In this document: in pieces, positions 1 through 64,000 of the stretch | Position numbering within the stretch: the stretch's first letter is position 1 | Layout of the letters: every line of letters starts with the position of its first letter | From: Lytechinus pictus | Lineage: Eukaryota | Direction: 5' to 3' | Assembly: GCF_037042905.1 (NCBI RefSeq) | Contig: NC_087245.1 | Location: 21,764,001-21,828,000 of the forward strand | Length of the DNA: 64,000 nt | Translations under genes and position numbers: made by a program | The notes under the pieces: generated by a model | Database searches by the model: none | What the model saw: the letters and a program-made list of their open reading frames with translations, nothing else | What the model was told of the DNA's origin: nothing

Positions 1-787
1 AGGTCAGTATACCTGGCAGCTGAGCGCGCTTCGCGCGCTCACTAAGTGACTCAAAATTTTTGCTGGTGCCCCCCCCCCCAATGCCGTGACCCACGGTACG
101 CCACTGATGATTGACATAACGGGTCATGTCTGTTCCATGGCTAATTCCAACAATACTGGGTTTTTTCTTTTTATTACTTTTTTTTTGGTTAATAAGCTTC
201 TGAGAGAGGTCAAGTTAATTCATGTAACTTTTTAAAGACACAATTCTCTGGTAAAGTTCCTTCTCGCAAAGTGTGATTAACTTGTGGATTCCTCTTTATT
301 TTTCAGCGGATTTTACACATCCATCATTCACATTTTCTTTCAAGTTGGTGCACTGATTATCAACTATTAAACTTAATTTGTTATGTTTCTTGTCCTTCTT
401 AACATGCCCCAGTTTATGATTTGATGAGCCTGGGTATGATTGGGGAAATGTCCCTGCTCAGATCCTGGATGTATAATTGGGGGTTAACATGCCAAAGACA
501 ATTTAGAAATACATCGATGCTGCAAACTTGGAATGGGCTAAAATGAACCACTGTAACGTAACAGAGTGTGTATTTAAAACCGCTGAAGCGAGACAAATTA
601 AATTTTCATAAAAGTTAGATCATGAAATGAGGTTTCAACTCATGAACATTTATTTGAGAATACTACTACAGTTTAGAATCAAGTCAGCCTTACGTCAGAG
701 GGACATTTTTGGGACGCGCTGTACATAACATTTAGACTTAGGGTCCGTTACTGAAGTGGGACAAATAATTTCGCTTCCCGCTGGCCC

Positions 788-1259
788 CGCATACATTCGT
801 AATTCCGAAGGTTCGGTTATTCCGAAGGTTCGTATTTCCAAAGGTTCGTAATTCCGAAGGATCGTTAATACGAAAACGAAATAAGGTTCGTAATTCCGAA
901 GGTTCGTTAGTCCGAAATCGAATTGAGGTTCGTAATTCCGAAGATTCGTTAATCCGAAAACAAAATAAGGTTCGTTACGAAATTACGAACGTTCGGAATA
1001 TCGAACCTTATTTTGTTTTCGGATTAAAAGCACCTTCGGAACAACGAACCTTATTTCTTTTTCGGATTAACGAACTTTCGGAACAACGAATCTTATTTTG
1101 TTTTCGGATTATCGAACCTTCGGAATAACGAACCGTCGGAATAACGCCACAAATGTTCGGATTAACGAACCCTTTTTCGTTTTCGGATTAACGAACATCG
1201 AGGTATAGGCAATTTACGTGGTTCGGAATTACGAACCTTCGGAAATACGAAGTGTAACC
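788..1259. mobile_element. Foldback MITE made of (tt)ccgaaggttcg subrepeats
   Basis: Whole element is palindromic. 8-bp TSD gctggccc at 780-787 and 1260-1267. Second copy at 35288-35672. Confidence 0.8.
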
Positions 1260-1947
1260 GCTGGCCCACACCTAATGGAATGTTGACAATACATTATGAC
1301 ATGTATTGTAATTATTACTTTGGCTGGGGAAAAACCAAGGCGGGGAAAACCAAGGCGGGGAAAACCATAGAGATATGGGGAAATCCATGGGACGGGGAAA
1401 ACCCAACGCACGCGCAATTCCATTGTTAGACGATTCCATGCTAGAAAAAAATCAGCCATTTTCACAACACTTTCAAACGAGGAACTTCAATTTGTTTGGT
1501 TGTAATATTAAAGTACTACTGAGTAGTCATATAAGAAAATAAAAACCAACATAAATATGTTTTCTATTGATGAATTATTCAATGCAATTCGGTTTATTAG
1601 ATATAAATTGGAATACAATGCTGTAGTCCGAAGACTAATTGTGCAGTTTTTACAGTGAATATTATTTATCATTTATATTATTTAAGGCTTTTTTTGTAGG
1701 AATTCATTAAAACCATACGTATTTTCACCAACCAAATGATGCGAGCATGACGCGCCAGCTAATCTTTTTTATATTCAGACCAAAAGAAAGGGATTGGGTT
1801 AGTGTTAAGGCAAGTGTGAAAAAATATATTTGGTGTATATTGACTTGAAAACGGAATATTTTAGTGTCATTTATCCCAAAATCATGAATCAACGTTCCAA
1901 AGGCGCTCGATCGTACAAAACACCCCCCCCCCACACACACACATAGG

Positions 1948-1995
<48 letters not shown>

Positions 1996-3029
1996 GTATA
2001 TATGACTCATGAGATACAGACATGTATCTCACCAACAAATTAATGCGAGCGCGAAGCGCGAGCTGAAATTTTTAGTATACCCACCTTAAAACAGGAAAAG
2101 CGTACCTGTTTAGGACTGTTTGTATAGTAACTCATGAGGAGGATACATATCTCACTACACAGATAATGCGAGTGCCGAGAGCAAGCTGAAATTTATTTAT
2201 ATTCTGACCTGAAAGCTTGATATTCTAAGCATTTTTGGTACCAATGATTAAGATTGGTATCTAAAAGAACAAATCTCTCTCTAAAAGCTCGCATCTCTAA
2301 AGAGATGCGAGCGCGAAGCGCGAGCTGAAAATTTTTGATATTTCGATCTGAAAAAATGACAGATTAATGGACGTTGTTTTTGAAGAACAAGATATATATC
2401 CAACAAAAGATTATTACAAATCGAAGCGGGAGTTATTTTGAGGGTTAGAACTGAAAACGGGACATTCTATCCACCTATTAAATCATGGAAAGTATGGGTT
2501 TTTGCTACAGAAATGATGCGAGCGCGAAGCGCGAGCTGAAAATTTTTGTATTCCAATCTGAAAAGCGGACATTTTGAGCATGATTTGAAATAGAGAACGA
2601 GTTGTGTGTCTCAATATCGCTTGTTGAACATTACAATCTTATTTTATTTTTGCACATCCGGAATTATTGGGGGGGGGGGGGCAAAACGATATGTTTGCCC
2701 CCCCCCCAATATTTTCATCGGTGGGGCGATCGCCCCCTGTCCCCCCCCCCCCCCCAGGATCGACGCCTCTGGCTAGCATTACTCACTGGTGGAACTTCCC
2801 CGCTTTGCGTGGCTCGTTATTGTGTTTGCATCGTTTGAATTAAAACAAGCATGTATGGCAGTTGATAATTTTCCGCAGTGAACGAAGGGGAGTGAAATAT
2901 CCGCGCTACTGAAGATAGGTAAGTTCATATTACGTTTATATATAGATTGTCCTTTATGAATATTATCGTCATCTGAGGGGGACTGGCACATTTCGCCTAC
3001 AATTCTACCTCTGGAGGCCTTCTTCAAGT

Positions 3030-4889
3030 CAGGGGACGTATTTTCGTTTGGGGAGGGGGGAGGGGGCAAAGCCAAAATGAGGCACCCATATGCCACAAAG
3101 GGAATTTTGGTGCAAACGGATATTTTTACCATGAGATTATCATCTGTTTTGTAATAATAAGGTTAAGCAAAAACATATAAAGTGATTTCTGATTGATAAG
3201 TTGTAAAACTCGCCTTTTCGTCAATTATGGACCTTTTTGCTGTTAAAAGGGCATCCTTATTGCGAGATGTTGCGAGCGCGAATCACGAGCTCAAACTTTT
3301 GGAAATTTCATGTAAAAAGACATGAAAAGAAAACATTCCGAGCAGTTTGTAATCATGAAAAAGGGATGTGAATCTAACTCAAGAATTAACGCCAGCGGAA
3401 AGCGTGAGCTATTTTTTTTTTATATACTGACCAGAAAATGAACCTTTTATAGACTGCATTTAGTGACTCATGAACAGGATACGGGTTACATATCTTACCA
3501 ATCGAATACTGCGAGCGTGAGCTGATCATCTAATCAGAAAACTGGACATTCTAGGCATTTTATTTAACCAGGAACATAATGACTATCCTAATAATCATTA
3601 ATTGGTGCGAGCGCAAAACACGATCCAAAATTGCGTGATATTCCAACCTGAAAACTGGACGTTCTAAAGCATTTTTGTATGAACACTAAGGATGAATATT
3701 TTCCTTAACAATTATTGAAGCGATCGAGCGCCAGCCAGAAAATTGTGATTTTTTCGCACCTGAAAACTGGACATTCTAAGCACTGTTTTTATCCAGAAAC
3801 TTATTATTTATTTATTAAAATATCTTTATACAGGATAACAAACTGTTTTTTTCAGCATGGTTCTGTTTACATAAAATAACAATATATACATAAAAGATAA
3901 ACGCGTAACTTAATTTCTATACAAATAATGAATGAATTCAATAACATTAAAATCAGAATTATCACTAATACAAAAAAATTGTTTAAAGACGACATATTCA
4001 ATTTTTGAGGAATCGATTAAATGAGAATAGCTATCCCATGGACAAGACAATAACGGTAATATATGAATTTAAGTGTATGATATCATTGACGCAGTAAATA
4101 ATTTAACAAAATTTATGAAAAAAGTATCAGAAATTTGTTTGCTTAGAGTACGAATTATATTATATGAATATCATTAGTTATAACCCATATCATTAACACA
4201 TTCTAGAAGAGAAATAGAAGCGAAAATCTTGTCTGGTAATTATGTCGGTCACATACCATTTCATTGTGATTACAAAGTTGGGGAGGGGCTAATCCATGTA
4301 TACATTTAAACATTTGTGTGGCAAGAAACTATTCTGTTCTTTCATCAATATCAGTCGAAGATTTTTTTTAAAGGTTTTTTACAAGTGATTTGAGATAAAT
4401 ATTTTGATGAAAGTTTCCAGTTATGTAACGTGCGGCCCTTTTTGTAATCTATACATTTGGCTTAAATTGTTTTTATCCAAGTCCTTTGGAAGCGCATAGA
4501 GACATTATTCATAATTGTGATATGCGCTATACAAGAACTGTTTATTATTATTATTATTTATCAGTGGTATTTCTCCAACAGGAAAAATTAGTATTGTTAT
4601 CAATAAACAATAATTGATGCGAGCGCGAAACATGAACTAAAAATGTGTAATATTCCAACCTGATACTAAACATTCTACGCATTTTTGTAACCATGAACAG
4701 GACGAAAACCTTCACAATAATTGATGCGAGCGCGAAGCGCGAGCCTATATTCTTTTGATTTTCTAACCTAAAATGTATTATATTTTACTTCAAAAAGGGT
4801 ATTTCATTTGAAAAAGGGCATTTTCCATTTTAAAAAGGGCCATTTTTCCCTACGGGGTATGGGGCCCCCCCTCGGTTCCGCCGCCCCTG
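3030..4889. mobile_element. hAT-like non-autonomous DNA transposon
   Basis: cagggg...cccctg termini, perfect 8-bp TSD cttcaagt, internal gcgagcgcgaagcgcgagc repeats. Confidence 0.8.
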
Positions 4890-6440
4890 CTTCAAGTCGA
4901 GTGGAGAGTGTGGATCCGCCGGGGGGGGGGGGGTAGGAGATTGAAGAGGCGGGAGCAAAACATGTGATTTTTGTTATAGGTGTAGGTTTTCCCGTCCAAT
5001 TTCATATAGGAGTCACTTAAATTTATTAATGCGCATTTAAATTCACGCGTTATCGTTTTCTCGGAGATATCGGTCATTCAAATTTTAAAATCAGACAATG
5101 GGACTCATTTAAAGACATTAGAATTTATTTATACTCATTTCAATAAATTGATGGTGAAGACTATCTCAAATTTGATAATTTCAGTATTTGTCACGTGCTT
5201 TGGTTTTCATTTAAAGAGGTTCGTCAATGGTAACAAGTTTGCGAATGTACTTTTAAATTCAAAATGTTGGGCAATGAAATTCAGGAATTGCGCATTATAA
5301 TCAACAATGACTGATGGTATTGCTTGAGCAACCACTTTTATTTTTGAAATTTTAACTTAAGTGTAATTCGTTTGTTTTGAATGGCACCTGTATTCAATAT
5401 GTAAATGTATAAACATATAATAAATTATAGTTGTATGCATTGCGGCTAAATTAGAAATATGTTTAGCCCAAATTTGAATTTCTACAATTTCCTTAATTTT
5501 CACCATAATTTTTTTGCATCTTTTTAGGTTTTTACTTTTCGTCTAGGCCAATAACATATTTTCCCTTTTCAACCTATGTTAGCATTGTCATTAATGCCTA
5601 CTTTCTTCTTTATTTTTGTTCTTTTCAACGTTTTTACAAGTCCTAAGGGCGGATCAATGATTTCCTAAGGAAGGGGGACATTTTGTAAGGAAAATTTTGA
5701 CAACCTAAAAAAAAATTTCACTACAAAATCGCGGTCCTATTATTCAAAGAAAAAATTGACAAGCAAAAGAAAAAAGATCCCCATGCATGACACATTCCAG
5801 TAAATAAAAAAAATTGTGCCTGTCAAAAGTGGATCCGCCTCTGACATGTCCCTTTCATCCATATTTTCAACTTTCATGGGTGATCCTCTGTAAGTCAAGC
5901 ATGGCGGATTTGGAAGGGGTGGCTCCATAGCATCAACCTAGTCTACAAATGCAGACCCACATCTGCAGTGTGTGTACCTCAGCTGATTCAACGAGTCTGC
6001 ATAGCAGACTATGTCTTACTGAGGCTGCAGAAGTGGGTCTACAACTTCTTTGAGCAATGTACACGAAACGTGTACACAAGGCGGAGCTTGCTGAAACCCT
6101 CCGTTGCCAGTAGATACCATGATTGACAGCAGATTTGTGAAGTAGGGGCAAGAGAGGGATTAGGATCCAGCTGTTCTGACCATTTCTTATCTTGTGGAAT
6201 GTATACAAATAGGGCCTTTCTCTTTCACTTTCTGGGCTTGATATAGGTCCATGACTATACATACATGGGTAGATACATATGTGTTATACTTTGAACTATC
6301 AAGGAGTTAGAGGTGATATCTCTTTGGAAATATCTTCTATTACAGAAAGCATGCAGAGAGGAACGTGTATACAGAATATGAATGTGTAGAAGATCACCCC
6401 CGTCATGTAATTGGGCCTAATAAGTAACATACAATAAACA

Positions 6441-6990
6441 TTGCCTTTTCTTTCTTTCTTTTCCTTTCTTTCCTCTTTTTCGTTTTCCTTTTTTCCCCTT
6501 TCATTCTTCTTGATTTTTTCTTTTCCTCTTTCTTTCTTCTCTTCTGATTTCTTTCTTTTTTCTATCTTATTCTTTTCCTCTGACCCCCTTCCTTTCTTTC
6601 TTTTTCTTTCTTTCTTTCTTTCTTTCATTCATTCTTTCCTTCCTTTCTCTTTCCATTTTTTCTCTTTCTCTCTCTCTCTTTTTCTCTTTCATTCTTTCCT
6701 TTCCTCCTTTCTTATTTTTTTCTTTTTTCTTTCACTTGCTCTCTCATTCTTCTTCCCTTCCTTAAATGTCCTGTTTTTAAATGTATCTTTATCATTTCTA
6801 CATTATAATGGAACCGATTGATTAATGTACATAACCGTTTTCTAAAGTACAAAATAAATTACATAAGCGATGACTTGTTCTCCTCTCTTACCCTCTATAT
6901 TTCTTCCCCTTCCTTTCCTTCTTTTTTCTTTTTTATTTCATTTCTTTCCCTTTCCCTTTGTCTCTTTCTCTTCTTTTCCTTCCTTCTCAC
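6441..6990. repeat. Polypyrimidine low-complexity tract
   Basis: Almost entirely C/T on the + strand. Explains the F/S/L-rich and K/E/R-rich spurious ORFs. Confidence 0.9.
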
Positions 6991-8216
6991 ATCTTAATAG
7001 ATTAAGTTTTGTTTGCCCTGCCATTAGCATTTAGTTTCACATTTTCTTTATAATTTTATTCTTTCGACTTAAATGTTTTCTGTCTTCATTAAGCCTATAT
7101 ATATTGTGAATGTGTTGATGTTTTGTTTTATGGCTAATATCAAATAAAGTTAAATTGTATACATATTTCTTGAGGTGAGATTCAGACATCGCCATTGCAC
7201 ATGAAATACAGAGGCCGCGGAAGCGGGGGGGGGGCACCCACTTCCAAAGCCGTGTACATAATCGTAAAAATGACCATATATATGATTGTAATTTTTTGCG
7301 TCATCAGCCCCCACTTTGAAAACCATTCCACGGACCCTGAAATATACACTGTACATCACATCAAAATCATAGAAACCTGTCGGATATTCCATTCTGAAAA
7401 GCAGACAATTTAGATATTTGGAATTGTTGGAAGTGTTATTATTTTATTCCGGTATATATAATAAGGATTATAAGAGTGTGAAACTTGTTGATATTGTGGC
7501 CTGAAAACTGGACATTTTAAGCGCATTGTATTATGAATATATAGGATGCACGGATAATATTTTTAACAATTCATGCAAACGCAAATCGCGAGCCGACTCT
7601 TAGTTTTTATGAAATCCCATAAAAAGGGGATTTTAAGTAGTGTGTATTATAATTATACAGGTATACTGGACCTACCAATAAAAAATGCTAGCTCTTATGC
7701 CTACTTTTTCACAATCAGACACCTCAGAAGGGATAATGGAGATATGAAAGAATAAAGAATGGTATGCAAGTGGCTTGTAATGGAAAAATGGCGCCTGCGC
7801 GGTCATGCATGAGTGATTTTGGAAAATAAAATAGGAGGTGCACAACAATGGGCCATGGACAACATGCGTACCAAATTTTGGAGAATTTAGATAGGGGACG
7901 GACCCTGGGCAGGGCTCACAAGAACCACGTGTTAAACGAATGGGATCTTGTGGAAGAAGAGGAAGCCGACGGAATCAGAGAAATGGAATGATGAGCTTGG
8001 AGTCCATGATATTTGATATGAGGACACAACTGAGGGGGGGGGGGGGTATTGCGCATGCATGGGAGTAAACGTCTGCCAAGGCAGAAGCTCTACATCATCA
8101 ACTTCGTCTTCACGGACATTTCAACTCGTTACTCGTTATCCATCACATTTCAACATAAATTTCGTCATCACCAGCATTGTGATTCTAAGGAATCTTTGCC
8201 AGCCAATTTAGATATA

Positions 8217-9725
8217 TAAACCCCTCAAAAAAAGTTTGGAAATCTGTGTTTGGCCAGTAATTTCTCCCGTCTCCCAATTTTACACAATGCATATTTTACA
8301 TTATTCAAAGGATCATTTAATTCTCTTTAAAATGATACCATGCTTGTTATGATCATGCCACTAGGAAAAGAGCAGGATTCAAAAGAGTTGGATGAGGTCT
8401 GAATTGAAAAGCTGCAAAACGAGCAGAAATAGTCATGATGGGTCAATACAGAACATGATTCTTTTGTCTGTGTCAATAGAGATGAAAATCCACTCAAATC
8501 GAGCCCCTCCTTCTGTAGTGGTGGGACTGTGAGATAACATGGGTTGAAATACCCATGCATGTGCATGTTTGTTTGTTATGTTTTTGATTGTGCAGAGGTG
8601 TGTTTGATTCCATGTTAATGTTGATGTTAAAGGAGAATGAAACCCTTGAAACCAGCTGAATCCATATCAAAGAGAAAAATCAAAGGAACACATTGTTGAA
8701 AGTTTGAGGAAGATTAAATGAATAATAAGAAAGTTATGAGCATTTGAATATTGAGATCACTAGTGCCATGTAGATCCTCCCATCGGCAATGCGACCAAGA
8801 TCTGTGATATCACACACGTACAACTCCCTCATTACTTTAGTACTTATTTCACTTATATTCTCACTTTTATAGAGTCTATCACAAGGTGAGGTGTTCTCTT
8901 TATGAGATGACAGGTACAGATGTTTCACAACATTATATCATTGATGAATCGTTTGTCATATGATTAGAATGAGCAAAAAGAAATATTTTGGGGTATATTT
9001 TCAGTGTCCAAATGGGAGAGTTGTACGTGTGTGACATCACAGATCTTGGTCGCATTGCCAATGGGAGGATCTCCATAGCATTAGTGATCTCGACATTCAA
9101 ATGCTCATAACTCTTTTATTGCTAGTCCTATTTTACTCAAACTTTTGTTGATCTTATTTTTTGATTTTTCTGCTTTCACAAAAGCTAACTTGCTCCAAGA
9201 GTTTCATTCTCCTTTAAGCTGTATGAAAACAATTAAAAGAAACCGCTGAGAAACTCACTCATCACCACGGAAAAAAAGAACAGTGACTTTCAATATTGTG
9301 TCATTTTGCAACTTTTGAATTTTGACCTTGCGCCCCCTTTCAAGGCACTGCACCTCCATGTGAACGATTATCATAATATCATGTAGGGTATTATTTTTAA
9401 GAAAATTAAATGATCTATTCATTGATATTAACTACACATTGATATCTACTTAAACCGATGAGGAATTATCGATCAAATAAAAAAAAAAACACTTAGAAAC
9501 TCACTCATCACTACGGAAAAAAGAATAGTGACTTTCAATATTGTGTCATTTACAACTTGCCCCACATTTCAAGGCACTGTACCTCCATGTGAACCATAAT
9601 CATATCATGTAGGGTATCATTTTAAAGAGAATTAAATGTTCTATTAATTACACATTGGTATTTACTAAAACCAAGGAGGGATTATCGATCAAAGTCAGAT
9701 TTCCAAACTTTTTTTGAGGAGTTTA
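8217..9725. mobile_element. Tc1/mariner-like MITE containing a nested MITE and a ~250-bp internal tandem duplication
   Basis: TIR taaacccctcaaaaaaagtttggaaatctg and its complement at 9696-9725, TA flanks. 9250-9475 is repeated at 9495-9692. Confidence 0.6.
8631..9213. mobile_element. TTAA-targeting MITE (Kolobok-like)
   Basis: TTAA|aggagaatgaaac...gtttcattctcct|TTAA with long imperfect inverted arms. Confidence 0.75.
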
Positions 9726-9767
9726 TATTATTTGAATTAATCAGAACTGACTCTTCAAGATATGTAA

Positions 9768-12570
9768 AGGGGCTTTCTCACCGAAGGTTGCGTAGAGTTA
9801 CGTAGAGTTGCGTAAAGACTACGCAACACCACGCCGCCATTTGTTTTGCATACGCTAGTCTACGCAAGTGGGTACGCGGGAGGAACGCAGAAAATTAAAC
9901 ATGTTTATTTTTTTTGGCGTACTGTTGGCGTAGAGCCAGAGAACGCAGGACATACGCAAGCCTACGCAACACTACGCCAAAATACCCCGGTTTCTCAAAA
10001 CGCCTTTTTTGGAATGGCGTAGTGTTGCGTATAGACCGACGTAGATTTGCGTAGACTTGCGTAGACCTGGTGTACAGTTGCGTATAGTTGCTAAATATTG
10101 GCGTACTCATGCTGGATCCTACTGTTTCTCATCAGGTTTTTGCTGATTGTGCAGTCAGTCACGATAAAAGCTCTGCCAAAACCAAATCAGCACTGCACTT
10201 AATTTGAATGCTTGATTGTTCTGTCCATATTGATGCAAGATGCCAAAAAATAAGACCAAGAGGGGCAAGAAATCTCCTGTTCTTTCTGTTTCAAGTGACC
10301 AAGGTGGAGATTCACCTGCACCACAATCTGAACATAGTGATGCAGCTAGCGACGAAACTCCAAAACAACAAAATAAAAAGAGACAGGCAAAACAATCAAG
10401 GTACTTTGTAGATCAAAAACAGAACATTGAAATCAAAAATACTTAGTGGGCTTTTTCTGATTATTCATTCTAAATTTCTCATTCTAAAATTGACGTCGGC
10501 TCTCTGATTTCTGATTTGCTTTTTGTTCATCAATATTAAAGAACAACATGTACGTCAAAAAATGTTTTGTTTAAAGCGCCAAATTTCATAATTATCTTGA
10601 TAGAATTCAAAGTAAACCACCGTTCTAGCATATATACTGGCAAGCATATGGGTGTCGATCTGTATTCATGGTTGAGGCTGCTTTGTTCTCTTGTGAGGGA
10701 TCTTTTTTTTAATAGCTTTTATTTCAATATTTTTTTTTAGTTTGGGCGGAGGTTAGTGGCGTAATGAGACTAAATTTTTCGGGGCAAGACACGAAAAAAA
10801 GGGCAAAATAATTTCAAATTAAGTAAGTGATCGAGGGAAGCGAGCGAGCCAAAAATAGCTTTTTAATGTTATGACGGATTTTGTCATGATGTTTAAAACA
10901 TATATCATAATCAGTTGCAAAAATTTGGTTTATCTATTTAAAATGATATTTTTGGCTCGGTCGCTTCACTCGCTTACAGCATTTTGAAATTAATTTAGCC
11001 CTTTATGTCATGTCTTGCCCCGAAAACTTTAGAATGGCCTCAACAGACAACTCATTATATTTTTATCCTACTTCACAGCAGTACAGTGTTCCGGACAGCA
11101 GCAAAGAGTTTTTTTCATGTATTTATTAAAAGTCAATGCAGTCAGTGGCGTAACTACGGGGGGCACGTGCCCCCCCCCCCCAATCGGCTGGCAAAAAAAG
11201 AAAAAAAGGGGGAAGGAAAAAAAGAGGGAGAAAGGAAGAGAAACGTAGCGGGAAAGAAGAAATTATTGTTCATTATAATTTCAATTATAATTATGTTATG
11301 TTATATTACATAGAAACAATTTTCATAACTTTATGAAACATAATTTGCTCAGGACTTATATCATTGTTCCCGGTGCTCGCATTGTCTGTTTAACGAGATA
11401 TACAATCCTGATGTACTAAAAACACTCGTTTTCAAGTAAATATACACCAAATATATTTCCTCGCACTTCGAGTTATTGTTTTATGTAGTGACATATGCTT
11501 CTTTTTCATGACTACTTCAGGTCTGAATTTCCTAAATTTTCAGCTTGCGCTCGCAAGATTTGATTAGTGAGATGCGTATGATAATCATGATTACAATGGC
11601 TACAAAAAGTGCTTAATGTGTTAAGATGTAAGTCTAACAAAATCAGCAAGCGCTTGGCACTCGCATTAGATGACTATGGTGAGATATGTATATTCTTAAT
11701 GGATTCCTAAAATATAATACTTAAAATGTCCGTTTGGGGTCAAAATACGAAAATTTCAGCTCGCGCTTCGCGCTCGCAATGTTTGTTTAGCGAGACAGTT
11801 ACGTTTCATGATTAAAAAAATTGCTTATATGTCCCTTTTTAGGTCTGTATATCAAACATTTTCAGTTCGCGCTCTCATTATTTGATCAGTGTCATATGTA
11901 TCCGTTTAATGGCAATGTCCTTAAAATGTCTCTATTAGGTCAGTATAACTAGCAACTGAGCACGCTAAGTGTCTAAAAAACTTGCTGGTGCCCCCTAATG
12001 CCGTGACCCACGGTACACCACTGAGTTAATGCATAACATATAATACACAATATATGAATAAATCTCCAATATTAAGAAATAAAACAGATCAAAGAAAATT
12101 AAAATATATACACGTAATTGAAATCATTTGAAAAAAAGAAAGAAAAATGGATATAACAATAATAAAAAGGCAGAGTAAACGACATAAAATAGACAACAGC
12201 ATATTTAAAATAAATAAATCTATGAACCAAGAATCTCGAGAATGAATTACTTCAAAATCTTAAAAGCTTGTTGGGCTCCTGGGACAGGAGAAAAAGCAAA
12301 GAGCAGCAAAGAGTTGCTTGAGAAGTTTATAAAGCAGGGAATGATATAGGCCGACTGTATTTTGTTTCCGCAAAGATGCCATACGCAACCGTACGCAACG
12401 CTACGTAGACAAGTTACGCAACTCTACGCAACCCTACGCAACTCTACGCGACACTATGCTCCCCTACGCAGGGACTACTCCGATGAGTACGCAGCGAATT
12501 TTCGCGTACTCCCTACGCAACTCTACGTAACTATACGCAACTCTACGCAACCTTCGGTGTGAAAGCCCCT
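9768..12570. mobile_element. PIF/Harbinger-like non-autonomous transposon
   Basis: TIR aggggctttc(t/a)caccgaaggttgcgtagagtt, TSD TAA, 10-bp tacgcaac subterminal arrays in opposite orientation at both ends. Confidence 0.85.
11139..12023. mobile_element. hAT-like MITE nested in the Harbinger-like element
   Basis: cagtggcgta...tacaccactg termini, TSD agtcaatg/agttaatg. Same family end at 1-106, ~26175 and 51688. Confidence 0.75.
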
Positions 12571-13684
12571 TAAGATAATTTGTTACTTTTTTCTTATCCT
12601 TTGTTACCTATTCCGTGTAAATAAATTATAAAAAAGGAACAATAATTTTTAACTAAATTTTCTCTGTTATCTGTTCGGTATTTGATCAATATCGTAACAA
12701 TATATGTGCATATTTAGACTAATTATACCCGTGTTTTCACTGTTATGTTTATGGAGCGGGAAAGGGCACTGGAGCCCCTCATCTCCCCAAAAGTGAATGA
12801 ATAAAATCCACGAATAAGAAATACAAAATAAAAAAGGAGGAAGAGAACGAAAATGAGAGGGAAAGGGGTGATCCATCATATAGATATACATGTACATGTA
12901 TTTTTCACAAAATTAGATTTTCATTTTAAAAATGAGAAGCATTTAGTTTGCTCGCAATCTTTCTAAGAAATGTTGCTCGATACAACCTTTATTACGCACT
13001 GGTGCTTCAATTCCCCGCGCGACGGGGTAGGTCAGTCGTTGGCGCATTGTACATGTTGCATGTTTTGAAAGCAAGCATCGTATGTTAGTTGATAATTTTC
13101 CTGCAGTGAGGAAGGAGGTGTGAAACATCGCTACTAAAGATAAGTTCACATTACGTTTATAGATCGTCCTTTAATGTATGCTATCGTCATATGACGTAGG
13201 CTAGCCACAATTCGCCTGCAATTCGAGCCCTCGGTGTGGGATAGGGGCTTACATCGAAAAGACAGTCCTACCTCAGGTCTGGTGGAGAGCATGGTTAACT
13301 GGGAGCCGGGGGACGACACCACCTACGGAAGCTAATTTTTCTCCCAAGAAATTTTAGTTTGACATGCCAAAAAAGGGGGTTTCTATTAAAAATATATGTA
13401 GGTATTTTTTGTTACATTTCTTCAATTTGTCACAACTACCAGAATAAAAGGGGGTGCTCAGGTGATGCCTATGGAGAATAATACACGCAGCACCCTCAGG
13501 AAAAAGCACCCCCAGAACCCCCCACTTCTCAGGGCCATGTTAATTCAGTCGTAATCGATTACCTCAAACTGATTTTGTGTGACAAACCATTCAGTATTAC
13601 ATTATTGAATAATTACTTAAAACACAATAACAATTAAATGTGAATTATTCAGTTTCAATATATCGATCTTATACGGATGGAACA

Positions 13685-15110
13685 CAGGCGCGTAGCCAGG
13701 GGGGGGGGGGCGGTGGGGGCGGTCGCCCCCCCCCCCCAAAAAAAAAAAAAACGTCCCCAAAAAGAAAAAAAAGAAGGGAAAAAAGAGAGGAGAAAAGGAA
13801 AAGGGAAGGGAGGAAAGGGAAGAAAGGTAGCTTTTTTTTTTTTTTTTTTTATTCTTTATTTATTTTTTCTCAAAAGAGAAACTCCTTCACTCTTGCGCGG
13901 TTAAATGACAATATTGAAGTTCTCCATTGTTTCCCCCACCCTTTCTCTAACCCTGTTTTTCCACCACAGCTATATGTGTTTCTTGCCAGTTAAAGTTCAA
14001 ATGTACACATTAGGGCATGGAATTTGAGTAAAATTAGGCCGAACTATATGAAGTTATCTTTTTTTTTAAATTGATCGCGCAACTTCTGGTCGGGTCGGCT
14101 TCGGGCGGGTAAAATCTTTAGATCGATTTCTGCCGTCACCTCCATAAAGTCAACTTTTCCCGCTTTTCAGCTCATTACTAAACAACCATAATTTTGGGGC
14201 AAACAGATTCCTAATCTAAAAAGAGGAAGGTATAAAATTTGTGTCGTATTAAATAAAAAGTACAATATTTTTATTGAATTCTATTAAACTTCATGTCATT
14301 TCCCTGCACATTCATCTCCTGTCCTGTTTTGCGCCCTCAGTTTGAAATTTTGAATGACCCTTGAGTTTCTTTATAGTTCAAAATGAAACGCTTCAGGATA
14401 AGTCAAAGAAATTAGGCATCCTTTTTTATATAATTTCAATAAATCACAGAAGTTTCAACTTTTTGCGCACTATTTTCCTTGTAATGAAGTTCAATAATCT
14501 TATAAAATCAATTGAATTAGAGCCGATGGGGAATTAGAGATATCTGCATTTGATGAAACGTCCGCCCTTTGAAATTTCAGAGTTTCATTGCTCTGCGCAG
14601 GGAGGAATATCTTCCTCCCGGCATATACACTTCTCCTCTGTTTTGCGAGTTAAAGATATGCACTGTCGCTAGATTGTTTGTAATCAAATCTGATCTTTCC
14701 AAGGGAAGTATTCAATGTATCTTTGAGAATACCCTTTTCTCGGGACCCTTTTCATGGCAAAAAAATTGATAACACGCTTTAGCTTTAGCGGGTTTATTAT
14801 TCTAATTTCCTTTTTTGCATGTTTTGTGCGTTCATAATCACTTTTGAAAACAAGGTTCATGAAAACAAGGTTCAAAATCACAATATAGTCAACTGAATTG
14901 GAGCTGATATAGGTACTAGAGACAAGAGAGACGGCTCCTTTTCATTTTAATTTATGAAACACCAAAAGCTTCGCGCTTCGCGAGGGAGGGGGAAACTCCA
15001 CCTCCCTGCACCCACCCCCTAGGGAGCGCGCTTCGCGCGCTCTGTAAGTGTTGGCACGCTTCGCGTGCATTTACCGCCCCCTCCAAAATGAAATCCTGGC
15101 TACGCGGTTG
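13685..15110 (+). mobile_element. hAT-like MITE, 1.4 kb (copy 1)
   Basis: caggcgcgtagccagg...cctggctacgcggttg, perfect 8-bp TSD atggaaca. Inverted copy at 51775-53197. Confidence 0.88.
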
Positions 15111-15225
15111 ATGGAACACGAGCAGGTTTTTATATGGTAAAATTACCTTTTTTTAACATTTGTTTTTAAAAACTGTTTCCAAAATGTTAAATTCAAACAT
15201 TTTTAAAGATTTTTCCCGTAGCACA

Positions 15226-15400
15226 ACTATGCGTTGTGGTGTGCGCCCGTAATCCAAGCTGTGGGGAAGTTACAAATTGATGCAGAGGTTCGAGCCTTGG
15301 TCACGTCTTTCGGATGGTGACGTTAAAGGTCGGTCCCAGACGTAAATAATCATATCTGATTGATACACGTCTGACAAAACTCAAATGTACACACATACAC
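15226..15400 (+). mobile_element. SINE-like element with 7SL-like head, B box and Deu-like core
   Basis: gcgttgtggtgtgcgcccgtaatccaagct resembles the 7SL/Alu 5' end. B box ggttcgagcc at 15287. gtctttcggatggtgacgttaaa resembles the Deu domain. CA-rich tail. Confidence 0.6.
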
Positions 15401-16807
15401 CGTGATGTTAGGTGCCTATGTGAGTAAAATAATTTTTATGTGTGTGTGTTTTAATATTCAATGTGTGTTTTAATATTCAACTTCTCGGATTTCTTAAGAC
15501 TTTTTGTGTCCTATATCGAGAGAGTTTATTGTACATGAAAATGCTTCAGTTTTCAAGTAGTGTCATCGCCATCTTGAGTGACAAGTTACCAAATACATTG
15601 GAAAAGTTTGTTTTCATAAAAAAAATCTATTTTTTTAATTGAGAGGAGAGAGAGTAGAAGTTGCAGGCCTATAGCTCTAATTTATTTATTTCAGTAAAAG
15701 CCTGTACATGAAGGCGTCATTTTGTTGGAGGGACAGTGGACGTTTTTTAATAACTTCCTAAAAAAAAACTGTTTTAATTTATAACACTGAAAATTGAGAA
15801 AATCCAAAACGTTTTTAGTTCTAGTGGTTATTTACAAACCCTATCCACTGTGACAGTCATTATCCAACCGACGCCTCTAGGCGCTCACTCTCTTCTCTTC
15901 GATACAATTAATGTATTTGTGACTTTTTTGTGTTAATATTGATAAGTACTTTCAGCTGATTTAAGCAGGTAGGATTGTCATAGTCATATTACACACAATG
16001 GAATATGACTGAAAAAAAATATCCCAGCAAAGCGATTCAAAGCTTTCTTTACGGCCGGTCTAACTCACTTTTTTTCAATCAGAAATTAATTCTTACTCCA
16101 CGTCATGACATGCATGAGCCTAAATCCGATCATTTTAAAAGCATTATAGCTTTTCATATTAACTAGAAAAAAAAAATTAGGAATGTTCCACATAATCAAA
16201 ATATGATGGAATTAGGAATAACCCATACGCTGACTGGACGATGTCATCATAATGTTGTTAGATATTTACCGTACAACTGCAACATTCACATAGATTAACT
16301 ACAATTTTCCCCCAAATGAATAAATAAGAGAAAGAAAGATAGGGAATGAAGAGAAAACACATTAAACGGAAGAGGGAAGGATGAATAAATTAGTGAGAGG
16401 GGGAGAGGAAGAGGGGGGGGGGGCGAACAACGGAAGAACGTAATTTAAAGCCAAGTTCAAGAGGTAATAGGAGTTTAATGCCGCAATACATGTCCATTTG
16501 CTTATTATGCTGTCGTACGCTTGTCGACTTGATTGTGTATGAATAGGACCTTTCCTTCTCATTTTGTGGATTTCGTTTTTCTAAGAAGTATTTATTCGTC
16601 ATTCCTATAAATAACTGACCTTATGCTGTTAATAATCATTGATCGAACTGATCAAATGCAAATTTGCTAGAATGAGAATGATTGATACTGCTAACTCCAA
16701 TGACGCATGCCTCCTCTTATACATTTTTTTGGGGAAAAACAAGATTTAGGAAACTTCAGTACGTGTTATGAAAAATATGACTAATTATTAGATCTACATT
16801 TTACATT

Positions 16808-17335
16808 ATATCCTACATAGATTGAATCCTGTATAGTGATTGGTTCAAATTGCATCATGTGACCGAATATATTTCAACTATGATATTGCGTGACGTCAGA
16901 CCTCGATATATTTTTGGATATATCGAGGTCTGACGTCATCATTTCGCAAAACTGGATATCTAGCTAAACTCTCGGGCGCACCGGCCAGCGCGCTCTCTCT
17001 CCTGGGCAAGTCCAGCGATGCGTCGGCGCAGGCACTAATCTGCGTTCCGCTGAGCGCGGTGGCTCGGAGAAAAGTAGGTAATTCAAGTCAAGTAACCGGA
17101 CTTTGCAAGCTCAACGCATAGATTTTGGTTGTAAATTATCAAATGTAGGATATAAAACAAATATACCAGGCGTTTCATTCGAAAGCATAGTGGGAATTAT
17201 TAATCCTCGGTTGGACTGGCAAAACTACTATATTTCCCTCGGGGCTTCGCCCCTCGGGAAAAATAGTAATTGCCAGACCAACCTCGGATAAATAATTTCA
17301 CTATACTTTCTCAGAGCCTGATATATTTGTTTATT
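16808..17335. mobile_element. Multi-hairpin interspersed repeat (possibly Crypton-like non-autonomous element)
   Basis: Two adjacent inverted-repeat pairs and the hairpin ctcggggcttcgcccctcgg. Partial reverse copy at ~25645-25780. Family assignment uncertain. Confidence 0.45.
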
Positions 17336-19900
17336 GTATTGTATTTATAAGTGCTCCCTAATGCTAAGATTTTTAATATTGAAAGTTAAAAATTGTCTTA
17401 CTTGATTGGTATGGTTTTTTTTTGCTGCAGTATACATGCTACTGAAATCTCATTTTTTCCGGCTTTTCATCACAGACACCCCGATACTTTATTTCAAATC
17501 GAAAATCCACAGCCGAAGCTAGTAAATTTATTTTAGATACGCCCCCTCGCATAAAACATAACCGACGTCGCTTTTTGGAAGGCAAACTCTTGATTTCTTC
17601 AGAAAGATTAACTAAAAATGCGTGGGCGATTATAAATCAAATAGAAAAAAAAAACATCGGTATATAGATTGGGGTGAGGGTTGGGGCACATCAACCATAA
17701 AGTTCCACGAGTGGACCAATTAAGACTCAAGGAAGAAAGTAGGCAGAAGAAAAAAGGAAAGTAAAATGGATAAAGATATGATATAATTTTTCTAAATTTT
17801 ATAATCAAATCTATCTCTAAATAGAAAATCTTGAAGAGGTCATGAATTTTTGCTCGCTCTTTTTGTGTGTGTGCGTGTGTGAGTGTGAGTGTGTGTGTGG
17901 GGGGTGTTTTGTGTGTATGTTTTGTTTGGCTCATGATACCACTGGTAACGGGGAATTCATCGTTTAAATTATTGTGCGAGTGAATCCATATCTCTGATAG
18001 AAATTTTGGGAATATTTTTTTTTCAATTCTATGTAAACTGTTTTATTCTCTCAGTAAAACCTTACATAAAAACGAATGATACAAAGTTAAAATACCCGTG
18101 TTACATATCGATGTTCAAGTATAGATAGAATTGCATTATGATTCGGAGTCGTATACCGAGGGGTAGGAGGAAAAACAATCCTTATACTTTGGCCGACCCA
18201 TTTTGGCATTGTAATACGAATTGTAATATATATATACCTGACTGTGCGGTTTTTATATCATATGCTATTTTTTTTTTTTTTCATAAGTGAGTGCAGCTTC
18301 CATGGAAATTTTTGCAATGCTTTAAAAATAAATTGCCTCATCTATATTGGAAATAATTTGATCACTTATCAGCTACATAAATTACATATAACTCTACTAT
18401 ATTTTTGTAACATTGTTTGTCATAAAAATATTTAATTTCCTTAGTGTTTTCTTTTAATTCTCTTTCCTTGACACTAATAAAGAATTGCAATATGACTTTC
18501 ATTCCTCACATTTCTCAGAAAAGAAATATATCACCACTGTCTATTCTGTCCCTTTATCTAAAAAATGAATATCTTGTTTTCTTCTTTTGCTTCCTGATTT
18601 TGTTTACCATTTTACTTAATTTTTATTTCCGTCTTCAATGAAAATCAACCACCAGCAAAAAAAATAGTCAAGGTAATTTCCTTTCACTACATTTCCAATT
18701 GAGACGAAATGTTTTAAGTATTAGCATATTTACGGGAGAAGGGTTCCACATCGTCATCAGCGGCATTTGAGTGGCTAAAAAAACCGAAAAGAACGAAACA
18801 CAAAACAGTTATATGCACATCTCGGTTGGTATGCAAATGAGGGAACTGATGACATCACTAACTCACTATTTCTTTTGTATTTCATTATATTAAATACGAA
18901 ATATTCTAATTTTCTCCCCATTGTCCTGTGAAACAAAGTTTTATTTCTCCCTGAACATGTAATTACCATTGTTTAACATTTTATGGTTCATTCAAGTTTG
19001 TCCTTATTGTCAAATCTGTAAAAATTGAAATATTGTATAATTCAAACAATAAAAAACAAAAGAAATAGCGAGTGAGCGACATCATCGACTCTCTCATTTG
19101 CATGTAACTGACTCGTTCGTGTAACTATTTTATGAAAAATAAGCGAAACTTTAAAATGTCATAACTTTTTTTTTTTTACATCCGATTTTGATGAAATCTT
19201 CAGCATTATACTTGTCTGATTTTTCTCTATTGATTCAAATCAACATTTTTCTGAGGTGGACTTGACCTTTAAAGTCATTGGTGATTCTGAAATCCATTTG
19301 CGTCACTACCAATACCGTAATGAGAAAATTTTGAGGGGGCCAGACATTGGGTATCGTATGGGGCGACATGTCTAAAAAGCTGTGAGGGAAAAAAAATTGT
19401 GACAAATTTTGATATAATGTTTAGAAAATAATACAATTTTCACCCCCTTCCTTTTATGAGGATTAAAGAATGTAATGGCAAATGTGGTGGGTATAACATG
19501 ATCACATGATTTAAATGTTAGTATGTAGAGCAATATTGTACGTTTGGATAGGAATTTGTTAAAAAGGGTACAAGTGATCAGGGTTACAGGCCTGCAGAAT
19601 GTTCTTAGAATGTCCAGTTTTCAAGTCGGTATACACGGTATATCGAATAATTTCAGTTCGCGCTTTGCGCACGCACCATTTATCGATACTTTCGGAATTA
19701 TTATCTATTTCATTTCATTTATTTAGTTTCCACTTGTGGGCTGGGTGGCCCTCTTCAGCTACAGTACATGATGTTTTTTTCTGATGGGTGTATCGAAGCT
19801 TGTCAGTGTAATAATAATAATGATAATAATAATAATGATGATAATAATAATGATAATAACACCAAGCTCTCCTGTACATCAGCAACCGGATTGGTCTCCA

Positions 19901-20054
19901 GGTCCGTTTCATAAAGAGTTACAATAGTTGCAACTTTGCCATTATGGTAACTACCATGGTAACCTTGATTTTGATTGGCTGCTAAGCCCCATTGCTATGG
20001 TAGTTGCCATAATGGCAAAGTTGCAACTGTTGTTACTCTTTATGAAACGGGCCC
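19901..20054. mobile_element. Harbinger-like palindromic MITE
   Basis: ccgtttcataaagagt...actctttatgaaacgggccc inverted arms with CAG flanks. Confidence 0.7.
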
Positions 20055-20226
20055 CAGGAGTTGGTACAAATAATATGTCACGCCTCCGACTATCAATCAG
20101 ACACGTGACCAAATGAGAAGTTTTCATGACTTTACCTCTTGTTCTTTTCTTATATGATTTATTTTTCATGATTTGGATTTCTTTCAGCGAACCTATCTAT
20201 TAGTCAACAAAAACGTGGGAAACATC

Positions 20227-20311
20227 ATGTATTCAGGAAAAAGTTTTCACCTTTCTGTTCTGAGTTCATCTCTACTCCTTGCTCTGATACTTGGCAGAGC
20301 ACGTGGAACGA
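20227..20311 (+). CDS. Receptor gene coding exon 1: signal peptide (MYSGKSFHLSVLSSSLLLALILGRARGT)
   Basis: ATG at 20227, hydrophobic signal-like stretch, donor A|GTAAGT at 20312 (phase 1). An acceptor ctttcag at 20187 implies an upstream non-coding exon. Confidence 0.8.
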
Positions 20312-20530
20312 GTAAGTACGTGTCATACCCCATGGAGGTAATGGCGTACCATCTTATTCATTTACCATAAAGCCATGTTTGATAAAACTATATCAGGCAT
20401 GCTTTATTGGTTTTTTGTTTGCAGAATGTAGACAAACGATCCCTGCCTCGCTACAGACTTACTGGCCATTTGAGAAAGGAATTATAATGGAATTTACTTG
20501 TCGCTGGCTCCATGGCCTCTGTCATGTCTG

Positions 20531-20678
20531 GGGCCCGTTGCAGAAAGAGTTGCAATCAATTGCAACTCTAAAAATCAAGCGCAACTTGATTTTCAACCAA
20601 TCAACAGCGCGCATTTGGGACTTGCGATTTTTTTTTTTTTTACTTGCGTTTAAACGCAACTCTTTCTGCAACGGGCCC
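20531..20678. mobile_element. Harbinger-like palindromic MITE
   Basis: Perfect 23-bp TIR gggcccgttgcagaaagagttgc, TSD CTG. Confidence 0.85.
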
Positions 20679-21817
20679 CTGGTCAGAAATATAAGCAGAC
20701 ACATAGCTAACTTTTACGAGGGAAAGCAAAAAATAATGAAACGTTGCAATATTTCTTGAAATATGTTTTAAAATTATTCAACTTGCCGCATGTGGCCGTA
20801 ACTGTGACACATCATAGCACAGCAAATTAATCTTAAATCTTTTTAATGTGGAGTCTTGCGATAATTAATAAAATGCTGGTATAAAAATTGTCAAATTACG
20901 AATGTATACACATTTTGAAACTGTTATACAATGTTTCGCCCAATTTTTAGGACACAATAGGCTTTGAGATATTATTCACGTTTCGTGATCAAATAATATC
21001 AGAAATATTCCCAACTATCTATTTTCAATACAAAACTCTTATAAGTTTTCCCATGAAGCTGGCGGCATCACAGGTCACTAACAAAGGCTACAGTATTATG
21101 CATTCATTTGTATTTCCTTAGAAAATGGCAAATTTTGCTGATGAGTGGTGTATGAATAATAATATGGTCCCTAGTCATACAGCAGAACCCTGGCTTGGCC
21201 ATTGTGACGTATTTTGCAGAGGCGTCATTCCTGGGGGTAGGGAGGGTCGTCCACATGAAAACATTGGGGGCAAACCTATGATTCCACCCCATATAGTTTT
21301 GACATCGTAAAAAAATTAATAATGTATTGTAAATATGTTTTTAAAACATTGAAAAACACTATAAACCATTAAAATTGCATTAAAATGCTACTACGCAAAC
21401 AATTCTTGCTTATAATTGGGCGTGAGTTTTTAACATTTATTTTCACTCCCACCCCACCCATCCAAATCATGGATCGATCGTTTTACAAAACGCAATGACA
21501 TATAGACATGGCCATCCGGCCATATTGGAATAAAGGCCTTACGTCACAATGTTGATTGTGTATACACTGATGTTTCATAATGTGTTCTTGTTTGTCTCAG
21601 TACCCACTCTCGACATAAAAACAAACTGCCACCAAGAATTGTACATCCTAGTATCAAAAAGTGAATTCTTGATATCAAAATTTCAATTCAATTGCATTTT
21701 TTTTTCACTTTGAAGAAATGGGGAAAAAAGTGTTAAAAGGGCCCGCCATACTCCCACTTCACTGTAGGCCCTTTATCTGCCTGAGCAGAAACTCTTTAAT
21801 GACGCATTTGTGATTAA

Positions 21818-22400
21818 AGGTCAAGTCCACTCCAGAAAAATGTTGATTCAAATCAATAGAGAAAGGTAAAAAAAAATAATGCTGAAAGTTTCGTCAAAAT
21901 CGGATATAAAATAAGAAAGTTATGATATACTAAAGTTTCGCTTATTTTCACAAAAGTTATATGCACAATTCAGTAATATGCAAATGAGAGATTCGATGAT
22001 GCTCACTCACTATTTCTTTTGTTTTTTATTGTTTGAATTATGCAATATTCCAGTTTTATACGGATTTGACAGTAAGGACCAACTTGACAATACCATAAAT
22101 GTTAAAACAATGGTAATGCACACATGATCAAGGAGGAAGAAAACTTTGTTTCACAAGAGAATGAGGAGAAACTTAGAATATTTCATATATGATACAAAAG
22201 AAATAGTGAGTGATGTCATCGGTCCCCTCATTTGCATACTGACCAGGATGTGCATGTGACTGTTTTGTGAAATTAAGCGAAACTTTAAAATGCCATAACT
22301 TCTTATTTTACATCCGATTTTGATGAAATGTTTAGTGTTATGCTTGTTGGATTTTTCACTTTTTATTCAAATCAACTTTTTGTTGGGGTGGACTTGTCCT
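21818..22400. mobile_element. TTAA-targeting MITE (Kolobok-like); related copies at ~18790-19268 and 26631-28384
   Basis: ttaa|aggtcaagtccac...gtggacttgtcct termini and long inverted arms shared among three copies. Confidence 0.75.
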
Positions 22401-22663
22401 TTCTATAATATAACCTTAGCGAAAAAAGGGGGCAATGGTAATAATGATATAGATTAAGCCGATGGGGGCGGTAACCCATATATTTTTTAATAGATTAAAT
22501 TTTGTTATGATTGTGTTTCATGAGATAACTTCCTGCAGTGAACTGAATGAAGGGGTAGATAATCTGAAAAAAAGAGAGATGGTTTTGCAATTTTATGAAA
22601 AGTCATAACATTTACCTAAACGTTCTTTTCTTTTTGATGAGAATATATCCTTTCTCATTACAG

Positions 22664-23005
22664 GCACGATCAACATTAGTCTTACTGCTGGTGTTGTTAC
22701 AAGCTTGAAATCTTCGAACTATCCTGACAAGTACGAAAACAATTTACACACTCGTTGGCATGTACACGCACCATCGTCACAAAGAATCCTCGTCACGTTT
22801 AATGATTTCTACACTCAACTTGAAGACATTCTTTTTATCAAGGAAGAGAAAAATCCTTATAGATCAAAGTACACCGGGAAGCGTGTGGAAAGCCCTTTTC
22901 CACCTTTTCTCTCTTTAAGTAACCACATTGAAATCATATTTAATTCCGATTACGAAGAAAATAACAAGGGATTTAACTTGTCACTGTCTGCGACGATTCA
23001 AACTG
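22664..23005 (+). CDS. Receptor gene exon 2: CUB domain
   Basis: ttacag acceptor and G|GTGAGT donor, 342 bp, phase 1-1. CUB motifs SSNYPDKY, RILVTFNDF, SLSNHIEIIFNSD..KGF. Confidence 0.9.
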
Positions 23006-23335
23006 GTGAGTATTTTTAGTGGACTGAAATGTCTCGACAAAAAAGGATTTTTTGCACGCGACGCAGAACGCGTTCAAGAACATAAAAATTATTGTCAAAT
23101 GTTTTTTTTTATACCAGGCGGAAATGATTTTTCTTTTAATGTTGATATTTTATATGCTAAAAATTATATATTTTCAACTCGATATTTAAATGGTTATTTA
23201 TCGTTTTCATAATTTCAAAGTAATTAACATATTAACACGAGTAGGAACGTATTATAGATATGCAACAAATTAAGTTTATTGTAGATATTGATAGATCTAG
23301 GCAAATAAAACTTTTTTTATTTTTGTTTATCTATA

Positions 23336-24313
23336 CAGTGCGTATCAAAAAAAAGTTTACACTTTGAAAAAGCCCTGGGTATTAAAAAATATACAACATG
23401 TGGGTAGTTTTTCCACGTATAATGTTGTGTTTGGGTCTCATCTATCCAATGAAATTAAACGTTTTGACAGAATGTTACACTTGAGTGAGCACTGTCCATT
23501 TTTGTAAAACTCGCAGAAATCTGTTTGCGCAGAAATGCTCGTTTTCACGCTGTGTCAAGGGAAAAGGGCGAAATCAAACTTACCTTGCGAAACATTTCTC
23601 AAACATTTATCTTGTACTTTTAGTCAATTGAAATAAAATGGATCCATTCAAAGATTTTGTAACAATTTTGCCACTCAAATTGAAATTTCAACACTTAGTA
23701 AGCACAACCTTTACCCTTTTTGTGCCAGCTGGATCTGAGGACATAACTAAATCTAAACAAAAATTTATATCAGACATCTCCAGCAGTTTTTCACTAAGTT
23801 TTCATCATTTAAAGTAGGTTTACATTTCATTTTTCATTTAATACTTGTTTCTCCACACTTTTTCCAAGCTTGACAATGATTAACAAAATGAAAATCAAGC
23901 CTAAGCAATTTCATGTAAATCACAGCTCAGTGTAAACAAATATCGTCACGATGGCCTCGGTGTGTGGGGGAGTGGGGTGGGGCGCAATGCACTCTTCGAA
24001 GTGTTTTGGGCAAGGAAACAAGTTTAAAAGGGTAAAAGATATCTTCAAATCAATTTCATTAGCTAAATTCCACGTGTTCTTCATGATTAAGGTCTACTTT
24101 TATTCGCATAACAATTTCAAAGTTTTGCGCAAATCATTTTTCACGAACTTTTCAAAAGTAAGTGGTGCTCACTCAAGCGGAAATATTTTTCGACAGTTTT
24201 ATCGTCATTTGCTTAAATGGATCTGTACCAATGTTAAAATGTGAAAAAATCTTCAGGATATTACAAATGTATAATTTTGTATAAAAGTGTAAACTTTGTT
24301 TTGATACGCACTG
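23336..24313 (+). mobile_element. Tc1/mariner-like MITE (copy 1)
   Basis: TA|cagtgcgtatcaaaa...tttgatacgcactg|TA. Direct copy at 53451-54433. Confidence 0.88.
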
Positions 24314-26233
24314 TACATGTGTAATATTTTATAATTGTATGTATTACATGCATTATTTATTTCATTATATGATTTTTGGAGAAATATTGAATAAAGTCTT
24401 CCTTTGAAATAAAAAAAAAGTCATTCATATAAAAAAGAGTGACTTCAGAAGTCTTTATTGAAAATAAGTGAATCAAAACAGCAGTTTCATCCTGGACTCT
24501 GGACAAACGACATACAGTCTTCGAAACTTAGGACGAAACTGCTGTTCTGGTTCACCGCTTTTCGACTTGAAAGACTTCCTTGGAAGCTGCATGTCCTTTG
24601 TCATTTGACAGTCATTTCTAATACATTCAATGTGTTTTTTAATTCGTTCTACGTCGCTGAAGCGAAAACTTTGACATGTACGTATATCATGGGTTAGTAC
24701 TAGTAATATCTGTAAAGCGCTTAGACACGTCATTTAGATGTATTAAGCGCTATATAAAAGCGGATTATTATTATTATGGACCTATTAATAAGAGATGGAC
24801 ATTCATTGAATTCACTAACATGTGGCTGTTATTGTAATCTGAATAATATTCTCTTCATACTTGTCCACTTTGGTTATATGATCGTTACCGTGAGAAGGGC
24901 CTGAAGCAGTTCATGATTGGAACTTTCGATTTCACAGATTGTATGCGCAATTGATAAGAAATCACTCAAATCATGGAAAATCGATGTGCAGTTCATGTTT
25001 ACCTTTGGTAATCTTAGTTCCATGTGTTTTAATTGGGAAATTGTCTGCATATTTTGATATAGAGGCAAATTTGTCATTGATTGTTAACCAATATTCCAGA
25101 TATAAGTGGCAATTAACGTGTACGGATCGTGTATCTCTCAATGTTATTGAGGTCCTTACGTGCGTCCGGATCGAATTATCACATTAAGTTATATCACAGA
25201 AATCGTCCACTTGACTGCTTCTCAAGTTTAAAAACTAAGACCGGGAAACTGATCCGACTTTAAGTGATCATGTATGTCTTGGTAGTCATGGTAATTGATA
25301 TTGTCACAACACCTGTATGTTCTTATTAAGATGTATAACCAGGTGACGGTGACTATCATTAGATCAAGAAATGCTCGCGTTAATCGTCCATCTCTTCGAT
25401 CTATAAAAAAATACTGCAGTGTCTTGAATGAACCACTACAAAAACAAAGTTGAGGAGTGTAAAAATGTCAGATTCTAAACGTCTTTGCAATGCTACTACC
25501 TTTTTTTGGGGGGGGGGGCATATGCCCCTCTCTCATGTGCCCCCCCCCCCCTCTCTCGGCTGAAAAAGGGGGATGAGACAAAGAGGGAGAAATAAAGAGA
25601 AACGTCGTGGGGAAAGAATAAATTATTGTATATTATACAATTAGATCAGGCTTTGTATCACTATTTTCTCCGAGGGGCGAAGCCCCGAGGAAAAATAGTT
25701 GTTGCCAGTCCAACCGAGGATTAATAATTCCCACTATGCTTTCGAAGGAAACGCCTGATATATTTGTTTTATAGTCCTTCCTAATGTGAAAACAATAAAG
25801 ACCAATTCTATCGTTGCCGGACCTAGTCGACCTAGTCCTACAATGTAGGCCTGTCGAGCTAATGCTAACCAGAGTCCTCTGCGCTGCGCCTTTGCACTCA
25901 AATTGTAAACGCGCAGGCTAACTTAATCGGATCCTGACTCACCTTATTAGGTATTATTTGAATAATCCTGTATGACAGACCGCCATGGAATTAAATTTTC
26001 TCCATGATGATCCAGACCCGATTCCACATTGTTTTTTATTCTTTAAATGAAATCTTTATATCAAGAAAAATAATTAAATGTTATAAACGGCTAAGCGCGC
26101 TTTGCGCGACCACCAAGTGACTCATTTTTTTTTGCTGGTGCTTCCCCCCATGCCTCGACCCATGGTACACCGCTGTATAGGCTTACCTCACATAATTTAT
26201 GTTCTCAAACGTTTCTCTCTTTCTCTTCTCAAG

Positions 26234-26446
26234 AAATTAGTACTTCTTCTCAAAACGAAGCTGGAAACGAAAGATCTAAGGAATCGGAGCATATCAGAGT
26301 CTTAAATCAAATAGTATGTAGAGACAAATGGCATGCCGGTGTTGCAGACACTATTTGTAGAGAGGCAGGTTTTCCAGGATCATACGAAACATCATGGGGT
26401 GATTCTACTACAATATTAAATGGAACAAGCTATACGTGTAATGAAA
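26234..26446 (+). CDS. Receptor gene exon 3: SRCR domain, N-terminal part
   Basis: Polypyrimidine acceptor ttctcttctcaag, donor A|GTGAGT, 213 bp, phase 1-1. VCRDKWHAGVADTICREAGFPG matches the SRCR VCxxxW...A.VVCRQLG pattern. Confidence 0.85.
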
Positions 26447-27005
26447 GTGAGTATGGACCACTTTGTGGAGCAATATCTGGATCGAAAAAAGTAGCAACAG
26501 CTTCTTATGCCAGTTATTAATATTATAATTAACATTGAATGTATTCATGAAATAAGTACATGTATTCATTTGAAACTGAATTACTGTATTTGATACCTTT
26601 TGAGGGAACGACTAGGGGAAAAAACATTAAAGGCCAAATTTACCTCAGAAAACAAATGTTGATTTGAATCAAAATAGAGAAAAAAGAAACACTAAAAATT
26701 TAATCAACTTCCGATCGGATGTAAAATAAAAACGTTATGACATGTTAAATGTTTGTTTATTTTTCACACAAAGCACAACTCAGTGATATGCAAATGAGAG
26801 TCAATCACTCACTATTTTGGGTTTTTTTTATTGTTTGAATTATACAATATTTCAAATTTTACAAATTTGACAATAATGTCTAATTTGACCGGACCACAAA
26901 GTGTTAAAACAATGAATCAATGAAAATTATACATGTTCAGAGATGAATAAGACTTTGTTTCATAATTATGACAAGAATCAGAAAATTAAAGTATTTCTTA
27001 TAATG

Positions 27006-27434
27006 AACGAGACTGTCGTTGGGGCGAGCAAAAATTACGCCCGCCTGTAACGCGAAAATTTGAGCAAGAAAAGTGAAAGGTGGCGACTTGACCTTTGGAC
27101 CACCAAATCAATATAATTCCTGTGATCCACGCTAGTATCACACACCGAGTTATATGAGCATTGGTGAAGTTAAATTGAATTTATCGCGTTTAAAAGGACT
27201 TCAAAATGTTAAGACGAAAGCATGTCACTGTGACCTTGACCTTTTGACCTCAAAATCAAGAGGTTTACTGGGAGTTATGCTAGTATCATACACACCGAAT
27301 TAAATGAGCGTAGGTTAAGTTAAACTGAAGTTATTGTGTTTACAAGGAAAAGTTAACGGACGGACAGACAGACGGACGGACGGACACCGAGCGTTATACC
27401 ATGATGCGTTCCGTCCTAGGACGGGCGTATAAAA
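27006..27434 (-). mobile_element. DINE-1/HINE-like non-autonomous Helentron element
   Basis: Minus strand begins ttttatacgccc with a hairpin and (GTCC/GTCT)n microsatellite. Subterminal IR gggcgtaa near the other end. tgaccttgac motifs. Confidence 0.6.
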
Positions 27435-27598
27435 CAAAAGAAATAGCAAGTGGATGATGTCATCAGTCCCTTCATTTGCATACCGACCAGGATTTTAATT
27501 AAAAAAATTGTGTGAAATTAAGCGAAACTTTATAATGTCATAACTTTCCCATTTTACATCCGATTTTGATAAAATTTTCAATGTTTCGATTGTTGAGA

Positions 27599-28339
27599 TT
27601 TTGTCTCGCCTGAAAGAAGTTCAGCAGAGACCTAGTATCCTGTTAGTCTGTTCCAGAATGTTAAAGTTTTTGTTCAACTTGCTCCCATTTCTTTTATTCC
27701 TGCATCAATTATGTTCACACGTAGTACATAATGATCCTTGGGTAATACCACATGTGAGTCTATGACGATGATGGGGACAAAGGTCCTATAGGCGTCAAAA
27801 ATTAAACTGATTTGAGGTCATGTCCATCCTTTTTTATTTTTTGTGCAACTGTTTCAATTTTTTTTATATCTGCATCAATTTTGATCATACTTGGTTCAAA
27901 TGATCATTGGGTAATACCGTGTGTGTGTGTGTGTTGTTAAGGATGATGGGTATAAGGGTTAAAAGGTCCATTTTTGTGCAAATTGCTTTAATTCCTTTAT
28001 TTCTGCACCAATTTAATTGGATCACACTTGGTTCAAATGATCCTTGGGTAATACCCCATGTGTGTTGTATGAAAATGATGGGGTCAAAGGTCACATAAGG
28101 GTCAAAAGATCAAATGATATGAGGTCATGTCCATCCTTTTTTAAGTTTTTGTTTTTAATTTTTTGTTCAACTTGCTCTCATTTCTTTATGTCTGCATCAG
28201 TTGTGTTTAAACTTGGAACAAATAATCATAATACCACACGTGTGTTTTTGAAGAAGATAAGGTTAAAGGTCATCTAGGGGTCAAAGATCATATTGCATAT
28301 TAAATCAGGCAAGACTTGTGGTTCATGAACCACCTTGTT
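27599..28339 (+). mobile_element. HINE-like element with internal tandem repeats
   Basis: Subterminal IR gtctcgcctg/caggcaagac, 3' hairpin gtggttcatgaaccac, T-rich insertion site, repeated gggtcaaaggtca units. Confidence 0.55.
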
Positions 28340-28475
28340 CTCTTTTTTATTTAAATCAAGTTTTTGCTTGGGTGGACTTGTCCTTTAAAAGTGATATTTG
28401 ATTTTTGTATACATTTTTGTAGACAGTTTTTATTGTTTGACATCAACATTACTTTTTCTCTTCACTGTCTTACAG

Positions 28476-28556
28476 AAACTCACCGTCTTAGGGATTGTAA
28501 CTCTTCGATATCCCAGTGTTCGAAGACTTCTAACTCAGTGATTGTAACCTGCAACG
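28476..28556 (+). CDS. Receptor gene exon 4: SRCR domain, C-terminal part
   Basis: ttacag acceptor, G|GTGAGT donor, 81 bp, phase 1-1. KTHRLRDCNSSISQCSKTSNSVIVTCN supplies the last three SRCR cysteines. Confidence 0.8.
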
Positions 28557-29393
28557 GTGAGTGTGTGCAAAGATTACAGTTGGCAAATAGTTAGATAATT
28601 CATCAGGGTAAACTTATATTAGTTAAATGAATTCTAAAACACATGACATTATCATGATTATGATGGGGTGACCATAATTTGCGCACATTTTAAAAATGAT
28701 CATGAAGTTTTTTTGCACTCAAAAAATTATCACAGTTCACACAAAATTAATCAAAATTGTCAATACCAGACGGAAGGCAAGATTCCAAGGTCAAATTCGC
28801 TTGACGGAATTATAAAGTAGGTCAAGGGTTTTGCTCGTATCGCGATCTCAAAATTCAACGGCGATCGACTGGTGCGCGCTCGGCTGAAAAAGTGTCATAA
28901 AAACGTGTGACCTTAATTTGCGCACGGTCGTTTTGCAAAGCTTAAGAAAAGAAATCAAGCAGACAAAGGTAAGATAATTATATCAGATGGAGGTCAAAAT
29001 GCCATAAATTCGGTTAGTTTCACATTTTACTTACCTTTTTGGAGACCTCTGCTTGCAAACTGGTGATTTCTTGATGCTTGCCGAGAAGATCGGATTTTTT
29101 CGGAGCGGACGCAAAAGGTAACAAATTCGCCAATGTTTTGCCAATATTTTCACAATTTGAGACCTAACCTTCGAGAAAATTACCATACTGAGTAATTTTT
29201 TTTCTGTTGGTGAAATCAGTTTTTCAAGAGATTTTCGACCGGGCGTAAAATTAGGTAACGCGCGAATTAAGGTCACACCACCATATTTAAATGAAAAATC
29301 GTCAAATTAAAAGCCTTAAGTACTCTGAGAAAATAGGCATAAAGCTCTGGTGCAAGTTTGAAATGTGCGTTATTATTATTGTTATTATTATTA

Positions 29394-29579
29394 TTATGAA
29401 AATGCTTACCATGATTTTCTTATTTACGAAATAATTGGATATATTCATTTGATTTGCTAGTTCATTACGATTAACTTGCACGCCGAATAAAAAGTACACA
29501 ATTTTCCTGCGCGCGCGCTGCATCTCCCTATGAACGCACTATCCCAAGATCATCGCGCAAATGGGCGTCCATTTCCTCT
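29394..29579 (-). repeat. DIRS 3' inverted terminal repeat with terminal extension
   Basis: 29437-29579 is the reverse complement of 37333-37484 (3 substitutions, one 9-bp indel). 29394-29436 is a unique extension. Confidence 0.92.
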
Positions 29580-29635
29580 CATGAGCCTGCACGCAAGACA
29601 TGTTGCCACGCAAGGCGAGGGGTAAGTGGGAGGGT

Positions 29636-29735
29636 TCAAATGAATATATCCAGTTAATTCGTAAATAAGAAAATCATGGTAAGTATTTTCATAATTTACT
29701 ATCAATAACTGGGATATATTCATTTGATTTGCTAG
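29636..29735 (-). other. DIRS internal complementary region (ICR)
   Basis: 29636-29694 is complementary to 29394-29452, and 29692-29735 is complementary to 37461-37504. The two halves share TAA at 29692-29694. Confidence 0.92.
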
Positions 29736-29798
29736 ACCAACACGGATTCAACGTGAAGGGAGGCATGTCTAGAAAAAAAGTGCGCAAAATAAGGGAGA

Positions 29799-30900
29799 TT
29801 AAGACACGGAGGCCGCTGCCTTGAGGGCAGAGGAGGCAAATAAGGCCTCTCCCGAAGGAATGTCCTTTAAATAAAAGGAATTAAAGGAGTTGGAAGAGCG
29901 CCAAAAGGCAGCTCTTAAAATGTCGTCTAAGGCGACTCCATTGAAAAGAGCCCCGGCCAAGAAGTAGCGATACTTTGTGTATCATGGGCTCTCGGCCTAG
30001 TGTCCGAAAGGAGAGCATCATCACCAGCTGATTTGATCGCCTCAACGATCCAGCGGGAGATGGTGTCTCGCGACGCTGCCACAAACGGCTCGCGCGACGT
30101 GACAAACAACTGATTTGCGAAGCGACTTCGTTCTATCCAGATACCATTTCAACGCCCTGACCGGGCACCAGACTTTGTCCTCGGCAACCGAGGAAAGATC
30201 TGAAAGAGGAGCTAGGAAGAACTCAAATCGAACGAGAGGTGGTAGTCTGATTCTTGCCAATGAAAGACAGTGTGGGGATCAAGCGGACTCCACGCCGTTC
30301 CCACCGGATGTGACCGGAAGAAATACACAAAGCGTGAATAGGCTGCGTCTTTGACCGGATGCTACAGCAATTAGAAAGGCAGTCTTAACAGACAAATTAT
30401 GCAAGGAGCTCTTGGCCAGAGGCTCAAATGGAGGTTTAGCCAAGGCGTTAAGCACAGCCGGTAGACACCAGGAAGGAGCCAGACTTTTCTTCGGAGGTCG
30501 CTTTAGGAAAAACGCTCTCATCAGTCTAGAGAGAAGACTGGCATTAGGGACGTTGGAGCCATCTGGGAATCCGGAATGAAACGCGGCAATAGCCGACCGG
30601 AAGCCCCTAATGGTAGAAAGCGAACGACCGATGTCGAAAAAGTGAACAAACAAATCCGCGATCGCGGCAAGAGAAGCGCTGCGAGGATCAACAGACCGCG
30701 CAGCGCACCAATCTGAAAATCGGCCCAAACGAGAATTGTAAAGATCAAGAGTCGAGTTTCTCCGACTTTGCATCACCAATTGTGAGGCACGATCAGAAAG
30801 GCCTAACGCTCTCGCGTCCTGCCCGATAACGCCCATGCAGTTAAGTGGAGGACCGCTGGACGAGGATGCACGATTCCCGACAGAGGTTGAGATACTATTT
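29799..30900 (-). pseudogene. DIRS tyrosine recombinase (frameshifted; 5' limit approximate)
   Basis: SRRNSTLDLYNSR, KTAFLIAVASGQRRS, CPVRALKWYL, RAHDTQS and AAFWRSSNSFNSFYLKD are spread over several frames. Stop at 29799-29801. Confidence 0.9.
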
Positions 30901-30958
30901 CTGATCTCAGAGGAAGTATGAGCGGATCCCCCTCCAACAATTCTAGGAGCTGTGGTAA

Positions 30959-31417
30959 TCAGCACCTCCTTGGCCAATTGGGGGCCAATAGAAGAAGCCA
31001 AGCTTGGTCTTCCTTCACTTTCCTCAATACCTGCGGTATTAGGTGGAACGGAGGAAACGCATAACACCTCCGATCCAGCCAATGAATGGAGAATGCATCC
31101 AGGGAAGTTGCTTCTGTTTCGTTGACACGAGAGCAGAACATCGGTAACTTCCGGTTGAGAGCCGTGGCAAACAAGTCTATTTCCAGGGGCCCCCAGTGGG
31201 CTTGGACAGACTGAAATATCTCCGGGTGAAGCGACCATTCGGATGGTAGGCACCGGCCCCGTGACAGAAAATCGGCTATCAGGTTGTCGCTGCCTGGAAT
31301 GTACGAGGCAATTGGAACGATCTTCGCATGGCGGCACCACTCCCAGAGCTCCGCAGCGAGGGCGTTGAGAGAGCTCGATCGGGCCTTGAGGGCCTTGGCG
31401 ATTGATGTACGCCGCAA
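30959..31417 (-). pseudogene. DIRS RNase H C-terminus plus DNA adenine methyltransferase-like domain
   Basis: YIPGSDNLIADFLSR (RNase H end), then IDLFATALNRK..FCS, DAFSIHW, YAFPP and LLAPNWP, typical of the DIRS1 MT domain. Confidence 0.85.
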
Positions 31418-32658
31418 CTGACTTGTTGTCTGTGCGAATCAGGACCGTTCGTTCGACTAACCTGTGTCGGAAATGCTGAAGGGAGTTCATGACAGCCTTC
31501 ATCTCCAACACATTGATATGAGGTAAGGTGCGTTGGGACGACCAGACACCCGAGGTCATCTCCCCCGCACAATGGCCGCCCCATCCCGTAAGCGACGCAT
31601 CTGTAGTCAGAGCGGCTGATGGGAGGGGAGTGCGGAAGGGCTTGCCCCTCGCTACAAAGGACGATCGCATCCGGGCGGCCAGGCTGAGACGGATCTCCTG
31701 AGACAGTGGGATCCGGAGATGCAGAGAATCTACGCTCGGTCTGTAATAGCGCAGGAGGTGTCTCTGAAAAGGTCTCATAAGCAGGCGACAATCCCAAAGG
31801 ATGTCGACAAGGCTTGCCATAAACCCGAGCAACCTCAGCCATGTGCGAGCTTTCACAGAGCTGCGAGCCAGAGAGACGATTGCCCGAACTCTGTCGGGGC
31901 TTGGTCGAGCGATCTGGTTTGGCAGGTCTAGAACCACGCCCAAGTATGTGGGTACGCGGGAAGGCGAGAGATCCGATTTCTCCCAATTCACTACGAATCC
32001 CAACTCCTGTGTGACCCGCAGGAGAAGGGATACGTGTAAAAGGAGTTTGGTCTTTGAACTTGCGGCTAGCAACCAGTCGTCTAGATAAACGAAAACCCTG
32101 AGGCCTCGTTCTCTCAGGTGGGCGTCCACTGCTGTGACCACCCTAGTGAAGACTCTTGGTGCCGGGCGTAAACCGAAGGGCATTGCCCGGTATCTGTATG
32201 TCGCTTCAACCCAACAGGTCCCGTGAAGCGGAATGAATTGGTATGTGGAAATAGGCGTCCCTGAGGTCTAGGGAGACGGCCCAATCCGATGCCTGTAGAG
32301 ACGGCAGAATCGATGCTAGTGTTTCCATTCTGAAATGGTCTGGCTGGATGAATTTGTTGATCATTTTCATGTTCAAAATCATCCTCAATTTCCCCGAGCG
32401 CTTGGGGACGACGAAGATAGGAGAGAGACAGAGATGTGGACTGTCTGGAACCCTCTCTATCGCCTCCTTCTCCAGCAGTGCACCGTTTTCTGCTTCGATG
32501 TACTGCTGATGAAGAAAAGAAACGGTCGGCGGGGCGGATCGAATCGCGCCGTGCGGGAAGGCCTCTATATTGATATAGAAGCCATCTCGCACGACAGATA
32601 AGATAAAAGCGTCGGAGACGACCGCCGACCGGTCCCAGCGCTCGGGAAAACCCGTCAA
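31400..32658 (-). pseudogene. DIRS reverse transcriptase and RNase H (frameshifted)
   Basis: SPIFVVPKRSGKLRMILN, SLDLRDAYFHIPI, MPFGL..AP..F, VYLDDWL, LTTDASLTGWG, HINVLE, IRTDN. Frame breaks near 32200 and 31400. Confidence 0.93.
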
Positions 32659-32699
32659 AGAGGCTGTTTGGGCCTGGCCGGAGCCCTGTAGGCTGGCCG

Positions 32700-34204
32700 G
32701 CTGCCCCTACCCCAACCACCACGTGAGGTACTCACCGGAGGTCTAGTGCGAGCTCTGCGACTTGGCGGCGCGGGTGCACAGGGTTGAGATGGGGCCACCA
32801 CGGGACGAAAGGAAGGACGGGCCTTGGGGGCCGGCTACTTCGTGGGTGGAGCCATCGGGCGCGAGGCTTTGAGTTCTTAAAGAAGCTCCGAAGCCTGTTT
32901 GCGTCCGTCGATCTCTTCTTTGAGAAGAGAGGCCACCTCGCCCCCGAACAAATGTTTGTTCGATTGGGGGACGCCCGGGAGGAACTCTAGAAAGTCCTTG
33001 GACGCGATGCCCAGTCTACTAAGGACGCAAGTTCTGCACGAGTTGGATGCAGTAGTGGCTGCAGTAGCTAGTTGCATCCAGAGCTCGCCTACCAAGGACA
33101 AAAGTGCCTCATCAAGAAGGACACTGTCGTTGGCTGTCACTTCCAGTTTGGAGGACTGTGCTCTTAAACCGAGCAAGGCCCTGAAGAAGGCTGTAAGTCT
33201 GAGGGCTGAACAAGTCAAGGCCTCATATCTAACGTCCGCTTTCTCAACAGTGGCAAAATGACTGGAAGAGAAACGGGTCCCCAAACGTGCCCCGATGCGG
33301 TTAAGCTGGGGGGAGAACGTCTTGGGGGTGAAGAACGCCTCGGTGTTGTCCTTGGAGAAGGCAAAGTTCTTTCCGAAGGACACCGGTTTTCTTCCCTGGG
33401 CGGCAGGCATGCTAGCCTGTAAGGCCGCCCTCTCGTATGCAGCCTTGAAATCATTGGTGAGTGGAATACCTTGAGGGGTTTTCCGTGGCTGCGAGAAGAA
33501 AAGAGAGTCCATATCTCCCTCTACCGGCTCATTAGCAGGGTAGATGTGCGGAAGATATCTATGGAGGATCTCTGTGGCGTCCTGGGCCGTGCTGGCAGAC
33601 GGTTGAGGAGCCGGGCTACTCGGAGGATCGGGATTGAACTTGTCCTCCGATAAAGCCTGTTCCGCCTCCAGAGGGGGGAACCAACCCACGTCTCCTCACT
33701 TGGCGGAGCCCCGAGGGTAGCAGGCGCCCGTGAAAGGCTTGAGTGGCGGTGCTTCGCCGACGCTCCCTTGAGGAGTCTGACACGGCATCGAGCCTAGTCT
33801 GTGCCAGAAGGAGAGGCCCGTGCTCTTCCCCGGTCTTTGGGTGACCCGATAGCCGGTGGGTCTGGCAGCCCTGGAGGAGTCGGCGTTTTCTGAGCTAGTA
33901 CGACGCTCCCCAAATATGGTTCAGGTTCCGGGACGGAAGCCTGGGCTATCACTTTGCGGGCACGTGGTTGCAGTTCCATGGTTCCACCCTTCTTTAGTTG
34001 GGCACATGGACGCGCTTCCACGGTTCCACCCCCATGGGCACGTGGACTCGGATCCATGGTTCCACCCTTCTTAGAACCCACGAGGGATCTTTCTCTGTTG
34101 CTTTCTACATTACCACTGGTAAGGAACAGAACCCCGGTGTTGGACACCTCTCCAGCGGCCATTTCGAGCTCTTCTAGGGAGGAATCCGAGAGGCTAATGC
34201 TCAC
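32700..34204 (-). pseudogene. DIRS ORF1 (gag-like), frameshifted
   Basis: GC-rich ORFs 33794-34204 and 32877-33689 lie directly upstream of RT in the same orientation. Assigned by position only. Confidence 0.65.
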
Positions 34205-34664
34205 ATAGACGTAAATCTAGTAGCGAGTAGAAAGAACAAAACAGAGAAAACGGGAGGGGGGGGGGTAGGGGGTGAAAAAACCCCAACCCCAGAAGTCAAG
34301 AGACTTCAAACAAAACGAACTGCGAGAATAAGTAAATTTAATTAAATTCAATATCTCAAAGGATAAGTACAAAGAAGTACTATCACAGTTAAAGGGAACA
34401 GTAATAATTAAGAAATTTTCATGAAAAAACTCTCCTTTTTTTTGTTCGTTAAGAAAACACAACAAGAAAACCGCTCCTGCTAGATTCCTGAAAGAACCAC
34501 CTAAGAAAAAACGCAACGTTTTTTTTTTTGTGTGTGAAAACCTGTTCAGAAAAAAAAAAATTATAAGTCTGAGGTTAAGAACAGGATCAGCTGAGAAAAA
34601 AAAAAGCTAATCTGAAAAGGAAAGAAGAAAATAAAAGCTTGCTTTCCTGAAAAAGGAAGACCTG

Positions 34665-36630
34665 GGGCCCATTTCATAAAGGTACAGCGTCAGCGTCAAG
34701 TCCCAAAACAGCGTCAAATTTTCACTTGCAGCTTCAAATTCAATATTTGACGCTGCAGCGCATTTCATAAAAAGTTGACGCTCCAGTGGGAGCGTCAACT
34801 TTTTACTGGAGCGTCAAGTATGGTTACTGGAGCGTCAAATAGGGTTAAATATTTGACGCTGGTCATGGGGGAGCGTCAAGTTGACACTGTAAAAGGTTTT
34901 CATTGTGAAGAATGGCATACGTTGTGCTCAGGCATGCCCAATGGGCTCTTACAAGAGAACGGATATCTAGAGCAATGTCTATGATAATAATGCTAATGAA
35001 GAATAATTTAAGGTAATGCTTTCTAGTAGAAATGCCGTTTCTTTTTTTTTTGTTCTACCTATCCCCCCCCAAAAAAAATGTTTAAAAATTCCTCCGAAAC
35101 AGCAAATTTTCCAGTCTTTCCCAGGGCAGGCAAATGGAAAAAAAGGGAGGTTATAGACAGACTTAAAAAAAAAAAAAATGGAGAGGATTTTTTTTTCTTG
35201 TGGGAAAAAAAAGACAGGTAGATCTATTATGTGTGTGGAAGTGTTTAATTCAAGGCCTAAATTAAAAAAGCCCTAGACCATAAAAAAGGTTACACTTCGT
35301 AATTCCGAACGTTCTTTATTCCGAAGGTCCGTAATTCCGAAACACGTAAATTGCCTATAAGGCTATACCCCGACCTTCGTTAATCTGAAAACGTAAAAGG
35401 GTTCGTTAATCCGAACATTTGTGGCGTTATTCCGAAGGTTCGACAATCCGAAAACGAAATAAGGTTTGATGTTCCGAAGGTTCGTTAATCCAAGAACGAA
35501 ATAAGGTTTGTTAATCCGAAAACGAAATAAGGTTCGTTAGTCCGAAAACGAAATAACGTTCGTTAATCATTTCGTTTTCGGACTAACGAACCTTCGGAAT
35601 TATGAACCTCACTTCGTTTTCGGACTAACGAACCTTCGGAATAATGAAGCTTCGGAATTAGGAATGTATGCGATTAAAAAATGATTGCTTTTTTTTTCTG
35701 TTTCTGACTTTCTCACAAAAAAAAAGTTGTGGCCATGGCATTGTTGAATCCATTTACTGAATGGTTATTCACCGTTGAAACCGATAACTTAAAAATCATT
35801 TCCATTTTTAACAAAAATAATCTTTTAAGGTCATTTTCGATGTTTCATGCATAATTAGAGCCTACACATTTACTTGCTTCAGGGTGATTTTTAATAGCAC
35901 TGCACCAGCAGTGGCCTGCGCCTGCCTTGTTGTTGATACAACCTTGCATTACCGACACAAATAGTCAAGTGTGGGACTGGGATGAAAATTGTACGGTAGA
36001 AACTTTGTTGAAGGTGAAATTTCGACCGGCAATAATAATAAATTTTCCCCCTTTTTAAGATAATTTTTTCCCTGGCATAGGGCTAAATTAAATCAATTCT
36101 CTGAAAACTTACACAATGGAGAAACAATGCTATGCCATCCTGTGACAAATTTATATTTTCTTCTTACTCTCTTCTAGAATTGCAAACTATCGCCATAGAG
36201 CCATCACTCTGCTTCAACTGCTAGTCTTATGCTGCAGACCCTGTTTGCAGCTGCTAAATAATAATTTCGCTCCCGAAAAAATTAATGAGCAAAAAAAATT
36301 CTCTTTCAATTTTTTTTCTTCTAATTTTGCTTCTCAAAGGTGGGGGGGGGGCCACGGGCCGGCTGTGCCCCCCCCCCTGGATCCGCCAGTGCGTTCTACT
36401 TAAACTTATGACTTGAATTGAAAACAAAAAACTGGAGAGAAAGGGGATTTCCCCCTAATCAGCCTCGTACATGACTATTCAAATAAATAGCTGGAAAGTC
36501 AAGCTGACTTTCCAGCGAATGTGCTTTTATGAAATGCAAAGTTGCTAGCATAGCAAGTAAAAGCTGCTATTCTACCAGAGTTGCTATCATAGCAACTTGC
36601 TATGATAGCAACTCTTTATGAAATAGGCCC
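34665..36630. mobile_element. Harbinger-like non-autonomous insertion in the DIRS 5' leader
   Basis: gggcccatttcataaag...ctttatgaaataggccc termini with CWG flanks (ctg/cag, not identical). Confidence 0.55.
35288..35672. mobile_element. Second, inverted copy of the foldback MITE, nested within DIRS
   Basis: Same termini (ggttacacttcg...gaatgtatgcg) as 788-1259 in reverse orientation. Near-TSD ataaaaaa/attaaaaa. Confidence 0.8.
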
Positions 36631-37332
36631 CAGAAGGAAATTAGCGAGAAGGGACGCTAACAAGAAACGGCTTCCTTAAAAAGAAATAAATTTTTCTTGC
36701 GAAGGAAAAAAAAAATAAACGAATTTCTTAAGACAAGGTCAAAGATAATTTTTTTTTAATTAGAAGTAATTAATTAAATAATTAATTAATTCAATTAATT
36801 AATTCACAATAACAAAGGAATGCAAGAAGTGATTGGAACAAAAGAACAATCAACTAACTCGAAACAAGAACAACAGAAGTTCAAACGAGTTTCAGATAAA
36901 CACGACTCTCCTGACAGTCCAACAGAACCTATCTGTGGAAAGAAAAATAAAATTCAAAGAAATTCAAGACGTAAGCGTAGAAGCGAGAAGTCAATGAAAT
37001 AAAAAGAATTAATAAAGAAAAAGGAGAGCGACGGCTCAACGCCCGCGACACGCAGGAGCGCGGAGCTACGCGGAGGGGAAGCGAAAGCAACCCATCCTGC
37101 GAGAAAACGTATCTTATGTTTAGACTCACAAGAAGAATAACAAAATACGTGAAAATAAATATCACGGAGGGCTCCGCGCGATGGGATATGCTTAAAACAA
37201 TCTTAAATAAAAATAAAAAAGATTGAACTAAGGGAACAAATGCAAAATATAAGAATCCAAAGTATGAAACGAAATTGCAATTTTGGGAGTGTACTTAGCT
37301 TGCGACTAAACTCGACGGCAGGCGAAAGTAAA

Positions 37333-37504
37333 AGAGGAAATGGACGCCCAATTGCGCGATGATCTTGGGATAGTGCGTTCGGTGCGTTCGTAGGGAGATG
37401 CAGCGCGCGCGCAGGAAAATTGTGTACTTTTTTTTCGGCGTGCAAGTTAATCGTAATGAACTAGCAAATCAAATGAATATATCCCAGTTATTGATAGTAA
37501 ATTA
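37333..37504 (-). repeat. DIRS 5' inverted terminal repeat
   Basis: Reverse complement of the repeat at 29437-29579. Its outer end matches the ICR. Confidence 0.92.
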
Positions 37505-39241
37505 TTATATTATAATTATTATGATTATTATTATCATGTTATTATTTAGCATTATTATTTAGTAATAAACTGCGCTTTTCCTAGAATGACCCAAAAAGCT
37601 TACAACAAGAAAAAAAAAGATACATAAATAGAATCTTAAAATCTAAAAATCTGGATTGGAAAATAAAAATATTTGAACTCCCTTTTAAATGAAGAGACGG
37701 GTAGTGATTGCCTTAGAGTCAGCGGTAGAATCGGATATAAAGGTCTATCTCTGGTGGATTATTTTATTCAATATGCCATATATTTTATGAGTGATTATTC
37801 ATTATCACCCGTATCAGACATATAAGCTCGTAATTTACAAAACCGTATTGCCCTAGATTTTCTGAATATTGGAAAGGGATAGGCGTGTTGTTTGTATTTT
37901 GCTCGGTCTCTATGCGCGTATTGACTTTCCATGCAGAGACGACGCAATATGAAACCTTGAATTTACCTGGTCTCACATCTGGGCATTTGAGGATGCGTAG
38001 AAAAAAAGTTCTGTTCCCTCGAAACAATGCTTGTATTTCCATAATTTCATTAGATAAGCGCGTTTTCACTGGTCTCCCACAGAAGCTATCGCAGGGTTAA
38101 CAAAAGACTGAATGCATGACTGATCGTCGACAAAACGGTGTGTCGAGTGAGTCTGGACGCTAGCCTGTAAAACCTCTTCATTTTATGAAATTATTGAAAT
38201 TCAAGCCTTATTTCAAATATCCAGATCTTTGTTATTTCTTGACCATTTTTTTGTAATTGAGGTATCAAACTAAAGAGCAGATATTGAACTTTTTAAAAAT
38301 GTGGGTTTCTATTTGAAACCCAGACACAGCACGCCAAGTGACTTTTTGGTATTCCCTCTTCAAATTGTCTTTGCTTACTCATGCGTGAATGATAAAAATT
38401 CTAGGTAATTTCAGATGAAAGAGGAGATCCTAAGCTTTAAAATGGTAGGTCATTTGTCTATTCTATTACTGAAGTCTTATCTTTTCTAACAGTATTAGTT
38501 ATTGGCACTTTGACACTCATCCAAACTTTCTTTCTTTTCTTGTGCGCCTCGGAGTAGAATATTTCTAGATAGATTGCGATATATAAATGCCTATTATTAT
38601 TATTATGATAAATAATCGATAAATCTCGGTTTCGTTTTTTGTGGGACGCACTGTCTATGTCCACACCAGAGAAGTGTTAAACAACACCAATTTCGTTTTT
38701 GTCTAGCACCAGATAGGTGTTTATACAACACCAATTAGTATTAAAACAGCATCGGTTTGATTCCAAACTGGTGTCGTTTCAATACTTCAGTGCTCTGGTG
38801 TGGACATATATAGTTTCCAGGATGGTGTTAAATCAACACCGGAGTTTTTGCAGTGTAATAAAGATAACACTGGATCGGGGCGCTGGATATGCGTCCCCGG
38901 CCCCGGGGCGATCTTACAATTACAAGTATGTCATAATGGTAAAGTGCAGAGCCTGGCCCCTGATGAAAAAGGAGAACCATATTCATGACAGAAATATCTC
39001 AATTTTTATGATTTTGCTCTAGATGTCTGATATGGTTGATAACAAAACTATTGACTGGCTCTTGACTTCTTTCGGGAAACATAAAAAACATTGCCCTTAA
39101 AAAAACCATATTGCCCTCGTCTAAAGACTCTGGCCAATATGACTTTTTTGTAATATATTTGATATCCCCCTCAAGGCCATGTCACCGTTTCAAACAAAGT
39201 TTTATCATGAACATTTCTTTCATTAATTTTTCTGTTAATAG

Positions 39242-39496
39242 TTATAAATGAGCTTGGATGTTTTAATCTTACCAAATACAAAGTGGATCTGATGTCAAGA
39301 AGTGAAAAGCTTGGAAGGGACCAGTGTTTTACCCACTGCAGGGCGCTATCTTCTCCACAATATGCTGTGCATCGAAACAGATCCGACTGCTCATGTATCA
39401 ACCAATCAGAACTTAATGTTTCCAGTCTTCATCAAGATCGTGATATTTGTAATGAAGCACTTGTCCCAACCGAGTACTGGGCACCTCTCTTCGATT
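39242..39496 (+). CDS. Receptor gene exon 5: WSC-like domain
   Basis: ttaatag acceptor, T|GTAAGT donor, 255 bp, phase 1-1. ELGCF...QCFTHC...QYA...DCSC matches WSC spacing (YxGCF...CxxxC...YA...CxC). Confidence 0.8.
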
Positions 39497-40478
39497 GTAA
39501 GTTTGATTTATTGTGATTTATTTCATTTCCAGTTTCAATTAATTTCAACCAGTAAAATACAAATTGGCCAATAATAGTTTTATAACGTAACATGCAAAAA
39601 AATTGTGTTATCAAAATTGATTTCAGAACAATTTTTGTCTGTGATATTTGTTTTGGTAAACAGTTGATATTGTTTATGATGGTACTAGTAAAAAAAATCA
39701 ACTTGTACAGATTGAAAGCTGTAATTAGACGACTTATCATATCCCCTTTCTGGCATTTTTAAAGTGATTATGACGACTTAATAAAAATGAACGTTAGTAC
39801 TGTGCTAGATGTCACTTTGGTTACTTAACCACTTCGTCAGCTGAAATAAAATTGAGTTCATATTAGGATATTGTATTACTAACTTTTAATACAATCATCG
39901 TTTATTCGAGACCAAATATGATTGAGAAATTGCTGAAATAAATCAAGAAAGGGCTGAATATAATTAACTATAAAAAAATTGCAGTCTGTCTTGATGACGA
40001 CGGAAGCACTGTGTCATTTAGCACTGAGCTTGTATTGGCATGGATGCATCTGATCCTTTCACTGAATTTGATATTGCATTCCTCTCGGATAAAATATCAC
40101 CAAATTCCATTCGAAGGAAAATTGTTGTTACATGTATCTACTGAACTTAAAGATGTAAATCAAACATCTTAGTGTTGGAAAGTCAATTCAACAGAAAGGG
40201 AGGGTATTCAATGTGCCCATTTTATTCTGACCGAATTGTAGCATTCTATAGGAATTACCGTAGATTTGGTTCTTTCTAAAACAGTGTCCCCGGAACATCC
40301 AAGTGTAAAGGAAACACCGTGCAAAATTGATATAAAATGAATCAAGATGAATCATTCTTTCATAATGATAATAGGAAATTTACATGCATATTTCTTACTC
40401 CCATTCCGAATATGGTGCTGTATTTTAAAGAATATTATTTCTTATGCTTGGTCTGTAACTTTTATCATGTTATCATAG

Positions 40479-40694
40479 TAACTAATGGTTTCTGTGGCGA
40501 TCCCCCTGAAATCGAAAACGGATCTTGGTATAACACAATGAATGGATTCCTATACGGCACAACGATCACCGCTAAGTGTGATGAAAACTATGAGCTTATT
40601 GATGGAGATGGGAGGATGCGATGTGAGGAGAGCTCTACAAATCAAGATTTTGAATGGCATGGAAACATTCCATCTTGCCGAATGAGGAATACTG
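40479..40694 (+). CDS. Receptor gene exon 6: CCP/sushi domain
   Basis: tcatag acceptor, G|GTAAGT donor, 216 bp, phase 1-1. CGDPPEIENG...YGTTITAKCDENYEL.G...C...W.G.IPSC. Confidence 0.92.
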
Positions 40695-43600
40695 GTAAGT
40701 AAAGTGAGATTATCATGACTACGTTCAGTGACGTAACTACGGAGGGTGCGGGCGGCCCTTGCCTCCTCCCCAATCGGCTGGCATAAAAAAGAGGGATAAG
40801 GGAGAGAAAGTGGGAGAAAGAAAGAGAAACAGATAAAAAACGAAAATATAAAAGAATAACTATCTGTTAAATTTTCTTTATTGGAATTAGGGAGCTTGTC
40901 AAAAGTCCATGCACCGTTCTTGATCGTTTTTACCGCATCCGGGTTTTCGCTTCGGCTTTCCCGCCCAACGTTCCCTTGTCTTCAAAGGAACGGCCGCCAT
41001 CAAAGGTCCATTGATGCCACCGTTCTTTTGTTCGTCTTTCCTGCAAGTCTTAATTTCTGTCGAAAGACCGAAGAATCTATTCTAAATAGCTCCCTCTACG
41101 ACCAAAACAAAGGCGTGCCTTCATATTTACTGTCGGATCGGAGAGTTCGGGTCACTGTGGTTCGCATCTATAATGGAAGTTCGGGTGCAGTAAAGCCACG
41201 GTAGCTTAATCAAAAATCACGCACGTGTCATAAATCGTTACTGATCTTTCGAATTTGCTGCAATAACCATGAAAACCTCTTTTTTTTTTGCAATTGGAAG
41301 AGAGTCAATTCAGGATGTTTTAGGTGGGAAAATAAGATTCCACACATTTTCGTTTCGTAGGCCCAAGCCATTCGTAGAATTCACGTCAACTTGGAATATT
41401 TATTATTACTCGCATCTGAAACAAGTTTGGAGCCCCCCCCCCCCCAAAAAAAAAAAAAAAAAAAAAAGGAAATGGAAAGATGAAATGACTATGACCGGAA
41501 CAGCTTGGCACTATTAGGCATAGATAGATCAACGATTTATTAGAAACTGTAAGAAATAATTTGTTCAATTTTTGGACGGGCAACCATTTCCCCAGGATAA
41601 CATATTGTCTTAGTCTTAAATTTCCTTATCTCCTTGTTTTAAAGAAGCGGGACCAAAAGAGAAGATGAAAAGAGGAAGAAGAAAACTAAGAAGGATAGGG
41701 AGAGAAAAGGAAGGGGAAACAGAGAGATAATAAAAAAATAATATTGGGGTGGAGGAAGAGGAAGGGTGAAAAAAATATGGAGGAAAAACAGTTGAACGAG
41801 AAAAAAAACTAGGAAATTTGAGAGGGGAAGAAATTTAGGATCGCCAATCAATGGGAGAGGGGGGACAAATTGAAATATGGAAATGGATAGAGACAGAAAA
41901 TAGGGGAAAGAAGAAGAAAGAGCTGGTGGACGATGGGGGGGGGGGAGAAAAAAAAGGGGGAAAGTGAAAGGGGAACAGAGGGGAAGACTTGCAGTGGCGG
42001 AGGCTGGATGTGTGAAAAGGGCTAAATTTTCCAATAAAATTTGATTTCATACCTATCACATCACAATCATTTTAGGGCCATGCTCATATAACCAAGGAGA
42101 TATCATCTCCTTGATATAATATAGTACTCAAGAATGGAATGGTGACATGAACTTTTATGACCGGGATTTACCAATGTAATTATAAACTTAAAAGCTTTAA
42201 ATCATCATCAAGAAGGAATGTAAGCGGACAAAATTCAGTTAAAAAAATAAGAATAAACTAAATGGGAGGCTTACAAGTTGCATAAATTGTGTGTGATTTT
42301 TATTTCATCAAAAAAGTATTTTTCTTGGTATTATTCATTGAATGTGTGACTTTCGTAACGTTCAGTATCTTTCATTTGTCATAATCACCAAGGCTACCAC
42401 TACCACATTCACCATCACCGCCACCACCACCATCATCATCATCAGTGTTGATTATCATCACTATCATCAGCAGCATCATTATCGTCAGCAGCAAATCATC
42501 TATGTCATTATCATAGTTATTGAAATTAGGATCATTTTGGTAAGGAAATAATGAAAGGGACTGAAAATAAAAAGTTTGTAGCGGGAAGGGAAGGAGGTGA
42601 ATTTGTTCTAAAGTAAAACCAATGTGAGTAGAATTAACTCTATGTTTTTATCTATATTGCAGTGATGGTAAAAATCAGTACAATACTAGGATGCCATGAT
42701 GTTCAATAATTTAAACTTCAAATTTCAATACTTCACGGGTGAAGATATGGGGCCGTAAGCTTCAGGGTAATTATGTAGAATGATATTAACATTAGATCAT
42801 TACTCTAAAATAGATGAAAGATAATTATTTATCATCTATATGAGGTTGTACACAACTGGCCTACAGCAAAAGCGAATGGGGCCATGATATAGTCTTCTCC
42901 AGCAAGAGAATTGAACATTATTGATCTTTCAGGATTACTTGGCATTAATACTCATCGAACTGTTCTTAGTCATTGCCCAGGCCTATGGTCATGAAAGAGC
43001 AAGATCACTCACCCGTGTAGAGAATCATTAATTGACAATGGCATGCTCAGCGGGTTGGCTATAGACCACAATGAATGGGAGAGGCGCTCAGAGAATAGTT
43101 CCCCATATCCGCTGTCGTGATTATTGTCATAATTTCAATAGACGAACCTTCTTCAAAAGACCGTTGGCCCGTCCGATGGGGAATCTTTTGTACTATAGTG
43201 TATTAAAGTGCGTGTATACAGTAACTACCGTCCCGACTTCTTTCTTTCACCATCATCGAGTAGCGATTAGCACGTAAAACCGCATAAATTATCTCACAAA
43301 ACGGATCTAATGTTCATGATTACCAGCATCACCATAATCATTACTATTATCTTTCATATATTCTTAATTATATAAAATATAAAATTGATATTGGAGAACG
43401 ATTGTAAATAGATAATGAATGAATGATGATGGTGATGATGATAATGATAATTATAACTTTGAAGTGATATTAACAGACATGATAATACGAATAATAATAT
43501 CAGTGATAATGTTGATGATTAAATGATAACAAATGAAGATGATTGGTATATTTTGCGGCAATGAACCATGTATAACTTGAGACGCGTTTTTTTCTTTATT

Positions 43601-43929
43601 ATGTTTGTTTTAAAAGGGTTTTCACATCATGATCCTGAAATACATAGATTATATTTAAATTAAAAATAGAGAGAATGGATGGCCTTCATCTAATTTTGGA
43701 AAAGATTTTGCGGGTTCTCAAGTCGAACGCAGTATCAAACATGATTGCATATCGAGGTCGATGCGATTTTTATATCGACATCATTCCCCAGTAGTCCAGT
43801 CAATCTAGCCAGAATAGGGGGGTAACCCACCACTAATTGCAACACAAGATATTCCACTGAAATGTTTTCCAGGAAGGTCCCCTAAACAACATACTAAAAG
43901 TCCCAAGAAATCCAAGCAGTGGAAATTTA

Positions 43930-44545
43930 TTAAATTTGCATATTATGCAAATTAGCCATGAAAAATTAGACAAAGAAGGGAAATAATCTAAAGATTACAA
44001 ATTAAATGTCCAAAACAATTTAATTTGAATGGAAATTCATGATAAATAACTGAATTCAATGTTTTTAATCAAAAGTGCAAAAATTTCTACCTCATTTGCA
44101 TATTATGCAAATAAGCATCCTTATATGGAAAAAATGTCAAGATATTGTGAATTTTCTCATATAGACTGCTTGAAAATATTTCATTAATGTTGACATTAAT
44201 ATGCTACTATATTCCAAACATGAAAATTCATCCCAATGCCTGAAAAATAATTTGCATATTATGCAAATTAGCCATTTAAAAAAAAAATGAGGAAATTAAT
44301 CCAAAGATTACAAATTAAATGTCCACAGCAAGTAATTTTGAACAAAAGTTCATGATGAATAAATAAGTTCAATGTCTTTATTTAAAAGAGCTAGCAAATG
44401 CGCCTCATTTGCATATTATGCAAATAAGTATCCTTATATGGAAAATGTCAAGAAATTTTGATTTTTATCACATTGACTGCAGTGAAAACATTGCAGTTTT
44501 TCAAATTAATATGCTGCTATCACTAAGCATTCAAATCTATCCTAA
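43930..44545. repeat. Tandem repeat, ~157-bp period, each unit carrying ATTTGCATATTATGCAAAT
   Basis: Motif at 43934, 44094, 44250 and 44407. Units alternate as a ~314-bp dimer. Confidence 0.85.
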
Positions 44546-44739
44546 TATGATTTATATTCAAGGAAAAATACTGGAAATATGTTCTTCGCTTCCTAAGCGT
44601 TAGTCTGACAAGATGATGGGATTGGCAAGAACAAATCACAGTATTTGAATTGGTGTGTATATAGTTTGTTAGAGTTGACAACCATTTCTTATGTGGATGA
44701 GAACGACTTAGACTTTCTTGAAATTTCGATCACCGCATA

Positions 44740-44895
44740 AACATGATAAAGTGAGGCCAGGAAAAGCAAACTTATGGCAGGTAAGATCTGATGAGTAGTC
44801 TCATTAAGAAGTGCAGCAGAGATTCCGTCTGGCCTAGTAGCTTCATGCAGGTTGTTTTCTTTAACATTTTCTTCAGTAGTCTGGCTACACATGCT
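44740..44895 (-). pseudogene. LINE (CR1/L2-like) ORF2 fragment
   Basis: LHEATRPDGISAALLNETTHQILPAISLLFLASL resembles the KAxGPDGI..LKE....I...L..LF..SL segment that precedes LINE RT. Confidence 0.6.
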
Positions 44896-47800
44896 TGACT
44901 AAACAATATGCTATCTGGCCATATCTGGGTCAGGACTGGGTCCCAGGACTTCAGCGTCATCATCATCATGATCAGTGGTGAATACTAAGACTAAAAATAT
45001 TTGCCTTCCTTTAATAATGATATTCCAATGTAATCATAGCTATTGATATTAAGGGCTTCCAACATGCTAATTGTTACAGCCTGGATCATTGTCAATCCGG
45101 TCAACAAATTATGTATTATAGGCTTGTCTATAAACCCTCTTATGGTTCTAATTGTCATGTTAAAACTCTTCGATTAACTTTGATAAATGATACGTAATTT
45201 TGTCTTTAGAATTTTGTCGAGTATCAACAAGCATTCTAAATTGTTTACAAAAGTGCAGTGATCATCGGATTTTTTCAGATGTCACGAATCAAGCACCATT
45301 TCTCGATGATGTTCTATTTTAGAAATAATCTTTTGAGCACCAAACGAAGTATATGTTGTAATGTTATTCAGACCCAGATCGTGAAGTCTGTCCCGATAGA
45401 TGGTTTACAAGAAAAAAATACGCAGACATTTTGGTCGGTCGCCAAATCGCTGGGAAAAAAAATGAAAAGGGCTAAATTTTCCAATAAAACACATTTGATT
45501 TCATACCTATCACATCACAATCATTTAGGGCCATGCTCATATAATACAGTAATAGGGAATGGAATGGTGACATGAACTTTTCTGACCGGGATTTACCAAT
45601 ATAATTATAAACTTAAAAGCTTTAAACCATAAAGAAGGAATATGAACGGATACACTGCAGTTTTTTGTAATAAGAATAGATTAAATAGGAGGCCTACAAG
45701 AAGCATACATTGTGTGTGAATTTTATATCATCAAAAATTATGTTTCTTGGTATTATTCATTGAATGTGTGACTTTCGTAACTTTCAGTATTTTCATTTAT
45801 TATAATCATCAAGGCTGCCACATTCACTACCACCGCCACCACCATCATCAGTGTTAATTATCATCACTATCATCAGCAGGATCATTATAGTCAAGTCAAC
45901 AGCAAATCATCTATGTCATTATCGTAGTTATTGAAATTAGGATCATTTTGGTAAGGAAATAATAAAAATGAGAGAAAGGTTGTAGCGGGAAGGGGGGTGT
46001 GAATTTGTTCTAAAGTAAAATCAATGTGAGTAGAATTAACTTTGTTTTTATCTATATTGCAGTGATGGTAAACATCATTGCAATACTATTTAGGATGCCA
46101 TGATGTTCAATAATTCAAGCTTAAAAATTCAATACTTCACGGGTGAAGATATGGGGCCGTAAGCTGCAGGGAGATAATTATGTAGAATAATATTAAAATT
46201 AGATCATTACTCTAAAATAGATGAAATGTAATTATTATATATTTATTATTTATATTAGTTTGTACACTTAATGGCCTAACGGCAAAAGCAAATAGGGCCA
46301 TGATATAGTCTTCTCCATCAAGAGAATTGAACATTATTTTCCTTTCAGGATTAATTGCTGGGCATTATACTCATCGAACTGTTCTAAGTCATTGCCCAGG
46401 CCTATGATCATGAAAAAGCAAGATCACTGACCCGTATAGTAGAGAATCATTGACAATGGCATGCTCAGCGCGTTCGCCACAGAGAACAATGGGAGAGACG
46501 CGCACAGACTTTAGTTCCCCATATCCGCTGTCGTGATTATAGTCGTAATTTCAATAGATTAACTTACTTCAAAAGACCGTTGGCCGGTCCGATGGGGAAT
46601 CTTTTGTACTATAGTGTATTAAAGTGCGTATATACAGTAACTACCGTCCCGACTTCTTTTGTGCTATTTAAAAGATTTCTTTCACCACCATCGAGTAGCA
46701 ATTAGCACGTAAAATCGCATAAAATACCTGACAAAACGGGTCTAATGTTCATGATTACCAGCATCACCATAATCATTACTATTACCTTTCATATATTTAT
46801 AATTATAGAAAATATAAAATTGACATTGGAGAACGATTGGAAATAGATAATGAATGATGATGATAATGATAATAACAGTGATGATGATAATGATAATAAT
46901 AACAATGAAGTGATATTAACGGACATGATAATACGAATAATAATATAAGTGAAAATGTTGATGATCAAATTATAACAAATGAAGATGATTGGTATATTTT
47001 GCGGTATAATGAACCATGTATAACATGAGACACATTTTTCCTTTATCATGTTTGTTATAAAAGGATTTTTATATCATGATCCTGAAATACATAGATTATA
47101 TTTCAGTTTTCAAACAAAATTAAGAAGAGGGAGAATGGATGGCCTTTATCTAATTATGGAAAAGTTTTTGCTGGTTGCCAAGTCCGATGCAGTATCAATC
47201 ATGATTGCATACCGAGGTCGATGCGATTTTTATATCAACGTCATCATCCCCCAGAGTTTATCAAGTTTAATTTGAGTTTGTGTGCATTTTCGCAAAAATT
47301 GAAATTTGTCATGTTTGTAATACGAGATTATTCTAATTTTAGAGTGCTGTATCATCCGAACTGCATGCCATCCCGGCTATATACGTACGTTTTGAATTCA
47401 TCGCCTAATTCAATTTCTGGATGCATGATACCATGCACTGCAGTTAAAGCGGAATGTCTCGGTCATATGTCAAAACTTAAGGTAATAATATTCAAACATA
47501 TCAGCTCTTTTTTTAACTGTGATCCATATCCACTCACAATTTTCATACAAATCTCGAATTTTCCGCTTCCGCTTCGCATCAGTTGCTTATTTGTATAACT
47601 ATATTTTTCATGATTACAAAAATTGCTTAGAATTTTCATTCTTCAGGTAGAAATGTCAAGATTTTCAGCTCACGCTTCGCGCTCACATTATTAACTTGTT
47701 GAAATATGTAACGTTTTCATTTACGGATATTACAAGCAGCCGTTAACAGTTCCCTTTTTATCAGAATGATCAAAACTCATTTTATTCATCTCGTTTAGGA

Positions 47801-48256
47801 TGACAAACATTGCCAGAATGCCACTTTAGGACAAAATACATGAAATAATAATTTAAGAAATATCTCGCGCCTCGCGCTCGCACTATTTAAAAAAGGCTTA
47901 TGAGACTATGTTAGATTTATTTTGATTTATAAGAATAAAGCTTAGAATTGACAATAGGACTACCCCTTCAAACAAAACAAAAAATCAGATTTGAGCGGCT
48001 GATCGCGGGTCATGCCTTTTGTGGATAAAAAAATTCCGCCCGCCCCCCCCCCCTTCATCGCTGTGATGCCAACACTGAACAGTTAAATGTTCTTACTCGC
48101 GATGAACATGAACAAAGGTTATTTTGCCGAAAGCATGAATCCAGTTAATGCTTATTTAACCACATGTCTATCAGGGTTTTTGTATGAAAAAAGATGAAAA
48201 AAAGATCGGGCTCAGTGTGGTTAAAAAAAAAAATCTTACCCGCGCCTGAACATTAA

Positions 48257-48854
48257 CCCTTAAAGGACTGGGCTATTTGAGATGTATTTAGGACTGGGGG
48301 GATGATGCCCCCCCCCCCCTTCTCATATCGGCCGCTGTTCACACGATCGCGCCGAAATTTGGTACGCACATTCCTTGCCATATAAACTACAAGATAGTAT
48401 TAAAAAATTCTGAAAATAATTATTTTTTATTTATTATGAATAAGATATGCAAATTTATTCATGAAAAGCATTATTTGCATGTTTTACACCCAATTTCACT
48501 TCAAAGTTTCTTCTTTTTTTCTGATCTCATATTTGTAACCTTATTTATATTAAACCCTAAATTAATCAAGCAGACCAATTAGAACGACAAATATTCACCC
48601 TTTTATAATTATATTTCATCTCCCATAGACTTTGTACACAAATTATGAAAATGAGCCATTTTCGGCATGACATTGTCTCGTAAAAAGTCAAGTGACGTCG
48701 CGATGCTTATACCCATATGTCACAAATTCGGTCTCAAAAGTTGCGCGAGACTTCAAAAAAAGTCATAAAATTTTGCGGGGCTATCTGTTTGCGTTTCAGA
48801 AATATCGTGCGAAGTGTCGAAGGGGGGCATCATGCTCCCCCAGTCCTTTTAGGG
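48257..48854. mobile_element. piggyBac-like MITE
   Basis: TTAA|cccttaaaggactggg...cccagtccttttaggg|TTAA. Confidence 0.82.
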
Positions 48855-48956
48855 TTAAGTTTTAGACGGTCAACACGGTCTATTCTTGAAACTAAAACAA
48901 CATGTTCATGCTATTAAGCTCAATTAATCTATCAAAACAATCTAAATCTAGTTGAA

Positions 48957-51163
48957 CATGGGCGGAAATCTGTCCCGAAAGGTAGGGGGGACAACAGGGG
49001 CTGATCCAGCATTCGCCAATAGGGGGGGGGGGCGAAACATTTTCAGTCATATGTTAATCCCCGATCGGCAGCTCGAAGGTAATTTTTGTCTGTTTCATTG
49101 AAGGAGAAGTCCTCATGGTCACTTTTTAGCTTTATCCTTATAAATCAACATAAATATATGATATCGTTTTCCTTATTTATTTAATGCGAGCAATTTTTTT
49201 TGGAAAATTTATGTATTTTTTTCCTAAAATTTGAACATTCTGGGCAATGTTTGTTATCCTGAAAAAGATGTATATACAACTAAATATTTACTACGACCGC
49301 GAAGTGCGAGCAGAGGTTAACTGATGGAAAAGGTACCTGTTAAAGACTGCTTGCAATTAGCCATGAAAACGTTACATATTTCAACAATCAAATAATGCGA
49401 GCGCGAAGCGCGAGCTGAAATTTTTTGAAATTTTTACCTAAAGACTGAAAATTCTAAGCACTTTTTGTAACTTAAACATATAATAGGTATATAACTAAAC
49501 AATTGATGCGAACGCGAAGCACGAGCGGAAGGTTTTGAGATTTAGACCTAAGAACGAGACACTCTGTTCATGTTTTGTAAATCATGAAAAGGATGAGTAA
49601 TTGGGGTCTTTCTTACACCCGGTCCTTACATTAATAAAGCGAGTGCAAAATGCAGCCAGAAAATGTTCATATACGTTTAATTTGAATTGATCGAAAGGGT
49701 ACTTGTTAAGGACTGTTTGCACTTAGCCATGAAGACGTTACATATTTCAACAATCAATGCTAGCGCGAATCGCGAGCTGAAAATTTTTGACATTTTTAAC
49801 AAAAGAATCGAAAATTTTAATCAATTTTTGTAATCGTGAACAGGGTAGCTATATAACTAAACAATAGATGTAAGCGAAGCTTGAGCAGAAAAAAAATCGA
49901 GATTTAGACCTAAAAACGGGACACTCTACTCATGTTTTGTAAATCATGAAAAGGATGAGTAATAGGGGATCTTTCTACATTAATAATGCGAGCACAAAGC
50001 GCGAGCAGAAAATTTTTGATATTGTGATCTGAAACTGGATAATGATTTAAATAGAGAACAAATTGAATATCTGAATAAACATGAGCGTGTTTCAGATTTA
50101 GACCTAAAATCTCGGCATTTTACACATCTATCAGCGAGCGCAAAGCGCGAGCATAAACTATTTGATATTCCGATCTGAAAAAAAGAGTCAATTTCAGCTA
50201 TATATTTCAAGCACTTTGTAGGAAAATTGTGAGGTGGATATGGATCACACTTAATAAAGAGCTGATATTTTTCATTATTATTTGAGTTTTGACATAGGAC
50301 CGGGACATCCTTAGGACAAGTCATATGAAAATGATGACTATCTTCCTTTTCCTCTTACTAAGCGCAAGATGAAACAAAAGGGACAATTTAATCATTAAAT
50401 TGATATCTTATTTATTAATGCATAATGCGGGCGGGAAATCTTATGATATTATGGCCTGAAAACTGGACATTTCAAGCACTTTTGTAATTAGGAATAGAAT
50501 GCATCAGTTAAAACATTTTAACCATCAATGCGAGCGCAAATCGCGAGCCAAAATCTTTGATAAACTGTCATGAAAATCAATATTGAGACATACATAAATC
50601 GCCTATCAAAATACGAGCAGCACTTTCTGCTACGTTTTGACAATCAGACTTGAAAAGGGATATTTTCAAACTAAATGGAATACACAAAAATCATAGGTAC
50701 TGAATAAATCGAATTTTGCGAGCGCTCAGTGCGAGTAGAAAATGTCAATATTCAGACCATAAAAGCTGAAACTTTTACAGATCACTTTTTTAAAAATCCG
50801 TTTGTAAATCACAAAAAAAAAAATGAAAGTTTGATTTCCGAGGTGAAATGTATAATGTCTATTGACTTCCAAACATGATATTTAAGCTCTATATTGAAAA
50901 ATCACCTAACAGGCAATGCGAGCGCGAAGCGCGAGCGAAAATTTTATATGGTGACATTAAAGATTATTTTTATTTTCCAAGTTTTCCCCTCATCTTATTT
51001 TATTTACTCTAAAATACACGTATTATTTCGAATGTGAATGATGCATTTTTCTCCATCATAAAAGACCAAAAATAGTAGGGGGGACATTTGATATTGTGTC
51101 CCCCCTACTCTTTTTGGTAGGGGGGACACGTCCCCCCTGTCCCCCCTGGGATTTCCGCCCATG
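48957..51163. mobile_element. hAT-like non-autonomous transposon, 2.2 kb
   Basis: TIR catgggcggaaatc, perfect 8-bp TSD tagttgaa, internal arrays of gcgagcgcgaagcgcgagc. Confidence 0.88.
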
Positions 51164-51774
51164 TAGTTGAACTTGTTACTACTGAAGCCTGAAAGCAGGA
51201 AGTATAAACATTTGTAGAAGCGTAGCTTTTGGAAAATATAACAATTAAACGTACACGCCACTGAACTATTATCGGCCTTTGCATGGATCCTCGCATTGTC
51301 AACATAGAGGGCGCTCATGCAAAAACAACAAATCGGATAGTTGCTTGAGAGGATTCATCGAGGTGTCACTGTAAAAGATAAAAGAGCCGCGTCCGTTTTC
51401 GCTGCAAAAGGGCACGCTGGCGTCTTGAATGGCAAGAGCACTGACCCGTAGGAAAGAAAAATGGACAATGGCACGCTCAGCGGGTTCGCCGTAGATTATA
51501 AAGGTAAAGACGCACGCACACTTTTGACAACACGCCTTAGTATTTATTCATTTTGGTTACATAATAAAAAAGTTAAGTTGTATGTGTTTTACTTTAATTG
51601 CTAAATTTCATGCCGTATGCTTGAATTTTAAACTATTTTCAAATTTTTGTTCGTGCACCCCCATGCCTTGACTCACGGTACGCCACTTACGACGTTAAGA
51701 AACGTTCTCCGTTTTGTATTCTATAACAGAACACATGTACGAGTGAAGAAGGAGGTTGTGTTCTCCTCATGATC

Positions 51775-53197
51775 CAACCGCGTAGCCAGGATTTCATTTT
51801 GGAGGGGGCGGTAAATACACGCGAAGCGTGCCAACACTTACAGAGCGCGCGAAGTGCGCTCCCTAGGGGGTGGGTGCAAGGAGGGGGAGTTTCCCCCTCC
51901 CTCGCGAAGCGCGAAGCTTTCGGTGTTTTATAAATTAAAATGAAAAGGAGCCGTCTCTCTTGTCTCTAGTACCTATATCAGCTCCAATTCAGTTGACTAT
52001 ATTGTGATTTTGAACCTTATTTTCAAAAGTGATTGTGAACGCACAAAAAAGGAATACAATGGTGGAAATTGAAATAATAATAACCCCGCGCGAAGCCCGG
52101 AAGCTAAAGCGTTTTATCAATTTTTTTGCAAAGAAAAGGGTATTCTCTAAGATATTTTGAATACTTCCCTTGGAAAGATCAGATTTGATTACAAACAATT
52201 TAGCGACAGTGCATATCTTTAACTCCCAAAACAGAGGAGAAGAAGGGTATATGCCGGGAGGAAGATATTCCTCCCCGCGCAGAGCAATGAAACTCTCAAA
52301 TTTCAAAGGGCGGACGTTTCATCAATTGCAGATATCTCTACTACCCCATCGGCTCTAATTCAATTGATTGTCTAAGATTATTGAACTTCATTACAAGGAA
52401 AATAGTGCGCAAAAACTTGAAACTTCTGTGATTTATTGAAATTATATAAAAAAGGATGATGTATAATTTTTTTGACTTATCCTGAAGCGCTTCATTTTGA
52501 ATGATAAAGAAACTTAAGTGTCATTCAAAATTTCAAACTGAGGGCGCAAAAAAGGACACAAGATGAATGTGCAGGGAAATGACATGAAGTTTAATAGAAT
52601 TTGATAAAAAATATTGTACTTTTTTATTTAAAACGACACGAATTTTGTACCTTCCTCTTTTTAAATTAGGAACCTGTTTGCCCCAAAATTATGGTTGTTT
52701 AGTAATGAGCTGTAAAGCAGGAGAAGTTGCCTATATGGAGGTGACGGCAGAAATTGATATAAAGATTTTACCCGCCCGGAGCCGACCCGACCAGAAGTTG
52801 CGCGATCAATTAAAAAAAAAAGATAACTTCATATACTTCGGCCTAACCTTACTCTAATTCCATGTCCTTATGTATACATTTGAACTTTATCTGGCAAAAA
52901 ACACATATAGCTGAGGTAGAAAAATAGGGTTAAAGAAAGGGTGGGGGAAACAATGGAGAACTGCAATATTGTCATTTAATTGACATATAAATTTAGAGCA
53001 AGAGTGAAGGAGTTTCTCTTTTGAGAAAAAAAATAAAGAATGAAAAGGAAAAACCCACAAAGCTACCCTTCTTCCCTTTCCTCCCTTCGCTTTTCCTTTT
53101 CTCCTCTCTTTTTTCTCTTCTTTTTTTTCTTTTTGGGGACGTTTTTTTTTGGGGGGCGACCGCCCCCACCGCCCCCCCTGGCTACACGCCTGGCCTG
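51775..53197 (-). mobile_element. hAT-like MITE, 1.4 kb (copy 2, inverted)
   Basis: Reverse complement of 13685-15110 with its own perfect TSD tcatgatc. Confidence 0.88.
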
Positions 53198-53450
53198 TCA
53201 TGATCCATATTTATACAAGATATATCTTCTTGATTAGCAGCAGGAGATCGCTTGACATCTAGTCCCGCATCAAGTGGACTGGTATTTTGTTCCAATTGCC
53301 GTTTAGTCAAACACTTGCTCTGATATTCAGATATTCACGTGGGCTAAAAGTCATGGATTCTATATAAATGCCCTGATGGTCTATTTTCTACTCATCTACT
53401 TATGTTTTCGCACTTCTTCAACTAAGAGTTTAATTCATAAACAAATTATA

Positions 53451-54433
53451 CAGTGCGTATCAAAAAAAGTTTACACTTTGAAAAACCCCTGATAAAAAAA
53501 AATATACAACATGTGGGTATGTTTTTCACATATAATATTGGGTTTGGGTCTCATCTATCCAATGAAAGTAAAAGTTTTGACAAAATGTTACACTTAAGAG
53601 AGCACTGTCCATTTTTGTAAAGCTCGCAGAAATCTGTTTGCGCAGAAATGCTCGTTTTCACGCTGTATCAAGGGGAAAGGGTGAAATCAAACTTACCCTG
53701 CGAAACATTTCTCATACATTTCCCTTGCACTTTTAGTCAATTGTAATAAAACGGATACATTCAAGCATTTTGTAACAATTTTGCCACCCAAATTGAAATT
53801 TCAACACTTAGTAAGCACAACCTTTACCCTTTTTGTGCCAGCTGGATCTGAGGACATAACTGAATCTGAACAAACGTTTATATCAGACATCTCCAGCATT
53901 TTTTCACTAAGTTTTTATCATTTAAAGTGGGTTTACATTATATTTTTTATTTAATACTTGTTTTTCTACACTTTTTCTAAGCTTGAAAACGATTAACAAA
54001 ATGAAAATCAAGCCTAAGCAATTTCATGTAAATCACAGCTCAGTGTAAAGCAAATATCGTCACGATGGCCTCGGTGTGTGGGGAAGTGGGGTGGGGCGCA
54101 ATGCACTCTTCGAAGTGTTTTGGGCAAGGAAACGAGTTACAAAAGGTAAAAGATATCTTCAAATCAATTTTACTAGCTAAATTCCATGTGTTCTTCATTA
54201 TTATGGTCTACTTTTATTCTCATAACTATTTCAAAGTTCTGCGCAAATTTTTTTTCACTAACTTTTCAAAAGTAAGTGGTGCCCACTCAAGCGGAAATAT
54301 TTTTTGACAGTTATATCGTCATTTGCTTAAATGGATCTGTACCAATGTTAAAATGTGGAAAAATCTTCAGGATATTACAAATGTATAATTTTATGGGATT
54401 TTTCTAAGTGTAAACTTTTTTTGATACGCACTG
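53451..54433 (+). mobile_element. Tc1/mariner-like MITE (copy 2)
   Basis: Same TIRs, TA TSD and internal sequence as 23336-24313. Confidence 0.88.
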
Positions 54434-56856
54434 TATAATCATTATAGACCAAATGTATTAAACCAAATGGATGTCAGACGATGTGGATATCAGGGAGTTG
54501 GAACCCCCTGTGGATATAACCTATAACTGTAACGAAAATGTGGTAAATTGGATAAGTGGCCATTGGATCAATAAGTGGTTGTAGACAAATTAGGATAATA
54601 CAATTTAAGAGGGGATCAACAGAAAATAGCCAAAATGGTTGTATGGACCAAGAGATAATTAATGAATGAAAATATGAATGATTCTAGGTTTAGTCATACT
54701 CGAAATAAATGGGGATCCATTGATCAATGTGCCCAATACCATTCGCATAAATCCATGAAGATAAATTTGGAGTAATGACAAGATATTGTCAGGCCAACAG
54801 TACCCATCATTTGGGGCTTTCTTCGTCAAACTTGTCTTGAAGTTCTTAAACTTAATTGCCACGCCACAAATAGTGCAAATTTGAAAGTTTTTTATGACAA
54901 GATGTAGATTAAAGAAATAGACTTCCCTGATTGCTAGCTGTAGTAACATCAGATACTCTTTATTGTCGCATTTCATAAGTTGGGTATGCAAAAAGGGTGG
55001 CGTATGAACAATTTTCCACACGGTGCCATGGATAAATTGTTGCTACATCACAGCATCTTGACCAAATTTATTGAGTAATATGTCATTTTGAAGCTAGAAC
55101 TATAGGCTAAATATATTACTATGAATTAGATCAATACAATGTCAGGAACAAAAACTATAGCACATTAAGTTTGAAGTAACAGGGTGGCGGAGCCGGTGGA
55201 TGCGGTAAATTATAAAATATTAATGAAGCCTAATTAACAACTTACTATAATATGTAATATGACTGTTATCCTCATATTTCTGGGCGTTTTAAAGCAGGGA
55301 ACAACTAAATGTCATAAAAATTTGACAATTTTGAAAATATGCAGCAATGGAATACATGTGTATGTCAGCTCTGATCTGCAACCTAATCAATTAGTAAACC
55401 GGAGAGATTTGGTTAATTATCTAATTTGTAATCTTGATTTTTAGTACAAATGTTGTGTATCATTGCAACAAATATTTCTACCCATGATGTCATTTTGCCA
55501 AGCATATAAATACAGTGACAGGTATTTTTGGGGCAAAAATGTGAAATTAAATACTGTTAATTAATTAGTATAATTTATGCATACAATAATAGATAATTAT
55601 GCGATTTTTGGTACAGATTTAATTATTGATGTTTCAAGATTATAACTGCAATTTACTAGGGTGATCCAATGTTGCATTAACTTTTGACACCATTTTATGT
55701 GCAGCAGGTCTAATTTGAGAAAAACACATTTCAAAATTCACATTTACATTGACGTCTATGTAATAATTAGCTGTTAATTAGTAATTTTAAGGAAAAATAA
55801 AGGTATTCGAGACTTCAAACTTTTCCATTATTTAGAGAATGGTAATAGCTATAACAATTCAAAAAATAAAATTTTTGACCATTTTTACCCTGTTCGCGAA
55901 ATTGGACCACCTTATGACATGCGACCATATAGCTAGTAAAATGCAAAATTTTGGTGAAAATATACATTTAATTTCTAACAAAATATCTTTAAAAAAAATG
56001 CCCAAAAAATTTCCTATATGCACTTTACTTGTTTTTTAATTATGTAATTCTTTTTTTCCGATCAGTTAGATCATAAATAAATAAAATAAATGCATTTAAA
56101 CCAACAAAAGTATAATAAACTATCATGAATTTATTTATTTATTTTATTTATTTATTTCTGATATTTTGACAGGGTATGATGTTTGATTGAGAAAAAAAAC
56201 AATTTGCATTGACTTAGTACACGGAATCACATTAAAAAACAATTTTGGGTCTGACATGCACTTACCAAATGTCAGGTAATTTTGGAACCGCGTACCCGCC
56301 GGGCGCGAAATTATTTTTCCCACCGCAGTTCCGGACCCCAATATGAATATTCATGAATTGCGTCTTCGGAATAAGAGTACGCATGCGCGTTTGACTTCAC
56401 TTTACAAAATTGGGGTCGTTTTGGGTTGTTCATGTTCCATGTATGCCATGAATGAATCAGCACTCTCAAATTTTCGGTACCCTTATAGGCTTCAACAAAT
56501 CCAATTCTTAAACACTTATCAAATTGCCATTATTGACCAGACAAAATGCTAGGCTAGGCAAGGCTGGCGAGGCTAGGCTAGGGCATTAACTTGACTAATA
56601 TGGACCTGTCTAATATGCCTGCAGTCGAATAATGCCATGGTTAATTGAGAATTGGTTAAAAAATATAGGTAAAAGACAGTAGATCTCGTTGCAGCAAGCA
56701 ATTAGACTTTCTATTTCATAAGAAAGTCTTTTGAAACAAGACTAAGAGACTAAGTACCAAGCTCATTGGTCTAACGTAAGTCTAGATGTACAACCGATGA
56801 CTCAATAAGTCAAATCTACAAGTTACTAATGTTTTTTTTTATCTTTCCCTCTTTAG

Positions 56857-56904
56857 CAACGGCAAGTATGTTCTCCCAGCCAACATCTAACAGGACGGAT
56901 GATG
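56857..56904 (+). CDS. Receptor gene exon 7: short S/T-rich stalk (ATASMFSQPTSNRTDD)
   Basis: Strong polypyrimidine tract ending ctttag, donor G|GTAAGA, 48 bp, phase 1-1, open frame. Confidence 0.7.
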
Positions 56905-57123
56905 GTAAGAATCTGTTTTAAACGGCAGTTGCTAGCATGCCACATATCTATATCTTTAGGCGGATGATGCACATTGCCCTGGGAAGGGCTGTGCTGGGGG
57001 TGATGCGTGTATTATTTTCCATAGGCAGCACCCCAAGAAATTGAGATTATAACTTATTTTTTTACTAATATCTACGCATGCGGCTTTATTGTGAAAATGA
57101 TATTGTTTTAAATTAATTCACAG

Positions 57124-57277
57124 AAAATGGTCCGGTGAAAAGTCGTCTCGGAATTTCAGTAGGCGGAAAAATCGCAATCATCGTCTCCATTTTTGTTATC
57201 GGCGCCATATTTTGCGGTGGTCTCTTTTTGCGGAAACGGCAGAAAGAAGATGATAATGGAGATGAAACATCTATGGG
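57124..57277 (+). CDS. Receptor gene exon 8: transmembrane helix
   Basis: tcacag acceptor, GG|GTAAGA donor, phase 1-2. IAIIVSIFVIGAIFCGGLFL is followed by the stop-transfer RKRQK. Confidence 0.88.
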
Positions 57278-57717
57278 GTAAGAACAACTTCAAATCATTC
57301 TTATTTTGAAAAGAATGCAAATTTTTGTGAGAATAATTACTAACCAAATCAAACACTATAATGAGAAAACGTAGAATATCACAATTTCACTTTCACCATT
57401 TACTTTTCATTTATCACTTTAGCTCAGAAAAATATAACTTTTACTTAATCGACATTTCCAGCACACGTCTATGATTATTATATGAATAATACTGAAATTA
57501 GCATGCCACTGGACACATATGTCCATTTTATGGATTAGCACTTTTAAAAGTTCTTATTACAATACTTTTTGCACCATGCTATATGAGTATATAAGCAATT
57601 TATTTCTAAAACGAAACTTTTCGCAACAATTGTTTTTTTAATATGATTTTAAATGAGCCATTTCTTTTCAGATTAATGCACTAACCTGCTACTATTCATT
57701 TTTCATGCACCTCATAG

Positions 57718-57786
57718 TTGCACATTCAGGTCATGTGATGCCGGTGATGATCAGTGTTGTCGAATAAAACGTGTTATTCAAGGCAA
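57718..57786 (+). CDS. Candidate optional cassette exon, Cys-rich juxtamembrane peptide (CTFRSCDAGDDQCCRIKRVIQGK)
   Basis: Branch-like actaac and ctcatag acceptor. 69 bp, phase 2-2, open if the weak donor AA|GTATTG is used. Confidence 0.3.
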
Positions 57787-58391
57787 GTATTGCTTTTAAA
57801 TGCAAGACCGGACGGTGGTGGCGCTGCAGAGAAGGGGAAACCAATCCTCGTTATGATTACAAAGTTATCTGAGAAGAGAAAATAATGAGACGCTTTTAAT
57901 TATTTTCCTTAGAAGATAAGAGTGAATTTTTTTTTTAAAATTTGTCACAACAGTAAGCCCAAATAGTTGTCATAATGTGTTCATCTGTTCTACACTACGA
58001 TAATGGTGAGGAAAAGGGGTGCGAGTCAATTTAATATTTTCTTTTTAAAACGCAAATATTTTATATCATGTATATAGTTGGTTGTTTGTTTCCCTTTATG
58101 TGGAAAGGCATTGGAGTAGACCTCCAAGTACTCCAACCTATACATATTGAGTATTTATAGTGTATACGGGGATGTGCCGCTAAGAACGTTTATTTTTTTT
58201 AATCAAGAAAAGGGGTTTCCTTTCACAAAAAGTACTTAAATATTGGCTCGTTCAAATTAATAAGTTATCATGATAACTTGAATATATAACGATTACTTAA
58301 CGCAAACCTACATGGAAGTCGGCATGTGATTGTAAAAGAAATGTCTATGTGAATGATCATTAAGGGTTGTAAAATCCCATTTCAATCATAG

Positions 58392-59391
58392 GAGTCTTTG
58401 CCAGCTGTGCTCTTTCAACACCAAAGGAGAGTCCCATGGACCTAGAAGATCAGAAACCCACAATCCAGAAGGAACGTCAAGATTCCATCAACCTTTCTGG
58501 ATCCCTTATCCTACAGAAGTCATCGAAAATGAATACGAATGTAGCATAAAGACGGAACATCCTGTGACCACAGATTCGCCGGTGATAATCCGACAAAATC
58601 AATCTTCTCCCTCCGACTTGACAAGTTTCCGTTCTCCAAATTCTACCAGTGACGCCCCAAGTCAGGAAGCTTCAGGTGTGGAGGAAAATTACCAGTCCAT
58701 CTCCGACTCGACGATTTCTATCACGAATGCTTATCCGTCAATGCAGGCTAGACCAGGGTTAGTTGAGACAAGCGCTCACTTGCGTTCTGTAAACGCTCGA
58801 CCCCTCCCTGACCGACCAGTAAGCGAAGATCGTCCTTACGCTGAACTTGACACCGAGGATGACCGTGCGAATGAATTTCCACCTACCAGGGAAGAACAAA
58901 GCTATCACGATCCTCTATCTCTGTGGGCAAGTGATCCGAATCTTTTCAGAAGATCATCTGTTGTTGGACCCCATCCAAATGAGGTTCCTCCCTTAACAGT
59001 AGGTGTCGATGATTGTGCCCGGGTGGTCCAACCTGGACCTGAGCGAAATGGAATTCCCGATGAGGTGATTTCTGAAGGTTCAGTTGATAATCATAGTACA
59101 CATGAGTATGAATATGCATCCATCCCAGGCGATCATTCTATGATAAGGTCTCTAAGGGGGAGAGGGGCTCAGAGTCAATTATCATGCTCTGACAAGAAGT
59201 ACTACTCAATCCAAGGCCCTCTTCTTCAAGGTGAAAGCAAGGATGTCCAGGCTGGTGAACATCGTTATCCTCTAACAGGAGAACCGCCATCACAAGGTCC
59301 ATATTATTATGGATTGGAACCTGATGGTATGATTCAAAATCCATTGTACAAATCCCTGGAATCTTTTTTTATAGTTTCATCACTTTCCTAA
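58392..59391 (+). CDS. Receptor gene terminal exon: long cytoplasmic tail with tyrosine and proline motifs
   Basis: tcatag acceptor in phase 2, matching exon 8. 1000-bp open frame that includes the 275-aa track ORF and ends at TAA 59391. Confidence 0.85.
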
Positions 59392-60491
59392 CCATGCTTT
59401 AACTGATCGTTATGATACTTTTTTTTCAAACTAGAGACGCTGAAAATGTCCGTAAATACTGAAGTAAAACAGAGTAAATAAATTTGTTTTTTAAGGGGCG
59501 TCATCGGGGTATTTTGAAGGGGGGGCAAGACGATTATTTTCATTGGGTAATTTTAATTAGTATTAATTTTCCGGGGCTTCATGCAAAATTCATGCACGAA
59601 ATCACAATTTCTGGTCTAAATTAAAAAAAAAAATTATACGGTATCAAAAATCTTTTATGTCCTTTGCTCACACTGTAAAAATTGAAATGACTGAAATACA
59701 AAAATTTTCGTTATTTATCACTGCATTGTTATGCACGCTTAAATAACTATATGATAAAGCTTTATTTTCAATACTACATTCATGACATTGGTGTAATAAA
59801 ATTAAGACGGATATATATTAATTTGTGAAGCTGATTGGAGTACTATATGCAACCTTCTTTGGATTCTCGTAGTGCATCTCATGTTTCAATGATCCAAGAT
59901 ATTTATTTAGAAATGTATAAGTTGATGTTTGGAGATATATGCATCCGAAGAAAAAGATCCGTGGAGCCGAATTCTCTATGGTGTCTACTTTGAATTAAAT
60001 CATTGGTTAGTGTCAACGACGACCGTACTGATATACGGCCAGCACTCAAATGCGACCATAAAACTTTTGCTAAAATTGGAATTCGGTGGTGTAAGAATAG
60101 AGATTCCAGCTTCACCAGGTTTGTTACAAGGTTTTCATTATTTTTTTAAACGGATATTTATATTTTTGTTATCATCTTGTTCAGAATGCCTTCTTGGTAA
60201 AACTTTAGCTTATGAAATCTATACTCAATAAAATGTTACATGGTTGATCATGTTTGACAATGTCTTTCTTATTCACATTCTTGATCAGAATGAGATCTAT
60301 TTCGAAGGTAATTTTTATAGCACTACCTCACTTGTATTATTCATTTTACATGTTATCTATATATATTTATGTAAAAAGAGCAAAGGTAGTTCTAATCATA
60401 ATTATGTACATATCTAATTCAACGATTGAATGAATATATGTATTCACCTCCTCGATGTGATGATCCTATTTACATATTTATATTCTTGCAT

Positions 60492-60532
<41 letters not shown>

Positions 60533-63500
60533 TTACAGCATTTGTTTGTGATTGATTTACCAGTGTAAAATTAAAAATAATAACAAAAGAGGTAAGAAAG
60601 AAAACATCTTTTTGATACAATTTAATTTCTTTCCTCAATTAAATAATACTAAAAAACTACAATTAAAACATAAAAAATAATTTTTAAAAATAGCTTTAAA
60701 AATTATTGAAAATGTGGTACATACTTATAGTGGGTTATAGGGTGATTTTGTATGATAAAATCACCCACTGTCATAATGATGATGATTGATAATAATAATA
60801 ACATTCTTATTTTTTTTTATAATTGTATGCATGCATACTCCACGTTTCACAAAATAATATTGTACAGTATGTGATATGAATTTATAATCTAGCAACAACA
60901 TCGGGGAAGGCGCCAGGGTTTTATGATAGTGAAGGAAGACGACCTATTAAGATGTAATAAGTTATATAACACAGATGTACCATGTTTCCCTTGTCTTTCT
61001 ATCATTTTTTATCTTTTTTAACTTTCTTTTTAACGCGCTAACACCAACAGAAAAAAAGCATTGGGTAGCCCCACGTTGTCGCGCCTTCCCCCTGTAGCTG
61101 TGAAATGCATTTATGAAAAAAATGATATATTGTTAGTTTACAAATGTTACTATGTAATGTTTCAATCCCCTCTCCCTCTCTCTCTCTCTCTTTCTCTCTC
61201 TTTATACACAATTTATACCTATTTGATATATTACCCTAGTAAATAAACTCTTCACGTGAATTATAGTGTAAATTTTAGTCATGAATATATTTATCTAATT
61301 GACTGATTAATATGTTGAATTGCAGGGGCCTTGTGTAGCTCTTGTAGTGGATAATGTATATCAGCATGTTTAATGTAATAAATAACATTTTGTTTCTTAT
61401 AAATTTCAAACGTGTGATAATGTGACTTGCTATGTTTTCATATTAGAAGTTTAATTTTGGTGGGAATAAAAATGATATGATTCAAATGATTAAAGTAATA
61501 AATTAATTAATCATATTAATTCATACACGACAAAAGAATGAAGAAAAAATAATAAGTCAGAAACTCCGTTTTTACATTAGTTCATTGAAAGAAAAGTTAA
61601 ATAATTCATGAAAAAATAGAAAAAAATGTAAAAGAAACTAAAAGACATCGCGTGAAGGTGATGCAAAAGTCGTGAGTGAATTGTAATGTTTAAATAGTTG
61701 AAGAATTAATTTAAAAAAAATGAATATCATTAAAATATAGAAAAGAGACATTATGAGAGTTGTACAGTAAGATAAACAGAATTAATAGGACGTTATGTGT
61801 TTAAAGCATTTGAGTCAAACATTCAAAATGACGAGAGTTGCCGTAATGAATGAATGGAAGTAGATTTTAAGAGGCAAATTTACGAAGAGTATGGGAATGA
61901 GTCTGCGTGAAGAAATAGTAGAAGTATAGAAAGACAAAATGATGAGATAAAGTTATTTAATCTTTAGGTACAGATACGGGTCTAAACTAATTTGTACTGG
62001 AAAAAGACGAAGTCCATCATGATTATGAAATTCCCTCAGAATTTTTTTTATCGGAATTCATAGACACACTACAGAAACTAGTGATTCACCCTTAAAAGGC
62101 ACTTCAGACCTTTTATACGTGAGTCCATTAGGAATAACATAAATGTTAAATTTGTGAAAAATATCTATGTTATTAGTTCGGGAGAAGATGAAGAAGAGGA
62201 AAGGAAGAAGAAGTGATCAAGTGAGAAAACAAAACTTGGAAATGATATAAATGGTAAATGTAGGGAAAGTACTGATATGAAACCATTTCATTGATGATTT
62301 AGGATGATTACCAACACAATACAGAAAGATCCACTACTGGAATGAGGGGGCAATCCATGGACAAAGAACATGAAGAAAATTTATGAAGTATTGGTTTCTT
62401 TAGTAGCACACTTTTAACAATTGTTAGCATAATTATCTGAGTTTACTGCGTTTAAAACCCAACGTGTGAAAAAAGGTGAAACACATTCATGAAAGGTAGA
62501 AAGGGCTAAATTAATCTTCGTAAGGGACGAAGAGTGATAGCATTTTCAAGAAGGATGGAAAATGCTGTCACTCCTTGGCCCTTTTTCCAACCTTCTCCGT
62601 CCTTTCTGTCCTTTGATTTATTTTCCTATTTATTTTTTTAAAGGAAAAAAGAATATGAGAATATAGTCTTGGAAATGAATATTTTTCAGGCAACACCTCA
62701 TAGTTTGGGAAAATATGTTGCTGTACATGTTACATTCCTCCTTCTACCATGTCTACCATCTCCCTTTTTATCTTTTGATTAGTGGTTTCTTTTTACAGAC
62801 CGTTTCGATACACCACTGACTCTGTCTGCCGCCCTCTTCGTCGATATTCGAAGAAGTGATTCGCGACAGACATGGAAGAAAAATCCTAACAAGCCGGTCT
62901 TTTTAAAAGTGATCCGTTGGAGTCTGAGTCATGGGATTAATCCCGGTTTGCATTCATAAACAGCACTATTAGCTAACAAACTGCCGGTTCATGTACCGCA
63001 CAGTGTATTTTTTTTTTTGGACAAGTTCATGTTGTGATGTGGCATGACATTTATTTGCACCTCTGTTGGAAGGTGTTTGTGAAATATATTGTTCTGATTT
63101 ACACGGAAAACGAAGACTCGCCTTTCCACCTTGCTGCAAAACATTCGGAATAAATTTATTTTCTTCAACTTATACCAGTACTTGCGACCTGCAGAGGATA
63201 TTTATTGCACATGTAAGTAAATATTTTCATTGTTTATAAAATGGGATATCGCGGCAAACAATAATTATATACTATCGTTATTTTTGTAAGGAAGTGACCG
63301 CAACAGCTGTCTTTCATAACAATCTTTAATAATGTATGATTGCCAAGATTAATTATTAGCAGACGTTACGCAGTTGTACTGCAAACGATTTTTTTTTCAA
63401 AGTAATTGCTACAAATAGGTCTATTTATAATATTATCGAATTCTACCAACTGGCGCTGTTAGTGTCACCCCACACAAAGTTATCTTTAATTCATTCTATT

Positions 63501-64000
63501 AATGGAATTATTGATATCTGTGTATACCCATCCTGTAAGAATATACATATGTTTTATGCAGGCATTTTACTTCAACATGTAAAATATCTTGTGGAAAGCA
63601 CGAAGCCAAACGAAACATGAAATAGGTAGAGATAGAGGGGAAATTAAAAAAACTCCCACATTGGCACGTATATATTCAATTTTGCTGAGAAAATGAAAAT
63701 TAAGTTCCATGCCACAATTTCCCGTGAATTTTCAATAATTGGTTCTTTCCCATGCACCCCAACTTAAAAGTGGGTTGATTCAGTTCTCCTTTTTACAATA
63801 ACACCCTTTTCGTCTCTGTGAATGGATAAACTATAGTAACTTTATCATATCTATAGAGTAAGGTTTACAATTGAAACGATAATTATTTATGGTTGAAATG
63901 AGATATCATCACTTAATCGCGTTTCCATGGAGTTTTGAACATGCGGTGTCTGGTGTCCTCGAAAATTGATAATTTCATAAATTTTGCTGTAAAAAACATA

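What the first reader, a model, noticed from the sequence alone, without database searches (positions are those of the whole stretch)
15226..15400. Candidate 7SL-derived (Alu-like) SINE with a Deu-like core in an invertebrate genome
Seen: 15231-15260 (gcgttgtggtgtgcgcccgtaatccaagct) aligns without gaps to my recalled human 7SL nt 6-35 at 22/30. Several mismatches are C>T at CpG, and the YGUAR U-turn motif is kept. Next come a Pol III B box (ggttcgagcc, 15287), a segment like the conserved Deu SINE domain (gtctttcggatg..gacgttaaa..ggtccc) and a CA tail. Known: 7SL-derived SINEs are rare (Alu/B1 in Euarchontoglires and, as I recall, a hagfish family), whereas most SINE heads come from tRNA or 5S. 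Inference: this may be an independently evolved 7SL-headed SINE family.
Basis: partly seen in the sequence, partly recalled or inferred. Interest (0 to 1): 0.8.

Follow-up and report, generated by a model that had tools for sequence, protein, structure and literature searches.

The report
Sea-urchin SINE with minimal 7SL head
This is one copy of a highly repeated short element in a sea urchin whose first 45 bases match the protein-binding front end of signal-recognition-particle (7SL) RNA and likely came from it, the rare origin of human Alu; it likely arose by replacing the head of a tRNA-type element and is predicted to use that piece to reach ribosomes and a host retrotransposon's copying enzyme.

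Summary
Observation largely confirmed. The window is Lytechinus pictus. 15226-15400 is one copy of a high-copy interspersed repeat with sharp ends. Its first 45 nt align to positions 1-44 of Rfam Metazoa_SRP: 30 of 44 identical, E=0.021 on 211 bases, but not listed in 2.2-kb or whole-window scans. Nearly all other copies carry two letters that move the head closer to 7SL and restore the pseudoknot and U-turn bases. Two metagenome copies share the body and tail (76 and 78 of 80) but have tRNA-like heads, which points to a head swap. The 'Deu core' is only the first ~33 nt of Deu (probably the Inv domain). Unlike Alu, B1, Urop and hagfish SINE1, no 3' 7SL segment is present; the kept piece about equals the 46-nt domain that suffices for Alu retrotransposition (PMC12199147). 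I could not obtain the host 7SL gene, copy number, partner LINE or Repbase/Dfam. The scan found this family before at many other sites of this genome (unchecked notes). Verdict: new variant of 7SL-headed SINE; none from an invertebrate in the papers read.

The parts
15226..15270 (+). 7SL (SRP RNA) 5' Alu-domain-like head, model positions 1-44; includes the box A position (15230-15239), pseudoknot triplets at 15238-15240 and 15258-15260, U-turn at 15248-15252, closing helix 15226-15228 with 15268-15270
   Evidence: Rfam; majority letters; fold test; zebrafish 7SL primer passage
15271..15286 (+). Linker, likely from the tRNA-headed parent SINE; many copies carry a 7-nt duplication behind 15284
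   Evidence: 9 of 10 match to L002 directly at the junction, 13 of 5000 shuffles; no such match to L001 (1657 of 5000); duplication in 785 of 1165 reads of X24
15287..15304 (+). tRNA-type Pol III B box (15287-15297) and 3' end of a tRNA-like head
   Evidence: Same 18-nt distance to the core and 12 of 18 identity in both L001 and L002; majority C at 15297
15305..15337 (+). Short conserved core equal to the 5' end of the Deu domain (probably the Inv/alpha domain)
   Evidence: 26 of 33 identical to AmnSINE1_HS (15304-15336, by eye); exact match in L001 and L002; Inv defined as the 5' part of Nin, itself part of Deu, and listed for echinoderms
15337..15373 (+). 3' stem-loop (7-bp plus 6-bp stems), candidate LINE-recognition signal
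   Evidence: -11.5 kcal/mol; same fold in L001 and L002; also in the full-length fold; partner not identified here
15374..15400 (+). A-rich spacer and degenerate (CA)n tail; 3' boundary of the repeat
   Evidence: Sequence; depth falls from about 2e5 to 0 across 15400-15414 and loose ends diverge

Best explanation
This is one copy of a high-copy, ~175-nt interspersed repeat of Lytechinus, likely a SINE, whose first 45 nt match the 5' Alu domain of 7SL RNA and were likely captured from it, joined to the B box, short conserved core, 3' hairpin and (CA)n tail that tRNA-headed relatives also carry. Shown: repeat status and ends, SRP match, shared body with a different head. Inferred: (1) a template switch or recombination replaced the 5' half of a tRNA head by 7SL nt 1-45; (2) Pol III transcribes it from the 7SL-type A box plus the inherited tRNA B box; (3) the head folds as the Alu 5' domain, binds SRP9/14 and brings the RNA to ribosomes; (4) a LINE reverse transcriptase recognises the 3' hairpin and tail and inserts copies. 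This copy has lost the U-turn triad and is likely inactive. I put the 7SL origin at ~0.85 and the SRP9/14 role at ~0.5.
For: Rfam SRP 1-44 at the exact 5' end, E=0.021, top hit; no SRP hit on same-length stretches of L001/L002. Other copies: C at 15240 in 94 of 94 RNA reads and 114,644 of 116,485 contig depth; T at 15248 in 191 of 191 reads and 346,056 of 347,202; both are SRP-consensus letters (32 of 44). They restore the GGC-GCU pseudoknot triplets and U23-G24 named in PMC12265939 (passages). With two further letters from loose ends, 12 of 14 model pairs are standard (21 of 20,000 shuffles) and helix 3 is in the minimum-energy fold, pair probability 0.98. The closing helix is Watson-Crick with two double-sided differences from the Rfam consensus. 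Body 76 and 78 of 80 identical in L001/L002 while the head is unrelated to their 5' regions (505 and 1554 of 2000 shuffles score as well). SA46 binds SRP9/14 and gives ~86% of Alu activity (PMC12199147, sections 17-18). Reads in an RNA run: 2,434 of 8.7 million, about 9:1 one strand.
Against: Host 7SL gene not obtained, and no 7SL-continuing reads appeared in either lay. Score 16.1 bits is far below gathering (70); absent from wider scans. The two 5' G letters rest on a loose-end consensus of 22 contigs with 0.45 agreement. The window copy does not fold as the SRP domain (10 of 14 pairs, 601 of 20,000 shuffles; helix 3 probability 0.04; whole element z=0.13); helix 4 and the closing helix stay improbable (0.18, 0.02) even with family letters. 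Pair counts are not independent of sequence identity. No target-site duplication next to this copy. L001/L002 are of unknown species, so a tRNA-headed parent in Lytechinus itself is not shown. SA46 data concern L1 and poly(A) tails in HeLa cells; this element has a hairpin and CA tail.
Confidence: 0.78

Rival explanations
1. 7SL-derived head, but kept only as a promoter (A box and start site); SRP9/14 binding plays no part and mobility depends on the 3' hairpin alone.
For: Mobilisation through a 3' stem-loop is the usual route for non-L1 SINEs (PMC7245038 introduction); tRNA-headed relatives with the same tail exist without any Alu domain; a subfamily indel lies in loop 4 (loose ends at 15260).
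Against: The SRP match ends at the boundary of the 5' domain (model 44), not after box A; pseudoknot, U-turn and closing-helix bases are retained.
Confidence: 0.3
2. An ordinary tRNA-derived Inv-SINE whose diverged head resembles 7SL by chance or through the shared A-box consensus.
For: Low Rfam score, region chosen after the fact; the B box is tRNA-type; tRNA heads are the majority of SINE families (84%, PMC3531059 passage).
Against: The match extends well past box A through the U-turn and helix 4; family letters improve it; 12 nt equal zebrafish 7SL; no similarity to the tRNA-like heads of L001/L002, nor, by eye, to the SINE2-1_SP/2-2_SP heads.
Confidence: 0.1
3. Contamination or a stray Alu/7SL retrocopy rather than a SINE family.
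For: The head is Alu-like; no target-site duplication at this copy.
Against: Head and body are contiguous in many contigs with diverse flanks in runs of two coded organisms; the body is shared with L001/L002; the surroundings are sea-urchin DNA; similarity stops at nt 44.
Confidence: 0.02

Closest known systems
SINE1-1_EBu (Ebu1-1), hagfish; Kojima 2020, PMC7245038 (parts 1-3 of 4 and part 2 of supplement 1 read)
   Same: 7SL head acquired by chimera formation with an older tRNA-headed SINE; non-poly(A) microsatellite tail; non-L1 partner expected
   Different: Hagfish element keeps 7SL 5' 96 nt plus the 3' segment and the 7SL box B, with an RTE-derived bipartite tail; this one keeps only nt 1-45, uses a tRNA B box, and has an Inv-like core and hairpin
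Alu/FLAM/B1/Tu (Euarchontoglires) and Urop (shrew mole); Kosushkin 2026, PMC13023118 (parts 1-3 of 5 read)
   Same: 5' Alu domain with box A at the 5' end; tree-shrew Tu units of dual 7SL/tRNA origin are a precedent for a hybrid head (one passage)
   Different: Those share a ~183-nt central deletion joining 5' and 3' 7SL parts, poly(A) tails and L1 mobilisation; none of these is seen here
Deu/Nin/Inv HCD-SINEs (AmnSINE1, EbuSINE1, SINE2-3_SP); PMC5804259 (passages), PMC7245038 Fig. S4
   Same: First ~33 nt of the Deu domain; Inv is listed for echinoderms; head replacement on such cores is known (5S head in AmnSINE1/SINE3, PMC4758252 passage)
   Different: Remaining ~100 nt of Deu absent; head is 7SL-like rather than tRNA or 5S
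SA46 minimal Alu domain (engineered); Moldovan 2025, PMC12199147 (abstract, sections 17-18 read)
   Same: About the same 7SL interval, shown there to bind SRP9/14 and support retrotransposition
   Different: Artificial, CMV-driven, L1/poly(A)-dependent; this is a natural element with another tail

Membership tests
SINE (SINEBase definition) | Short (<1 kb), interspersed, at least 100 copies | tested here: met
   ~175 nt; 5,088 contigs laid in X1 with diverse flanks, summed depth ~1e6 inside vs 0-25 outside. X1 is a coded organism and the count in L. pictus itself was not made.
SINE (SINEBase definition) | At least 60% identity to tRNA, 5S or 7SL over at least 60 nt (or Pol III transcription shown) | tested here: not met
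   The 7SL match spans 45 nt; criterion from PMC3531059 passage. Head plus tRNA remnant together are ~80 nt but from two RNAs.
SINE (general) | Pol III transcription from internal A/B boxes | tested here: inconclusive
   Boxes present; strand-biased RNA reads; read-end pile-ups at 15235/15236/15241 may come from the tool's removal of human-like reads
SINE (general) | Target-site duplication / partner LINE tail | tested here: inconclusive
   No flanking direct repeat at this copy; hairpin conserved; no genome to search for the LINE
SINE1 (Repbase sense: 7SL-derived head) | 5' end homologous to 7SL RNA | tested here: met
   Rfam SRP 1-44, E=0.021, strengthened by family letters; weak at window scale
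SINE1 (Repbase sense: 7SL-derived head) | Head closest to the host's own 7SL gene | not testable with these tools
   No genome held; earlier scan notes claim it, unchecked
Alu/B1/Urop/Ebu1-1 architecture | 5' and 3' 7SL segments joined by a central deletion; 7SL-derived box B | tested here: not met
   Rfam match stops at model 44; sequence from 15287 on is shared with tRNA-headed L001/L002
Alu 5' domain (works like) | Pseudoknot triplets and U-turn triad | tested here: inconclusive
   GGC-GCU and U23-G24 in majority letters; G4 only from a weak loose-end consensus; broken in this copy; binding untested
Deu-SINE | Full ~130-140-nt Deu domain | tested here: not met
   Only the first ~33 nt match (by eye)
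Inv/alpha-SINE | Match to the Inv consensus | not testable with these tools
   Consensus not obtained; SINEBase supplements unavailable; assignment inferred

The most novel reading that the evidence does not exclude
A fourth independent origin of 7SL-headed SINEs and the first in an invertebrate, in which evolution kept just the minimal SRP9/14-binding domain and grafted it onto a tRNA-SINE promoter and a non-L1 tail, so that ribosome targeting by SRP9/14 raised the element's mobility over its tRNA-headed parent.
Probability: 0.45. Interest if true: 0.82.

Novelty: new variant of a known kind. Interest (0 to 1): 0.68.

Why it matters
SINE specialists wrote in 2024 (PMC10886601, passage) and 2026 (PMC13023118) that 7SL-derived SINEs are known only from supraprimates, hagfish and shrew moles, and that the successful ones share a central deletion joining the 5' and 3' parts of 7SL. 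A sea-urchin family with only the 5' domain would break both generalisations and be a natural counterpart of the engineered 46-nt minimal Alu. Because tRNA-headed elements with nearly the same body and tail exist, it offers a matched pair for testing a long-standing question: whether SRP9/14 binding gives a SINE a general advantage, also with a non-L1 partner. It also suggests that short 7SL heads are missed by 60-nt criteria and standard Rfam thresholds.

Tried and rejected
No whole genome is held, so copy number, subfamily ages, the host 7SL gene and the partner LINE stay open. No second copy in the window. Head-motif scans: 0 matches in viral contigs; 1 in prokaryotic genomes, a chance match in an Acidobacteriota contig without the rest of the element; core motif 0 in viral contigs. 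ARAGORN finds no tRNA in L001/L002 and Rfam no tRNA there (only a tRNA-like mascRNA hit at E=3.4 in L001), so their tRNA origin rests on A/B boxes read by eye and 'no tRNA hit' in the window says nothing. RNA read ends piling up at 15235, 15236 and 15241 (26, 42, 36 molecules) were considered as Pol III starts and set aside: the tool drops human-like reads, which would remove reads with the full Alu-like head and may also explain the lower depth there and the lack of 7SL reads. Summed contig depth was not used as a copy number. No RNA holder was listed for the 4-kb stretch. Part (2) of script 64 and the body and B-box comparisons in script 50 were misregistered by one base and are replaced. 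Ten paper searches listed no paper whose title or abstract describes a 7SL-headed SINE in an echinoderm; most hits were seen as listings only. SINEBase supplements could not be read and one supplement of PMC4758252 was not searched; either, or Repbase/Dfam, may hold this family under a tRNA label. The scan's own sequence look-up found nothing, its word look-ups did.

Full report
Source and setting. An exon at 58357-59388 is 100% identical to a Lytechinus pictus protein, so the window is from this sea urchin. No whole genome was available. The window is repeat-rich, but the element occurs in it only once.

It is a repeat with sharp ends. Laid on 15120-15520 at 80% likeness, run X1 gave 5,088 contigs, X8 381, X12 4, and raw RNA run X24 2,434 of 8.7 million reads. 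Summed depth in X1 is 8-25 upstream, about 1e6 across 15260-15371 and 0 after 15414; loose ends at both sides have low agreement, that is, many different flanks. Some contigs extend to 15224-15227, and 22 contigs that align from 15231 have a loose-end consensus ending in CTGG (agreement 0.45 over 30 letters), placing the family's start near 15226. The runs are of coded organisms holding at most 26% of the words of the 4-kb region, so they may include a sister species; depth is not a copy number.

The head. Rfam on 211 bases returns Metazoa_SRP model positions 1-44 on 15226-15270 as the best of six hits (16.1 bits, E=0.021). I count 30 of 44 identities and one inserted base; the inserted base lies in a 12-mer (15249-15260) identical to the start of a zebrafish 7SL primer (PMC3566149, passage). 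The hit is absent from 2.2-kb and 64-kb scans, so one decayed copy is weak evidence on its own. Other copies strengthen it: 15240 is C in 94 of 94 reads and 98% of contig depth, 15248 is T in 191 of 191 reads and over 99% of depth, both SRP-consensus letters. They restore the GGC-GCU loop-loop triplets and the U23-G24 part of the U-turn triad that PMC12265939 names (passages). Standard pairs in the SRP model go from 10 of 14 (this copy; 601 of 20,000 shuffles) to 11 (146) and, with the two loose-end G letters, 12 (21), at which point helix 3 is in the minimum-energy fold. Helix 4 and the closing helix remain improbable in ViennaRNA (0.18 and 0.02), which ignores tertiary contacts and protein, although the closing helix is fully Watson-Crick with two double-sided differences from the Rfam consensus. 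The SRP match stops at model 44; no 3' 7SL segment was matched. I saw no read of 7SL itself; the tool removes human-like reads, which may explain this, and for the same reason I do not use the read-end pile-ups at 15235-15241 as start sites.

The body. One scan of metagenome contigs with the core gave two loci. Both match 15305-15384 almost perfectly (76 and 78 of 80), keep the 3' hairpin and have a B box at the same 18-nt distance (12 of 18 identical), but their 5' regions are unrelated to the head (505 and 1554 of 2000 shuffles score as well), give no SRP hit and show tRNA-type A and B boxes by eye. Rfam and ARAGORN do not score them as tRNA. L002 shares 9 of 10 letters with the linker starting at 15271, directly after the SRP match (13 of 5000 shuffles); L001 does not. 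Run X12 (organism C) gave three contigs on the core or tail (of four laid) and none on the head or B box. The simplest reading is that 7SL nt 1-45 replaced the 5' half of a tRNA head. The species behind L001 and L002 are unknown, so the parent is not shown in Lytechinus.

The core matches the first 33 nt of the Deu domain of AmnSINE1 (26 of 33, by eye from Fig. S4 of PMC7245038); the other ~100 nt are absent. Inv is described as the 5' part of Nin, itself part of Deu, and is listed for echinoderms (PMC5804259, passages), so Inv-like is the better label (inferred; consensus not seen). No target-site duplication flanks this copy.

Mechanism. Shown: repeat, ends, SRP similarity, shared body, presence in RNA with about 9:1 strand bias, partly from one locus of 621 reads. 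Inferred: Pol III transcription from the 7SL-type A box and a tRNA B box, which would remove the dependence of 7SL genes on upstream promoter sequence (own knowledge); folding of the head as the Alu 5' domain and SRP9/14-mediated ribosome targeting, by analogy with SA46, which binds SRP9/14 and retrotransposes at ~86% of Alu (PMC12199147); recognition of the hairpin and tail by a LINE enzyme. This copy differs from the family at five majority positions plus two weakly supported ones and has lost the triad, so it is likely inactive.

Comparison and novelty. PMC13023118 (2026) and PMC10886601 (2024) list 7SL-derived SINEs only for supraprimates, hagfish and shrew moles; the successful ones join 5' and 3' 7SL parts. 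This element meets the Repbase sense of SINE1 (7SL-like head), fails the Alu/Ebu1-1 architecture and the 60-nt SINEBase criterion, and is not a Deu-SINE.

Earlier notes of this scan, read after I had reached this reading, describe the same family at many other sites of this genome, with several hundred to about 1,900 copies, a match to the host 7SL gene and an I/Nimb-type partner. I could not check these and do not count them as evidence.

Verdict: a real feature; new variant of a known kind; interest 0.68.

Noticed in passing
window 15260 and 15284 (reads of X1, X8, X24): Two indel variants among copies: a form about 2 nt longer in the loop after 15260, and a 7-nt duplication just before the B box (785 of 1165 reads in X24). 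They suggest subfamilies.
   Followed up: partly
window 15396, run X24: 621 RNA reads continue into one and the same downstream sequence, so one locus elsewhere supplies about a quarter of the laid reads.
   Followed up: no
L002 296-365; L001 334-492: tRNA-headed relatives with the same core and hairpin; L002 has a 9-nt duplication in the hairpin loop and a (CCAA)n tail, L001 a (CA)n tail.
   Followed up: partly
window ~30280-33700, - strand: GC-rich (54-56%) retroelement with reverse transcriptase split over frames and an RNase H-like stretch (Pfam); the layout looks DIRS-like (recalled, not tested).
   Followed up: partly
window 22609-23019, 40331-40702, 57123-59388: Exons for a CUB domain, a Sushi domain and an uncharacterised protein (LOC135155633) on the + strand; possibly one or two multidomain receptor genes.
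   Followed up: partly
window 13685-15110 and 51775-53192; 42013-43791 and 45463-47254: A 1.4-kb inverted duplicate (88%) ending 115 bp upstream of the SINE, and a 1.8-kb direct duplicate (84%).
   Followed up: no

What the first reader, a model, noticed from the sequence alone, without database searches (positions are those of the whole stretch)
20227..59391. Orphan mosaic receptor: SP-CUB-SRCR-WSC-CCP-TM-long tail (~797 aa)
Seen: nine exons join in frame with canonical GT-AG sites, and all ectodomain exons are phase 1-1, which is the signature of exon shuffling. Several exons are absent from the ORF track. Known: CUB, SRCR and CCP are recognition or complement-type modules, and WSC with CUB also occurs in Kremen. 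I do not recognise this four-domain order as a named family. Inference: a lineage-specific recognition receptor, possibly immune.
Basis: partly seen in the sequence, partly recalled or inferred. Interest (0 to 1): 0.7.

Follow-up and report, generated by a model that had tools for sequence, protein, structure and literature searches.

The report
Urchin receptor with splice-switched tail
This is a real, spliced sea urchin gene predicted to encode a cell-surface receptor built from four common binding modules; the transcripts recovered appear to carry an overlooked 65-base exon that would cut off its conserved tyrosine-rich inner tail, so splicing likely switches it between a short form and a signalling form.

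Summary
The gene is real. Nine GT-AG exons join into a 797-aa frame. Spliced contigs join SRCR, WSC and CCP exons, and one contig reaches the last exon, so RefSeq's split into a 252-aa 'DMBT1-like' and a 396-aa protein of Lytechinus pictus is wrong. CUB, SRCR and CCP pass or nearly pass Pfam; WSC is only a weak six-cysteine likeness. Contigs from two studies fit a 65-nt exon (57718-57782, GC donor) after the TM exon, by length, boundary and depth arithmetic; I did not read that junction directly. It shifts the last exon's frame and gives 538 aa with an 89-aa tyrosine-free tail. The 348-aa tyrosine/NPxY tail is conserved in S. purpuratus but needs another splice, such as skipping (RefSeq X1), which I saw in no contig. 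This resembles CEACAM1 long/short switching, with inverted logic. The domain mix belongs to a known urchin SRCR expansion. No ligand or immune data exist here. The scan had not noted this gene on other DNA, but has unchecked notes on related SRCR-WSC receptors in this genome.

The parts
20188..20226 (+). Likely 5' untranslated part of the first coding exon, behind a strong acceptor (AG at 20186-20187); implies an unlocated non-coding first exon
   Evidence: Sequence; contigs carry 76 (X1) and 46 (X16) letters before the ATG by position arithmetic. The upstream exon itself was not found.
20227..20311 (+). E1: start codon and likely signal peptide (aa 1-28)
   Evidence: in RefSeq model P0003. 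Signal peptide judged by eye from the hydrophobic stretch; no predictor run.
22664..23005 (+). E2: CUB domain without any cysteine (aa 29-142), phase 1-1
   Evidence: Pfam CUB E 1.8e-13; best PDB sequence hits cubilin and neuropilin CUBs; 0 Cys
26234..26446 (+). E3: first part of a degenerate group A SRCR domain (aa 143-213), phase 1-1
   Evidence: Pfam SRCR E 0.012 alone; its last 30 nt are the loose end before E4 in 3 of 4 runs shown (compared)
28476..28556 (+). E4: second part of the SRCR domain (aa 214-240), phase 1-1
   Evidence: A contig lies on this exon, and not on the first about 80 nt of intron behind it, in 4 of 4 runs; E3+E4 give SRCR E 1.5e-5 and six Cys
39242..39496 (+). E5: WSC-like module with six Cys (aa 241-325), phase 1-1
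   Evidence: First 30 nt are the loose end behind E4 in run X1; ESM feature hit to a WSC cluster 0.92; weak fold likeness to Kremen1 and Wsc1 WSC, Z about 4
40479..40694 (+). E6: CCP/sushi domain with four Cys (aa 326-397), phase 1-1
   Evidence: Pfam Sushi E 3.3e-12; X1 contig lies here at record 1053-1267, exactly 255 letters after E4
56857..56904 (+). E7: short S/T-rich stalk (aa 398-413), phase 1-1
   Evidence: Only strong phase 1-1 candidate near the TM exon; its 3' part is in RefSeq P0001; length fits the X16 contig
57124..57277 (+). E8: transmembrane helix (about aa 427-449) and basic stop-transfer stretch, phase 1-2
   Evidence: Hydropathy peak 2.7; in RefSeq P0001
57718..57782 (+).
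   Evidence: X16 contig has 738 letters between E4 and E9 against 673 in the nine-exon model; X1 and X16 contigs both align from 58390 (an upstream exon ending in AG); X1 depth 0.88 in bin 57409-58075 equals 64 letters of its depth-9.18 contig; only 65-nt candidate ending in AG. Junction letters not read directly.
58392..58549 (+). Start of the last exon in the frame reached with E8b: 51 further codons and stop TAA at 58547-58549 (538-aa form, 89-aa tail, no Tyr)
58392..59391 (+). E9 in the long frame: 332 open codons, S/P/E-rich, 15 Tyr, NPxY at aa 781-784, stop 59389-59391
   Evidence: identical to RefSeq P0001; 33% identical over 321 columns to S. purpuratus P0002, E 4e-30
58494..58516 (+). 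Candidate internal acceptor (CAG at 58514-58516) that would put E8b in frame with the long tail (777 aa); not seen used
   Evidence: Pyrimidine share 0.75, tied second of 67 AG sites in E9 and first among those of phase 1; translation

Best explanation
This is one spliced sea urchin gene, predicted to encode a type I membrane receptor (CUB, degenerate SRCR, WSC-like, CCP), whose assembled transcripts appear to include a 65-nt exon that would give a short tyrosine-free tail, while a second splice form likely restores a conserved tyrosine-rich tail predicted to recruit SH2/PTB adaptors. Shown: one transcript from SRCR to last exon, the domain content, the long open frame and its conservation. 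Inferred from arithmetic: inclusion of the 65-nt exon. Inferred: the long form is made in other cells or states, most simply by skipping that exon as in the RefSeq X1 model; the ectodomain binds a protein or glycan ligand; the short form, possibly palmitoylated on its Cys cluster, binds without tyrosine signalling, and the long form signals or is taken into the cell through its NPxY and YxxPhi motifs.
For: One transcript: (X1 contig of 1370 nt carries E4 at 717-797 and E6 at 1053; X16 contig of 1973 nt carries E4 at 687-767 and the last exon from 1504). Only 2 donors preceded by AG exist in that intron and only one gives 65 nt. Long frame is coding: 0 stops in 332 codons against 26 and 17 in the other frames, chance about 3e-8; organism B contig has 36 gap letters, net +30; S. 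purpuratus P0002 keeps the YAEL, HxYE, KYYSI and NPLY blocks. The E8-E9 direct junction is in RefSeq XP_063961355.1. Precedent: CEACAM1 53-bp exon 7 (PMC11646291, passages).
Against: No contig or read showing the long-tail junction was seen; it rests on a RefSeq prediction whose support I could not see. The E8-E8b and E8b-E9 junction letters were not displayed (233 joints were cut from the table). X16 depth in that bin is 1.42, of which the contig explains only 0.53. Whether organism B includes E8b is undetermined. Six of 13 alignable tail tyrosines are kept in P0002, no more than the 33-44% background identity. No ligand, localisation or phosphorylation data exist here. All runs that carry the gene are contigs, which drop rare forms and give no ratios.
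Confidence: 0.5

Rival explanations
1. E8b is constitutive, and the switch lies elsewhere: the long tail is made by joining E8b to an internal acceptor at 58516 (777 aa) or by a GT donor four bases downstream at 57786 (820 aa).
For: Both are in frame. The 58516 site is more pyrimidine-rich (0.75) than the used acceptor (0.55) and has the right phase. E8b reads as a natural Cys-rich juxtamembrane segment. P0002 aligns only from about aa 542, so it does not show the first part of the long frame to be conserved.
Against: Neither site is seen used; the contigs run unbroken through 58516. The GT donor matches 5 of 9 consensus letters against 7 of 9 for the GC donor. RefSeq X1 uses skipping.
Confidence: 0.2
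2. The 797-aa long-tail receptor is the main product and acts as an immune pattern-recognition receptor; the 65-nt exon is included only in the tissues sampled or is splicing noise.
For: RefSeq X1 has this junction; the long frame is conserved; SRCR genes are expanded in urchins (PMC10855680) and srcr142 responds to Vibrio in L. pictus larvae (PMC11688612, passages).
Against: In 2 of 2 same-species contig runs that reach the last exon, one contig explains all depth there and it fits inclusion. The SRCR's N-terminal part is unmatched by the Pfam profile, which starts at position 21 of 100. Nothing ties this gene to immune cells.
Confidence: 0.15
3. The protein is a non-immune co-receptor or uptake receptor, in the manner of Kremen, neuropilin or cubilin: the CUB binds a basic patch of a protein ligand, and the tail form sets whether the complex is internalised.
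For: Best structure-backed sequence hits of the CUB are cubilin and neuropilins; the WSC-like model's top matches include Kremen1; NPLY is conserved.
Against: These are generic domain likenesses (E 1e-7 to 1e-5; Z about 4). There is no kringle. The calcium-binding signature is only partly recognisable.
Confidence: 0.25
4. The long frame is being lost in this lineage: a recently gained exon has silenced an ancestral tail, and only the short protein is made.
For: Only the short form is seen in contigs; the donor is a GC site.
Against: The long frame has no stop or frameshift in the window, X1 and X16 contigs lie on it with 0 gaps, and organism B's gaps sum to a multiple of three.
Confidence: 0.08
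5. Two separate genes, as RefSeq has it: a secreted 252-aa CUB-SRCR protein and a 396-aa TM-plus-tail protein.
For: XP_054758303.1 and XP_063961355.1.
Against: Single contigs bridge E4 to E5-E6 (X1) and E4 to the last exon (X16); 0 of 4 runs cover the intron read-through that ends the 252-aa model.
Confidence: 0.02

Closest known systems
RefSeq models XP_054758303.1 ('DMBT1-like', 252 aa) and XP_063961355.1 (LOC135155633 isoform X1, 396 aa) of Lytechinus pictus
   Same: Same locus: 238 of 240 and 396 of 396 residues identical to the model
   Different: They split the gene; neither holds the WSC-like or CCP exon; the first ends in intron 4, the second starts at an internal Met and lacks the 65-nt exon
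S. purpuratus LOC100888003 (XP_003726794.1, 319 aa)
   Same: Tail homologue, 33% identity over 321 columns, same tyrosine blocks and NPLY
   Different: Annotated as a stand-alone tail with no TM or ectodomain, so the architecture could not be compared
Sea urchin group A SRCR superfamily expansion (PMC10855680; section 2.2 and passages read)
   Same: Six-Cys SRCR with signal peptide, TM and tail; sushi (38), WSC (36) and CUB (35) are among the five commonest partner domains in S. purpuratus
   Different: One degenerate SRCR split over two exons, where the tandem-array genes described there have single-exon SRCRs. Whether this exact order is in their Table S6 could not be read
CEACAM1 long and short isoforms (PMC11646291; passages read)
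   Same: A small frame-shifting exon after the TM exon decides whether the tail carries tyrosine sites; proximal and distal stops
   Different: Unrelated proteins; here inclusion gives the short tail, the exon has a GC donor, the long tail is 348 aa with NPxY and no ITIM pattern
Kremen1/2 (kringle-WSC-CUB-TM; architecture recalled)
   Same: WSC-like and CUB modules before a single TM
   Different: No kringle, reversed order, added SRCR and CCP, six-Cys WSC, unrelated tail

Membership tests
SRCR superfamily, group A | SRCR domain with six conserved cysteines (PMC10855680 passage) | tested here: met
   Cys 171, 184, 211, 221, 228, 239; Pfam SRCR E 1.5e-5 over profile 21-100
SRCR superfamily, group A | Complete domain above the Pfam cut-off | tested here: inconclusive
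   25.7 bits against 26.1; first 20 profile positions unmatched; single-sequence fold too poor to judge (pLDDT 36.8)
DMBT1 (RefSeq label) | Group B, eight-Cys SRCR domains; many SRCR repeats and a ZP domain (recalled) | tested here: not met
   One six-Cys SRCR; no ZP hit in any exon scanned
Kremen | Kringle-WSC-CUB order (recalled) | tested here: not met
   No kringle in any exon; order is CUB-SRCR-WSC-CCP and contig lengths leave no room for a further domain exon
WSC domain (PF01822) | Profile match | tested here: not met
   No Pfam match at E up to 1 or 10; no PDB sequence match at E up to 10
WSC domain (PF01822) | WSC/PAN-type fold with eight Cys (number recalled) | tested here: inconclusive
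   Six Cys; low-confidence model (pLDDT 48.7) matches Kremen1 Z 4.3/rmsd 3.4/79 aligned, Wsc1 Z 4.0/3.6/70, tied with PAN/apple domains; ESM WSC cluster 0.92, 180 of 256 features
Calcium-binding CUB | Tyr-Glu-Asp-Asp signature (PMC10850435 passage) | tested here: inconclusive
   Candidate Tyr52, Glu82/Asp83 and Asp124 are present, but the loop between the two middle ligands is shortened and aligns differently to cubilin and neuropilin
CCP/sushi (PF00084) | Four Cys, Trp before the last, profile above cut-off | tested here: met
   47.1 bits against 20.7, full profile; Cys 331, 359, 374, 392
ITAM/ITIM immunoreceptors | Conserved paired YxxL/I (ITAM) or I/V/L/SxYxxL/V (ITIM) (patterns recalled) | tested here: not met
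   No ITIM pattern; one loose ITAM pattern at Tyr770/784 with 10-residue spacing whose second half is not kept in P0002
CEACAM1-like long/short tail switch (works-like, not kin) | Both tail forms exist as mRNA and their ratio is regulated | tested here: inconclusive
   Short form fits contigs of two studies; long form only as RefSeq model; ratios not obtainable from contigs
Pattern-recognition receptor | Binds microbial ligands; expressed in immune cells | not testable with these tools
   Run tissues are coded and no binding assay is available

The most novel reading that the evidence does not exclude
An invertebrate deuterostome has independently evolved a CEACAM1-like on/off switch: a GC-donor micro-exon toggles a dual-coding last exon between an 89-aa palmitoylatable tail and a 348-aa multi-tyrosine signalling tail on an SRCR-family recognition receptor. 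The switch is regulated by cell type or infection and may be shared by other urchin receptors whose tails stand as orphan genes in RefSeq.
Probability: 0.25. Interest if true: 0.65.

Novelty: new variant of a known kind. Interest (0 to 1): 0.42.

Why it matters
How the many sea urchin SRCR-type receptors signal is poorly described in the papers I could search. This gene has a conserved tyrosine and NPxY tail and a single small exon that appears to remove it, which is directly testable by RT-PCR and by a splice-blocking oligo in L. pictus larvae. It also corrects a split and mislabelled annotation, and warns that orphan tyrosine-rich ORFs in urchin gene sets can be out-of-frame receptor tails. 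The domain order alone is ordinary shuffling of modules already known to mix in urchin SRCR genes.

Tried and rejected
No whole genome is held, so paralogs were not counted. Protein searches: tail against longer proteins, 0 of 1376 candidates; CUB exon against longer proteins, 1 of 167 (P0003); P0001 at near lengths, 1 of 2366 (itself); tail against 1.84 billion representatives, 2 hits. These searches are word-limited, so the lack of a full-length ortholog is weak evidence. Metagenome scans: 0 of 59 stretches for the tail; 2 of 100 for P0003, both 29% identical generic CUB matches, not followed. No RNA holder was listed as RNA on record; the spliced contigs are what shows RNA. One raw-read run (X20, about 6% read) had no depth on E6 or E9: uninformative. 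The first lay was swamped by intronic repeats. Single-sequence AlphaFold of P0003 failed and was not searched. Ribosomal -1 frameshifting into the long frame: no slippery heptamer in E8b or 58392-58549. Re-initiation: first in-frame Met is aa 582 and is not kept in P0002. Assembly indel in E9: contigs lie with 0 gaps. Exon candidates at 52670-52711 and 53685-53951: inside high-copy repeats. I tried to infer organism B's tail phase from contig overlaps and dropped it, since overlaps among X1 contigs vary (24 and 83 nt). Literature: 9 searches found no paper on this gene or order; LOC100888003 gave 0 papers; accessions were absent from 2 supplement files of PMC11688612; the supplement of PMC10855680 with domain tables could not be read and may list this architecture.
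Full report
Observation. I rebuilt the gene from the window. Exon 2 is a CUB (E 1.8e-13) and exon 6 a sushi/CCP (E 3.3e-12). Exons 3 and 4 together form one six-Cys SRCR (E 1.5e-5, just under the cut-off, first 20 profile positions unmatched). Exon 5 has no Pfam or PDB sequence match. Its WSC label rests on an ESM feature hit (0.92) and on weak matches of a low-confidence model to Kremen1 and Wsc1, tied with PAN/apple folds. The CUB has no cysteine.

Identity. Named protein records show the locus as Lytechinus pictus. RefSeq holds it as two pieces: XP_054758303.1 (252 aa, 'DMBT1-like', exons 1-4 plus intron read-through) and XP_063961355.1 (396 aa, starting at a Met in exon 7). The only other relative found is a 319-aa S. 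purpuratus model that matches the tail alone (33% over 321 columns, E 4e-30). PMC11688612 (passage) gives about 40 million years between the two species.

One gene. In one search a contig lay on exon 4 in 4 of 4 runs, with no cover of the first about 80 nt of intron behind it. The letters before it were the end of exon 3 in the 3 runs whose row was shown (X1, X3, and X6 of organism B), and the letters after it were the start of exon 5 in X1 (checked). The same X1 contig (1370 nt, depth 7.07) carries exon 6 from record position 1053, exactly 255 letters after exon 4 ends at 797. An X16 contig (1973 nt, depth 5.48) carries exon 4 at 687-767 and the last exon from 1504. So the RefSeq split is wrong. 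Junctions 6-7 and 7-8 were not read directly; their lengths fit the X16 total and 7-8 is in the RefSeq model.

A missed exon. The X16 contig has 738 letters between exon 4 and the last exon; the nine-exon model has 673. Both same-species contigs that reach the last exon (X1, X16; two studies) align from 58390, two letters into the intron. That needs an upstream exon ending in AG, whereas the TM exon ends in GG. In the intron there are only two donors preceded by AG, and only the GC-type donor at 57782 gives a 65-nt exon, 57718-57782. X1's mean depth in the bin 57409-58075 is 0.88, equal to 64 letters of its depth-9.18 contig; the same arithmetic reproduces four other bins (the organism B bin by hand, note). 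X16's depth there (1.42) exceeds the 0.53 its contig explains. The junction letters themselves were not displayed. With this exon the last exon is entered in another frame and stops at 58547-58549: 538 aa, with an 89-aa tail holding five Cys and no Tyr. In both runs one contig accounts for all depth at the start of the last exon, but contigs drop rare forms.

The long frame is still coding. It has 0 stops in 332 codons against 26 and 17 in the other frames (chance about 3e-8). An organism B contig lies on it with 67 differences and 36 gap letters, net +30 (single gaps not shown). The S. purpuratus protein keeps the blocks around Tyr614, 704, 735/736, 770 and the NPLY motif at 781-784. Six of 13 alignable tyrosines are kept, which is no more than background, so the evidence is the blocks, not a tyrosine excess. 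There is no ITIM pattern, and the loose ITAM pattern is not conserved. Three splices would read this frame: skipping the 65-nt exon (797 aa, RefSeq X1), joining it to an internal acceptor at 58516 (777 aa), or a GT donor at 57786 (820 aa). I saw none in the contigs. Slippery-site frameshifting, re-initiation and an assembly indel were checked and rejected.

How it most likely works. Inferred: a single-pass receptor binds a protein or glycan ligand with its four modules, and splicing after the TM exon sets its output. The short, Cys-rich tail could be palmitoylated and lacks tyrosine sites. The long S/P/E-rich tail offers SH2- and PTB-type docking and uptake motifs (motif roles from general knowledge). 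I put 0.97 on one gene, about 0.9 on the 65-nt exon, about 0.75 on a long form being made by splicing, and 0.5 on the whole account. Immune versus developmental or uptake function is open.

Comparison. PMC10855680 (section 2.2 and passages) reports sushi, WSC and CUB among the five commonest partners of SRCR in S. purpuratus, so the ingredients are a known urchin mix; its domain tables could not be read. The gene is not DMBT1 (group B SRCRs) and not Kremen (no kringle, other order). The tail switch works like CEACAM1, where a 53-bp exon decides whether tyrosine sites are present (PMC11646291, passages), but with inclusion giving the short form. PMC10850435 (two passages) supplied the calcium-binding CUB signature, only partly recognisable here. 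Other papers were seen as search listings only. Nine literature searches found nothing on this gene. Unchecked notes of this scan describe related SRCR-WSC receptors and other split mosaic receptors in this genome; none concerned this sequence.

Verdict. A real, mis-annotated receptor gene. The domain order is a modest new arrangement within a known expansion. The more interesting part is the likely frame-shifting exon that uncouples a conserved tyrosine tail; its second isoform still has to be shown. Interest 0.42; new variant of a known kind.

Noticed in passing
window 29750-34250, minus strand (intron 4): GC-rich (50-60%) broken retroelement with reverse transcriptase (E 9.5e-14), RNase H, Dam-like (E 0.005) and integrase SAM-like (E 0.18) pieces in several frames; this set suggests a DIRS-type element (family features recalled).
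   Followed up: partly
window 29422-29579 and 37333-37502: 170-nt inverted repeat, 90% alike, enclosing the retroelement; possibly the ends of a DNA transposon into which it inserted.
   Followed up: no
window about 42100-43800 and 45540-47250 (intron 6): Duplication at about 3.4 kb spacing, 88-93% alike.
   Followed up: no
window 23349-24233 and 53462-54347: Two copies (87-93% alike) of a repeat with very high depth in contig runs, up to about 8500.
   Followed up: no
window 28557-28594: Read-through of exon 4 into the intron ends the RefSeq 252-aa model after 12 codons; no contig covers it in 4 of 4 runs. A minor secreted CUB-SRCR form is not excluded.
   Followed up: partly
window 22664-23005: CUB domain with no cysteines at all and a shortened loop between the acidic residues.
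   Followed up: partly
window 796-1146 and 35298-35658: Related arrays of 16-, 26- and 42-nt units, with internal inverted symmetry in the second.
   Followed up: no
window 1-20000 and 59400-64000: No convincing Pfam match in the 6 longer open frames scanned from these flanks, and no paralogous exon by tblastn within the window: no tandem copy is evident nearby.
   Followed up: partly
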